In this document: piece by piece, positions 1-64,000 of the stretch
Numbering within the stretch: the first letter of the stretch is position 1
How the letters are laid out: every line of letters begins with the position of its first letter
Assembly (NCBI GenBank): GCA_038087875.1
Contig: CM075977.1
Location: forward strand, 111,290,001 to 111,354,000
DNA: 64,000 nucleotides
Source: Malacoraja senta
Lineage: Eukaryota
Direction of reading: 5' to 3'
Program-made: the position numbers and the translations under genes
Notes under the pieces: model-generated
Database searches by the model: none
Seen by the model: only the letters and a program-made list of their open reading frames with translations
Told to the model about the DNA's origin: nothing

Positions 1-311
1 TACATGATAAAGGGAACAATGTGAATAGCATTTAGTGCAAGAAAAAGTCGTAAAGTCCAATCAAAGATAGTCCGAGGGTCTCTAACGCCATATTGCAATA
101 CCTAACCACAATGCCCGATTAGCAAAGTGTACAGAAATAGTCCACTGAGAGTGCATGCAAGAGGCACTAGGTTTTGGAGCCATATAAAAGTCCAGTCTGC
201 ACCAGGTCTTATGAGTGGTGCCTGATCCAGGTGAGCCCCAGGCTGCTGCAGGGCCTCCAGCCATCATCTTCCTTGGATGTCTAGATCCCAGGGAACGTCC
301 TGCAGCCAACC

Positions 312-451
312 TTGAGGGATTACCTTATTGAGGTGCACAAAATCACGATGGGCATGGATAAAGTGAACCCTCACAGTCTTTTTCCCAGTGTAAAGGATTC
401 AAAAACTCGTGGACATAGGCACAAGGTGAGAGGGGAGAGATTTAAAGGGGG
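312..451 (+). mobile_element. CR1 LINE 3' fragment
   Basis: Translates as degenerate LRG-LIEV-KI--GMDKV...F....TRGH--KV-GERFK, the typical C-terminal end of CR1 ORF2. Confidence 0.7.
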
Positions 452-454
452 TCT

Positions 455-760
455 TTTAGTTTAGTTTAGCGATACAGCGTGGAAACAGGCCTTACGGCCC
501 ACTGAGTCCACATCGAACAAAGATCACTCATACATAAGTTCTATCTGACATACAAGGGACAAGTTACAGAAGCCAATTAAATTACAAACCTGTACGCCTT
601 TGGAATGTAGGAGGACACCGGTGCACCCGGAGAAAACCCCACGCGGTCACAGAGTACAAGGTACAAACCCCATACTGAGAACACCCATAGTTAGGATCGA
701 TCCAGGGTCTCTGCCGTTTTAAGGCAGCAACTCAACCACTACGCCACTGTGCCACCCCTG
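455..760 (-). mobile_element. tRNA-derived SINE
   Basis: The (GTTTA)n tail is at the left. The reverse complement of the right end gives a GGTGGCACAGTGGCGTAGTGG A-box-like head and a GGATCGATCC B-box-like motif. The family recurs throughout the window. Confidence 0.7.
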
Positions 761-1069
761 ATGGGCAATATTTTCACTCACCGGTATAGTCTGTATCCAG
801 ATTGAGCCGCCAGAGGAAACTATAGAAGTTGATACAATGATCACTTTCAAACGATATTTGGACATATATAGGGATATGGAAGGAAGGGATTAGAGGATTA
901 TTGGCCAAATGTGGGCAGATAGGACAAGCCCAGAATGCCAACTTGGTCAGCATGGACAAGGTGCAACAAGGTTTCCATTTATAAAAGAGTTTGATGACAA
1001 TTGTCTAAGAGTTTGCTGAGATACTGTACCTGAAACAAAAGCTATAAATGTGTTTATTTGTAAACACAC

Positions 1070-1990
1070 AGCTAACATTACGCTTGTTCCAAGTATACAC
1101 TGGTCCTATCCCCGAACTCTATTTCTGTTACATTGACAACTGCATCGGTTTTACATCCTGCACCCATGCAGAACTCATAGACTTCCCTAACTTCACCACC
1201 AATTTCCATCCTGCACTGAAATTCACTTGAACAATCTTAGACAGCTCCCTCCACTTTCTTGATCTCACTGTCTCCATCACAGGAGATGGTTATGATGTAT
1301 ATCATAAACGTACAGGCTCCAATTACTATATAGACTACATTTCTTCACACTCTGGTTCCTGCAAATCCTTTATCCACAACTCCCAATTCCTCCGTTTACG
1401 CCGTATTTGCACCCAACATGTGGTGTTTCACACTAGGACATCCGAGATGTCATCGTTCTCTAGGAAACGGGAATTCCTCTCTTCCATCATAGATTATGGC
1501 CTCACACATGTCTCCTTGGTACCCCACAGCTCCGTCCTTGCTCCCCTTCGATCCAGTCGTAACAGGGACCGAATCCTTACCTTTTACTCCATCAGCGGTC
1601 GCATACAACACATAATCCTCTGACATTTTCGCCACTACGAACACCATTAGTCACATCTTCCCTTTCAGCCTTCTGCAGAGACTGTTCCCAACGCAACTCC
1701 CTGGTTAACTCATCCCTTCCCACCCAAACCAGCCCCTCTCCAGGTACCTTTCCCTGCAACCACAAAGTTGCAACACCTGTCCCTGTACCACCACCCCAGA
1801 CTCTGACCAGGGACCCTGACAATCCTTTGAGGTTAGACAGAGGTTCAGTTACACCTCTTCCAACCTCATCTATTGTATCCGTTGTTCAAGGTGTGGACCT
1901 TGGACAAGACCAGATGTAGACTGGGCGATCATTTCGCTGAACAGTTTATCTCCGTCCACTTCGCCCTACCTGATAACCCGGTTGCCAAAG
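1070..1990 (+). mobile_element. Penelope-like retroelement fragment (end of RT plus GIY-YIG endonuclease), degenerate
   Basis: CYIDNCIG...ELIDF-NFTTNFHPALKFT is the RT YIDD region. Around 1850-1960 a degenerate TSSNLIYCIRCSRCG...G-T--RL-D-FAE is the GIY-YIG motif. Confidence 0.75.
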
Positions 1991-2937
1991 CCTTTAAATC
2001 CCCTTCCCATTACCACACTGACAAGCGTCCTCGCTGCGCCCGCTGCTGAAGCCCCGGGCACGTCTCCGGGAAAGGCCGCACCGATTCTCGATGTTAGGCC
2101 ACGGGGAGGCGACATGGAAAAAGTCTCCTCTCCGTGGAGGAGGCGACCGAAACGGGTCCCCCCTTACCCCCCCCCCCACACCACCCCCCACACAAGACAC
2201 ACAGAGAGACATTAAAAACACACATTGAGACACACTAAAAAAACAAAAAAAGTAGAAAAAACTAACACGCTGCTGGCAGGGCTGCCGGATCGCTGCGCCC
2301 CCACCGCCGCTCTATATCACCGTCCCTATTTCTCGGTTTCCTTTCCACTGACTCTCAGTCTGAAGATGGGTCTCGACCCGAAACGTCACCTATTCCTTTT
2401 CTCCAGAGATGCTGCCTGTCCCACTGATTTACTCCAGATTTTTGTTTCCATCTAACCATTAGTCTTCGTTTAATTTTCAGTTTAGAGATAGAGAACGGGA
2501 ACAGGCCCTTCGGCGCAACGAATTCGCATCGACTAGCCATCCCCGCGCACACTCCAGGGATAACACACAATTTTTACTCAGTCAATTAACCTACAAACCT
2601 AAGGTACACAAAAATGCTGGAGAAACTCAGCGGGTGCAGCAGCATCTATGGAGCGAAGGAAATAGGCAACTTTTCGGGCCGTAACCCTTCTTCAGACCTA
2701 CAAACCTATACGCCTTTTGGAGTGTGGGAAGAAACCGAAGATGCCGGAGAAAACCCACGCAGGTCACGGGGACAATAGATAATAGACAATAAGTGCAGGA
2801 GTAGGCCATTTGGCCCTTCGAGACAGATATCTGCGCATTACAATTATCATTGGAGTTGTGACCTTACCCTTGATTGATTTGCTCTTTACATGCGGCTAGT
2901 AAAATAAAGAATACTGCTGATGTAACGAGTCTTTCAG

Positions 2938-3093
2938 ACTCACTTCGGGTAGAGATTTCGACAGTTCCTTGGAGCTTCCACCGAGATCGTTTGTCTAAAT
3001 TCAGGGACGAAGATGATGAAATCGCGCCTGTTGTTCTGGAAAGTCCCTTCGTTGCCACCGCTGTTTATACTGAAGGGGAATTTTTCACCGACG
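2938..3093 (+). CDS. Candidate orphan internal exon (156 nt, phase 1-1), product unknown
   Basis: Acceptor GTCTTTCAG|, donor ACG|GTGAGT, 52 open codons (D)SLRVEISTVPWSFHRDRLSKFRDEDDEIAPVVLESPFVATAVYTEGEFFTD(G). It sits in a non-repetitive island between SINEs. No homolog recognised. Confidence 0.3.
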
Positions 3094-3283
3094 GTGAGTG
3101 GCGGCACTCTCGGTCATACCCCGATTGGACAACTCAATCTATAGTAAGACCAATTTCAGGATCGGATATTCTTTCACTAATCACTTTCTCTTTTCAAAAA
3201 GGTTGAAGGGACTGGGACCTGCGAAAGCGGGGTCTGGACGTTAACGCGCCAGAGTAAAATAAGAGACATCAGGGATGTCTAAC

Positions 3284-3420
3284 GGGCTGCACGGTGGCGC
3301 AGCGGTAGAGTTGATGCCTTTTACAGCGCTTGAAGCGCCGGAGACCCGGGTTCGATCCCGACTGCGGGTGCTTGGGTTTCCTCCCACACGGACAGGTTTG
3401 TAGGTAAATTGGCTTGGTGC
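3284..3420 (+). mobile_element. tRNA-derived SINE, internally deleted
   Basis: A box TGGCGCAGCGG and B box GGTTCGATCCC. Confidence 0.75.
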
Positions 3421-4043
3421 ACGTGTAAATTGCCATAACAGTGGTAAATCACTTTGTAAATGAATGTTTAAGAAAGAAATACAGATGCTGGAAAAATCGA
3501 AGGTAGACAAAAAGTACTGGAGAAGCTCAGCGGGTGAGGCAGCATCCAATGAGACAATGAATTGCCGACGTTTCGGGAGTTTCTCCAGCAGTTTATTGTC
3601 TACCTACTCTGTAAAGCAAGTCGGACCCCGCTGTTTGGCGCGGTCGCCGTGGACCGAAGGGCCCGTTTCTTTTTCTTTTTTTTTAAATTATTTTTATTAG
3701 AAGTACGGTAAATTACAGTAATACACAACACTTATATCTTAATACATTTTTTATACCGCTTCATTTTTTTGAGCTTTAAGAGAAAGATAGAAGTAGGAAA
3801 AGTAAAGAAAGTGCGCAAGAGTCGTGAAGTGCAAGAGAGTGTTGGGAAAAGAAAGCCCCTTAGAAAAGAAGTTAGAGAAGGAAGTAAAGTAAGAAAGTAG
3901 ACCCTAGAAAAGAAAGAAAAAGAAAGTAGGAACAATCGCAGAAAGGGGACTACCAACCAAGTCTGTTTTTGTTGTTTTACCTCCCATTACCAGGTCCTGA
4001 TACCATTTCTTTATTTATTTATTTTTTAAATTGCTATTGCACC

Positions 4044-7000
4044 TCATGCTTGTAATAGGTCCAGAAACGTAGACCACGTCTTTTGGAATTGGTCTGCTTT
4101 ACCTGCTAAGAGGAATCTCATCTCTTCCAGATGTAATGTTTCAAACATATTTGATGTCCACATTTTTATTGTTGGTGTGGGCGCATTTTTCCAGAATTTA
4201 AGTATGAGCTTTTTTCCCATTATTAGCCCGTAATTGAATAAATTCTTCTGATACACGTTTAATTCAGGGATACCTTCCGATATTCCAAAAACGATCCATT
4301 CTGGTTTTGGTACCAGTTTTATTTTAATTAATTTTGAAAAAATATCAAATATTTCATACCAGAATTTTTGGATTTTTGTACAAAAAACAAAAGAATGCGC
4401 TATGGTAGCTTCTTGACATAGACATTTATCACAGATTGGTGAAACATTAGGAAATATTTTATTTAATTTAGTTTTTGAATAATATAGTCTATGTAATGTT
4501 TTGAATTGGATGAGCGTATGTCGTACGTTGATCGAACATTTATGCACTGTAGTAAATGGTTATCCCAGCTCTCTTTTGAAATTTTTATAGCTAATTCTTG
4601 TTCCCAGTCTCTTCTAATTCCATCTGTTGTGGGTATTTCTATGTTTAAAATGATATTATATAAGTACGATATTAGATTAGCTGATTCCGCCTTTGTCTTC
4701 ATTGCTTCATCTAGTAAGTCGGAAGGCATATTATGATAGTCTTTTGTGTATTTTTTCAGATAATCACGAATTTGTAGATATTTAAAACTATTGGTTATTT
4801 TTCAAATTATATTTCAGTTGTAGTTGTTGAAATGATAGTAATTTTCCCAATTCATACAGATCTTCGAGCGTTTTGATTCCCATTCTTTCCCATTGTATAA
4901 ATGATTTGTCTATGGTTGAAGGTTTAAACGATGGGTTATTAACTATTGGTATTGAGAGAGATAGGTTTCTTAATTTTAGATTCTGTTTTATTTGTTTCCA
5001 TGTTCTAATTGTGCTATATATAATTGGATTTTTATTATAATTTTTATTATTCAAATTTATTGGAGAGAGAATAATCGCTCCTATATTACTCGGGGAGCAG
5101 TCCCCTTTTTCCATTACAATCCAGTCCACCTGCTGGGCAGAATTGTCCAGCAGGTGAATCATATTTTTAATATTTACTGCCCAATTATAATACATAAAGT
5201 TAGGGAGCACTAGACCCCCAAAATCTTTTCGTTTATTAAGGTGTGCTCTTTGTATTCTATGGGATTTATAATCCCATATAAAATTTGTAATGTCTGAGTC
5301 CAATTTTTTGAAAAACTTTTTTGGGAGATATATAGGTATTGATTGAAATAGGTATAGGATTTGTGGTAAGAAAATCATTTTTATAGCGTTTATTCTGCCT
5401 ATTATGGACATCGGAAGTGTTTTCCAGAATTTAATCATATTATTTAATTTCTTAAGTAAGGGATTATAATTGGCTTTAAACATATCCTGGTAATTTCTAG
5501 TAATTTCAATTCCCAAATATTTGAATTTTTCTGTAGCTATTTTAAAGGGGAATTTCCTGAGGTGTGTTGAGTCTTTTGGTTTTATCGACATAATTTCACT
5601 TTTGTTCTAATTTATTCTATATCCTGAGAAGGATCCAAAGTCCTCAATTAAATTTAATATATTTGGTATACTAATTTGTGGTTTTGTGATGTACAGTAGT
5701 ACATCATCGGCATATAGGGATATTTTGTTATTTGAATATTTTGTATTATAACCGTAAATATCCATGTGTGTTCTTATTTTTGCAGCAAGGGGTTCAATTA
5801 CTAAAGCAAATAACAGCGGTGATAATGAACATCCTTGTCTATTGCCCCTTGATAGTTCAAATTTCGAGGATAATATATTATTAGTTAGTATTCTAGCCGT
5901 AGGTTTGTTATGTAATAGTTTTATCCATGCAATGAAGTTCTCTTCCAATTGGAATTTTTGCAATACTTTAATCATATAGTCCCATTCTACTTGATCAAAC
6001 GCTTTTTCTGCGTCCAGTGAGATGATAGATAACTCTTGGTCATGAGATTTATGTGAGTGCATTATGTTAAGCAAACGTCTCAAATTATTGAATGAATGTC
6101 TCTTAGGTATAAATCCTGTTTGATCCTCATTTATTAGTCTACTAACATACCTGCTTAGTCTACTGGCTAGTGTTTTCGCTATTATTTTTTGATCCGTATT
6201 TAACAAAGCAATAGCTCTATATGATCCTGGTTCTTCTATATTTTTATCTTTTTAAAGTATTAATATGATCGTTGATTCTGCTAGTGTTTCAGGTAAGTTT
6301 TGCTCTTTAAAAGCATATGTATACATTTTCTGTAATCGTGGAGTAACTATGTCATAAAAAGATTTATAAAATTCATTACTGAATCCGTCTGGTCCTGGTG
6401 TTTTTCCATTCTTTAGTGTTTTTATTGTGTCTTCTATCTCCTTAGAAGTAATTTGTGCTCCCAGTTCCTCTTGTTCCCTCAGTTCTAATTGTGGTAGGTT
6501 ACAGTTATCTAAAAATTCTGAGATTTTATTATTGTCTATTAACGTTTTAGATGTGTATAGATTCTGGTAAAATTGAGCAAATCTTTTATTGATATCCTTG
6601 GGTAATGTTAATAATTCCCCTCTGTCTGATTTAATCTTTAATATTGCATTCTCTTTTTCCCGTTTTTTCAGTTGGCGTGCTAGAAGTTTGTGGGGTTTGT
6701 CCCCGAATTCGAAGTGTTCTTGTTTTGTGATTTGAAATAATGTTATAACTTTCTCTGACAGTAATTTATTTAGCTTGAATTTCAATAGTAGGATTTTATT
6801 ATGTTTATCCATAGTTGGATCTTTAGCATTATCTGTATCTAATTGTTTTATTTGTTCTTCTAAATGTCTTTGTTCATTCTTATTCTTGGAATGAAATAAT
6901 GACTCCTCTAATAAATGCTTTGAAGGATTCCCATAATAGCGTGGGGGAAATATCTGGTGTATCATTTATCTCATAAAATAGATCCATCTTTTTTAGATAT

Positions 7001-7824
7001 ATTCTCCCTTGTGGGTCTTTTAAAATTTGCGAGTTAAACCTCCAGAACGATTTATTCATAGACATTCCTTCTAGTTTTAAAACAAAAGTTAATGGAGAGT
7101 GGTCTGAGATCGCATTAGTGTGGTATTTAGGGTTCATAGTATGCGGAATTAATTTTGTATCCATAAGAAAATAGTCTATCCGTGAGTATGTTTTATGCAC
7201 CGTTGAATAAAACGAATAATCCCTTCCCGTCGGGTTTGCAATCCTCCACACATCTGCTATATTTGTGTTTTCCATATATGTATGTAAAAGTTCACTGGTT
7301 TTAGATTTCATATTACCTTTTTGTTTTTGCATCGATTTATCTAGATAAGGGTCTAAAACACAGTTAAAGTTTCCTCCAATTATAACATTTTGATAATTAA
7401 ATTCTGCAATTATATTCAGAATTTTATTTAAAAATTGAGGGTTATCAAAATTGGGCGCGTATATGTTTACCAGCGTAATTGGCGTATTATTGATCTCTCC
7501 TGCAACTATGAGGTATCTCCCTTCCTTATCTAAAATAGTATTCTTTGATTTAAATGGAATTCCTTTACGAATGATGATTGCAGTACCTCTAGATTTGGAG
7601 GTGAATGAAGAGTGAAATGTTTGTCCTATCCAGTTCGCCCTCAGTCTCGTCTGATCTTGACGTTTAAGATGCGTTTCCTGTAGAAACGAAATGTGCGTGT
7701 TGTATGATTTCAACTGAGCTAGGATCTTGCCCCTTTTAATAGGTTCATTAATACCCCTTATATTCCAACTACATAATGTGATTCCTCCCATTTTCTTTTG
7801 ATTGTCGTCATACATTTTTAGCAA
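4044..7824 (-). pseudogene. L1 ORF2 (APE endonuclease, reverse transcriptase, Cys-rich C-terminus), broken by several frameshifts and stops
   Basis: SWNIRGIN and FLQETHL, YSRIDYF, SDHSP (EN); KTPGPDGF, SLDAEKAFD, RQGCSLSP, LYADD (RT); CDKC...HSFVFC (zinc knuckle). Spread over six ORF fragments. Confidence 0.92.
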
Positions 7825-8167
7825 TTTTGATGATCTTATTTATTATGGTGCATTCATACCTCAGGACTCTGGTTATTTTGGGGGCATTTCTATTATAGAC
7901 TTCCTTGGTAGTTCTCCTCTGCGATTGTCCTTGAAAAAAAAACACATAGATGTGATGTATTGTGATAAAAAAAAAAAGTATATCAAATAAGTTTACGGTG
8001 TCTGAGTTTCCAACACCGCAGTGAGTGTCCCACTCGTCTGTGGGGTACGACATCGATATCGCTTCCGGCGTAGATGTTATGACGTTAGCCCCGCTGCCTT
8101 TATTACCCAAAACCTAGGGGGTCGGTACCGTTTCCAAATCAGTTCTATTTCACCCAGTTGCAGTATA

Positions 8168-8814
8168 TATATATGTTTCATTCCGACTTCAAATGTATTC
8201 AGTTACATATATTCCTCACTCTTTATCTCTTAACTATTTTGAATTGGTTTTAGTATTGTTAAAAGTGAGCTGTTCGCTGAAAGGGTTAACCGGAGTCAGG
8301 CTCCTGGAATTATGCCAGGTGCCTAGTCTCCTCCCCTCCCCACTCGAGCTGCGGAACATATGTGATTACTGTTGTCTGCGTTATAAAGCAGGCAACACAT
8401 TTTTTATCAGTTTCAATTGCTATTTCTATATTAGTATTGTTAATTATTAATTATTATTGATTCTCAATATTTTGTAAAACTATATAAGCCATATATATGT
8501 TTCCTTTCGACTTCAAATGTATTCAGTTACATATATTCCTCACTCTTTATCTCTTAACTATTTTGAATTGGTTTTAGTATTGTTAAAAGTGAGCTGTTCG
8601 CTGAAAGGGTTAACCGGAGTCAGGCTCCTGGAATTATGCCAGGTGCCTAGTCTCCTCCCCTCCCCACTCGAGCTGCGGAACATATGTAATTACTGTTGTC
8701 TGCGTTATAAAGCAGGCAACACATTTTTATCAGTTTCAATTGCTATTTCTATATTAGTATTGTTAATTATTAATTATTATTGATTCTCAATATTTTGTAA
8801 AACTATATAAGCCA
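8168..8814. repeat. Near-perfect direct tandem duplication (2 x about 324 bp) in the L1 inter-ORF region
   Basis: Units 8168-8491 and 8492-8814. The ORF track gives the same peptide at 8193 and 8517. Confidence 0.95.
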
Positions 8815-9064
8815 TGTGATGTTTTTCGCTCTCAGCACATCAGATCGTCACTCCCATGTTATCAGTCTTTCCTCGTTTGAGCACAGAGTGTCCTTGAGTT
8901 AGATGCCGCAATGTTCAAGGGGAGATAATAATATCTAGACACGTCTCATGGAAAATCTGTTGCGTGTAATAATTTTAAAAGATTGATGTTCAGTTATTTC
9001 ACTTTTCTTGTGATATTCTTGTTGGGGGAATAAGCAAATTAATTTGTTCATGACGTCTTGGTGA

Positions 9065-10075
9065 TCAATCTTCACTTGTTGCTGCCTTGGCCACGATTTC
9101 TTGAGCGTATTTAAGAGATTCTACCGAGTTAATGAATGTTTTTGACTTTCCCATGAAAGTAATACGCATCCTGGCCGGATAATACACTCCACATATGACA
9201 CCCTTGACACCGTAAAGAGCTTCTCTGGTCTGTGAGAACTTTCTTCTCTTTTGCACAATCTCGTAAGGGTAGTCCCGTAGGAGTTTAATAGAATCATTTC
9301 TGTACATCATATCCTCTCCGTATTTGATTTTTTTCATCAGCGCTTCCATTGTTGGGATATCCCGAAGTTTAACTATGATCTGTTGTGGGTAGGCATGTTC
9401 TCCTTGTGATCTTGGTTTAAATCTGGGTAGTCGATGTGCTACTTCAATTACAGGTGCCTCAGGTAGTTTGAGTACGTGTTTAATTAGATTGGCGGTGAAC
9501 TCACAAGCATTGTCCCCCTCAGCTCCCTCTTTTACTCCACGTATACGTATATTTTGACGTCTTGAGCGAGCTTCCAGGTCAACATATTTATCAGAAACTT
9601 TTGTAAGTTGGCTCTTGAGGCTGTCTATTTCTAACTTCATCGTCCGCATCTCTCCGGTCATCTCTTCCACAACAGCTTCCATATCTTTCACTGCAGTTAC
9701 ATTTGCAGAAACAGTTTCAAGCACAGCCTCAAACATCTTTGTGGTCTCTTCTGCCATCTTATTAATTTTCCCCGTTAATTCTTCTTGCACATCATCAACT
9801 CTTTTTTGCAGAGCACCAATGCCCGCAAGTATTTTTTCATTACCGGCCATCAAATTTATGTTTCCAACTTTCAAGTCATTTTTCAAATCTCTTACCGAGT
9901 TCTTTAACTCCTCCATTTCGGTTTTCTCTTTTGTGGTCATCTCAGTCTTAGATCGTGTATCCATTCCAGAAACCACTCCAGAGGTCCGTTTTGCAGTTTC
10001 TTGATGTTCCAGAGTCTTCAGCGATTGTTTTGTGACTTTCCTCTGTGGGCTCTGACCTGGAGACGTACTTTTCAT
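9065..10075 (-). CDS. L1 ORF1 protein (coiled coil plus RRM/CTD), open, 336 aa
   Basis: Heptad-rich N-half, then DLEARSRRQNIRIRGVKEG, AHR, and DYP...R-KF...YPARMRI, which are L1 ORF1p motifs. Confidence 0.9.
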   Translation of the reverse strand: MKSTSPGQSPQRKVTKQSLKTLEHQETAKRTSGVVSGMDTRSKTEMTTKEKTEMEELKNSVRDLKNDLKVGNINLMAGNEKILAGIGALQKRVDDVQEELTGKINKMAEETTKMFEAVLETVSANVTAVKDMEAVVEEMTGEMRTMKLEIDSLKSQLTKVSDKYVDLEARSRRQNIRIRGVKEGAEGDNACEFTANLIKHVLKLPEAPVIEVAHRLPRFKPRSQGEHAYPQQIIVKLRDIPTMEALMKKIKYGEDMMYRNDSIKLLRDYPYEIVQKRRKFSQTREALYGVKGVICGVYYPARMRITFMGKSKTFINSVESLKYAQEIVAKAATSED

Positions 10076-13027
10076 TTAAAATGACTTTCCCTCCGTTAAA
10101 TTCACGGCGCTTACTGATGACGTCATCAGCACCGCGACATGAGACTCCGGTAAGTTTTTAAAACCGGTCCCGACCTCCAGACCCGATTTTAACGCGAAAA
10201 ATCGCGATTTTTTTCAGCGGAGCTAAAAAATTTGCGACTGCTAGCAAAGCATGGCGCCACCGGAAGTCGAAGGGCCCGTTTCTGAGGTGATTCTAGTTTT
10301 CACTCTCTGGTCACGGAAACACAGGTCGATCCTGCAGAGCGCAAGTATCATAGCCTGGAACCCATCAACTATGTGTAAGTAAAGACCTTTAAAAGAAAGA
10401 CCCAGATATGAGGGCCTGTTCCAGATCTTGCTCATCACGAAAACTGCAATAGAAATTGGGGAAAGACCACCATGGCTCTACACTGCAAGAAGGTGCCAGC
10501 CCAACATAACCAGGACTCGATTTGAAAAGTTTTAGTTTTGGAAATAAAGCGCAGAAACAGGCCCTGCCACCATCCGACCAGCGATCCCCATACATTAACA
10601 CTGTCCTGCACGCTCGGGGCAATTTATAATCTTTAGCGAATTCTATTAACCTAGAAACCTGTACGTCTTTGGGATGTGGAAGGAAAGGGAACCCGGATCT
10701 CTGGCGCTGGAAGGCACCAACTCTACCGCCGTGTACCACTGTCCCACCGTGCCGCCCATGCAAAGCAAAGGGATTTTGGGGACTTTGTATATTATGGACT
10801 TTGTTAATACCGATTAAGTTTCAATCACCTGTCAACATATTACCCTTCCCGAGTTAGACCTATGCAAAAATCACCAATTTATTCAGCTGATGGGTGTGCG
10901 CAGCAGGTCAGAGGCAGGGAAAGATGCAAGGTACATATTTTAGTTTTGTCACATGTACAGAGGTACAGAGAAAAGTTTGTTGTTGCGTTCCAACCAGTCA
11001 GCGTAAACACAATGCATGATTACAATGGAGCCGTCCTCAATCTACAATGCATGATAAAGAAGTAACATGAATAACGTTTGGTTCAAGATACAGACCAGTA
11101 CAATCCGATCAAAGATCGTCCGAGGGTCTCGAATGAGGTAGATAATAGCTCAGGACCGCACTCTAGATGTTTGTTGGATGGTTAAGTTGCCCGCTAATAG
11201 CTGGGAAGAATCTGCCCTGAAACTGGAGGTGTGCTAGAACTAATGACCGTCGAGATGATTGCCATCCGAACCACACTGTAAGATCGGATCGTCCTAGACT
11301 TTATATTGGCTGAAGAGTGAAATGAAAGAGAATATTTGATGCAAATGTTAATTGGCTGCTGAAAATAACGATGACTGTTGTCCCAAGTTGGACAATAAGG
11401 AGGGAGTGTAGAAGAGTATTGTGATAATTGCTTCAATGCGAAATGTTGGCATTGGTTTTTATTGTAATGTGTACCGAGATACTTGACAGAAAAGCTATAC
11501 AAATGTTTACTTCAGCAGTAAACGCATATTTGTCATGCGCATTAGTCATGTGGGCAGTTAATAGCAAGTTCTCTCGCTAGTTATTGCCAAAATATATCTG
11601 CTGACATCAGCTGGTGCACATTGCAGAACTAACCACTTGGTTCAACAGTTTTCTATAATCTTCATGTACCATGTCAAGAAACTTGCTTCTCTGTATTGTG
11701 CGTCAGTCATGACACCGGATCAATAATGAATGCACTGACACACACACAGTACGCTGAAATCGCCCGATGGGCTTTATTTCAAGAGAACAACAAGGGGCTC
11801 TAGAAACGTCCCCCACAGATGCATAGCTTCCTCACTTCCTCTCTAATCAAAACTTCATAAATTCTAGTAGCAGGATTAGGCAATTCGGTCATTTAAGTAT
11901 ACTCCGCCATTTAATCATGGCTGAGCTACCTTTTCCTCTCAACCACACTGTCCTGCCTTCTCCCCATAACGCCATTGTCGTCCCACCGTCCGACCGTTAC
12001 TAATCAAGAACCTCCTCCTCCCCTCTGGACTCCAGGTTTTATAAGGGGTAAGTCTGTACGATCGTCCCACTACAATGAAAGCAAACTAAATAATAGCTGC
12101 ATTTAATAACCATTTTAGATGTTGTTCCATGTTGCTCCCTCATTGAAATATATTGAGAGATTTGTACATATACGAAATTAAGCATACTGAATTCAAAATT
12201 AAAATTATGTTCTCAATGGATTACATAAGTGAATTTACTTAGCATTTTCGATTTATCGCACTTCCATTAAAATTTACTTCGAAGGTTGTAAATATTTTAA
12301 ATTACGCAAACAGCATTAATAATGCTTGTGTTTCCTGTGTGCTAAATGCATCATTTGAGATTTATAAGCAGAACACTACGAAGAAAAGGACTAGAAATAA
12401 GTTAGTCAGGATCCAGGGGTTGCCACAGCAGGGAGGTTTGGGCATGCTTCTGGAGTCAACGTGTCAGAGAATTGTACAGTGAGGAAATTGGCCCTTCGGA
12501 CAATAATCTCGATATGAACATCTTTGTCTATGTACATTAATCCAGTTGGTCCCAATTAGATCCATATCCTTCCAACTTGTAATAAGAGGGAATTGCTGAT
12601 GCCGGTGTATACCAAAGATAGACACGATGTGCTTGCGTAACTCAGCGGATCAGGCAGCAACTCTGTAGGACATGGATACGTGACACTTGGTGCCCGGACC
12701 CATTCTAACGAGCTGAGAATTTGCAGCACTTTGTCTATCCTTCCAACTATTTCCTGATTAAGAGCATGTTCATGCGTCCAAACGTCTATCGTACATGTTG
12801 GTGTATCTCATTTTCACCACTTTGTTTACTAGCATATTCCAGATATCAAACCCTCTCGGAGTACAAAACATTTCCTTTGAACTAGAAGTACTGCATTTTT
12901 ATTATATTACACAAAGATTAAAAGCGAGTCGGATAATTATTATGATTGACAACCAAAGGTCGACAAAATCAGCAGACCGGGTTATATTGCAGTCGGAACA
13001 CTGGTCTGCTCAGCTTCCTCGGATGGA

Positions 13028-13043
13028 TCAGTCTCCACGCTTG
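13028..13043 (-). pseudogene. Copy A: candidate terminal coding exon (tail S-K-R-G-D-stop)
   Basis: Acceptor GTGTCCGCAG| is conserved in A, B and D, and phase 2 matches the TM exon donor. AATAAA follows at 12898-12903 on the minus strand. Confidence 0.4.
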
Positions 13044-13903
13044 CTGCGGACACCACAAGACCAATCAGAACAAGCCTCGGTAATTTGTACCAAAAGACCA
13101 TTTCTGACACCTCCATTCACAGCCGTCATTTAAATATGTGAAGTGATTCGGACGTAGATTTGAACGGTATTCTCCAGAGGGGAGACGTTATTGTCAATGT
13201 CAGCGTTTGACAACTAAATTTGAGGTGGACTTCAAAATGCGAAACAGGTGATTAACTTAACAGGGGACACGTATATTGGTCGTTGTGTTGACAGTGAGGA
13301 AGATTGTCTGACCTGCAGCAAGGTATGGTATTGGTTTATTATCGTCACCTTGACACAGATACGAGGAAAAAAACGTTGTTTCGTGTGTCATCCAGAAATA
13401 TTATTCCGTAGACCCAAGCTGTGCAGAATATAGTCTTACAGAGAAAGGGCAGAGGGCAAGGTAGACTGGAGGATCGGGAATACATTCTTATCTTTTGAGG
13501 GGTTTCTCAAAGCGTCTGAGCGGGTAAGAAACTGTTCTTCCATCTGTAGGTACATGATGCACCTGAACCATGTATTGCCAACGCATCAGGGGTACCACGG
13601 TGGCGCAGTTGAAGAGATGCTGCCTTGCAGCGCAGAGTCCCGGGTTCGATCCTGATTACGGGTGCTGTCTGTGAGCATTTTCCACGTGCTCCCCGCGACC
13701 GCATGGTTTTTGTCCCTCCCATATCCCAAAGACGTGCAGGTTTGTAGGATAATTGTCCTCTGCAAACGCCCCCTATAGTGCAGGATAGAACTAGTGCATG
13801 GATGATTGATGGTTGGCGCGGCCTAGGAAGCCTCGCATTTTTCAATCACACCCCAAAGGCAATTGAGTTTATATTCCAGGCATAGAAAAGCAATATTACA
13901 TAC

Positions 13904-14003
13904 CTGAGTTTCTCACGGTAGAAGATAACACACATCACTAAAAGGTAAAGGGTTTTCAATCCTAGAGGGATCCACAGGATCAGAACTATGTAATTCTGTG
14001 TGA
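13904..14003 (-). pseudogene. Copy A: transmembrane exon with central Lys
   Basis: CTCCTCAG| ... |GTATGT. (V)TQNYIVLILWIPLGLKTLYLLVMCVIFYREKL. 100 nt, phase 1 to 2. Confidence 0.85.
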
Positions 14004-15325
14004 CTGAGGAGAGAGTGAGAGAGGTCAGAGTGGTCACTGGGAAAGGGGCGCGATCGACAATGTACAAATGGTGTATGCTTCACTAAGATCACCTCTCATT
14101 CTCTACACTCTGGAGAATACAGGTATAATCTGCTCGAGCAAATAACAGACTGCTGACAACGCTCAGGAAGTCAGGCAACTGTAGAAGGAAATCCAAAGAC
14201 GTCGTTTTGTCCGGGAATCCTTCCAGTTTTGAGGCAAGGTCTCGATTTGAATTGTCATCCGCTAATTTCCTTCCAGATATGCTACCTGGCCTATCCAGTT
14301 CCCCCAGTAGCTTTTTTCTACTCAATGTTCCTGTACCTGCATTCCCCAGGGTCTCTGGTCTACTCAATCTCCCCTGATCTTCAATCAATCTGCCCCTCTG
14401 GGAAACAGTGACGGAATCTACACTACACTCCCTCCACACTAATCGTGGCTATATTGTAGTTAAGAAGACCAAAGTCCGACTCAGTACTGCAGGTGAGGTC
14501 TCGCTAGATCCTTATATAACTGCGGTAAAACATGCCAACCCTTGAATATAAATCCTCTCTTGATAAAACCTGACCAACTATTGCCTTTCTCCACTCTTCC
14601 ACATCAGTACATCATCCTTCATTGCATGAGAACAAGCGCACTCAGGTCCTTTTGAACATCCACACCACCCGATCTCTCAACATTTAATAAACACTCTGGT
14701 TTTATGTTTAGTTCACCCATGTGGATAATTTGACATTTCGCCACATTTTATTCCACATTATGATCCCACCCACTCGTTCAGCTTGTCCACCTTCCCCGAA
14801 TCTCCGCGTCCTCCTGCCCTCTCACAGTTCCAAGGCACGTCCATCATCATCAATCCTGACAAATGCCCCCCCCCCTCGACTCAACCAACTCACTGATGCA
14901 GACTGTGAATAGCTGAGACCAAGAACCAATCTCCGAAGTGCCTCACCAGCCGCAGACTCTCAACATGACAGAGATCCAGATATTTCATTCTACATTCTGC
15001 TCGATAACCCCGACAGTGCGTTGACTTAATGCCGCCTTCTCGCATCTGATTCCCCAAACTCATGGCTGGGACCCAACCTAGATCCTTCTGAGAATCCAAA
15101 CGTACCACAGCACCTTGTTCCCTCTCGGGCATTCAACTCCTCACCTCGCTAAAGGACTCCAATACATTGATCAACTGTGGTTGACTTATCTCTGGAGTTG
15201 TTTCTGACCCTCCAGATGCGAGGCTGCGCCCACTGAGTGCTGAGAGACAGGGTTTCCTGTTCCTGCTCTCCTCCCTCCCTCTGCACCTTCGCTCTACACG
15301 GCAGAATGTGGCGATGGTTCCTTAC

Positions 15326-15733
15326 CGGGTGTGACCCGCAGCTGGACCTCACGCTGTTACTGATGGGTGTACGGGGGGTGTACGCTCTTCCTGAACCCTT
15401 CTCTGACGTCCTTTCTCGGATCGTAGTTTCCCGGTTTGCTGAACTCCACCAGACACAGGTAGCCGTCACTGTCCTCCACGCTCAGCTGCTTTATCCTGGT
15501 TGAGGCGTTTCCCAGATCTGGGTCCCCGACGAGCTCGAACCGAGTTGTTCCGTTCTCCGCCGCCCAGGATCCATCAGTTTGAGGTCTGAACGTGACGATG
15601 TGTCGGTAGGGATCCTTCCTCATCCATGTGACCGCGAGGGCGCTGCGGTGATGCTGGGATTACCAATACACACAGGGTAACATGGACGAACCCCCCTCAG
15701 TCCCAGTCACCACAGAGACATTCCCGCCGGGAG
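15326..15733 (-). pseudogene. Copy A: second V-set Ig exon with two premature stops
   Basis: 408 nt, AG/GT flanked. LPCVYW*...W...RFELVGDPDLGNAS...DSDGYLCLVEF. TAA at 15660-15662 and 15357-15359 where the paralogs have Gln and Tyr. Confidence 0.9.
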
Positions 15734-16888
15734 CTGAGGGAAGGATAGACACCGGAATGTATCAGCGTTCTGTGGATGAATCGTCTTTTACCGACCTCTC
15801 CCCGTGGGAGTGGGTGGAGGCGGGGCCCAGTGTGGAGCTGAGAGAGACGGTCATAGGGAAGGTGGGTCAGAGGGCGCCGGGGACGAGGGCGGATTCAAGG
15901 GTGGCTCCGGATCAGGGGTCATTGGTCGCCTCTGACAGCGCGGCTCTCGATCGGCGCTGCCCTGAGAGCGAGAGAGTGAGCGACAGCGAACGCGCGCCTC
16001 CCCGGATCCCAACACTGTTCTCCACGGGGAATATTCAATGTGTGAAGCGGTTAAACTCCACACCGAGAGGGAGACCCGCCCACAGGGGATTGGGCACCGA
16101 CACCACCTTTACTACTGGGCACCTCCGTTTCCATTAATAGTTGGAGAACAATTCCAACAAGGTGAATACCATCTTCCTATTTCTCGGTTTACACAATCCA
16201 CCTGTATTTGACTGTCGACCGGAGCCGGCGTCTCGTCTACTCCAGGAGCGCACTGCCCATACGGATCAACTGGAGAGGAATCAGGAGCAGGAAATCCCGC
16301 CCTTCAGACCCCCACCCACCACCACCCACCCGACCCCACGCGGCTATTGTTCTCGCCCAGCAGTGCGGTTGCGAGTGTTCTCCGTCTTGGCCCTGCTTTA
16401 GGACCGGCTCGCCGTCCGCGGATCTAACGACAGGACCCTCGCCGCAAGAACGAAGAGGGACCCGGGAGCAACCGCCGAGAGGAAGATGGGCCGTCGGATA
16501 GTGAGGAGGGTCGTCTGATAGTGTGGAGGGTCGTCGGAGAGTTTGGAGGGCCGTCGGGGGCGAGGAGGGCAGCAGAGAATGACAGTGAGAGGGAGGTGGG
16601 GCCGATGCCACGAGCGGCGGCAGGCATTTGTGAGAACTGCGGTGAATCATTGCAGCTGTCGGCGCCAAAACGTGGCGACACTTGTGTACTGCCAAGGTGA
16701 GGTCTGCTACATGATTTTTCACGGTTGTCTGCAAAACAAAGTATTTCACTGTACCTAGGTACGTGTGAGAATACAGTATCTTTGAGTCATTGAATTGAAC
16801 CATCAACATGTATTAATCAGTATTGTACCGGGGGAACCCGGGGTCCGTGAGCTCTGGGGCAGCAAAAGTCTCCGAACATTGTTCTCAC

Positions 16889-17257
16889 CTTCCACAGTCA
16901 GCCGCGTTGGTATCACAGAGTGCCAATTCCCAACACTGAGCTCCAGGTGACACCGGTACCTATTATTGTCCTCCCATCTCAGTGGCTCCACCATTATCGA
17001 GGCATCTCCCTCTCTGAGGTTCCCCACGAATTTGAAACGACCTCCTCCGGCCTTCTGTGTCACTTCATCGCATCGGGGGCGGCCGGGACTGGGATATGTG
17101 CATTTAAACATAAGGCTGTGATGCGCTGATGCCATCTTGTGCCACAGCACGGTGCCGTTGAGGATGTGGATTAATGTACACGGCAACACAGCGGAGGCCC
17201 CTTCCACGGCATACACGTCATCAGGACCGGATATTGTCGAACCATTGTACGAAAAAC
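16889..17257 (-). pseudogene. Copy A: first V-set Ig exon (Siglec-15-like), open frame, Arg to His at the F-strand ligand position, 5-codon deletion
   Basis: 369 nt versus 384 nt in C and D. AVLPCTLIH...W...FKCTYPSPGRPRC...RFKFVGNLREGDASI.VEPL..ED..YRCHLEL. Confidence 0.9.
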
Positions 17258-17680
17258 CTACAGGGAGTGAGAGAAAGAGAGAGAAAGAGAGAGAGAGAGA
17301 GAAAGAGAAATAGGGGGATAGGTTATTATTGCAACGAGTACAGGTGTGGGGTTCCAAATCCACACTGTCCCCGGGGTGTTGTCACAGGCGATGTCTTCAG
17401 ATGTCTGTGGGACAGATAGATCAACTCGGGGAGTGGGTTACAGGCTGGGATATAATAGTAAGATTAATCGAGAACTTACCAGTTTGAAGTTTGATCTTTA
17501 TTTTATGAGGAGTTACGTTGGTGATTACGTGAAGAAGACCCGTCAGGGCGCATGCGCGTCAATCTTCAAAGCAGCGGAATGAAATCACAGACAACACCAT
17601 AATTGAAGTAACATATTAAGATGAGCAACATGAGAACTACCATATGACCTTTTTTATGAGAGAGGGTTGGGCGTGGCGGG

Positions 17681-17791
17681 CACGTAATCACCAACGTAAC
17701 TCCTCATAAAATAAAGATCAAACTTCAAACTGGTAAGTTCTCGTTTAATCTTACTATTTTACTTCGGAGTCACGTGAGTGACTACGTGAAG
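17681..17791. repeat. DIRS internal complementary region (circle-junction copy)
   Basis: Reverse complement of 17457-17531 (1 mismatch), then ATT, then the reverse complement of about 23146-23178. Confidence 0.92.
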
Positions 17792-19394
17792 ATTTCAAAG
17801 CTCTGTAATGTTATGCCGCAGATCCAAATCCCGGCCTCACTGCATTGATTTTCGATGAGAAACAATCAATAATGCGTTAAACATGAAATGGTAGTATCAT
17901 GCAATAACAATTTATTTGAATAATCAAAACAAACAGTAACCCATCTCTCCCAGAGGAACTAAACATGACTTAATACTGAATCTCTCCGATCGGCGATCGG
18001 CCGATGGTAAAAATAAAAAATAAAATTCATTTGACCACCCGGCACCTATAAAATATGGCCGCTGTGAACATCCATCGTCCTAGCCGACGACATTGCTGCT
18101 GCACTAGTGGAAAACGGATGTATACACTTCAGTGTTAATACCTGCCTTAATCAACATTTGCTTTAAACCACCTTGAGATAGTCTGCACTGACACTCTCCT
18201 GTGTGGCTTCATGTAACTGATAAACAATGCTGTTTCCACATTCCTTAAGATCTTTATAGCTTTAATATAATGAAAATAAATATGCCATTACACATAAACA
18301 TGGATCAGTAGGTTATGCTGAAACACAATTTTAACAAACCTGTGACACCTGGCCTGCTCTGCTTAAGCAGTACGCAATTATATAACATAACATTCTCTTC
18401 AGCAACTTCCATCCTGTCTAACAGAAGTTTTTTCAAAATCTGCATTTGCTATGCTGAACCAATGCCAAGAGCATAACCCCTTTCATGATTAGTTTGGCAA
18501 ATTCAGAGACATGCCAGGAACCTACTGTCGAAACATCTTGCGGACCTCACTTACATCCCAGATCGCCATATACCTGGGTTTAGGAGATTTAGAGTTGAAA
18601 TTCCTTTCATCAATCCAGCTATGATATGATGAAACTCAATAGGATCTTTCCTGACCCCATTAAAATCATACGATGACAAAGCACTTAAAGCTGTATTAAT
18701 GGTGCTATAACTTAGTCCCTCATCATCATAGAGGGTCAACAGGAACTCTAAAATATCCACAATACCTGTAGTATTATAGTCAATATTATCTTGTACACAA
18801 TATTGCTCCCATTTTTTTACATAAGTAATATACCCCTTTTGAGTACTTTCTCCAGGCTACAGTGAGCATGTCCACCGTAAACCCAGACATCCTTACTCCA
18901 GGTATGGCCTTCTTAAAACCTGCAAATTAACAAGTCAATTCAATCACATAACAGATGACTTTCCCGTGTTAGCGGATGCTCCAGTCAATTCCTAAGCTTG
19001 GGAACCACCAAAAAGAGGTTGGATCCCTAACTGTAACATCAAAGGGAAACCATGCTTGATTCGGCCAATTAGGTATTACAAGCACCCCCAAAGTGGCATC
19101 CTGCTTGATTTCTTGCAGACTCCGATGTATTAGGCAAAATGGTAGGGGAAAAAAAACAAAACCCATACCACCTCAATGTCAAAGTATTAATTGCAACTGC
19201 CACCTGGTCTGGTTCTCATGAAACCTATTTACGCATCTGATGGTTGACCTTGACGCAAAATAAATCGATTTCTGGCATTCATACACAAGTACTATATTAT
19301 TGAACACCTTCTTGTTGAACATTCAATCTATGTTGTCATGGAAAGTTCGTGACTTGGCGTCTGCTACTATGTAGAATCTACCTGGTACTATGTA

Positions 19395-20346
19395 GAATCT
19401 ACCTGGCACAAGGAACTGTGCTGGCTCCATTCCTGTTTACCATCTACACAGCGGATGCCCAATATAACACCAACAGCTGCTTTTTGCAGAAATTTTCGGA
19501 TGACACAGCTGTTGTCGGCCTCATTAAAGGGGGCAATGAGGAGGAGTATAGAGACATAATAAGTAACTTTGTGGAGTGGAGTGCACACAATAACCTCCAT
19601 CTTAACACCACAAAAACCAAGGAGATAGTTGTGGACTTCAGGAGGGGGAGGAGGAGGACTCAAGCAACACCAATCACCATTAAGGGCACTGAGGTGGAGG
19701 TGGTCGCTAACCACAGGTACCTTGGTGTGCAGCTTGACAGTGAGCTGGACTGGAAGTGTCATATGGAGGCGGTGTACAGGAAGGGACAAAGCCGACTGTA
19801 TTTTTTAAGGAGGCTGAGGTCATTTAACATCTGCCAACCCCTACTGTGCAGTGTCTACCATTCAGTGGTGGCCAGTGCTCTGTTTTTTGCTGTGGCCTGT
19901 TGGGGAGATTGCGCCCGCATAGCGGACTAAAACAGACTGGATAAGCTGATCAGGAAGGCCGGCTCAGTGGTCGGGGCTGAGCAACGAACGGTCCAGCAGG
20001 TGGCAGAGGCCAGAACTCTGAACAAACTGGGTTCTATAATGACCAACCCCACTCACCCACTCCATGCCCTGAAGGTGATCAAGAGCAGCATCTTCAGTCA
20101 GAGACTGATTGCACCAATGTGCAAAACTGAGAGGCATAGGAAGTCCTGTTTACCAGCTGCTATAAGGTTATATAATGCGCATAAATAACTGTATTTTAAT
20201 TTTAACTTGTATTTTAACTTGTATTTTAACTTGTTAAGTATGGAAGCTATTTGAGGAAACGTGTGGTGTTATGTCTGTCTTGAATCTGTCGTGGCACTGT
20301 AATTTCCTGTAAAGGATTATTAAAGGTATATCTTATCTTATCTTAT
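19395..20346 (+). mobile_element. 5'-truncated Rex1/Babar non-LTR element nested in the DIRS
   Basis: QGTVLAPFLFTIYTAD, QKFSDDTAVVGLI, LNTTKTKEIVVDFRR, RLYFLRRLRSF. (TCTTA)3 tail. Confidence 0.88.
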
Positions 20347-21296
20347 ATAAATAGCTGAAATATCTTTTCCAATGCACCAGGCCCAAATTTGATTAGCCAA
20401 TCTGTCACAAAATACCCACTTGATTCCACCGATGTGATTAATATATATGCCACTTGCGTAGTATTGTCAATCTGAAACTGAACATGCAGATACATTTGTT
20501 AGAGCAATAAGCCTTGTCCTTAAAACCTCTTAATAGTTAATTGCCCATGTCTGCAGAAGCGATGCCTCTTGCTCAGTCCATCTGCCTCCACAGTTGAAAC
20601 TTGTATCCGTGACACCCCACCCGAGTGCACTGACATTCATCTGCAAAATCATGGAAGGCTGGTCAAGCATTACCTTGCTATAATTCCTGGACACATGGTG
20701 AAACCATTGCAAATTAGCATAGTCTTTACTGATAACTGCATAGGTCTATTATAACCATATAACCATAACAGCACGGAAACAGGCCATCTCGGCCCTTCAA
20801 GTCCGTGCCGAACTTGTACTATAATGACCCGAATGTATCCTTAATGCCTCAATTAGCTTGATACAGCTGTCAATTAGCTCTACCCTTTTCCCCTGGGCAG
20901 AGCACTTAATTGAATCAATTGTGACCCAAATAGTCAGGTATTAATTTGGATTTCTCTGGATGGATCAGCAATCAGCGACTGAGCAGCAATTTTAGAGGCA
21001 AACGCCCACTGCTTACCCTCATGCATTCAGCATTGGATCCCGGCACATAGCCATGTTTGGATTCCTGTTTGGAGTTAATCCATACTAACCTTAGACACTC
21101 TTTTAGAGTGGGACTTATCGAAGCTGAAGCAGGTATCACTATCCATCTCCTCCATTTGCTTGTACATGCCTCTGTACCAAGCATGTTGTTCGACTCCATT
21201 CCCCACAATCATATCACATATGTGTGTGGCTCCATCTTCATCCACTATACATCCACGTGGGAGAACTTATGGATCCTGCAACAGCAGCTGCCCCAG

Positions 21297-21650
21297 GCAT
21301 GTGTGCATGTATTTTAGCACCATCTCGACCACTACGGAGAAACCGAGTGGGAGTAATGGCAGCCCTGCAAACAGGTGTTGCTTCAGGCCCATGTGCATAC
21401 TCCTGTAGCACTCTCTCGACCACTCCGCCATTTGAGTGGGAGAAATTTTGGCAACCCTTTACTAGGCGTCACCTTAGGCATGTGTGCATGTATTTTAGCA
21501 CTATCTCGACCACTGTGGTGCACCAAGTGGGAGGAATGGCAACCCTACAAACAGATGTTGCTTCAGGCACATGTGCATCCTCCTGTAGCACTCTCTCGAC
21601 CACTCCGACCCTTGAGTGGGGACTTTTGCAACCCTTTACTAGGTGTTGCT
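21297..21650. repeat. Diverged tandem duplication (2 x about 180 bp) inside the DIRS
   Basis: GGCATGTGTGCATGTATTTTAGCAC...GCAACCCTTTACTAGG occurs twice, starting at about 21297 and about 21477. Confidence 0.8.
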
Positions 21651-24138
21651 GCCTGACATCCCTTACGATGGAGCGTTCTTGAATTGCAACAAGACGCAAT
21701 GTTGTCTGACCTTGATACCCCTGGCTTGGCACTCACTCTGAGTTGGGGTTATCAGGTCACTGCCTACAGCAGCCGCCAGGACTAGCCATGCAATTCGATA
21801 CTCTGTTGGTATCCTGCTTCCCCAAACAGGCTGCACGTGCTAGTGACTCCAAATCGTGCTCCTTCCCGATGCCAACGCCGTCGAAAGGGAAGAATTGGAG
21901 CGCCTCTGGCCCCCGTACATCAGACATGGTGGGAAATGCTGGAACAAACTTAACAATTATTTGTCATAGCCAAAGACATTTATGTGAATGAAGACGCCCA
22001 TCCCAGTTAAACATGGGCTTTATTTACTTTTACTATGAGTAAACTGGCGTCTTGGGGAAGAAACCGTGCACAGTCCCTTTTAATGAGCAGCAATTACTAT
22101 GACGCCACCTGGTGTAACTCCCACAGGTGACTGATAATACAGCTGTACAAGGCTTCCCATTTCCTTAATTGAATCAATGATAATCATCTATCTCAGTATA
22201 ATAGTCACAATGTGACCAAGTGGTAACTATAATGTCTACCCTTTTGAACGCTTCTCAAAATTGCGTTCGTCTTTAATTTGGAGGGCAACCTGAAACCTCC
22301 TCAGAAGTAGCAGAAATTGCTACTTTTTAACCTCGACACATAAGGATGATAAACCACTAACCTCTCTTCCTGAGTTGGGGTTGGAGTCAGCCACACACTG
22401 ACCCTTTGTACTCCTCTCCACTGAGTAATTGATAAGCAGCCCTAAGCCTTACTCCTCTCCACTGAGGACATACACATATAACAGAGGGGACCCTCCTGGC
22501 CAGGCTCCTCATATTTCAAACAAATATGAGCTGCCAAAGTCTGGTCCTTCCTCAATGAGCCGGTAGTAACCCGACGACCATGCTCAGTCTGCACCCCCCC
22601 TCGGGAGTCGCTGACCTTACTGTCAGCGACTCTCTCAAGAAGTCCGACTTTACCGCGGACCGTAGCCGGTATCCCCGCGGTCTAGAGAACCCCGCAGCCA
22701 CTATTTTAAACATTTCGTTGGAGTCGCTGACCTGCCTGTCAGCGACTGGAAACAGCAAGCCTAACAGCCACCTCTATGGTGACCGCAGCTTGCTTCAACC
22801 CGCGGTCTATAAAAAACCCGCGGCCCCAATTAACCTCGGGAGTCGCGGACCGTTCTGTCCGCGACTCAACCAGCAAAACCCACCGGCAGCTTGCTACCGC
22901 ACTCCCGCGGTCCGAAGCCGACATCCCCGCGGTCCACAATTTCTCCGCGGTCCACTGGGTTCTGCTGAATTTTTCCATGTCGAGCAGGAACCTGGGAAAA
23001 TGATTCCTGCAATGGACAACCTGAAAAATAAGTTTAAACTTACCTGCAGGATTTTTTAAACTTACTGCTGGAGAACTGTGTTTCTCCCAGCCTGTCTGCG
23101 CCAATGCGACCGACGTAATGACGCGCATGCGCCCTGACGGGTCTTCTTCACGTAGTCACTCACGTGACTCCGAAGTAAAATCAACTGTTCATGGGTGTGT
23201 AATTCGCGTCTGTTGGTTTTTATAATGTTGCTGATTTAATTTCTGGGGAGAGGAAATGTTTGGACATTTTGCAGGGCCGGAGACGGAGATGGATTTTTTG
23301 GATTCCCTTACTGTCACATAATAGATACAGAGTGGAGATGGCCATTCGGCCCAACGGTTCTATACTGACTCCATGTAACATCAATCCAGCAAGTGGACGT
23401 CTCCATATTCTCAACACAGGGCCCTGCAAATTCCTTACTTTCACATACGGTCGGTTAAATCTGCCCGTCTCCACCCCCGCTCCCCCCTCTCTCCCCTCTC
23501 CCCCCTCTCCCCCCTCTCCCCCACCCCGCTCCCGCCGCCGGCGCCTCGTCCCAATGGAACCGCTCCCTGCGAGGACTCGTATCCGCCAGCAACACACTTG
23601 GTTCTTTGGCCAATCACCCCCATTCTCAATCGTCATCTCTTCTCTGTCCACCAATGGGAACAACCTCCATGTGCGCAATGTTAAATACCTCCATTAGGTC
23701 TCCTCCCGACCTCAGTGTTCGGAGCTGGAAACCAGTCGGCCCCTCCAGCTCGCACCTCCGGAAAATAAGGTCGCGGCTGCTCTGCTGTTAATTCTCTCTC
23801 CACATCCCCGCCCGCTCTCTGTCACCTTTTCCCCTCTTGCTTATCGAGAGTCTCTGTTTTATGAATGGCCATCTCCAGACGCATTTTCCTCCATCTTAGC
23901 CGTCGCCAGATAACCTTCACCGGGGGATCGGTTGCTCACGAGGGCGCCTCACCACCACCTTCGGAAGGACACTTAGGTATAGACAATATCACCTCAATCC
24001 GCACCCGTCCCACCCACCTCACCCATTGACAGACCTCAGCCAAAGTACAAACTGCTGGAGCGCGGACCGAGTGTGAACCGGTACACTGGGAGAGATGACG
24101 AGAGAAGGAGGAGATAACAAGGTGAGTAAAACACTTAC

Positions 24139-24199
24139 TGTAACCGTGGACTGAGACGGAGAGCAGGGCGGTGCAGAGACAAACCCGGAGAGAGCACAT
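24139..24199 (-). pseudogene. Copy A: leader (signal peptide) exon
   Basis: MCSLRVCLCTALLSVSVHGY + A|GTAAGT, a phase-1 donor matching the phase-1 V exons. Confidence 0.85.
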
Positions 24200-25313
24200 C
24201 GCCAACACTTCAGTGTGGAGTCCACCTCACCCACTGCTGTGAGCTTCTTGACGCTGAAATGCGGAACTTGCTCCAAGTATTTCTGCATTTCCGGCAAAGA
24301 TTTGAGGAACTGCTATACGTACTGATAATTAGTCATTTCATACTGAGTAGGTTAGGGTCGTGAGCAAATAGCAAAGTCATGGAGGAACTAAGCGGGTTAC
24401 GCTGCATGGGACATTGTGAAGGGACATTGACAGACGGCGTCTGAATAAAGAGGTCAAGACCCGACACGTCGTTTGCCCGTTCTCCTCCACAGGCGTTGCA
24501 TGAACCGCTGATCTTTTTCTAGCAATTTGGTTTTCGCACAAGATTCCGGATCTGCATATTCCTGTCCCCAGCATTATCGCCATGCAGCGATGTAGTGCAG
24601 GAACGGGCCTTCTAACCCGACATGCGTACACTGTGCCAACAAGCATCCATCGCCATAATCCTAGTGATCCTCGAGGAATGCAAAGAACGTCAGTGAGTTT
24701 TTACATGTAACAGCACTGGTAGTCAAAATGCATGATCATCCAGATCAACTGGGAAAATATGCTAAGGAATACAAGGCCAGGCATTTAAAAAAGTAATACC
24801 AGGGTATGACTTACACTGTGAAGCACGGGGCCCTGGTGAGTGCGGTAAAACAAAGTGCCAAGGGCACACAAGTTAACATTTTCCAGAAATTGGCGTCACG
24901 GGTAGTCAGCGTAGCGAGTAAGGTGTGTGGCAGACTTAGGTAGGGTTAATGTGACCCATTCACATTAATCCTCCCTTAATCCAATTCAACCCATCAAAGG
25001 CTGTATCTCATTCCAGGGTAGCTATCATCTCGCTTTGTTTCCAAGAATATTGCGGCTGTGAACTCTGTTTCTGTGTTTTCCAGTTTGTGTGAGGAAGTGA
25101 ATGTAAAGAATGAATCATCCGTTGCCACCCTGCAATGGGAGCGACAGCTGGGCCCAGTAATGACAACCCCACAGACACTTGTTCACCAGTACCATAGTGT
25201 TATGACCTCTCTCACGGCTGTTTATTTCTAGACCCTGAAATGCAGAAGTTGCTTTCTTCATTAGCTGCAGAATGTTGAGGAGTTGCTAAACTATAAAACT
25301 AACATTAATGGCT

Positions 25314-25486
25314 CCCAGCAACACACTTGGCTCCTTTTGCCAATCACCGCCATTCTCTATCGTCATCTCTTCTCTGTCCACCAATGGGAACAATCTCCCT
25401 GTACGCAATGTTAAATCCCTCCATTAGATCTTCTCCCTACCCCATTGTTCGGAGCTGGAAACCAGTCGGCCCCTCCAGCTCGCACC
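25314..25486. repeat. Relic of intron 1 from a further, mostly deleted gene copy
   Basis: Paralogous to about 23587-23755, 42080-42252 and 57990-58160. Confidence 0.75.
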
Positions 25487-27861
25487 ACTCGCAGAGCTGT
25501 CGTCTTTCAATAATAATAATAATAATAATGGATGGGATTTATATAGCGCCTTTCTAATACTCAAGGCACTTTACATCGCATTATTCATTCACTCCTCCGT
25601 CACACTCGGTGGTGGTAAGCTACTTCTGTAGCCACAGCTGCCATGGGGCAGACTGACGGAAGCGTGGCTGCTAATTTGCGCCTACCGACCACCACCAATC
25701 ACTCACACACATTCACACACATTCACACACATTCACACGCAGGCAATAGGTCTGACCTAGGTGCATCTGTTATCCAGGCGTTGCAGGCAGTATTGTAAAG
25801 CTAGGGCGATGGCATCGTCCGTGGACCTGTTGTAGGCATCAAAGGAATCGAACGGGAGAGGTCGAATGTTCGGTGTGGACATGCACCCAATGGGCCGAAT
25901 AGTCACTTTGGAAATGTTACAAGCAATTGAATCGGTAATAGAATTAAAATAACACCTCCAATTAAAGCGAACCAAATATTCATCGTACCGCCGAATTTAA
26001 TAAACAACTTACACTGTTCCATATATCCCTTCTATTCAAATACATTTAAAGATTTGCATAAATATATAATCTAAAATTAAGTATACTGCATTAAAAATAA
26101 TGATATATTTTATATGTATTGCATAAGTGAATTGAAATAGCATTTTAGATTCGATTCATTATAATTTGAGTCGAAGGTTGCAAATATTCTAAATTAAGCA
26201 AATTGCATTTATAATTAGATTGTGTTCCATGCGGGTTAAATGCATCATTTGAGGTTTATAAGCAGATTTGAGGTTTGCGAAGAAAAGGACATCAAAGATG
26301 TTAGTTCGCTCCAGGGGTTGCCACAGCAGGGAGGTTTGGACATGCTTCTGGAGACAACGTTTCAGGGAATTGCAGTGGAGAAATTGATCCTTCGGCCCAC
26401 CATGTTGATGTGAACATTTTTGGCTGTGTACATGAATCTTGTTTATCCGAATTAGATCCATATCCTTCCAACTTGTAAAGAGAAGGAACTGCAGATGCCG
26501 GTTTGTACCAAAGGTAGACACAACGTGGTAGAGTAACACAGCGGGTCAGGCAGCATCTCTGGAGGACTTGGATTGGTGACGGATCGGGTCGGGATCCATT
26601 CTGATCCGAGAAACGCCAGCACTTTGTCAAACCTTCCAACTTTTGCCTAATTAAATGTTGGTCCAAACGTCTATCGAGCAAGTATTTGTATCTAATTTTC
26701 ACCCCCTTTTTAAATAGCTTATTCCAGATTGCAAACACTCTCAGTGTAAAAAAAAACGTCCACTTCATTGTGTTAAACCAAGACGGGACTTGGTAGAGTC
26801 ATGGAGAATGTTGCAGAACAGAGAGACCTGCAAGTGCAGTACATTTTCCCGGAATGATATTGAATACAAAATTTGGAATATGATGGTTCAGTTCTAAAAG
26901 TCATTGTTGAGACCACATTCGGAACACTGTGGCCTATCAGCTATAGGATGTGTGTCATAACATGGGGTTGCAGACTTCAGTTATAGGGAGAGGTAAGATA
27001 GGTTGCGACATTTTCCTTTGGAGTACACGAGGCTGAGGGTTGACTCCATTGAGGTATACAGTATCAGGGGCCTGGATAAGCTGAAAGCTCGCAGTATTTA
27101 TACCAAGACAGATGATCTTACAACTAGAGGGCCGAGGGTTGTGAGACTGGAGAGATGTAAGAGGGAACCGATGAACAATATTTTCACAGACATTCGTCTG
27201 CATCTGGAATGAAGCTATGGAAGCAGATGCGATTATGACTTCCAAACGGTATTTCGACATATATGTATACGATCATAAGATTATAAGACACAGCAACATA
27301 ATTAGTTCATTCGCCTATAGAGTGCACTCCGCTATTCCCGAATCGTCAGCTATCCACGTCTTCCAGAGATGCCTGCCTGGGCGCCTTGTAGCTCCAGAAC
27401 TTTGTGTCTTTTCACGGAGTGATTATTTAGTTGTCTCTGACGTTCAGTGTCCCATTATAGAAACCCTGGAACCGGTTCCCTCGCTCTCACACCGAGGCTC
27501 TGTATTCTCACGGTACCTCCTTGGGGGAACACAACGGACTCAGAAAGGGAAGGTTGAGAGTGATCTGTAGAAATGATTTAGAGCGACATGGGTCAAACAG
27601 AGGCCCGAGAGCCGTTGGAGCGGTCGCAGAGGGAGGAGCTACACCCGAGCGGTAGTAGTTAAAGTGGAGCGCGGGGCTTGTTCCTTACAGAGGCCCGAGA
27701 GCCGTTGGAGCGGTCGCAGAGGGAGCAGGAATCGAAATCTGTAACGTTCCAAGTTCCACTTGCACTTCAAAAACACTTCAAAAACAAGTGGGCTTAAGGA
27801 GCCGCTGATTGGTGGAAGCAGACAAGAGGGAGCAGCTGATTGGGAGTCAGATCCCTGCTGA

Positions 27862-28932
27862 TTGTACTGTATCCAGGGTAAGGGGACTTTGAGGGCCAGG
27901 GCAGTTTACTGTTCTGGATGTCAGATGTATTGTATCCAGGGTAAGGGGAGTATGAGGGCCAGGGCAGTTTACTGTTCTGGATGTCAGATGTATTGTATCC
28001 AGGGTAAGGGGAGTATGAGGGCCAGGGCAGTTTACTGTTCTGGATGTCAGATGTATTGTATCCAGGGTAAGGGGAGTATGAGGGCCAGGGCAGTTTACTG
28101 TTCTGGATGTCAGATGTATTGTATCCAGGGTAAGGGGAGTATGAGGGCCAGGGCAGTTTACTGTTCTGGATGTCAGGTGTATTGTATCCAGGGTAAGGGG
28201 AGTATGAGGGCCAGGGTAGTTTACTGTTCTGGATGTCAGATGTATTGTATCCAGGGTAAGGGGAGTATGAGGGCCAGGGCAGTTTACTGTTCTGGATGTC
28301 AGATGTATTGTATCCAGGGTAAGGGGAGTATGAGGGCCAGGGCAGTTTACTGTTCTGGATGTCAGATGTATTGTATCCAGGGTAAGGGGAGTATGAGGGC
28401 CAGGGCAGTTTACTGTTCTGGATGTCAGATGTATTGTATCCAGGGTAAGGGGAGTATGAGGGCCAGGGCAGTTTACTGTTCTGGATGTCAGGTGTATTGT
28501 ATCCAGGGTAAGGGGAGTATGAGGGCCAGGGCAGTTTACTGTTCTGGATGTCAGATGTATTGTATCCAGGGTAAGGGGAGTATGAGGGCCAGGGCAGTTT
28601 ACTGTTCTGGATGTCAGATGTATTGTATCAAGGGTAAGGGGAGTATGAGGGCCAGGGCAGTTTACTGTTCTGTATGTCAGATGTATTGTATCCAGGGTAA
28701 GGGGAGTCTGAGGGCCAGGGCAGTTTACTGTTCTGGATGTCAGATGTATTGTATCCAGGGTAAGGGGAGTATGAGGGCCAGGGCAGTTTACTGTTCTGGA
28801 TGTCAGATGTATTGTATCCAGGGTAAGGGGAGTATGAGGGCCAGGGCAGTTTACTGTTCTGGATGTCAGATGTATTGCATCCAGAGTAAGGGGAGTATGA
28901 GGGCCAGGGCAGTTTACTGTTCTGGGTGTCAG
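27862..28932 (+). repeat. 63-bp minisatellite x17, in frame with CR1 ORF1
   Basis: Unit ATGTATTGTATCCAGGGTAAGGGGAGTATGAGGGCCAGGGCAGTTTACTGTTCTGGATGTCAG = MYCIQGKGSMRARAVYCSGCQ. 17 x 63 = 1071 bp, and MWEV resumes at 28933. Confidence 0.97.
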
Positions 28933-29831
28933 ATGTGGGAAGTCATGGAGTCTGATAGCCCTCCAGACGTCCACATCTGCGCCAGGTGTATCGAGATGGG
29001 GCTCCTAAGGGACCGTATTAGGAACCTGGAGCAGCAGCTTGATGACCTCCGTCTGGTCAGGGAGAGCGAGGAAGTCATTGAGAGGAGTTACAGGGAGGTG
29101 GTCACTCCAAGACCACAGGAGGCAGGCAAGTGGACCACGGTTGGGAGAGGCAAGGGGCACAGGCAGGGACTAGAGAGTACCCCGGTGGCTGTACACCTTG
29201 ACAATAAGTACTCCTGTTTGAGCACAGTTGGGGGGGCACCCTACCTGGGGGTAGAGACAGCGGCCGGGCCTCCGGTACAGAGACCGGTCCTGTTGCTCAG
29301 GAGGGTAAGGAAAAGAAGAGGAGGGCAATACTAATAGGGGACTCTATAGTTAGGGGGTCAGACAGGCGATTCTGTGGACGCAGTCGGGAGACCCGGATGG
29401 TAGTTTGCCTCCCTGGTGCCAGGGTCTGTGATGTGTCTCAACGTGTCCAAGATATCCTGAAAGGGGAGGGAGAGGACCCCGAGGTCGTGGTACATATAGG
29501 TACCAATGACATAGGTAAAAAAAGAGAAGAGGTCCTGAAAGGAGAATTTAGGGAGTTAGGAGGGGAGTTAAAGAGTAGGACAGCAAAGGTAACAATCTCG
29601 GGATTACTGCCTGTGCCACGCGACAGTGAGAGTAGGAATGGAGCGAGGTGGAGGATAAATGCGTGGCTGAAGGACTGGTGCAGAGGGCAGGGATTCAAAT
29701 TTCTGCATCATTGGGACCTCTTTTGTGGAAGGTGCGACCTGTACAAAAAGGATGGATTGCACTTGAACCTGAGGGGGACCGATATCCTGGCGGGGAGATC
29801 TGCAAAGGCTACTGGGGAGACTTTAAACTAG
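27862..29831 (+). pseudogene. CR1 ORF1 (CxxC...CxxC finger, coiled coil, GDSL/SGNH esterase), frameshifted
   Basis: CSGC...HICARC, LEQQLDDLR, IGDSIVRG, CLPGARV, HIGTND, DGLHLN. The frame changes between the two halves. Confidence 0.88.
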
Positions 29832-29983
29832 AATGGTTGGGGGAGGGACTCAAATAGAGAAAGCTATTAGACAGTGTGTGAGGCGGGAGGCAGAGAAGGA
29901 AAGCACTCAGACACAACATGTAGGGGGGAAAGAATGAAAACAATAATAAACAGAGAATAAGAGGTGGTGGGGTTCTTAAATGG

Positions 29984-32928
29984 GTGAGCAGAGAAACAGA
30001 GGGGTGTAAAATGCGGGCGGAAGCAATAGGTAGCACGGTGAAAAGTAAAAGTGGCAGGCAGACAAATCCAGGGCAAAAATCAAAAAGGGCCACTTTTCAA
30101 CATAATTGTATAAGGGGTAAGAGCGTTGTAAAAACAAGCCTGAAGGCAAGGAGCATTCGTAATAAGGTGGATGGGTTGAACGTGCAGATAGCTATTAATG
30201 ATTATGATATAGTTGGGATCACGGAGACATGGCTCCAGGGTGACCAAGGCTGGGAGCTGAACATCCAGGGATATTCAATATTCAGGAGGGATAGAGAGAA
30301 CGGAAAAGGAGGTGGGGTAGCGTTGCTGGTTAGAGCGGAGATTAACGCAGTGGAAAGGAAGGACATTAGCTTGGAGGATGTGGAATCGGTATGGGTAGAG
30401 CTGCGAAACACTAAGGGGCAGAAAACGCTGGTGGGTGTTGTGTACAGGCCACCTAGCAGTAGTAGTGAAGTTGGGGATGGCATCAAACAGGAAATTAGAA
30501 ATGCGTGCAACAAAGGAAAAACAGTTATAATGGGTGACTTCAATCTACATATAGATTGGGTGAATCAAATTGGCAGGGGTGCTGAGGAAGAGGATTTCTT
30601 GGAATGTATGCGGGATAGTTATCTAAACCAACATGTAGAGGAACCAACGAGAGAGCAGGCTATTCTAGACTGGGTATTGAGTAATGAGGAAGGGTTAGTT
30701 AGCAGTCTTGTTGTGCGTGCCCCCTTGGGCAAGAGTGACCATAATATGGTTGAGTTCTTCATTAGGATGGAGAGTGACATTGTTAATTCAGAAACAACGG
30801 TTCTGAACTTAAAGAAAGGTAACTTTGAGGGTATGAGACGTGAATTGGCCAAGATTGACTGGCAATTAGTTCTAAAAGGGTTGACGGTGGATATGCAATG
30901 GAAGGCATTTAAAGACTGCATGGATGAACTACAAAAATTGTTCATCCCAGTTTGGCAAAAGAATAAATCAGGGAAGGTAGTGCATCCGTGGATAACAAGG
31001 GAAATCAGGGATAGTATCAAAGCAAAAGATGATGCGTACAAATTAGCCAGAAAAAGCAGCATACCAGAGGACTGGGAGAAATTTAGAGACCAGCAGAGGA
31101 CAAAGGGCTTAATTAGGAAAGGGAAAATAGATTATCAAAGAAAACTGTCAGAGAACATAAAAACTGACTGCAAACGTTTTGGTAGATATGTGAAGAGAAA
31201 GAGATTAGTTAAAACAAATGTAGGTCCCTTGCAGTCAGAAACAGGTGAATTGATCATGGGGAACAAGGATATGGCGGACCAATTGAATAACTACTTTGGT
31301 TCCGTCTTCACTAAGGAAGACATAAATAATCTGCCGGAAATAGCAGGGGACCGCGGGTCAAAGGAGATGGAGGAACTGAGTGAAATCCAGGTTAGTCAGG
31401 AAGTGGTGTTGGGTAAATTGAATGGATTAAAGGCCGATAAATCACCAGGGCCAGATAGGCTGCATCCCAGAGTACTTAAGGAAGTAGCTGCGGAAATAGT
31501 GGATGCATTAGTGATAATTTTTCAAAACTCTTTAGATTCTGGAGTAGTTCCTGAGGATTGGAGGGTAGCAAACGTAACCCCACGTTTTAAGAAGGGAGGG
31601 AGAGAGAAAACGGGGAATTACAGACCAGTTAGTCTAACATCGGTAGTGGGGAAACTGCTAGACTCAGTTATTAAAGAAGGTATAGCAGCATATTTGGAAA
31701 GTGGTGAAATCATTGGACAAAGTCAGCATGGATTTACGAAAGGTAAATCATGTCTGACGAATCTTATAGAATTTTTCGAGGATGTAACTAGTAGAGTGGA
31801 TAGGGGAGAACCGGTGGATGTGTTGTATCTGGACTTTCAGAAGGCTTTCGACAAGGTCCCACATAAGAGATTAGTATACAAACTTAAAGCACACGGTATT
31901 GGGGGTTCAGTATTGATGTGGATAGAGAACTGGCTGGCAAACAGGAAGCAAAGAGTAGGAGTAAACGGGTCCTTTTCACAATGGCAGGCAGTGACTAGTG
32001 GGGTACCGCAAGGCTCAGTGCTGGGACCCCAGCTATTTACAATTTATATTAATGAGCTGGATGAGGGAATTGAAGGCAACATCTCCAAGTTTGCGGATGA
32101 CACTAAGCTGGGGGGCAGTGTTAGCTGTGAGGAGGATGCTAGGAGACTGCAAAGTGACTTGGATAGGCTGGGTGAGTGGGCAAATGTTTGGCAGATGCAG
32201 TATAATGTGGATTAATGTGAGGTTATCCACTTTGGTGGCAAAACAGGAAAGCAGACTATAATCTAAATGGTGGCCGATTAGGAAAATGGGAGATGCAGCG
32301 AGACCTGGGTGTCATGGTACACCAGTCATTGAAAGTAGGCATGCAGGTGCAGCAGGCAGTGAAGAAAGCTAATGGTATGTTAGCTTTCATAGCAAAAGGA
32401 CTTGAGTATAGGAGCAGGGAGCTTCTACTGCAGTTGTGCAGGGTCTTGGTGAGACCACACCTGGAGTATTGCGTACAGTTTTGGTCTCCAAATCTGAGGA
32501 AGGACATTATAGCCATAGAGGGAGTGCAGAGAAGGTTCACCAGACTGATTCCTGGGATGTCAGGACTTTCATATGAAGAAAGACTGGATAGACTTGGCTT
32601 ATACTCGCTAGAATTTAGGGGATTGAGAGGGGATCTTATAGAAACGTACAAAATTCTTATGGGGTTGGACAGGCTAGATGCAGGAAGATTGTTCCCGATG
32701 TTGGGGAAGTCCAGGACAAGGGGTCACAACTTAAGGATAAGGGGGAAATCCTTTAAGACCGAGATGAGAAAAAACTTTTTCACACAGAGAGTGGTGAATC
32801 TCTGGAACTCTCTGCCACAGAGGGTAGTTGAGTCCAGTTCATTGGCTATATTTAAGAGGGAGTTAGATGTGGCCCTTGTGGCTAAAGGGATCAGGGGATA
32901 TGGAGAGAAGGCAAGTACGGGATACTGA
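29984..32928 (+). pseudogene. CR1 ORF2 (APE endonuclease plus RT), stop at 32213-32215 and a nearby frameshift
   Basis: GITETWL, MGDFN, SDH (EN); KSPGPD, NYRPVSL, YLDFQKAFD, VPQGSVLGP, KFADD (RT); RPHLEYCVQFW and TRGH at the C-terminus. Confidence 0.93.
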
Positions 32929-34966
32929 GTTGGATGATCAGCCATGATCATATTGAATGGCGGGGCAGGCTCGAAGGGCCGAATGGCCTACTCCTGCACT
33001 TATTTTCTATGTATCTATGTAAACGCAAGCAAATGGGTCGATCTCAGACGGGGAATCTTGAGCAGCATCAACGGGTGGGTCCGAAAGGCCTCTTTGCAAG
33101 TTCTATAACTCTAGAAGCAGGCACCAACTTGTCAAACTGAGCTCCTGTTCCCGCCCTCCCTTTAAACTCACCGGACCGCAGGTCCCTCACTCGCTTTAAA
33201 GTCACTGGGGGACACATCACAGTGCCCCCTTGAAACTGACTGGGTAAACTGGAGAAATTAGTAAACGGCCGTGTGACATTAACAAATTCAAAGCGAGTCG
33301 GAGTATTAATTTGATTGACAACCAAAGTTCGATAAAATCAGTCAGACCGCAAAAGCAGGTCCCACGCTCCATTTACACGCTAGGGTTCCGTATTCTCATA
33401 GTTCCTGCTGAGCCTGAGAAACACAAACGACTGGCATATGAAAGGTTTAGAGATTTATGGGTCAATGAGTAGAAAATATTTAGAAGGATAATGGGTCAAA
33501 CGTAGGCAAATCGGTCCAAATTAGGTGGGTCATCTTGGGTAACATCAACGAGTGGGGCCGAAAGGCCTGTTTGCATGTTCTATGATTCTAAAAGCAGGCA
33601 CCAACTTGCCAACCTGAGCTCCTGTCTGTGCTGTTCTGCCTGTGACCGGGAGGATTTTCTCCGGGTGCCCCGGTTTCTACCCACATCCCAAGACCGTGCG
33701 GGTCTGTAGATCAATTGGCCTTTGTTTATTTCACCTCATCTATAGCGAGTGGATGAGTAAATGGGATAACATAGGACTAGTGTGAACGGGTGATCGATGG
33801 TGGACGTGGAGTCTGTGAACCGAAGGAGTTTCCATGCTGTATCTCTAAACTATGATCAAACGCTATGGCGATTGGCTGGAGAATGGCGGGGTATGGACTG
33901 AAATTTGTGCAAGATAACAGGTAACAAAGAAACAGAACTGGAGATAATTCAAATGCTCGGGAAACGTCATTGAATTAAAAGAAAACCTCAAATTAAAGCA
34001 AACCAAATAATTATTGTATAGCTGAATTTAATAACCATTTTAGATGTTGTTCCATGTTGCTCTCCCATTCAAATATATTGAAAGACGTACATATACGAAA
34101 TAAAGCATACTGAATTCAAAATTAAAGTTCTCCATGTATTGCATAAGTGAATTTAATTAGCATTTTCGATTTATCGCACTTCCATTAAAATTTACTTCGA
34201 AGGTTGTAAATATTTTAAATTAAGCCAACTGCATTAATAATAAGCTTGTGTTTCCTGCGTGCTAAATGCATTATTTGAGATTTATAAGCAGAGCACCACG
34301 AAGAAACGGACTAGAAATAAGTTAGCCAGGATCCAGGGGTTCCACAGCACGCAGGTTTGGACATGCTTCTGGAGTCAACGTGTCAGAGAATTGTACAGTG
34401 AGGCAATTGGCCCATCGGACAATAATGTCGATATGAACATCTTTGTCTATGTACATTAATCCAGTTGGTCCCAATAAGATCCATATCCTTCCAACTTGTA
34501 ACAAGAGGGAACTGCTGATGCCGGTGTATACCAAAGATAGACACGATGTGCTTGCGTAACTCAGCGGATCAGGCAGCAACTCTGTAGGACATGGATACGT
34601 GACACTTCGTGCCCGGTCCCATTCTAACTAGCTGAGAATTTGCAGCACTTTGTCTATCCTTCCAACTATTTCCAAAGTAAGAGCCTGTTCATGCGTTCAA
34701 ACGTCTATCGTACATGTTGGTGCATCTAATTTTCACCACTTTGTTTACTAGCATATTCCAGATATCAAACTCTCTCGGAGTACAAAACCTTTCCTTTGAA
34801 CTAGAAGTAGTGCATTTTATTATATTACACAAAGATTAAAAGCGAGTCGGAGAATTAATATGATTGACAACCAAAGGTCGACAAAATCAGCCAGACCGCA
34901 AAAGCAGGTGGGATCGGCGGACTTCATTGCGAGGGAGGTTATATTGCAATCGGAACACTGGTCTGC

Positions 34967-35000
34967 TCAGCTTCCTCGGATGGATAAGTCTCCACGCTTG
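34967..35000 (-). pseudogene. Copy B: candidate terminal coding exon (SKRGDLSIRGS-stop)
   Basis: Same acceptor as A and D. TGA>TTA extends the tail by six codons. Confidence 0.4.
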
Positions 35001-36039
35001 CTGCGGACACAACAAGACCAATTATAACAAGCCTCAGCAATTGTACCACAAGACCATTTCTGGCACCTCTATTCACAGCCGTCATTTAAATCTGTGAAGT
35101 GATTCGGACGTAGATTTGAACGGAATTCTCCAGAGGGGAGACGTTATTGTCAATGTCAGCGTTTGACAACTAAATTTGAGGTGGACTTCAATATGCGAAA
35201 CAGGTGATTAACTTAACAGGGGACACGTATATTGGTCGTTGTGTTGACAGTGAGGAAGATTGTCTGACCTGCAGCAAGGTATGGTATTGGTTTATTATCG
35301 TCACCTTGACACAGATACGAGGAAAAAAACGTTGTTTCGCGTGTCATCCAGATAAATTATTCCATAGCCCCAAACCGTGCAGAATATAGTCTTACAGAGG
35401 AAGGGCAGAGGGCAAGGGCCCCATCAAGGTAGAGGGGAGGATCGGGAATATATTCTTATCTTTTGAGGGGTTTCTTAAAGCGTCTGAGCGGGTAAGAAAC
35501 TGTTCTTCCTATGTAGGTACATGATGCACCTGAACCATGTATTGCCAACGCGACAGGGGTACCACGGTGACGCAGTTGTAGAGATGCTGCCTTGTAGCGC
35601 GGAGTCCCGGGTTCGATCCTGATCACGGGTGCTGTCTGTGCGCATTTCCCACGTGCTCCCCGTGACCGCATGGTTTTTGTCCCTCCCATATGAATGAATG
35701 AATGAATGAATACTTGATTGTCATTATAACATGTAAACATGTACAACGAAATTAGAAATGCCAACCAGTCAGTGCACCATTCACACATTTTCTAAAAGCA
35801 AAAGTATAAATTAAACAACTAAAATAAATAACATGAAAAAAAAACATTCTTCTGTCGATATCCCAAAGACGTGCGGGTTTGTGGGATAATTATCATCTGC
35901 AAACGCCCCTATAGTGCAGGATAGAACTAGTGCATGGATGATCGATGGTTGGCGCGGCCTGGGAAGCCTCTCATTTTTCAAGCACACCCCAAAGGCCATT
36001 GAGTTCATATTCCAGGCATAGAAACGCAATATTACATAC

Positions 36040-36139
36040 CTGAGTTTGTCACGGTAGAAGATAACACACATCACTAAAAGGAAAAGGGTTTTCAATCCTA
36101 GAGGGATCCGCAGGATCAGAACCATATAACTCTGTGTTA
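36040..36139 (-). pseudogene. Copy B: transmembrane exon with central Lys
   Basis: (V)TQSYMVLILRIPLGLKTLFLLVMCVIFYRDKL. AG/GT intact. Confidence 0.85.
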
Positions 36140-37450
36140 CTGAAGAGAGAGTGAGAGAGGTCAGAGTGGTCACTGGGAAAAGGGAGCGATCGACAATGTA
36201 CAAATGATGTATGCTTCACTAAGATCACCTCTAATTCTCTACACTCTGGAGAATACAGATCTAATCTGCTCGAGGAAATAACAGACTGCTGACAGCGCTC
36301 AGGCAGTCAGGCAACTGTAGAAGGAAATCCCAAGACGTCGTTTTGTCCAGCAATCCTTGCAGTTTTGAGGCATGGTCTCGATATGAATTGTCATTCGCCA
36401 ATTTCCTTCCAGATATGCTACCTGGCCTATCGAGTTCCTCCAATAGCTTTTTTTAATGCTCAAGTTTCATGTACCTGCATTCTCCGGGATCTCTGGTCTA
36501 CTCAATCTCCCCTGATCTTCAATCAACCTGCCCTTCCGGGAAACAATGACGGAATCTTCACTACACTCCCTCCACACTAATCGTGGCTTTATTGTAGTTA
36601 AGAAGAACAAAGTCCGACCCAGTACAGCAGGTTAGGTCTCGATAGATCCTTATATAACTACGGTAAAACATCTCAACCCTTGAATATAAATCCTCTCTTG
36701 ATAAAACCTGACCAACTATTGCCTTTCTCGACTCTTCCACATCTGTACATCAACCTTCATTGACATGAGAACAAGCACATTCGGGTCCTTTTGAACATCC
36801 ACACCACCCGATCTCGCACCATTTAATAAACACTCTGGTTTTATGTTTAGTTCACCCGTGTGGATAATGTGACAATTCGCTACATTTTATTCCACATTAT
36901 GCTCCCACCCACTCATTCAGCTTGTCCACCTTCCGCGAATCTCCGCGTCCTCCTGCCCTCTCACAGTCCCACGGCACTACCATCATCATCAGACCTGACA
37001 ATTGCCCCCTCAATCAACTCACTGATGCAGACTGTGAATAGCTGAGACCAAGAACCAATCTCTGAAGTACCTCGCCAGCCGCAGCCTCTCAACATGACAG
37101 AGATCCAGATATTTCATTCTACATTCTTCTCGATAACTGTTTCGTAATCCCGGACAGTGCGTTTCCTTAATGCCGCCTTCTCGCATCTGGTTCCCCAAAT
37201 TCCTGGCTGGGACCGAACCTAGATCCTTCTGAGAATCCAAATGTACCACAGCACCTTGTTCCCTCTTAGGCATTCAACTCCTCACCTCGCTAAAGGACTC
37301 CGATACATTGATCAACCATGATTGACTTTTCTCTGGAGTTGTATCTGACCCTCCAGATGCGAGGCTGCGCCCATTGAGTCCTGAGAGACAGGGTTTCCTG
37401 TTCCTGCTCTCCTCCCTCCCTCTGCACAGAATGTGGCGATGGTTTCTTAC

Positions 37451-37858
37451 CGGGTGTGACCCGCAGCTGGACCTCATGCTGGTACTGATGGGTGTACGGG
37501 GGGTGTACGCTGTTCCTCAACTTTTCGTCGACGTATTTTCTCGGATCGTAGTTTTCCGGTTTGCTGAACTCCACCAGACACAGGTAGCCGTGACTGTCCT
37601 CTACGCTCAGCTGCTTTATCCTGGTTGAGGCGTTTCCCAGCTTTGGGTTCCCGACCAGCTCGAACCGAGTTGCTCCGTTCTCCGCCGCCCAGGATCCATC
37701 AGCTTGGGGTCTGAACGTGACGATGTGTCGGCAGGGATCCTTCCTCATCCATGTGACCGCGAGGGCGCTGCGGTGATACTGGGATTGCCGATACACACAT
37801 GGTAACGTGGCCGAACCCCCCTCTGTCCCAGTCACCACTGAGACATTCCCGTCGGGAG
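37451..37858 (-). pseudogene. Copy B: second V-set exon, open frame but splice acceptor mutated AG to AA
   Basis: CCTTCACTCAA|CTCCC versus CCTTCCCTCAG|CTCCC in A and D. 408 nt. Confidence 0.87.
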
Positions 37859-38329
37859 TTGAGTGAAGGATAGACACCGGAATGTATCAGCGTTCTGTGG
37901 GTGAATCGTCTTGTACCGACCTCTCCCTGTGGGAGTGGGTGGAGGCGGTGCCCAGTGTGGAGCTGACAGTGACGGTCCAAGGGAAGGTGGGTCAGAGGGC
38001 GCAGGGGGGCAGGCCACATTCAAGGATGGCTCTGGATCAGGGGTCACTGGTCGCCGCTGAAGGTTCGGCTCTCGCTCTGCGCTGCCCTGAGCGACAGCGA
38101 AGCCGCGCCTACCCGGATCCCAACACTGTTCTCCACGGGGAATATTCAATGTGTGAAGCGGTGAAGTCCACACCGAGAGGAAGACCCGCCCACACGGGAC
38201 TGGGCACCGGGCACCGACACCTCATTTTCCGCGGGACACCTCGGTTTCCATTGATAGTTGGAGAACAATTCCAACAAGGTGAACAATTTGATTTGTAAAT
38301 TAGGCAATTTATTAGTCAATATAAGCAAG

Positions 38330-38773
38330 GCTGCTCTGGGAGAGCGGCAGTGAGGGAGCGGCCTTGTGAATAAAGTGTGAATCTTTGGCTCGAGAATCTT
38401 CGGCGAGGAGGCTGAGGAGAGGAACTACGCAAAAAGCTGGAGAGGACGGGACTCGGTGAACACATGAAGGGGATGATGAGGCAGTGTGATGCTTGCAGGA
38501 TGTGGGAGCCCAGCGACACGGATGGAACCTCTAGCTGCTACAACTGTGGCAAGTGCTTCCAGGTTCAGATCCTGAAGGACCGTGTTGGGGCACTGGAGAA
38601 GCAGCTGGATGACCTCAGGGCCATCCGGGAAATCGAGAGTTTCCTGGACAGGTCCTACAGTGAGGGGGTTACGCCGAGGATACGGGAAAAAACGAAGGTG
38701 TGTGACCGAGAGAAACGGTGGTAACCGTGGAGTGCAGGAGACCCAGGTGGCTGTGCCTAATGAAAACAGGATC
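38330..38773 (+). mobile_element. CR1 5' end (UTR plus ORF1 N-terminus), 3'-truncated at the B/C junction
   Basis: MRQCDACRMWE...CGKC...DRVGALEKQLDDLR...LDRSYSEGVTP has the same pattern as the ORF1 at 28933. It ends at the CTAGATC-A-CTAGATC junction. Confidence 0.8.
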
Positions 38774-39552
38774 CTAGATCACTAGATCCTTATATTACTG
38801 CAGTGAAACATCTGAACCCTTGAATCTAAATCAACTTGATAAAACCTGACCAACTATTGCCTTTTTCGACACTTCCACATCAATACATCACCCTTCATTG
38901 ACACGAGAACAAGCACACTCTGGTTTTACATTTAGTTCACCCGTGCGGATAATTTGACAATTCGCCACATTTTATTCCACATTATGCTCCGATCCACTTA
39001 TTCAGCTTGTCCACCTTCCCCGAATCTCCGCGTCCTCCTGCCCTCTCACAGTCCCACGGCACTGCCACCATCATCAAACCTGACAATTGCACCCTTCAAT
39101 CAACTCACTGATGCAGACTGTGAATAGCTGAGACCAAGAACCAATCTCTGAAGTACCTCGCCAGCCGCAGACTCTCAACATGCCAGAGATCCAGATATTT
39201 AATTCTACATTCTGCTCGATAACTGTTTCTCAATCCCTGACAGTGCGTTGCCTTAATGCCGCCTTCTCGCACCTGGTTCCCCAAACTCCTGTCTGGGACC
39301 CAACCTAGATCCTTCTGAGAATCCAAACGTACCACAGCACACTGTTCCCTCTCGGGCATTCAACTCCTCACCTCGCTAAAGGACTCTAATACATTGTTCA
39401 ATTATGGTTGACTTTTCTCTGGAGTTGTATCTGACCCTCCAGATGCGAGGCTGCGCCCACTGAGTCCTGAGAGACAGGGTTTCCTGTTCCTGCTCTCCTC
39501 CCTCTCTCTGCACCTTCGCTCTACACGGCAGAATGTGGCGATGGTTTCTTAC

Positions 39553-39960
39553 CGGGTGTGACCCGCAGCCGGAGCTGGAGCTCACGCTGGTACTCATGGG
39601 TGCACGGGAGGTGTACGCTGCTCCTGAACGTTTCGTCGACGTACTTTGTCGCATCGTAGGATTCACGTTTGCTGAACTCCACCAGACACAGGTAGCCGTC
39701 ACTGTCCTCCACACTCAACTGTTTTATCCTGGTTGAGGCGTTTCCCAGCTTTGGGTCCCCGACCAGCTCGAACCGAGTTGCGCCGTTCTCTGCCGCCCAG
39801 GATCCATCAGTTTGGGGTCTGAACGTGACGATGTAGGGATCCTTCCTCATCCATGTGACCGCGAGGGCGCTGGGGTAATACTGGGATTGTCGATACACAC
39901 ATGGTAACGTGGCCGAAGCCCCCTCAGTCCCAGTCACCACAGAGACATTCCTACCAGGAC
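39553..39960 (-). pseudogene. Copy C: second V-set exon, intact frame and splice sites
   Basis: 408 nt (a 6-nt deletion plus a 6-nt insertion). LPCVY...W...RFELVGDP...YLCLVEF. Confidence 0.88.
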
Positions 39961-41129
39961 CTGAGGGAAGGACAGACACCGGAATTTATCAGCGTTCTTT
40001 GGGTGAATCGTCTTGTACCGACCTCTCTCTGTGGGAGTGGGTGGAGGCGGTGCCCAGTGTGGAGCTGACAGTGACGGTCCCGTGGAAGTAGGGGCAGAGG
40101 GCGCAGGGGACAGGACACATTCAACAATGGCTCCGGATCAGGGGTCACTGGGAGCCTCTGACAGCGCGGTTCTCCCTCGGCGCTGCGCTGAGAGCGAGAG
40201 AATGAGCTACAGCGAACCCGCGCCTCCCCGGATCCCAACACTGTACTCCACGGGGAATATTCAATGTGTGAAGCAGTGAAATCCACACCGAGAGGGAGTA
40301 CCGCCCACAGGGGATTGGGGACCGACACCTCCTTTACTACTGGGCTCCTCGTTTTCCATTAATAGTTGGAGAACAATTCCAACAAGCTGATCACCAACTT
40401 CCTATTTCTCGGTTTACACAATTCACCTGTATTTGACTCTCGACCGAGGCCGGCGTCTCGTCTACTCCATGAGCGCACTGTCCAGACGGATTAACTGGAG
40501 AGGAATCAGGAGCAGGAACCCCTGCTTCAGATCCCCCCTTCACCACCCCCCCTTAACCACCACCCCCCCTCCACCCCACCCCACCCGACCCCACGTGGCG
40601 ATTGTTCTCGCCCAGCAGCGCGGCTGCGAGTGTTCTCCGGCTTGGCCCTGCTTAAGGACCGGCTCGCCTTCCGCGGACCTAACGACAGGATCCGCGCTGC
40701 AAGAACGAAGAGGGAGCAACCGCCGAGAGGAAGGTGGGCCGTCGGAGAGTGAGGAGGATCGTCTGATAGTGTGGAGGGTCGTCGGAGAGTGAAGAGGGCC
40801 GTCGGGGGGCGAGGAGGGCAGCCGAGAATGATAGTGAGAGGGAGGTGGGGGCGATGCGACGAACGGCGGCAGGCAGTAGAGAGAACAGCGGTGAATCTTT
40901 GCAGCTGTCGGCGCCAAAACGTGGCGACACTTGTGTACTGCCAAGGTGAGGTCTGCTACATGATTTTTCACGGTTGTCTGCAAAACAAAGTATTTCACTG
41001 TACCTAGGTACGTGTGAGAATACAGTATTATTGAATTGAACCATCAACATGTATTAATCAGCTTTGTACCGGGGGAACCCGCGGTCCGTGAGATCTGTGA
41101 CAGCGACAGTCTCTGAACATTGTTCTCAC

Positions 41130-41513
41130 CTTCCACAGACAGCTGCGTTGGAATCACAGATTGTCAATTCCCAACACTGAGCTCCAGGCGGCACCGGTAC
41201 TCATCACTGTCCTCCCATCTCAGTGGCTCCACCATTATCGAGGCATCTCCCTCTCTGAGGGTCCCCACCAATTTGAACCGACCTCCTCCGGACTTCTGTG
41301 TCACTTCATCGCATCGGGGGAGGCCGGGACTGGGATATATGCAGTTAATCACAAGGCTGAGAGACCATGATGTCATCTTGTGCCACAGCACGGAGCCGGT
41401 GAGGGTGTGATCAGTGGGTGGGTGGATGAATGTACACGGCAACACAGCGGAGGCCCCTTCCACGGCATACACCTCATCAGCACCGGATATTGTCCAACCA
41501 TTGTACGAAAAAG
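41130..41513 (-). pseudogene. Copy C: first V-set exon, Arg retained, premature TGA in the G strand
   Basis: 384 nt. PCTFIHP...EYRCRLELSVGN*. TGA at 41164-41166 where A has TGG. Confidence 0.9.
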
Positions 41514-42519
41514 CTACTGGGGGAGAGAGAAAGAGAGATAAAGAGAGGGAGAGGGAGAGAGGGGGAGGGAGGGGAGAGGTTAATATTGCAACGAGTACAG
41601 GTGTGGTGTTCCAAATCCAAACTTTCCCCGGGGTGTTGTCATGAGCGATGTCTTCAGATGTCTGTGGGACAGATACATCAACACGGGGGAGTGGTTTGCA
41701 AGCTTGGATATAATCAACTGTTCATGGGTGTGTGATTCGCGTCTGTTCCCCGGGTCAGTTGGTTTTTATAATGTTGCTGATTTACTTTCCGGGGAGGGGA
41801 AATGTTTGGACATTTTGCAGGACCGGAGACGTGGATGGATTCTTGGGATTCCCTCACTGTCACATCATTGATACACAGTGGAGACGGTCATTCGGCCCAT
41901 CTGTTCTATACTGACTCCATGTAACATCAATCCAGCCAGTCGGACTTTTTCGCCATATTCTCAACACACAGCCCTGCAAGTTCCTTACTTTCACATACCG
42001 TCGGTTAAATATACCCGTCTCCTCCTCCCCGCTCCCGCCGCTGGCACCGCGTCCCAGTGGAACCGCGAGGACTCGTGTCCCCCAGCAACACACTTGGTTC
42101 TTTGGCCAATCACCCTCATTCTCTATCGTCATCTTTTCTCTGTCCACCAATGGGAACAACCTCCCTGTGCGCAATGTTAAATCCCTCCATTATATCTTCT
42201 CCCTAACTCAGTGTTAGGATCTGGAAACCAGTCGGCCCCTCCAGCTCGCACCACAGGAAAATAACGTCGCGGCTGCTCTGCTATTAATTCTCTCTCCACA
42301 GCCCCGCCTGCTCTATGTCACCTTATCCCCTCTTGCTGATCCAGAGTGTTTTATGAATGGAGGTCTCCATACGCATTTTCCTCCATCTTAGTCGTCACAA
42401 GATAACCTTCACCAAGGGCTCGGTGGGTCAAGAAGCCGCCTCACCACCACCTTCTGAAGGACACGTAGGTATGCACAATATCACCAAATTCCCCACCTTC
42501 CCCATCTCATCCATTGAGT

Positions 42520-43700
42520 TTTTTGTCACGTGTACCGAGGAACAGTGAATAACACGTGTTGCATGCTAACTAGTCAGCAGAAAGGTTGAATGATTACAAT
42601 CGAACCATTTACAGAGTATATATTCACGATAAGGGAATAACGTTTAGTGCAAGGCAAAGCCAGCAATGTCCGGTCAAGGAGACTCCTAGGGTCATCAAAA
42701 AGGTAGATTGTAGTCCAGTACCCCTCTTTGGTTGATGATTCAGTTGCCTGATAACAACTGGGAAGAAACTGTCCCTGAATCTGGTCGTGTGGGTTTTTAC
42801 ACTTCTCTACCTTTTGCCTGATGGAAGAGGGGAGAAGAGGGTGGCAAGGGTGCGACTCGTCCTTGATTGTGCTGCTGTCCTTGCCGAGGCAGCATGAGGT
42901 GTAAATGGAGTCAATAGAAGGGAAGTTGGTTTGTGTGATGGTCAGGGCTGCGTCTACAATTGATAAAATGCTTTCCAAAGCGCATCTGTAGAGCTTAGTC
43001 GGAGTTATAGGGGACATGCCGAACTTCCTAAGCCTTGTCAGGAAATAGAGGCGCTGGTGTGCCTTCTTGGTCATTGCTTCTATATGGGTGATCCAGGAGA
43101 AGTGGATGGGGATATTGACATAGGAATTTGAAGTTTTCAACCATCTGTCCTTCGGCACCATCAAGGCAAACTGGAGTTTGTGTATCGCTTCGCTTCCTGA
43201 ATTCGATCACGATTTCCTTTGACTTGCAGACATTAAGAGAAAGTTTGTTGTCTGGGTACCAGGAGACGAGGTTGTTAATCTCCCAACTGAACTCCATCTC
43301 ATATTTATATGATATCCGGCCCACACTGGTGGTGCTGTCTTCAAATTTGAAAATTGAATTAGATTTATACATGGCTACAAGGGTGTACAAGGGATAAAGA
43401 ATGGGGCTGAGAACGGTTTCTTTGCGGAGGCCCCATGTTGAGGATTATAGTGAAGGATGATTTGTCCCCAAATCTTACTGATTGGGGTCACTTGGTAAGG
43501 AAGTCGAGGATTCATTGACAGAGATGAGTGCTGACCCCAAGTCCCGGGAGTTTGGTGATTAGTTCGGAAAGCTATCATGGTATTAAATGCCGAGCTGTAG
43601 TCTTTGAATAGGTCTGACCTAGGTGCATCTGTTGTCCAGACGTTGTAGGCAGTAGTGTAAGGCTAGGGCGATGGCATCATCCGTGGAACTGTTGCAGTTA
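42520..43700 (-). mobile_element. Degenerate Rex1/Babar element at the point where copy C's leader exon would be expected
   Basis: KFEDSTTSVGRI...LSLNVCKSKEIVIEFRKR, RLYFLTRLRKFGM. Homology to intron 1 of A and D stops at about 42517. Confidence 0.8.
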
Positions 43701-46700
43701 TCAAATGAATCGAACGAGAGAGGAGTCGAATGCTCGGTGTGGACATGGACCCAATGGGCCGAATAGCCCCTTTGGAAATGTTACAAGCAATTTAAAACGT
43801 AATGGAATTAAAATAACACCTCCAATTAGAGCGAACCGATAATCATTGTCCCGCTGAATTTAATAAACAACTTACACTATGTTCCATGTATCCCTTCTAT
43901 TCAAATACATTAAAAGATTTGCATAAATATATAATCTAAATTAAGTATACTGCTTTAAAAATAAAGATATATTATCTATGTTTTACATAAGTGAATTGAA
44001 ATAGCATTTTAGATTCGATTCATTATAATTTGATTCGAAGGTTGTAAATATTCTAAATTAAGCAACTGCATTAATTATTAGATTGTGTTCCCTGCGTGCT
44101 AAATGCATCATTTGAGGTTTATAAGCAGATTTGAGGTTTGCGAAGAAAAGGACATCAAAGAAGTTAGTTCGATCCAGGGGTTGCCACAGCAGGGAGGTTT
44201 GGACATGCTTCTGGAGACAACGTTTCAGGGAATTGCAGTGGAGAAATTGGTCCTTCGGCCCACCATGTTGATGTGAACATTTTTGGCTGTGGACATGAAT
44301 CTTGTTTGTCCGAATTAGATCCATATCCTTCCAACTTGTAAAGAGAAGGAACTGCAGGTGCCGGTTTATACCAAAGATAGACACAACGTGGTACAGTAAC
44401 TCAGCGGGTCAGGCTGAATCTCTGGAGGACTTGGATTGGTGACGCATCGGGTCGGGATCCTTTCTGATCCGAGAAACTCCAGCACTTTGTCTATCCTTCC
44501 AACGTTTGCCCAATTAAATGTTGGTCCAAACGTCTATCGAGCAAGTATTTGTATCTAATTTTCACCCCCTTTTTAAATAGCTTATTCCAGATTGCAAACA
44601 CTCTCAGTGTAAAAAAAAAACGTCCACTTCATTGTGTTAAACCAAGACGGGACTTGGTAGAGTCATGGAGAATGTTGCAGAACAGAGAGACCTGCAAGTA
44701 CAGTACATTTTCCCGGAATGCTATTGAATAGAAAATTTGGAATATCATGGTTCTGTTCCACAAGTCATTGTTGAGACCACATTCGGAACACTGTGGCGTA
44801 TCAGCTATAGGATGTATGTCATTACATGAGGTTGCAGACTTCAGTTATCGGGAGAGGTAAGATAGGCGGGGACATTTTCCTTTGGAGTACACGAGGCTGA
44901 GGGGTGAATCGATTGACGTGTACAGTATCAGGGGCCTGGATAAACTGAAAGCTCGCAGTATTTATACCAAGGCAGATGATCTTACAACTAGAGGGCAGAG
45001 GGTTGTGAGACTGGAGAGATGTAAGAGATAACCGATGAACAAAATTTTCACAGACATTCGTCTGCTTCTGGAATGAAGCTATGGAAGCAGATGCGATTAT
45101 GACTTCCAAACAGTATTTCGACATATATGTATACGATCATAAGATTATAAGACACAGCAACAGAATTAGTTCATTGGCCTATCGAGTACACTCCGCAATT
45201 CCAGGATCGTCAGCTATCCACGTCTTCCAGAGATGCCTTCCTAAGGGGCTGAGAAGCTCCAGAACCTTGTGTCTTTTTGCGGAGTGATTATTTAGTTGTC
45301 TCTGACGTTCAGTGTCCCATTATAGAAACCCTGGAACCGGTTCTCTCGCTCTCGCACCGAGGCTGTGTATTCTCACGGTACCTCCTTGGGGGAACACAAC
45401 GGAATCAGAAAGGGAAGGTTGAGAGTGACGGGTAGAAATGATTTAGAGCGACATGGGTCAAACGCAGGCAAGTGGGTCTATCTAGACGGGAAATCTTGAG
45501 CCAGCATCAACGGGTGGGTCCGAAGTTCTATTACTCTAGAAGCAGGCACCAACTTGGCAAACTGAGCTCCTGTTCCCGCCCTCCCTTTAAACTCACCGGA
45601 CCGCAGGTTCCTCACTCGCTTTAAAGCCATTGGGGGACACATCACAGTGCCCCCTTGAAACTGACTGGGTAAACTGGAGAAATTAGAAAACGGCCGTGTG
45701 TCATTAACAAATTAAAAGGGAGTCGGAGAATTAATATGATGGACAACCAAAGTTCGATAAAATCAGCCAGACCGCAAAAGGAGATGGGATCGGCGGACTT
45801 CATTGCGAGAATATGTCCACATTTATCTAGGTTGTAAGATCGGGACTAAACACCTAGTTTGTGGGAGAATCGTTGAGTAATCTGGAAACAGCGGGTACAT
45901 AGGAAACGGGAAGTTTAGAAGGATGAGGGGGAACTTCATTAAAACAGACCGAATTGTGAAAGACCTGATAAGAGTGGATGTGGAGGGGATGTTTCCACTG
46001 GTGGGAGAGTCTAGGACCAGATGCCATAGCCTCAAACTAGTACGTACCTCTAGAAAGTAGATGAGGATGAATTTCTTTAATCAGAGGGTGACGAATCTGT
46101 AAAATTCGTTGCCACGGAAGGCTGTGGATCGCCGTCAAATTATATATTTAAGGTGGAGATTGATAGATTCTAATTAGTACGGGTTTCATGGGTTATGGGG
46201 AGGCAGGAGAATGGGTTTAGAGGTTTGTGCTGCACACGATGCCAAGGCCAACTCTAACCAGCCTGCACTTAATCCATATTCCTCCATTCCCTGCATATCC
46301 ACCTGCCTATCCATAGGCCTCCTGAATGCCACTATTCCGTCTGCCTCCAGCATTACGCCAAGCAGATCCATCCAAGCTCTTACCATCCTGTGGGTTGTTA
46401 TTGGGGCCATGCTGAACATTTTTCATCTCTCGAGGAAGTAAAATATTTGCTTTTTGGCTGTAGGTTCGGTGTGGTTGGTCCAGGACACATTATTGGCGAT
46501 ATTTGCCCTAAGGAACCGGGAGCCGTCAACTACTTCCAGCGGCTCAAGCAGCATCTGTGGACGACGTGGGTAGCTGACATTTCGGGTCGGAAACCTTCCG
46601 ATCCTTTGTCTTCTTGATATTGAAGGAGCGGCGGGGGTTGTTTTACTACGCTCTCTACCTCCGTCCTGTACACAATCTCATCATTATTTGACATCGTCCC

Positions 46701-47975
46701 ACTATAATGGTGTCATCTCCAAACTGGTAGCTGATCCAGAGCAGAGTTTGTCCGCATAACCTCGACTATAGGGAGAAAAGTAGGGCAATGCCAATACATT
46801 CTTGCGGGGCACCTGTGTTGAGAGTTATTGTGGAGGATTTTTTGTCGCCTATATACGCTGCTTGTGGTCCATGGGTCAGAAAGTGAAAGATCCAGTGACA
46901 GAGGGGGAACTGTCACTGGACCCCATCTTCAGAAGTTTGAAGAAGAGTTTGGGGCGGCACAGTGGAGCAACAGTGGAGTTGCTGCCTAACCATGTTTGAT
47001 CCTGACTATGCGTGCTGTCAGTACGGAGTTTGGATGTTCTCACTGTGACCGCGTGGGTTTCCACCGATGTGCACGATAGTGCTGATGCCGGCTTCACTGG
47101 TCGGCGGGGACGCGGTGGGCCGCAGGGTCTGTTTCCACGCTATATCTCTAAAACATAAGGTCTGGTTGGGACATGCACATGGGTGATTGGATTCATACGG
47201 GATTAATGATTTGAGTTTGATTGGAATTTGCTTTGTTAGTTTATGGGTCAAAGTTTGTTAAAACACCAAGACCCACATTTTCGTATTACCTCTGACAAAC
47301 AGTGTCCCCGGGTGTGTGTGTTCCTTTATTTTAACCCGGGCACGAGTCCCACGCTCCCTTTAAACACTAAGGTTCCGTATTCCCATAGCACCTGCTCAGC
47401 CTGGGAAACACAAATGACTAGCATATGAAACATTGAGAGATTTATGGGTCAATGGGTAGAAAAGATTTAGAAGGATAATGGGTCAAACGTAGGCAAATGG
47501 GTCCAAATTAGGTGGGGCATCTTGGGCAACATCAACTACTGAGGCCAAAAGGTCCGTTTGCATGTTCTATGATTCTAAAAGCAGGCACCAACTTGTCAAA
47601 CTGAGCTCCTGTCTGTGCTGTTCTGCCTGTGACCGGGAGGATTTTCTCCGGGGGCATGGTTTCTACCCACATCCCAAAACAGTGCGGGTCTGTAGATCAA
47701 TTGGCCTTTGTCTATTTCACCTCCTGGTCAGCGAGTGGATGAGTAAATGGGATAACATGGGACTAGAGTTTGTGAACTGAACGAGTTTCCATGCAGCACT
47801 TTGTCTATCCCTCCAACTATTTCCTAATTAAGTGCCTGTTCATGCGTCTAAACATCTATCGTACATGTTGGTGTATCTCATTTTCACCACTTTGTTTCTT
47901 AGCATATTCCACATATCAAACCCTCTCAGAGTACAGAACCTTTCCTTTGAACTAGTACTGCTTTTTATTATATTA

Positions 47976-48175
47976 NNNNNNNNNNNNNNNNNNNNNNNNN
48001 NNNNNNNNNNNNNNNNNNNNNNNNNNNNNNNNNNNNNNNNNNNNNNNNNNNNNNNNNNNNNNNNNNNNNNNNNNNNNNNNNNNNNNNNNNNNNNNNNNNN
48101 NNNNNNNNNNNNNNNNNNNNNNNNNNNNNNNNNNNNNNNNNNNNNNNNNNNNNNNNNNNNNNNNNNNNNNNNNNN
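47976..48175. other. Assembly gap (200 N)
   Basis: Run of N. It begins just past the poly(A)-signal-equivalent position of another repeat unit. Confidence 0.99.
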
Positions 48176-48790
48176 CATCAGGATTGCCCTTGATAGGGAT
48201 AACTGGGCCATACCAGCTAAATCTAACTCTCTCTTGAAAACCTCAGTGAATTGGCCCCCACTGCCTTATGTGATAGAGAATTCCACAGATTCACAACTCT
48301 CTGGGAGAAGAAGTTTTCCCTCATCTCAGTCCTAATTGGCCTACCCCTTATTCTTAAACTGTGACCCCTGGTTATGGACTCACCCAACATCGGGATTTTT
48401 TTCTTCTATCTAGCCTGTCCAATCCCTTAAGAATTTTATATGTTTCTATAAGATCCTCTCATCCTTCTAAATTCCAGTGAATACATGCCCATTCGCCCCA
48501 TTCTTTCTTCATATGTCTGTCCCGCCATTCCGGGGAAATTACCTGCTGAGCCAATGCTGTACTTCCTCAATAACAATAATGTCCTTCCTCAAATTAGGAG
48601 ACCAAAATTGCACACAGGTGCGGTCTCACCGGGGTCCTGTGCAACTGCAGTAGGACCTCCTTGCTCCTAAACTCAAATGCTCTCGCAATGAAGGCCAACA
48701 TGCCATTAGCTTTCTTCACTACCTGCTGTACGTGCATGCTTACTTTCAGTGACTGGTGTACAAGAACACCCAGGTCTCGTTGCACCTCCC
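48176..48790 (-). mobile_element. CR1 3' fragment
   Basis: QRDLGVLVHQSLKVSMHVQQVVKKANGMLAFIAR...RPHL. Confidence 0.85.
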
Positions 48791-50334
48791 TTTTCCTAAT
48801 CGGTTTCCGTGGGTCGACCCTGGTTAGGGCTCTCCACACGTCGGCTGAAGCCAGGATTATTATCTGATCCTCGAGGGTAATGATGGACTTCATCCCAGGC
48901 ATGGTGTTTAGCACCTCAAAGCGCGCATAGAAGTTATTTAGCTTGGCCGGAAGGGGGCGTCGCTGTTGTTAGAATGTGATGCTACTTTATAGTCCGCGAT
49001 GGATCGGATACACTGCCACATACGTTTGCTGTCCCTGGTGTCGCAGACGTGGCCATGGATTTCCAGCGCGTCGGCCCACTCTGCTCTTTTGATGGTCCGG
49101 GAGAGCTCGCTTCTTGCAGATTGCGTTATCCCCTGTTCTGAAGGCAACGTCCCGGGTCTTCAGAACATGGGATAACATGGAAATAATATACGGGGTGAAT
49201 GTTGGTCGACGTGTACTCAGCGGGCCCAACAAGGGCCTGTTTCCATGCTGTATTCCTAAAGTAAACTATAAGTATCCATATCAGAGAAACAGGATTTCCC
49301 AACACATTAAAGATAGCACACGAACATAACATGTTGGAGGAGTTTTTTAAATTAACACTATTGCAATTATACATTGCTGCGTGCTATCTGCATAACTGCA
49401 TTCCCGAACACGGAGAAGATTGATCATATTACTAGCTGGGATAAAAACATGTTTTGTTTATGAGGATAAATTGACATAGCCGAGATTCTTATTCTTGGGA
49501 ATCGACGGGACAGTGTTGGGGGAGGGTGGGGGGCGGGGGGAGGGGAGGGGTGAAGATATAGGTAGACGATATTAGTCAGGTCACGGAGAGGGTAACGGGT
49601 AGGAACATGTTTTGCCAAGTAGAGGTCGTGGTTTTAAGCCAAGGAGTAAGGCGTTTGGAGGATATCTAGAGAGCACTATTCACTTGGAGTGTATTTGGAA
49701 CTTGGAGTGTACTGACTGTGAGGGTGTTGTAGACGAGCACTCTCACAACCCGGAAGCGGTCGCTGCAGTGTGCTCACTAGAATTACCAAGGCACCGAAGG
49801 TTACGAACCGGGAAGTTAGAGTGGGGATGTGCAGGAATTTATTTAGCCAGCGGGTGGCGATCCTATGGAATCCATTTCCACAGACGGCTGTGGAGGACGT
49901 CATTGGGTGTTTTTAAAGAGGAGGTGGATAGGTATTTGAATAGTGTGGACGTCAATGGTTACGGGGAGAAGGCGGGAAAATGGGGTTGAGAGGATAAAAA
50001 TAGATCAGCCATGATTAAATGGGAGAGGGGACTCGATGGGCCGAATAGCCTAATTCTGCTCCTATGTCACTGAGTGATGGTAAATGGGATTAAACGAGAC
50101 GGAGAACCGATGAGAGCCATTCATTTGCTGGGCCGAGGAGTATCTTTCTGTGTAGGGTGACTCGCAGACACCATGACCTCAACATCACTCACAGGGAAAT
50201 GCCTTCCTGTCAATCCTCAAGTGCAACACCTCGCGGGGTTTCAATTGATACGAAATGATGACATACTTGACATACTTCAGTAGCAACAAGTTAACAGCAG
50301 TGGGTGAGGAGGACACCACACTGACGTGTTGGCG

Positions 50335-50394
50335 ATGCGCTCTCTCTGGGCTTGTCTCTGCACCGTCCTGCTCTCTGTCTCAGTCCGGGTTTAA
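50335..50394 (+). pseudogene. Orphan dead leader exon of the receptor family
   Basis: MRSLWACLCTVLLSVSVRV* aligns to the A/D leader without gaps. TAC>TAA and donor GT>GG. The upstream ACAGCAGTGGGTGAGG 5' UTR is shared. No V exon follows. Confidence 0.85.
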
Positions 50395-51778
50395 AGGAAG
50401 TGTTTTCTGGTGACCCGATTACCTCGTCTTTGTTTTGATTTTTCGTTATCTTTCATGATATTTACCCATTCGTGTAGTTCTCCCGGCGTTTGGATTTAAT
50501 GTCCAGGTGTCTGATTCATAAGTTTGCAGATGACGCACACATTGGAAGTGTTGTGGATAGGAGGAAGGTTGTAAGGGAATATAGCAGGATATAGATCAGT
50601 TTCAAAAATATGTTTGAAAACATGGGTGGAAAGTACAGAGTAAAAACCAGAATACTTAAGGACATTGATTTGCAGATGGATCTTGGGATGCAAATCCTTA
50701 GTCCTCTGAAAGTGGCGGCACATTTTCACCCCCAAAGGATATCGGCATAGATTTGAGGGAAGATTGAGACGTTTCGAATGTGTGTGATGGACTTCATTCA
50801 CTTGGAGACATTGCAAAAAGCTGCAGATGTTGGAATCTGTTTCTCCCACTATCCCGTTCCTCTTTCCCAGCCCCATCTCTTTCCATCGATATCCCTCCCC
50901 GTGACTTTACACCACTCATTTTCTCTCTTCAGCAAACACCATTTTGTCTCGTTTCCATCTCTGGTGCGATCATGCGAGAAACAGATTCCAGCATCTGCAG
51001 TTTCTTACGTCTCCACGTGAAGTTCACCACATCCATTCTAAACGTCTCAATCGTTCCTCAATACTACGCCCATGTCCTGCCGCTTTCAGAGGGCTGGGGA
51101 CTTGCTTCCCAACAAGATCCCTCTGCAAGTCAATGTTGTTAAGAGTCCTGATTTTTATTCTGCATATTCCCCCCGTGTATTTAACCCATATTTGAAAATG
51201 ATCTATACCTATGTACCAAAAAAATCCACGTACCTGAACTCACCTGTCGCTTGCCATGGTTTGTCTCGCCTCCCTTTATTTTTCAGTTTCCACACCCTTA
51301 ATACCATCGGTCTGAAGAAGGGTCCCGACACGAAACGCCGATCCATTCCTTTCACAAATGCTGCCTGTCCTTCCAGCACTTTCTGTTGTATTCGCATGCC
51401 GGGCCCATTATCCCTCGAAACTCTGCCGGAGAAAGTGTTGCAGGCAGGTTCTCTCACGGCCTTTCAGAGCTGTCTACATGTTAACATGATTTACCAAGGT
51501 GTAAAAGGCTACGGCCCAACTGGTGGCATCTGACGGTCAGCATGCACATGGTGGGCCGATGGGTAGGTTTTGATGCTGAATGGCTCTCTGGCTTAATCAT
51601 AATTATAATCATACTTTATTAGCCAAGTATGATTTGTAACATACGAGAAATTTAATTTGCCATACAGCCATATCAAAAGAAAGCAACAAAACACATAAAA
51701 TTCATGTTAACATAAACATCCACCACAGTGACTTCTCCACATTCCTCTCGGTGATGGAAGGCGATTCATCTACACACG

Positions 51779-51949
51779 NNNNNNNNNNNNNNNNNNNNNN
51801 NNNNNNNNNNNNNNNNNNNNNNNNNNNNNNNNNNNNNNNNNNNNNNNNNNNNNNNNNNNNNNNNNNNNNNNNNNNNNNNNNNNNNNNNNNNNNNNNNNNN
51901 NNNNNNNNNNNNNNNNNNNNNNNNNNNNNNNNNNNNNNNNNNNNNNNNN
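51779..51949. other. Assembly gap (171 N)
   Basis: Run of N, followed by GA-rich sequence. Confidence 0.99.
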
Positions 51950-52362
51950 GAGAGACTGAAAGGGGGAGGGAGAGAGGGGGTGTTCCGGGGCTTGGAGGAT
52001 GGCGACCGATGTAATTTGATGCTGATGAATGTTAAATATTACCGTTGGGGGGAAGATTGAGGGGAAGCGACGTGGTGGGTGCTGAGAACAGAGAGCTACG
52101 GTCCGCGCATATAGTTCACTCAGTGCCAGGGGAGCTGAACAGAGATGAACATGGTTACCAGGTTTGACGATACATAGTGAGGCGCTCGGTAGGGAAGAGG
52201 ATGACAGGTTACTGGGAGTGGACGGGTATCCGAAGTGGGAATGAAGAGCAGACTGGCTGGATGTGCAAGAGTCAGGAGTGTCAACGTCATTCGCACCAGG
52301 AAGGGAACAACAAAATTCGTACTTGCTACAATGTTGTGGCCACATTAACGCAATAACCCAGC

Positions 52363-52580
52363 NNNNNNNNNNNNNNNNNNNNNNNNNNNNNNNNNNNNNN
52401 NNNNNNNNNNNNNNNNNNNNNNNNNNNNNNNNNNNNNNNNNNNNNNNNNNNNNNNNNNNNNNNNNNNNNNNNNNNNNNNNNNNNNNNNNNNNNNNNNNNN
52501 NNNNNNNNNNNNNNNNNNNNNNNNNNNNNNNNNNNNNNNNNNNNNNNNNNNNNNNNNNNNNNNNNNNNNNNNNNNNNNNN
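52363..52580. other. Assembly gap (218 N)
   Basis: Run of N, followed by (GA)n and G-rich low-complexity sequence. Confidence 0.99.
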
Positions 52581-53951
52581 GAGAGAGAGCGGGCGGGGGC
52601 GGGAGGGGGCGGGCGGGGGCGGGCGGGGGCGGGCGGGGGCGTTGGGGTGAGGGAGACGGTTAGATTATGAAATGGGAGATAGTTGCCAGAGATGGTCCTA
52701 TGTATTTGGGAACAGGTGGAGATAGATGATAAAATTAATGAAATTGGCGAGTTCTGCTCGGATGCAAGAAAGAAAAGCTCCAATGCGTTCGTCGATGTAG
52801 CAGTGAGAGACGGGGAGTGTGGCAACGATGTCAATGTACGTCCCAGGTTTGCTGAGGATAATGGACTAGGTGAGACATTGAGATCGCCGCAGTAGTGACG
52901 AGGATTCAGCGGGATGTAGACAAGCTGAGAGACTTGTTGGGAAAAGATAGATAACATGGTATAATGTCAGGCTATCCACAGCGATGGACTGAATAAAAAC
53001 TAAGAATTTGTGAAAAGGTGAGAGATTAGGTCGTGAGGATTAACAAAGGGACCCGTGGGCGTTTCTGTACAAGACGTTAGAGGAGGGAAAGCGGTGACAA
53101 ACGCAATTAGTATTGTCAATTGCAAAAATCTCATGTATAGCCTAGTGAAATTGATACACTGCAGCTGGACACAAACAACTGGAGTATCTCCGCGGGTCCA
53201 TCAGCATTCTTGCGAAACGGAATTGATGATGTTTCAGGTCGAGACCTTTCTTCAGGCCGAAATTGAAGGGATATGGAAACGAGAGACACAGAAGGTACAA
53301 ATGACAATGCAGTACTGTGTTCATCTTTGTCAATTAATTAGTAGAGGATGACATTTATGCTGTGAAGTTTTAATTCCTATCACGGTGGTTACTACAGGAC
53401 GGTACGGTGGTGCAGCGTTGTTGCCTTATACAACGCTCACAGCGCCAGAGCCCCGAGTTCGAAGACTACGGGTGCAGTCTGTACGGAGTTTATACGTTTT
53501 CCCTGTGACCCCGTGTTTTTTTCCCAATATCGTTGGTTTCCTCCCACACTCCAGACATACAAATTGGTAGGTTAATTGGCTTGGTATAAAGTTAAAATTG
53601 TCTTCACACTGACGAAGGGTCATAGAAACATAGAAACATAGAAAATAGGTGCAGGAGCAGGTCATTCGGCCCTTCGAGCCTGCACCGCCATTCAATATGA
53701 TCATGGCTGATCATCCAACTCAGTATCTCGTACCTGGCTTCTCTACATACCCCCTGACCCCTTTAGCCACAAGGGCCACATCTAACTCCCTCTTAAACAT
53801 AGCCAAAGAACTGGCCTCAACTACTTTCTGTGGCAGAGAATTCCACAGATTCACCACTCACTGTGTGAAAAAAAATTCTCATCTCGGTCATAAAAGACTA
53901 CCCCCTTATCCTTAAACTGTGATCACTTGTTCTGGTCACGACCAGAAAGGC

Positions 53952-54466
53952 CACCTATCCATGTTCTACAGAGATGCTGCCTGACCCGCTGAGTTACTCC
54001 AGCACTCTGTGAAACGTCATCAATCCATGTTCTCCAGAGATGTTGCCTGACCCGCCGAGTTACTCCAGCACTCTGTGAAACGTCACCTATCTATGTTCTC
54101 CCAGAGATGCTGCCTGACCCACTGGGTTACTCCAGCACTCTGTGAAACGTCATCAATCCATGTTCTCAAGAGATGCTGCCTGACCCGCTGAGTTACTCCA
54201 GTACTCTGTGAAACGTCACCTATCCATGTTCTCCAGAGATGCTGCCTGACCCGCTGAGTTACTTCAGCACTCTGTGAAACGTCACCTATCCATGTTCTCC
54301 ACAGATGCTGCCTGACCCGCTGAGTTACTCCAGCACTCTGTGAAACGTCACCTATCCATGTTCTCCAGAGATGCTGCCTGACCTGCTGAGTTACTCCAGC
54401 ACTCTGGGAAACGTCACCTATCCATGTTCTCCAGAGATGTTGTTGGACCCGCTGAGTCACTCCAGT
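53952..54466. repeat. 66-bp minisatellite, about 8 copies, built from the abundant Penelope-type terminal motif
   Basis: Unit CACCTATCCATGTTCTCCAGAGATGCTGCCTGACCCGCTGAGTTACTCCAGCACTCTGTGAAACGT. The single-copy motif occurs at about 2385-2430 and elsewhere. Confidence 0.9.
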
Positions 54467-56274
54467 ATCTTTTTTCTGTTGCATCAATAGGCATCTTATA
54501 GTTATAGTCCTAGAGTGAAACAGTGTGGAAACAGGCCCTACAGCCCAACTTGCCCAAATCATTGTTGTGGTTTAGTGCTGCCTGAACATTGGGCAACAAA
54601 TGAAAAAAATCAACTGCTGCATTTCTTGCTCAGAAATAAACAAAAATATGAGGAAGCAGCAACTGAGCTGCCTCTTACGAAATGCCTGTCGAGTTGTCTT
54701 TCATTGCAGGGTGACAGGCTGCTCACATTGAAAGATGACAGCGGGCTATTCAATTTTTACATTTACTTCCTCACACAAACCGTAAAAATATCCATTGATT
54801 TGGCCTCCACAGCCTTCCGTGGCAATGAAGTCCACAGATTCTCCCACCCTATGATTAAATAAATTCCTCATCTCCTTCGGTGGGTTGGACGGCCTGTATT
54901 CATAATACGTCTCACTATAATTCTTGCTCAAATCGCCCTGGCCTTTGTCTTTTCGAAGAATAATGCGTCAGCGATCTCCCTGTAGATGCCGGGAGCCATG
55001 AACAGTGATATTCGGAACAGCATGAAGGGTCCACATGAATTCTGGGCTCAACAGTGCATCTAATGTCATGAAATACAACATCACCCTGCTCACTCTCTTA
55101 TCTCACTGCTAGTACCAAGAGGAAGATGCAGGGGCATGAGACCCGTGATCGGATGTTTAAAGAACAGCTTCTTAGATAATTTACTTTATTTTACTTTATT
55201 TTACTTTACTTTATTATTGTCACATTTATCGAGGTACAGTGAAAGCCTTTTATATTACGTGCTGTCCATCAAAGAACTTTACACGAATGCAATCAGGCTG
55301 TCCTCAACCATCACGTTGCTGAACCACATTCAGCACCCAGACCACAAGCCGACCTCCGGGTCGAAACACGAAGAACTTTGCACTGAGGTTCCATTACTGT
55401 GGCTTGCACTGCTATGGTTTGGTTTTGATGAATAACTGACAACTTACCTCAAACTTACAGTTTTGATCTTGCATTTAGTGGGCCTGCAGAGTTGCAGCAA
55501 CAATGTCATTGTTGTCATGGTGCATGTGACAGTTAAACACTCGTGAGATCTTGTTGATAGCAGAGGGCACCCAGGAATTGGGGAGGAGATTTCGGATGGG
55601 AATGACCATTGGACTCTACCGGCGGTCGGTGAGTGCCCGGGTCATTGTATGCGGAAAGACGCAGATCCCGCCCTTTGCTGCCCGATCAAACCCCGGCCTC
55701 CAGTTGCATTGTTCTATGGGGGACTGGAGATGTCAGCGAGTTTGCCGGAAATCTGGTTTAACGGGATTGGGACACAAATAAACAAAGATTTGAAATGGCC
55801 CTGGTGCTGGGAGACATATGATATTCAGGGATTCACCTTAAACTGGCTGCTTCCAAACAAACATTGCAAAATAATTTTCATATAATCCCAATGGATTGTT
55901 GGATTCTTTGCCCCCGACGTTCACTGCAGTGCTTCCCTATAGTCAAGGTAGGATTCCCTCGGAGGCCAAGTTTACTGCTGTGCTGCTCATTCCTGGAATG
56001 ACTTTGCCCTCTGCTCTGCCTCCTGCTTCCTATGAGTCATGAAGGTCAGTGTTGTTGTTTAGCGGTGTTTGAACCTTCTGCAGCAAATGATAAGAGCAAC
56101 TTCTGCATTTCAGGGTCTGGGGAAACAAAACCACGAGAGAGAAACAACCGAGCTGTTGGTGAAGAAGTGACTGTGGGGTTATCTTTGCAGAGTTCAGCTT
56201 CCGCTCACATTGGGGGTAGCAAATGGTGAAAAACTCTTTGATTCACTTCCTTATACAAACTGTACTCACCATTT

Positions 56275-57436
56275 GCTATCCCAAAGTCAGCATGGTTTTG
56301 CACGTGGGAGGTCGTGTCTCGCAAATAGGATTGAGGGTTTTGAAGACGTGACCAAAAATGTCGATGAGGGCAGAGCTGTAGATGTTGTATTTATGAATTT
56401 CAGTAAGGTATTTGACAAGGTTCCGCGTTGTCGGCTGCTCTGGAAGGTTAGATCGCATGGGATCCAAGGAGAGATAGCTGAATTGATATTAAGTTGGCTC
56501 CATGGAAGGAAGAAGAGTGTGAAGGTGGAAGGTTGCTTCTCGGACTGGAGGCCTGTGACTAGTGGTGGGCCTCGCTGTTCGGTGTTGGACCCGTTACCGT
56601 TTGTCATCTACATCAATGATTTGGGTGAGAACATGCAGGGCAAAATTAGCAAGTTTGCTGATGATACAAAAGGGGATGGTATTGCAGATAGTGAAGATGG
56701 TTGTGAAAGATTGCAGCAGGTTCTGGAACGATTGTCCAGGTGGCCAGAGGAATGACTGATGGAATTTAATACGGTGAAGTGTGAGGCATTTTGGGATGTC
56801 TAACAAAGGCAGGACCTACACAGTGAATGCTAGGCCTCTGTGTAGTGTTGCTTTTGGCAACTTCATCAATCAGAGTATAGACGTTGAGAGGTCATGTTGC
56901 AGTTGCATAAGACGTTGGTGAGACCGCATTTAGAACATTGTGTTCAAGTTCTAGGTTCCATGGTATAGGAAATATATTGTCACGCTTGAAATGGATCAGA
57001 GAAGATGTACGAGGATGAGGGGTTGAGCTGTAGGGAGAGATTGAGTAGGCTGGGCTCTATTCCTTCGCGCAAAGGAGAGGAATAGATCGGATAATTACAC
57101 CGAGTCTCTTGCCCAGAGTAGGGAAATTGAGGATCAGATGACATAGGATCAAAGTGAAGGAGAAAAGATTAAGTAGGAATCTGAGGGGTGGCTTTTTCAC
57201 ATAAAAGGTGGTGGGTGTTTGGAAAAAGCTGCTAGATAAGGTAGTTGACGCTGAGACTATCCCATCGTTTAAAGAAACAGATAGACAGGTACATAGATAG
57301 GACAGCTTTGGAGGGATATGGGTCAACCGCAGGAAGCTAGGCACATGTAGATGGGACATGTTAGCCGGTGTGGGCAAGTTGGGCCGAAGGGCCAGTTTCC
57401 ACACTGTACCACTCTATGACTCTATGACTCTATGAC
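56275..57436 (+). mobile_element. 5'-truncated, degenerate CR1
   Basis: SQHGFARGRSCL, VFMNFSKVFDKVP, KISKFADD. (CTATGACT)n tail. Confidence 0.88.
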
Positions 57437-57461
57437 TTTATGATTATCTCTCAACTTTTTG

Positions 57462-57470
57462 CAGGAAGTG
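57462..57470 (+). promoter_or_regulatory. Candidate ETS/PU.1-type site about 90 bp upstream of the copy D ATG
   Basis: CAGGAAGTG. The equivalent position in copy A reads CCGGAAATG (24286-24294, minus strand). Motif match only. Confidence 0.3.
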
Positions 57471-57555
57471 AAGAAACACTTCGAGCCTGTTCCGCATTCC
57501 GCGTCAAGAAGCTCACAGCAGTGGGTGAGGTGGACTCCACACTGAAGTGTTGGCG

Positions 57556-57616
57556 ATGTGCTCACTCCGGGTTTGTCTCTGCACCGTCCTGCTCTCCGTC
57601 TCAGTCCACGGTTACA
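57556..57616 (+). CDS. Copy D exon 1: signal peptide
   Basis: MCSLRVCLCTVLLSVSVHGY + A|GTAGGT. Confidence 0.87.
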
Positions 57617-60600
57617 GTAGGTGTTTTAGTTGACCTTGTTATCCCCTCCTTGTCTCGTCATATCTCCCCGTGTACCGGTTCGCACTCTGTCCGCGCTCCA
57701 GCAGTTTGTACTTTGGCTGAGGTCTATCAGTGGATGAGGTGGGGATTGAGGTGATATTGTCCATACCTAAGTGTCCTCCAGAAGGTGGTGGTGAGGCGCC
57801 TTCGTGACCCACCGAACCCCTGCTGAAGGTTATCTGTCGACGGCTAAGATGGAGGAAATGCGTATGGAGACCGCCATTCATAAAATAGAGTGAGACTCTC
57901 GATCAGCAAGAGGGGATAAGGTGACAGAGAGGAGGCGGGAATGTGGAGGGAGAATTAACAGCAGAGCAGCCGTGATGTTATTTTCTAGTGGTGCGAGCTG
58001 AAGGGGCCGACTGGTTTCCAGCTCCTAACACTGAAGTCGGGAGGAGATCTAATGGAGGGATTTAACATTGCGTACAGGGAGGTTGTTCCCATTGGTGGAC
58101 AGAGAAGAGATGACGATACAGCATGGAGGTGATTGGCCAAGGAACCAAGTGTGTTTCTGGGGGACACGAGTCCTCGCAAAGAGCGGTTCCACTGGGACGC
58201 GGCGCTGACGGCGATAGAGGGGGGGGCGGGGGAGGAGACCGGCAAATTTAACCGACGGTATGTGAAAGTAAGGAAGTTGCAGGGCAGTGTGTTGAGAATA
58301 TGGAGATCCGACTGCTGGATTTATGTTGCATGGAGTTAGCGTAGAACCGATGGAACGAATGGTCGTCTCCACCGTAAATCTTTTATGTGACAGTGAGAGA
58401 ATCCCAAGAATCCATCTCCGTCCAAACATTTCCCAGAATGTAAATAAATCAGCAACATTATAAAAACCAACTGACCGGCGGAACAGACGTGATTACACAC
58501 CCATGAACAGTTGATTATATCCCAGCCTGTAAGCCACTCCCCGTATTGATGTATCTGTCCCACAGCTTGTGACAACCACCCGGGGACAGTGTGGATTTAG
58601 AACACCNNNNNNNNNNNNNNNNNNNNNNNNNNNNNNNNNNNNNNNNNNNNNNNNNNNNNNNNNNNNNNNNNNNNNNNNNNNNNNNNNNNNNNNNNNNNNN
58701 NNNNNNNNNNNNNNNNNNNNNNNNNNNNNNNNNNNNNNNNNNNNNNNNNNNNNNNNNNNNNNNNNNNNNNNNNNNNNNNNNNNNNNNNNNNNNNNNNNNN
58801 NNNNNNNNNNNNNNNNNNNNNNNNNNNNNNNNNNNNNNNNNNNNNCTCCAGACGTTTCGCACAATAATTGGACAGTATCCGGTGCGGATGAGGTGTCTGC
58901 CGTGGAAGGGGCCTCCGCTGTGTTGCCGTGTACATTCACCCACCCACCCACTGATCGTAATCTCACCGGCTACTTGCTGTGGCACAAGGAGTCATCAACA
59001 CTTCCCAGCTTTGAGTTTCGTTGCACATATGCCGGTCCCGGTCGCCCCCGATGCGATGAAGTGACACAGGAGGCCGGAGGAAGTCGGTTCAAACTCGTGG
59101 GGAACCTCAGAGAGGGAGATGCCTCGATAATGGTGGAGCCACTGAGACGGGAGGACAATGGTCACTATCGGTGCCGCCTGGGTCTCAGTGTTGGGAGATT
59201 TCAATCTCTGATTCCAACGCAGCTGTCTGTGGAAGGTGAGAACAATGTTCGGAGACTGTGGCTGCCCCAGAGCTCACGGATCGCGGGTTCCCCCGGTACA
59301 ATGCTGATCAATACATGTTGATGGTTCAATTCAATAATATTGTATTCTCACACGTACCTAGGTACAGTGAAATACTTTGTTATGCAGACAACCCTGAAAA
59401 GTCATGTAGCAGACCTTACCTTGGCAGTACACAAGTGCCGCCACATTTTCGCGCCGACAGCTGCAGAGATTCACCGCAGTTCTCTCTACTGCCTGCCGCC
59501 GCTCGTGGCATCGCCCCCACCTCCCCCTCACTGTCATTCTCGGCTGCCCTCCTCGCCACCCGACGGCCCACCTTCCTCTCGGCGGTTGCTCCCGTGTCCC
59601 TCATCGTTCTTGTGGCGCGGGTTCTGTCGTTAGATCCGCGGAAGGCGAGCCGGTCCTAAAGCAGGGCCAAGCCGGAGAACACTCGCAGCCGAACTGCTGG
59701 GCGAGAATAATCGCCACGTGGGGTCGGGTGGGGGGGGGGGGAGGGATGTGGCTGAAGGGCGGGGGTTCATGCTCCTGATTCCTATCCAATTAATCCGTCT
59801 GGACAGTGAGCTCCTGGAGTGGACGAGACGCAGGCCCTGATGTGATGATATCCACAGTCAAATACAGGTAGATTGTGTAAACCGAGAAATAGGAAGATGG
59901 CGATCACCCTGTTGGAATTGTTCTCCAACTATCAATTGGAACCGAGGGGCCCAGTATTAAAGAAGGTGTCGGTCCCCAATCCCCTGTGGGCGGGTCTCCC
60001 TCTAGGTGTGGAGTTCACCGGTTCACACATTGAATATTCCCCGTGGAGAACAGTTTTGGGATCTGGGGAGGCGCGGGTTCGCTGTCGCTCACTCTCTCGC
60101 TCTCAGGGCAGCGCCGAGGGAGAGCCGCGCTGTCAGAGGCGACCAGTGACCACTGATCCGGAGCCATCCTTGAATACGTCCTGTCCCCTGCGCCCTCTGA
60201 CCCACCTTCCCTGAGACCGTCACTGTTAGCTCCACACTGGGCAACGCCTCCACCTACTCCCACAGGGAGAGGTCGGTACAAGACGATTCACCCAAAGAAC
60301 GTTGATACATTCCGGTGTCTATCCTTCCCTCAGCTCCCGTAGGGAATGTCTCAGTGGTGACTGGGACTGAGGGGGCTTCGGCCACGTTACCATGCGTGTA
60401 TCGGCAATCCCAGTATCACCGCAGAGCCCTCACGGTCACATGGATGAGGAAGGATCCCTATCGACAAATCGTCGCGTTCATACCTCAAACTGATGGATCC
60501 TGGGCGGCGGGGAACGGAGCAACTCGGTTAGAGCTGGTCGGGGACCCAGATCTGGGAAACGCCTCAACCAGGATAAAGCAGCTGAGTGTGGAGGACAGTG

Positions 60601-62904
60601 ACGGCTACCTGTGTCTGGTGGAGATCAGCAAACCGGAAAACTACGATGCGACAAAGGACGTCGAAGAACGGTTCAAGGAAAGCGTTCACCCCCCGTACAC
60701 ACATCAGTACCAGCGTGAGGTCCAGCTGCGTGTCACACCCGGTAAGGAACCATCGCCACATCCTGCCGTGTAGAGCGAAGGTGCAGAGGGAGGGAGGAGA
60801 GCAGGAACAGGAAACCCTGTCTCTCAGGACTCAGTGGGCGCAGCCTCGCATCTGGAGGGTCAGATACAACTCCAGAGATAAGCAACCACAGTTGATCATT
60901 GTATTGGAGTCCTTTAGCGAGGTGAGGAGTTGAATGCCTAAGAGGGAGCAAGGTGCTGTGGTACGTTTGGATTCTCAGAAGGATCTAGGTTGGGTCCCCG
61001 CCAGGAGTTTGGGGAACCAGATGCGAAAAGGCGGCATTAAGTCAACGCACTGTCGGGGATTGAAAAGCATTTATCGAGCAGAATGTAGAATGAAATATGT
61101 GGAGATTGGTTCTTGGTCTCAGCTATTCACAGTCTGCATCAGTGAGTTGATTGAAGTGGACAATTGTCAGGTCTGATGATGATGGTAGGGCCGTGGGACT
61201 GTGGGAGGGCAGGAGGACGCGGAGATTCGGAGGAGGTGGACAAGCTGATCGATTGGATGGGAGCATAATGTGGAATAAAATGTGGCAAATTATCCACACG
61301 GGTGAATAAACATAAAACCAGTGTTTATTAAATGGTGAGAGATCGAGTGCTGTGGATGTTCAAAAGGAACCGAGTGTGCTTGTTCTCATGCCAATGAAGG
61401 TTGATGTACTGATGTGGAAGAGTCGAGAAAGGCAATAGTTGGTCAGGTTTTATCAAGAGAGGATTTATATTCAAGGGTTGAGATATTTTATCGCAGTTAT
61501 ATCAGGATCTAGCGAGATCTCACCTGCTGTACTGGGTCGGACTTTGCTCTTCTTAACTACAATAAAGCCACGATTAGTGTGGAGGGAGTGCAGTGAAGAT
61601 TCCGTCACTGTTTCCCGGAAGGGCAGGTTGATTGAAGATCAGGGGAGATTGAGTAGACCGGAGACCCCGGTGAATGCAGGTACATGAAACTTGAGCATAA
61701 AAAAAAGCTATTGGAGGAACTGGATAGGCCAGGTAGCATATCTGGAAGGAAATTGGCGAATGACAATTCATATCGAGACCTTGCCTCAAAACTGGAAGGA
61801 TTCCCGGACTAAACGACGTCTTTGGATTTCCTTCTACAGTTGCCTGACTTCCTGAGCGCTGTCAGCAGGCTGATATTTGCTCGAGCAGATTAGACCTGTA
61901 TTCTCCAGAGTGTAAAGGTGATCTTAGTGAAGCATATACCATTTGTACATTGTCGATCGCTCCCCTTCCCAGTGACCATTCTGACCTCTCTCACTCTCTC
62001 CTCAGTCACACAGAGTTATATGGTTCTGATCCTGTGGACCCCTCTAGGATTGAAAACCGTTTTCCTTTCAGTGATGTGTGTTATCTTCTACCGTGACAAA
62101 CTCAGGTATGCAATATTGATTTTCTATGCCTGGAATATAAACTCAATGGCCTTTGGGGTGTGATTGAAAAATGTGAGGCTTCCTAGGCCGCGCCAACCAT
62201 CGATCATCCATGCACTAGTTCTATCCATGCGGTCACAGGGAGCACGTGGGAAATGCGCACAGACAGCACCCGTGATCAGGATCGAACCCGGCACTGCGCT
62301 ACAAGGCAGCATCTCTACAACTGCGTCACCGTGGTACCCCTGTCGCGTTGGCAATACATGGTTCAGGTGCATCATGTACCTACAGATGGAAGAACAGTTT
62401 CTTACCCGCTCAGACGCTTTGAGAAACCCCTCAAAAGATAAGAATGTATTCCCGATCCTCCAGTCTACCTTGATAGGGCCCTTGCCCTCTGCCCTTTCTC
62501 TGTAAGACTATATTCTGCACGGCTTGGGTCTATGGAATAATTTATCTGGATGACACGCGAAACAAAGTTTTTTTCCTCGTATCTGTGTCAAGGTGACGAT
62601 AATAAACCAATACCATACCTTGCTGCAGGTCAGACAATCTTCCTCACTGTCAACACAACGACCAATATACGTGTCCCCTGTTAAGTTAATCACCTGTTTC
62701 GCATATTGATGTCCACGTCAAATTTAGTTGTCAAACGCTGACCTTGACAATAACGTCTCCCCCCTGGAGAATTCCGTTCAAATCTCCGTCCTAATCACTT
62801 TAAGTGACGGCTTTGAATGGATGTGCCAGAAATGGTCTTGTGGTACAATTACCGTGGCTTGTTTTAATTGGTCTTGTTGTGTCCGCAGCCAGCGTGGAGA
62901 CTGA
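57556..62904 (+). CDS. SIGLEC15-like: Copy D: apparently intact Siglec-15-like receptor gene; join(57556-57616, 58852-59235, 60334-60741, 62006-62105, probably 62889-62904), about 322 aa
   Basis: All four core exons are open, GT-AG flanked and phase-compatible (1,1,1,2). Signal peptide, V-set with YRCR, second V-set, and TM with LGLK. Confidence 0.8.
58607..58845. other. Assembly gap (239 N) covering the end of intron 1 of copy D
   Basis: The paralogs carry a (TC)n polypyrimidine microsatellite here. The acceptor CTCCAG is still visible. Confidence 0.97.
58852..59235 (+). CDS. Copy D exon 2: Siglec-15-like V-set domain, essential Arg present (CGC 59175-59177)
   Basis: WTVSGADEVSAVEGASAVLPCTFTHP...W...FRCTYAGPGRPRC...RFKLVGNLREGDASIMVEPLRREDNGHYRCRLGL. 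Confidence 0.9.
60334..60741 (+). CDS. Copy D exon 3: second V-set domain with a long F-G insert
   Basis: LPCVY...TW...RLELVGDPDLGNAS.RIKQLSVEDSDGYLCLVEI plus about 25 extra residues before QLRVTP. AG/GT intact. Confidence 0.9.
62006..62105 (+). CDS. Copy D exon 4: transmembrane with central Lys
   Basis: (V)TQSYMVLILWTPLGLKTVFLSVMCVIFYRDKL. CTCCTCAG| and |GTATGC. Confidence 0.87.
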
Positions 62905-63073
62905 TCCATCCGAGGAAGCTGAGCAGACCAGTGTTCCGACTGCAATGGAACCTGCCTCGCAATGAAGTCCGCCGTTCCCACCTGCTTTTGCGGTCTGGCT
63001 GATTTTGTCGACCTTTGGTTGTCAATCATATTAATTCTCCGACTCGCTTTTAATCTTTGTGTAATATAATAAA
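62889..63073 (+). CDS. Copy D candidate terminal exon: S-Q-R-G-D-stop (62889-62904), 3' UTR, AATAAA at 63068-63073
   Basis: Acceptor TCTTGTTGTGTCCGCAG|, phase match to the TM exon, and a poly(A) signal conserved in A, B and D. Confidence 0.45.
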
Positions 63074-63578
63074 ATGCAGTACTAGTTCAAAAAAAAGGTT
63101 TTGTACTCCGAGAGGGTTTGATATCTGGAATATGCTAGTAAACAAAGTGGTGAAAATGAGATACACCAAAATGTACGATAGACGTTTGGACGCATGAACA
63201 GGCTCTTAATTAGGAAATAGTTGGAAGGATAGACAAAGTGCTGCAAATTCTCAGCTCCTTGGAATGGGACCGGGCACGAAGTGTCACGTTTCCATGTCCT
63301 ACAGATTTGCTGCCTGATCCGCTGAGTTACGCAAGTACATCGTGTCTATCTTTGGTATACACCGGCATCAGCAGTTCCCTCTTATTACAAGTTGGAAGGA
63401 TATGGATCTAATTGGGACCAACTGGAATAATGTACATAGTTAAAGATGTTCATATCGACATTATTGTCCGAAGGGCCAATTTCCTCACTGTACAATCCTC
63501 TGACACGTTGACTCCAGAAGCATGTCCAAACCTCCCTGCTGTGGCAACCACTGGATCCTGACCAACTTATTTCTAGTC

Positions 63579-63813
63579 TGTTCAAGAAGGAACTGCAGAT
63601 GCTGGAAAATCGAAGGTAGAAAACATTGCTGGAGAAACTCAGCAGGTACGGCAGCATCTATGGAGCGAAGGAAATAGGCAACGGTTCGGGCCGAAACCCT
63701 TCTTCAGACTGATCTTCTTCAGTCTGAAGAAGGGTTTCGGCCCGAAACGTTGCCTATTTCCTTCGCTCCATAGATGCTGCCGTACCCGCTGAGTTTCTCC
63801 AGCAATTTTGTCT
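63579..63813. mobile_element. 235-bp Penelope-type hairpin insertion with 15-bp TSD, specific to copy D
   Basis: TSD AACTTATTTCTAGTC at 63564-63578 and 63814-63828. Inverted arms of about 90 bp around a 6-nt loop (63713-63718). Empty sites are seen in A (about 12390) and B (about 34310). Confidence 0.85.
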
Positions 63814-64000
63814 AACTTATTTCTAGTCCCTTTCTTCGTAGTGCTCTGCTTATAAATCTCAAATAATGCATTTAGCACGCAAGGAACACAAGCTTATTAT
63901 TAATGCAGTTGGCTTAATTTAAAATATTTACAACCTTCGAAGTAAATTTTAATGGAAGTGCGATAAATCGAAAATGCTAATTAAATTCACTTATGCAATA

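What the first reader, a model, noticed from the sequence alone, without database searches (positions are those of the whole stretch)
12080..64000. Expanded, rapidly turning-over cluster of Siglec-15-like V-V-TM(Lys) receptor genes in a cartilaginous fish
Seen in the sequence: four paralogous gene units (A, B, C on minus; D on plus) plus leader and intron relics, sharing exons, introns and flanks. Established knowledge (recalled): the V1 signature (EVSA..G..AVLPCTFTHP, an extra FRC...C cysteine pair, RF.L.GN.R..D.S, Y.CR) and the TM motif LG.K. match Siglec-15, a normally single-copy, conserved V-C2 receptor that signals through DAP12. Inference: here it has become a multigene family undergoing birth-and-death evolution like CD33-related Siglecs, with one intact copy and at least three disabled ones in 52 kb. 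This looks like a lineage-specific activating glycan-receptor family.
Basis: partly seen in the sequence, partly recalled or inferred. Interest (0 to 1): 0.85.

Follow-up and report, generated by a model that had tools for sequence, protein, structure and literature searches.

The report
Siglec-15-like two-V-domain receptor gene cluster
This stretch of a skate-like genome holds three tandem copies (one intact, two broken) of an immune-receptor gene whose outer domain is related to the sialic-acid receptor Siglec-15, part of a large and so far undescribed family of paired activating and inhibitory receptors found across sharks and rays.

Summary
The repeated receptor genes are real, but there are three transcription units, not four.

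- **Gene D** (57.5-63.6 kb, + strand) is an intact 5-exon, 322-aa gene: leader, V1, V2, a transmembrane segment with a lysine, and a short tail.
- **Gene A** (12.1-24.2 kb, - strand) has two stop codons in V2. It has also lost the key Arg in V1. Its "leader relic" is its own leader, displaced by a LINE-bearing insertion.
- **"B" and "C"** are one gene with a duplicated V2 segment. It has a stop in V1, a dead V2b acceptor and no leader.
- **Relics:** an orphan leader at 50.3 kb and several 3'-end relics.

No assembly gap lies in an exon. One gap ends 6 nt before D's V1 exon.

V1 is specifically Siglec-15-like:
- A family-only profile hits PDB 7ZOZ at 2e-21; the next single-domain hit is about 1e-9.
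- The top structural match is Siglec-15.
- The Arg, the extra Cys pair and the PLGxK transmembrane motif are all shared.

The second domain is V-set, not C2, so this is not a Siglec-15 orthologue. Both V domains pair domain by domain with chondrichthyan V-V-C2 "Siglec-15-like" genes.

The family has activating and ITIM-bearing forms. It is already modelled in RefSeq for about 18 elasmobranch species, mostly as "uncharacterized". I found no paper on it.

V1 shows dN/dS of 1.0-2.5. Expression and glycan binding are untested. The scan also noted copies on neighbouring DNA.

The parts
57556..57616 (+). Gene D exon 1: leader (signal peptide MCSLRVCLCTVLLSVSVHGY), donor GTAGGT, phase 1
58607..58845 (.). 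Assembly gap inside intron 1 of gene D; ends 6 nt before the V1 exon; acceptor AG at 58850-58851 is read
58852..59235 (+). Gene D exon 2: V1, a Siglec-15-like V-set domain. Intact, with the Arg codon at 59175-59177 and the extra FRC...C cysteine pair
60334..60741 (+). Gene D exon 3: V2, a second V-set domain with a long F-G segment; intact
62006..62105 (+). Gene D exon 4: transmembrane segment with mid-membrane Lys (LILWTPLGLKTVFLSVMCVIFY) and start of the tail; donor GTATGC, phase 2
62889..62904 (+). Gene D exon 5: last coding exon (…SQRGD, stop), followed by 3'-UTR-like sequence shared with A and B up to about 63582
24139..24199 (-). Gene A exon 1: leader with an intact ATG and donor GTAAGT
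17457..23204 (.). 5.7-kb insertion in intron 1 of gene A, absent from C and D; holds a LINE RT fragment at 19349-19930
16889..17257 (-). Gene A V1 exon: open frame, 15-bp in-frame deletion in the B-C loop, and Arg replaced by His (codon 16947-16949)
15326..15733 (-). Gene A V2 exon with two in-frame TAA stops (15660-15662 and 15357-15359)
13904..14003 (-). Gene A transmembrane exon (…LILWIPLGLKTLYLLVMCVIFY…)
13028..13043 (-). Gene A last coding exon (…SKRGD, stop); 3'-UTR-like sequence runs down to about 12093
41130..41513 (-). Gene BC V1 exon ('C'): TGA stop at 41164-41166 near the G strand; Arg kept
39553..39960 (-). Gene BC V2a exon ('C'): open frame, AG acceptor, one in-frame 6-bp deletion and one 6-bp insertion
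38284..38780 (.). High-copy LINE (CR1 ORF1-like 5') fragment at the junction of the duplicated segment between 'C' and 'B'
37451..37858 (-). Gene BC V2b exon ('B'): open frame, but the acceptor AG is changed to AA (37859-37860). An independent read contig shows the same change
36040..36139 (-). Gene BC transmembrane exon (…LILRIPLGLKTLFLLVMCVIFY…), the only one for 'B' and 'C' together
34967..35000 (-). Gene BC last coding exon (…SKRGDLSIRGS, stop)
42574..43390 (-). LINE-derived ORFs where the leader of gene BC would be expected. Homology with the A and D upstream regions stops at 42517
50284..50406 (+). Orphan leader-exon relic (MRSLWACLCTVLLSVSV…, donor lost); no V exon follows it
25745..27598 (-). 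Relic upstream of gene A. It is 93% identical to 43607-45463, and part of it (26074-26753) is 78% like the genes' 3' UTR region
43607..45463 (-). The same relic upstream of gene BC, showing that the tandem unit is longer than the gene
45460..47975 (-). Rearranged 3'-flank and 3'-UTR relic of a further unit, running into the gap at 47976

Best explanation
The region is part of a tandem cluster of type I membrane receptor genes from an elasmobranch-wide family.

**Gene architecture (shown).** Each full gene has five phase-compatible exons:
- a signal peptide;
- V1, a Siglec-15-type V-set domain that keeps the F-strand Arg and the extra C-C' cysteine pair;
- V2, a second and older V-set domain;
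- a transmembrane helix with a central Lys in a PLGLK motif;
- a tail of about 9 residues.

**Likely mechanism (inferred from Siglec-15, not shown here).** V1 binds a ligand, most likely a sialylated glycan. The membrane Lys pairs with an Asp in an ITAM adaptor such as DAP12 or DAP10. This would make copy D an activating receptor on myeloid or lymphoid cells. ITIM-tailed relatives in other elasmobranchs would be its inhibitory partners.

**State of this window (shown).** D is intact. A and BC are pseudogenes. BC carries an internal V2 duplication. LINE insertions, an orphan leader and 3'-end relics record birth-and-death turnover.

**Origin (partly shown).** Both V domains are sister, domain by domain, to those of chondrichthyan V-V-C2-TM genes, which include the elephant-shark gene once auto-named Siglec-15. 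The family therefore most likely arose from that Siglec-15-like ancestor by losing the C2 exon. It then expanded, with fast amino-acid change in V1.
For: **Units and exon models:**

**D model:** 322 aa with canonical GT-AG at every junction. It aligns end to end at 76-78% identity with RefSeq models from two other skates.

**V1 specificity:**
- Single sequence against PDB: Siglec-15 9.6e-15, CD33 6.5e-10.
- Family-only profile: 7ZOZ 2.4e-21 over the whole V domain; the next single-domain hits are about 1e-9.
- AlphaFold2 model (pLDDT 82): top Foldseek match is 7ZOZ in PDB, then sialoadhesin. In Swiss-Prot the top match is human Siglec-15 at 37% identity.
- Shared columns LPC.FTHP, F.C…C and Y.CR.

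**Transmembrane motif:** PLGLK here, against PLGIK in bird Siglec-15 and LGLK in mammalian Siglec-15. The roles of the Lys and of R143 are taken from PMC7226832.

**Tree:** V1 with V-V-C2 domain 1 at 96/86, V2 with V-V-C2 domain 2 at 99/89. The AU test does not reject V1 plus Siglec-15 as one clade, p = 0.445.

**Paired forms:**

**Selection:** V1 dN is 0.17-0.20 between D and A or C, against an intron distance of 0.10 (p = 0.0003 and 0.005). V1 dN/dS is 1.0-2.5; V2 is 0.5-1.0.

**Not duplicates of one locus:** intron divergence is 6-10% and the lesions differ between copies. Copy-specific contigs in a read set match exactly.
Against: - There is no transcript evidence for D. The only run served behaves like genomic DNA.
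- The branch point and polypyrimidine tract of D's V1 acceptor lie in an unread gap.
- The free tree does not join V1 to bony-vertebrate Siglec-15. The split is 91/76, from about 125 columns.
- The second domain is V-set, not the C2 of Siglec-15.
- Several family members, and copy A, lack the Arg, so sialic-acid binding may not be general.
- Individual dN/dS tests against synonymous sites are weak (p = 0.03-0.24). Two of the three copies are pseudogenes, which pushes dN/dS towards 1.
- The stop in C's V1 was not covered by independent reads.
- The AlphaFold alignment included Siglec-15 sequences, so the fold match is not fully independent.
Confidence: 0.7

Rival explanations
1. The family is a generic V-set immune receptor of the pIgR / CD300 / TREM / TIM / skate MDIR kind. 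On this view the Siglec-15 resemblance is superficial or convergent.
For: - The single V2 sequence hits pIgR and TIM-4 ahead of Siglec-15.
- In the tree, the V2 group sits next to TIM-like domains at 93/75, and V1 falls on that side of the main split.
- RefSeq auto-names vary widely: JAML, HAVCR1-like, pIgR-like, sialoadhesin-like.
Against: - The V1 profile prefers Siglec-15 over any other single-domain chain by about 12 orders of magnitude.
- The pIgR totals are sums of roughly 20-bit domains. The best single-domain hit of the V2 profile is again the Siglec-15 V domain, at 48 bits.
- The top structural matches are Siglec-15, then sialoadhesin.
- The Arg, the cysteine pair and the PLGxK TM motif are shared with Siglec-15.
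- No MDIR-named protein appeared among the homologues. MDIR sequences themselves could not be compared.
Confidence: 0.12
2. All copies in this window are dead. On this view D is an unexpressed or recently silenced gene, and the functional members of the cluster lie elsewhere.
For: - Two of the three units are clearly disabled.
- No protein model of D exists in a collection of 5.8 billion clusters; the best V1 match is 75%.
- No RNA run could be found.
- Part of D's intron 1 is unread.
Against: - D keeps five open exons, all splice sites that can be read, the two Ig cysteine pairs, the Arg and the TM Lys.
- V2 shows dN/dS below 1 in comparisons with D.
Confidence: 0.15
3. The units are haplotype or assembly duplicates of one locus.
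For: The assembly has four gaps here, and short-read contigs pile up on shared parts.
Against: - Intron divergence is 6-10%.
- The lesions, indels and TE insertions differ between copies, and D is in the opposite orientation.
- Contigs specific to B and to D match exactly at ordinary depth.
- Comparable multi-copy clusters are annotated in many other elasmobranch genomes.
Confidence: 0.02

Closest known systems
Siglec-15 (human Q6ZMC9, structure 7ZOZ; orthologues in mammals, birds, turtles, lungfish, gar and teleosts)
   Same: - The N-terminal V-set domain shares LPCTFTHP, the extra F(R/K)C…C cysteine pair, GN.R..D.S and Y.CR with the essential Arg.
- It is the best sequence and fold match.
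- The TM has a central Lys in a (P)LGxK motif and there is no ITIM (PMC7226832).
   Different: - The second domain here is V-set instead of C2.
- The tail is about 9 residues, against about 45.
- The gene is multi-copy, with inhibitory paralogues.
- V1 identity to Siglec-15 is only about 36%.
- The tree does not place V1 inside the bony-vertebrate Siglec-15 clade, although the AU test allows it.
Chondrichthyan V-V-C2-TM 'Siglec-15-like' genes (Callorhinchus LOC103174418, Mobula hypostoma LOC134346377, the Heptranchias ITIM form, Amblyraja LOC116971575)
   Same: - Both V domains are sister, domain by domain (96/86 and 99/89).
- A Lys-bearing TM is present in some and ITIM tails in others.
- In Mobula the LOC number lies next to those of family members.
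   Different: - They keep a membrane-proximal C2 domain that this family lacks.
- Overall identity to D is about 31-33%.
- Their TM motif differs (IPLIK or MPAAK).
RefSeq models of the same family in other skates (Leucoraja LOC129695295, Amblyraja LOC116971356, Rhinoraja LOC144592311)
   Same: They have the same five-part architecture, leader, TM motif and tail, and are 69-78% identical to D over the whole length.
   Different: - They are different genes or species, and D itself has no model in the collection.
- They are named 'uncharacterized', 'sialoadhesin-like' or 'Siglec-15' by pipeline only.
CD33-related Siglecs and other paired receptor clusters (PILR, SIRP, KIR/LILR)
   Same: - The evolutionary mode is the same: tandem cluster, activating/inhibitory pairs with similar ectodomains, pseudogenes, and loss of the Arg in some copies.
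- Amino-acid change is fast in the ligand-binding V domain.
   Different: - These families are not homologous beyond the Ig fold.
- CD33 and PILR score far below Siglec-15.
- The origin is independent, in cartilaginous fish.

Membership tests
Siglec-15 (orthologue) | N-terminal V-set domain specifically similar to the Siglec-15 V domain | tested here: met
   PDB phmmer 9.6e-15. Family-only profile 2.4e-21 against about 1e-9 for other single domains. Top Foldseek match in PDB and in Swiss-Prot.
Siglec-15 (orthologue) | Essential F-strand arginine (human R143) for sialic-acid binding | tested here: met
   CRL is present in D (59175-59177) and in C. It is replaced by His in A and by other residues in some relatives. 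The role of R143 is taken from PMC7226832.
Siglec-15 (orthologue) | Extra conserved cysteine pair in the C-C' region | tested here: met
   FRC…RC in D. Both columns are at least 90% conserved across the family and Siglec-15.
Siglec-15 (orthologue) | Second extracellular domain of the C2-set | tested here: not met
   The second domain matches Pfam V-set (2.9e-13) and V domains in PDB. No C2 exon lies between V2 and TM.
Siglec-15 (orthologue) | Transmembrane lysine for DAP12/DAP10 pairing | tested here: met
   The Lys is central in the TM of A, BC and D, and the PLGxK motif is shared with bird Siglec-15. The adaptor pairing itself was not tested.
Siglec-15 (orthologue) | One-to-one orthology by phylogeny and synteny | tested here: inconclusive
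   V1 is sister to domain 1 of chondrichthyan V-V-C2 genes. Its relation to the bony-vertebrate Siglec-15 clade is unresolved, and the AU test gives p = 0.445. Synteny could not be read. The multi-copy state argues against one-to-one orthology.
Siglec-15 (orthologue) | Binds sialylated glycans | not testable with these tools
   This needs a glycan array or a binding assay.
Elasmobranch V-V-TM paired receptor family (RefSeq models, unnamed) | Leader M.SLRVCLC.VLLSVSV, V1, V2, then either an IPLGLKT-type TM with a DKL(S/R)K..D tail or an ITIM tail | tested here: met
   The D model matches end to end at 69-78% identity. The window's V1 and V2 fall inside the 100/100 family clades.
CD33-related Siglecs | V domain closest to CD33-type Siglecs, followed by C2 domains | tested here: not met
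   CD33 scores 5-13 orders of magnitude below Siglec-15. There is no C2 domain. Other Siglecs form a separate clade.
pIgR / CD300 / TREM-type V receptors (including skate MDIR) | V domains specifically closest to pIgR/CD300-type domains | tested here: not met
   The pIgR totals are sums of roughly 20-bit domains. The best single-domain hit of the V2 profile is the Siglec-15 V domain at 48 bits. MDIR sequences themselves were not available, so that comparison was not made.

The most novel reading that the evidence does not exclude
Elasmobranchs independently turned the otherwise conservative Siglec-15 lineage into a rapidly diversifying system of paired activating and inhibitory receptors. The architecture is V-V with the C2 exon lost, and the ligand-binding V1 domain is under positive selection. 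This would be a cartilaginous-fish counterpart of mammalian CD33-related Siglecs or KIR/LILR. It has not been described in the literature and is mostly labelled 'uncharacterized' in annotations.
Probability: 0.4. Interest if true: 0.7.

Novelty: new variant of a known kind. Interest (0 to 1): 0.55.

Why it matters
Siglec-15 is regarded as one of four conserved Siglecs regularly present in fish (PMC7226832). It is also a target in bone and cancer therapy.

A whole family derived from its lineage, with a different domain plan and with activating and inhibitory pairs, would show three things:
- "Rapidly evolving Siglec-like" receptor systems arose more than once in vertebrates.
- The V-V-C2 layout may be the ancestral chondrichthyan form.
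- Innate receptors of sharks and rays, which are poorly known, gain a concrete gene family that can be tested.

For annotation, about 90 RefSeq protein clusters with inconsistent names could be placed in one family.

Tried and rejected
- **RNA evidence.** Two run searches, one with the whole gene and one with the V2 exon alone, returned only one run. That run covers introns and flanks evenly and shows no joints, so it behaves as DNA. Splicing of D could not be tested.
- **Synteny.** P0039 is not on record, P0240 came without DNA or neighbours, and P0164 showed no neighbour within 10 kb.
- **Species identity.** The Amblyraja locus L001 is about 90% identical to the window's units. That equals the identity among the window's own paralogues, so it does not settle the species.
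- **Quick tree.** The 110-row tree left V1, Siglec-15 and the other Siglecs in a polytomy. A careful 76-row tree and an AU test replaced it.
- **Literature.** Searches for Siglec-15 with cartilaginous-fish terms, for Siglec with shark and DAP12, and for MDIR found no description of this family.
- **Rejected readings.** C is not a separate gene, because it has no TM or 3' exons. The 24.1-kb leader is not an orphan. V2 is not a recent copy of V1, since they share about 30% identity and fall in separate old clades. The units are not haplotype duplicates.
- **Left out.** The spliced D protein has no reference, so it was not sent to the large databases or to structure prediction. Only single exons and stored relatives were used.

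Full report
**1. Assembly gaps**

The window has four runs of N.
- Three of them (47976-48175, 51779-51949, 52363-52580) lie in the TE-rich stretch between gene BC and gene D. No exon of the family maps there.
- The first gap abuts a 184-bp piece (47792-47975) that is about 90% identical to the 3'-UTR region of A, B and D. Beyond the gap comes a LINE fragment, so continuity across it is not shown.
- The fourth gap (58607-58845) lies in intron 1 of gene D and ends 6 nt before the V1 exon. The acceptor AG is read.
- The sequences on both sides of that gap are colinear with paralogues C and A. These have only a CT-rich intron stretch there and no exon.
- No reading frame crosses a gap, and I did not fill any gap.

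**2. What is repeated**

Self-BLAST gives units at 88-94% identity. tblastn with relatives from the protein searches locates the exons. The units resolve into three transcription units.

*Gene D (+ strand)*
- Exons: leader 57556-57616, V1 58852-59235, V2 60334-60741, TM 62006-62105, last exon 62889-62904.
- All readable junctions are GT-AG. The phases fit: 1-1-1, then 2.
- The product is 322 aa.
- It aligns end to end with RefSeq models from Leucoraja (78%), Amblyraja (76%) and Rhinoraja (69%).

*Gene A (- strand)*
- Exons: leader 24199-24139, V1 17257-16889, V2 15733-15326, TM 14003-13904, last exon from 13043.
- A 5.7-kb insertion (17457-23204) separates the leader from V1. It is absent from C and D and holds a LINE RT fragment.
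- V2 has two TAA stops.
- V1 has a 15-bp in-frame deletion, and His replaces the Arg.

*Gene BC (- strand)*
- "C" contributes V1 (41513-41130, TGA at 41164-41166) and V2a (39960-39553).
- "B" contributes V2b (37858-37451), TM (36139-36040) and the last exon (from 35000).
- There is a single TM and 3' end for the two.
- The duplicated segment corresponds to A 14501-16166. At the junction sits a ~500-bp fragment that reaches word depths of 5,000-54,000 in a read set and resembles the 5' end of a CR1 ORF1.
- V2b has lost its acceptor (AG to AA). A contig from run X1 covers 37778-37894 without a difference.
- Upstream homology stops at 42517, just short of where the leader should be. LINE-derived ORFs follow.

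*Relics*
- An orphan leader at 50284-50406, + strand.
- 3'-end or flank relics at 25.7-27.6 kb, 43.6-45.5 kb and 45.5-48.0 kb.

**3. Not assembly or haplotype duplicates**
- Intron distances between copies are 0.064-0.10.
- Each copy has private lesions and TE insertions.
- D is inverted relative to A and BC.
- Copy-specific contigs in run X1 match exactly at ordinary depth.

**4. What the domains are**

Both Ig exons are Pfam V-set.

*V1*
- The single sequence hits Siglec-15 (7ZOZ) at 9.6e-15, ahead of CD33 at 6.5e-10.
- A profile built only from elasmobranch V1 domains hits 7ZOZ at 2.4e-21 over the whole V domain. The next chains that match as a single domain are near 1e-9. The pIgR totals are sums of several weak domains.
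- An AlphaFold2 model of D V1 has pLDDT 82. Its top Foldseek match in PDB is 7ZOZ (TM 0.76), followed by sialoadhesin. Its top match in Swiss-Prot is human Siglec-15 at 37% identity, with PILR-alpha only at rank 26.
- One caveat: the alignment used for folding contained Siglec-15 sequences.
- In a 53-sequence alignment of family and Siglec-15 V domains, these are at least 90% conserved: the B-strand Cys, the C-C' Cys pair, the Trp, the D.S motif and Y.C. The Arg after the F-strand Cys is present in most sequences but not all.

*V2*
- The best single-domain hit of the V2 profile is again the Siglec-15 V domain (48 bits). The pIgR domains score about 20 bits each.

*Transmembrane segment*
- It carries a central Lys in PLGLK. 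Bird Siglec-15 has PLGIK and mammalian Siglec-15 has LGLK.
- The functional meaning of the Lys (DAP10/12 pairing) and of R143 is taken from PMC7226832. It was not tested here.

**5. Relatives**

An exhaustive HMMER search with D V1 found 334 representatives, 14 of them below 1e-30. A word-indexed search with one of these found 90 clusters, all elasmobranch.
- They come from about 18 species: skates, an electric ray, stingrays, mantas, a sawfish, carpet sharks, a bullhead shark, the whale shark, a sawshark, a cow shark and a houndshark.
- RefSeq names are mostly "uncharacterized". Scattered names include Siglec-15, sialoadhesin-like, JAML, HAVCR1-like, pIgR-like, and Siglec-10 or Siglec-12.
- Two kinds occur. 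Some have the PLGLK TM and a DKLRK..D tail. Others have an uncharged TM and a long tail ending in VIYAAV-type ITIMs. Single-V and V1-V2-V1-V2 variants also exist.
- The window holds only the Lys-TM kind. Tail exons of the inhibitory kind gave no tblastn hit.
- No model of D itself is in the collection; the best V1 match is 75%.

More distant hits include true Siglec-15 from mammals, birds, a turtle, lungfish, gar and teleosts. They also include chondrichthyan V-V-C2-TM proteins, among them a Callorhinchus gene once auto-named Siglec-15.

**6. Phylogeny**

The careful tree has 76 V domains and 125 columns.
- Family V1 (100/100) is sister to domain 1 of the V-V-C2 proteins (96/86).
- Family V2 (100/100) is sister to their domain 2 (99/89).
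- Bony-vertebrate Siglec-15 forms its own group, next to the other Siglecs.
- The deep split has 91/76 support, and the alignment is short.
- Forcing V1, V-V-C2 domain 1 and Siglec-15 into one clade costs 1.2 log-likelihood units. It is not rejected (p-AU 0.445).

I read this as follows. The family shares its two-V ectodomain with the chondrichthyan V-V-C2 genes and most likely lost the C2 exon. Descent of that whole group from the Siglec-15 lineage rests on the profile, fold, motif and TM evidence. The tree allows it but does not prove it.

**7. Mode of evolution**

| Comparison | dN | dS | Intron distance | dN/dS |
|---|---|---|---|---|
| V1, among window copies and the Amblyraja gene | 0.12-0.20 | 0.05-0.17 | about 0.10 | 1.0-2.5 |
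| V2, same copies | 0.08-0.14 | 0.08-0.19 | about 0.065 | 0.5-1.0 |

- The excess of V1 dN over intron distance is significant for D against A (p = 0.0003) and D against C (p = 0.005). It is not significant for A against C.
- Tests against synonymous sites alone are weak (p = 0.03-0.24).
- Changes cluster at the N-terminus, in the B-C to C' stretch and in the F-G region. The C''-D-E core is almost invariant.
- This fits diversifying selection on a binding face. Two of the copies are pseudogenes, so part of the signal may be relaxed constraint.
- The window's copies do not form one clade apart from Leucoraja and Amblyraja genes. D's V1 groups with the V1 of an inhibitory Leucoraja gene. The duplications are therefore not very recent, or ectodomains are exchanged between paired genes.

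**8. Mechanism and confidence**

*Shown:* the gene structures, the lesions, the domain types, the specific similarity to Siglec-15, and the presence of the Arg and the Lys.

*Inferred:* D encodes an activating receptor that signals through an ITAM adaptor paired to the TM Lys and that recognises a sialylated ligand through V1. Inhibitory paralogues elsewhere would counterbalance it.

*Untested:* expression, ligand and adaptor.

My confidence in the overall reading is about 0.7.

**9. Novelty**

The proteins of this family already exist as pipeline models in many genomes, so the family is not unseen. I found no paper describing it. Its names are inconsistent, and this window's intact gene has no model. 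I class it as a new variant of a known kind: a Siglec-15-lineage receptor with a V-V layout that forms a paired multigene family.

Notes from this scan report further copies just before and after this window and on another piece of the same genome.

Noticed in passing
window 27862-28936: A 63-bp unit is repeated about 17 times in frame at the 5' end of a CR1-like LINE. EN and RT domains follow at 29984-32215. Another first-stage note records the same repeat.
   Followed up: partly
window 53945-54470: Tandem array of units of about 66 bp at 91-92% identity, in the intergenic stretch between BC and D.
   Followed up: no
window 38308-38883: Word depth in read set X1 rises to 5,000-54,000, so this LINE 5' fragment belongs to a very abundant repeat family in this genome.
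   Followed up: partly
window 4044-10075: LINE-derived ORFs on the - strand, outside the finding: ORFs whose translations resemble LINE endonuclease and reverse transcriptase at 4044-7824 (not checked against Pfam), and a coiled-coil ORF1-like ORF at 9065-10075.
   Followed up: no
P0001 (Narcine bancroftii) and P0071 (Hemitrygon akajei): Relatives with other domain plans: V1-V2-V1-V2 in P0001 and V2-V2 with an ITIM tail in P0071. Exon-block duplication like the B/C event recurs across the family.
   Followed up: partly
L001 (Amblyraja radiata CM021368.1, 103.42-103.44 Mb): The locus is about 90% identical to the window's units, including the flanks and the 3' relics. That is as close as the window's own paralogues are to each other.
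   Followed up: partly
window 41560-41620 and 17258-17300: A long CT-rich tract lies directly upstream of the V1 acceptor in C and A. The equivalent stretch in D is the unread gap, which may explain why the assembly broke there.
   Followed up: no
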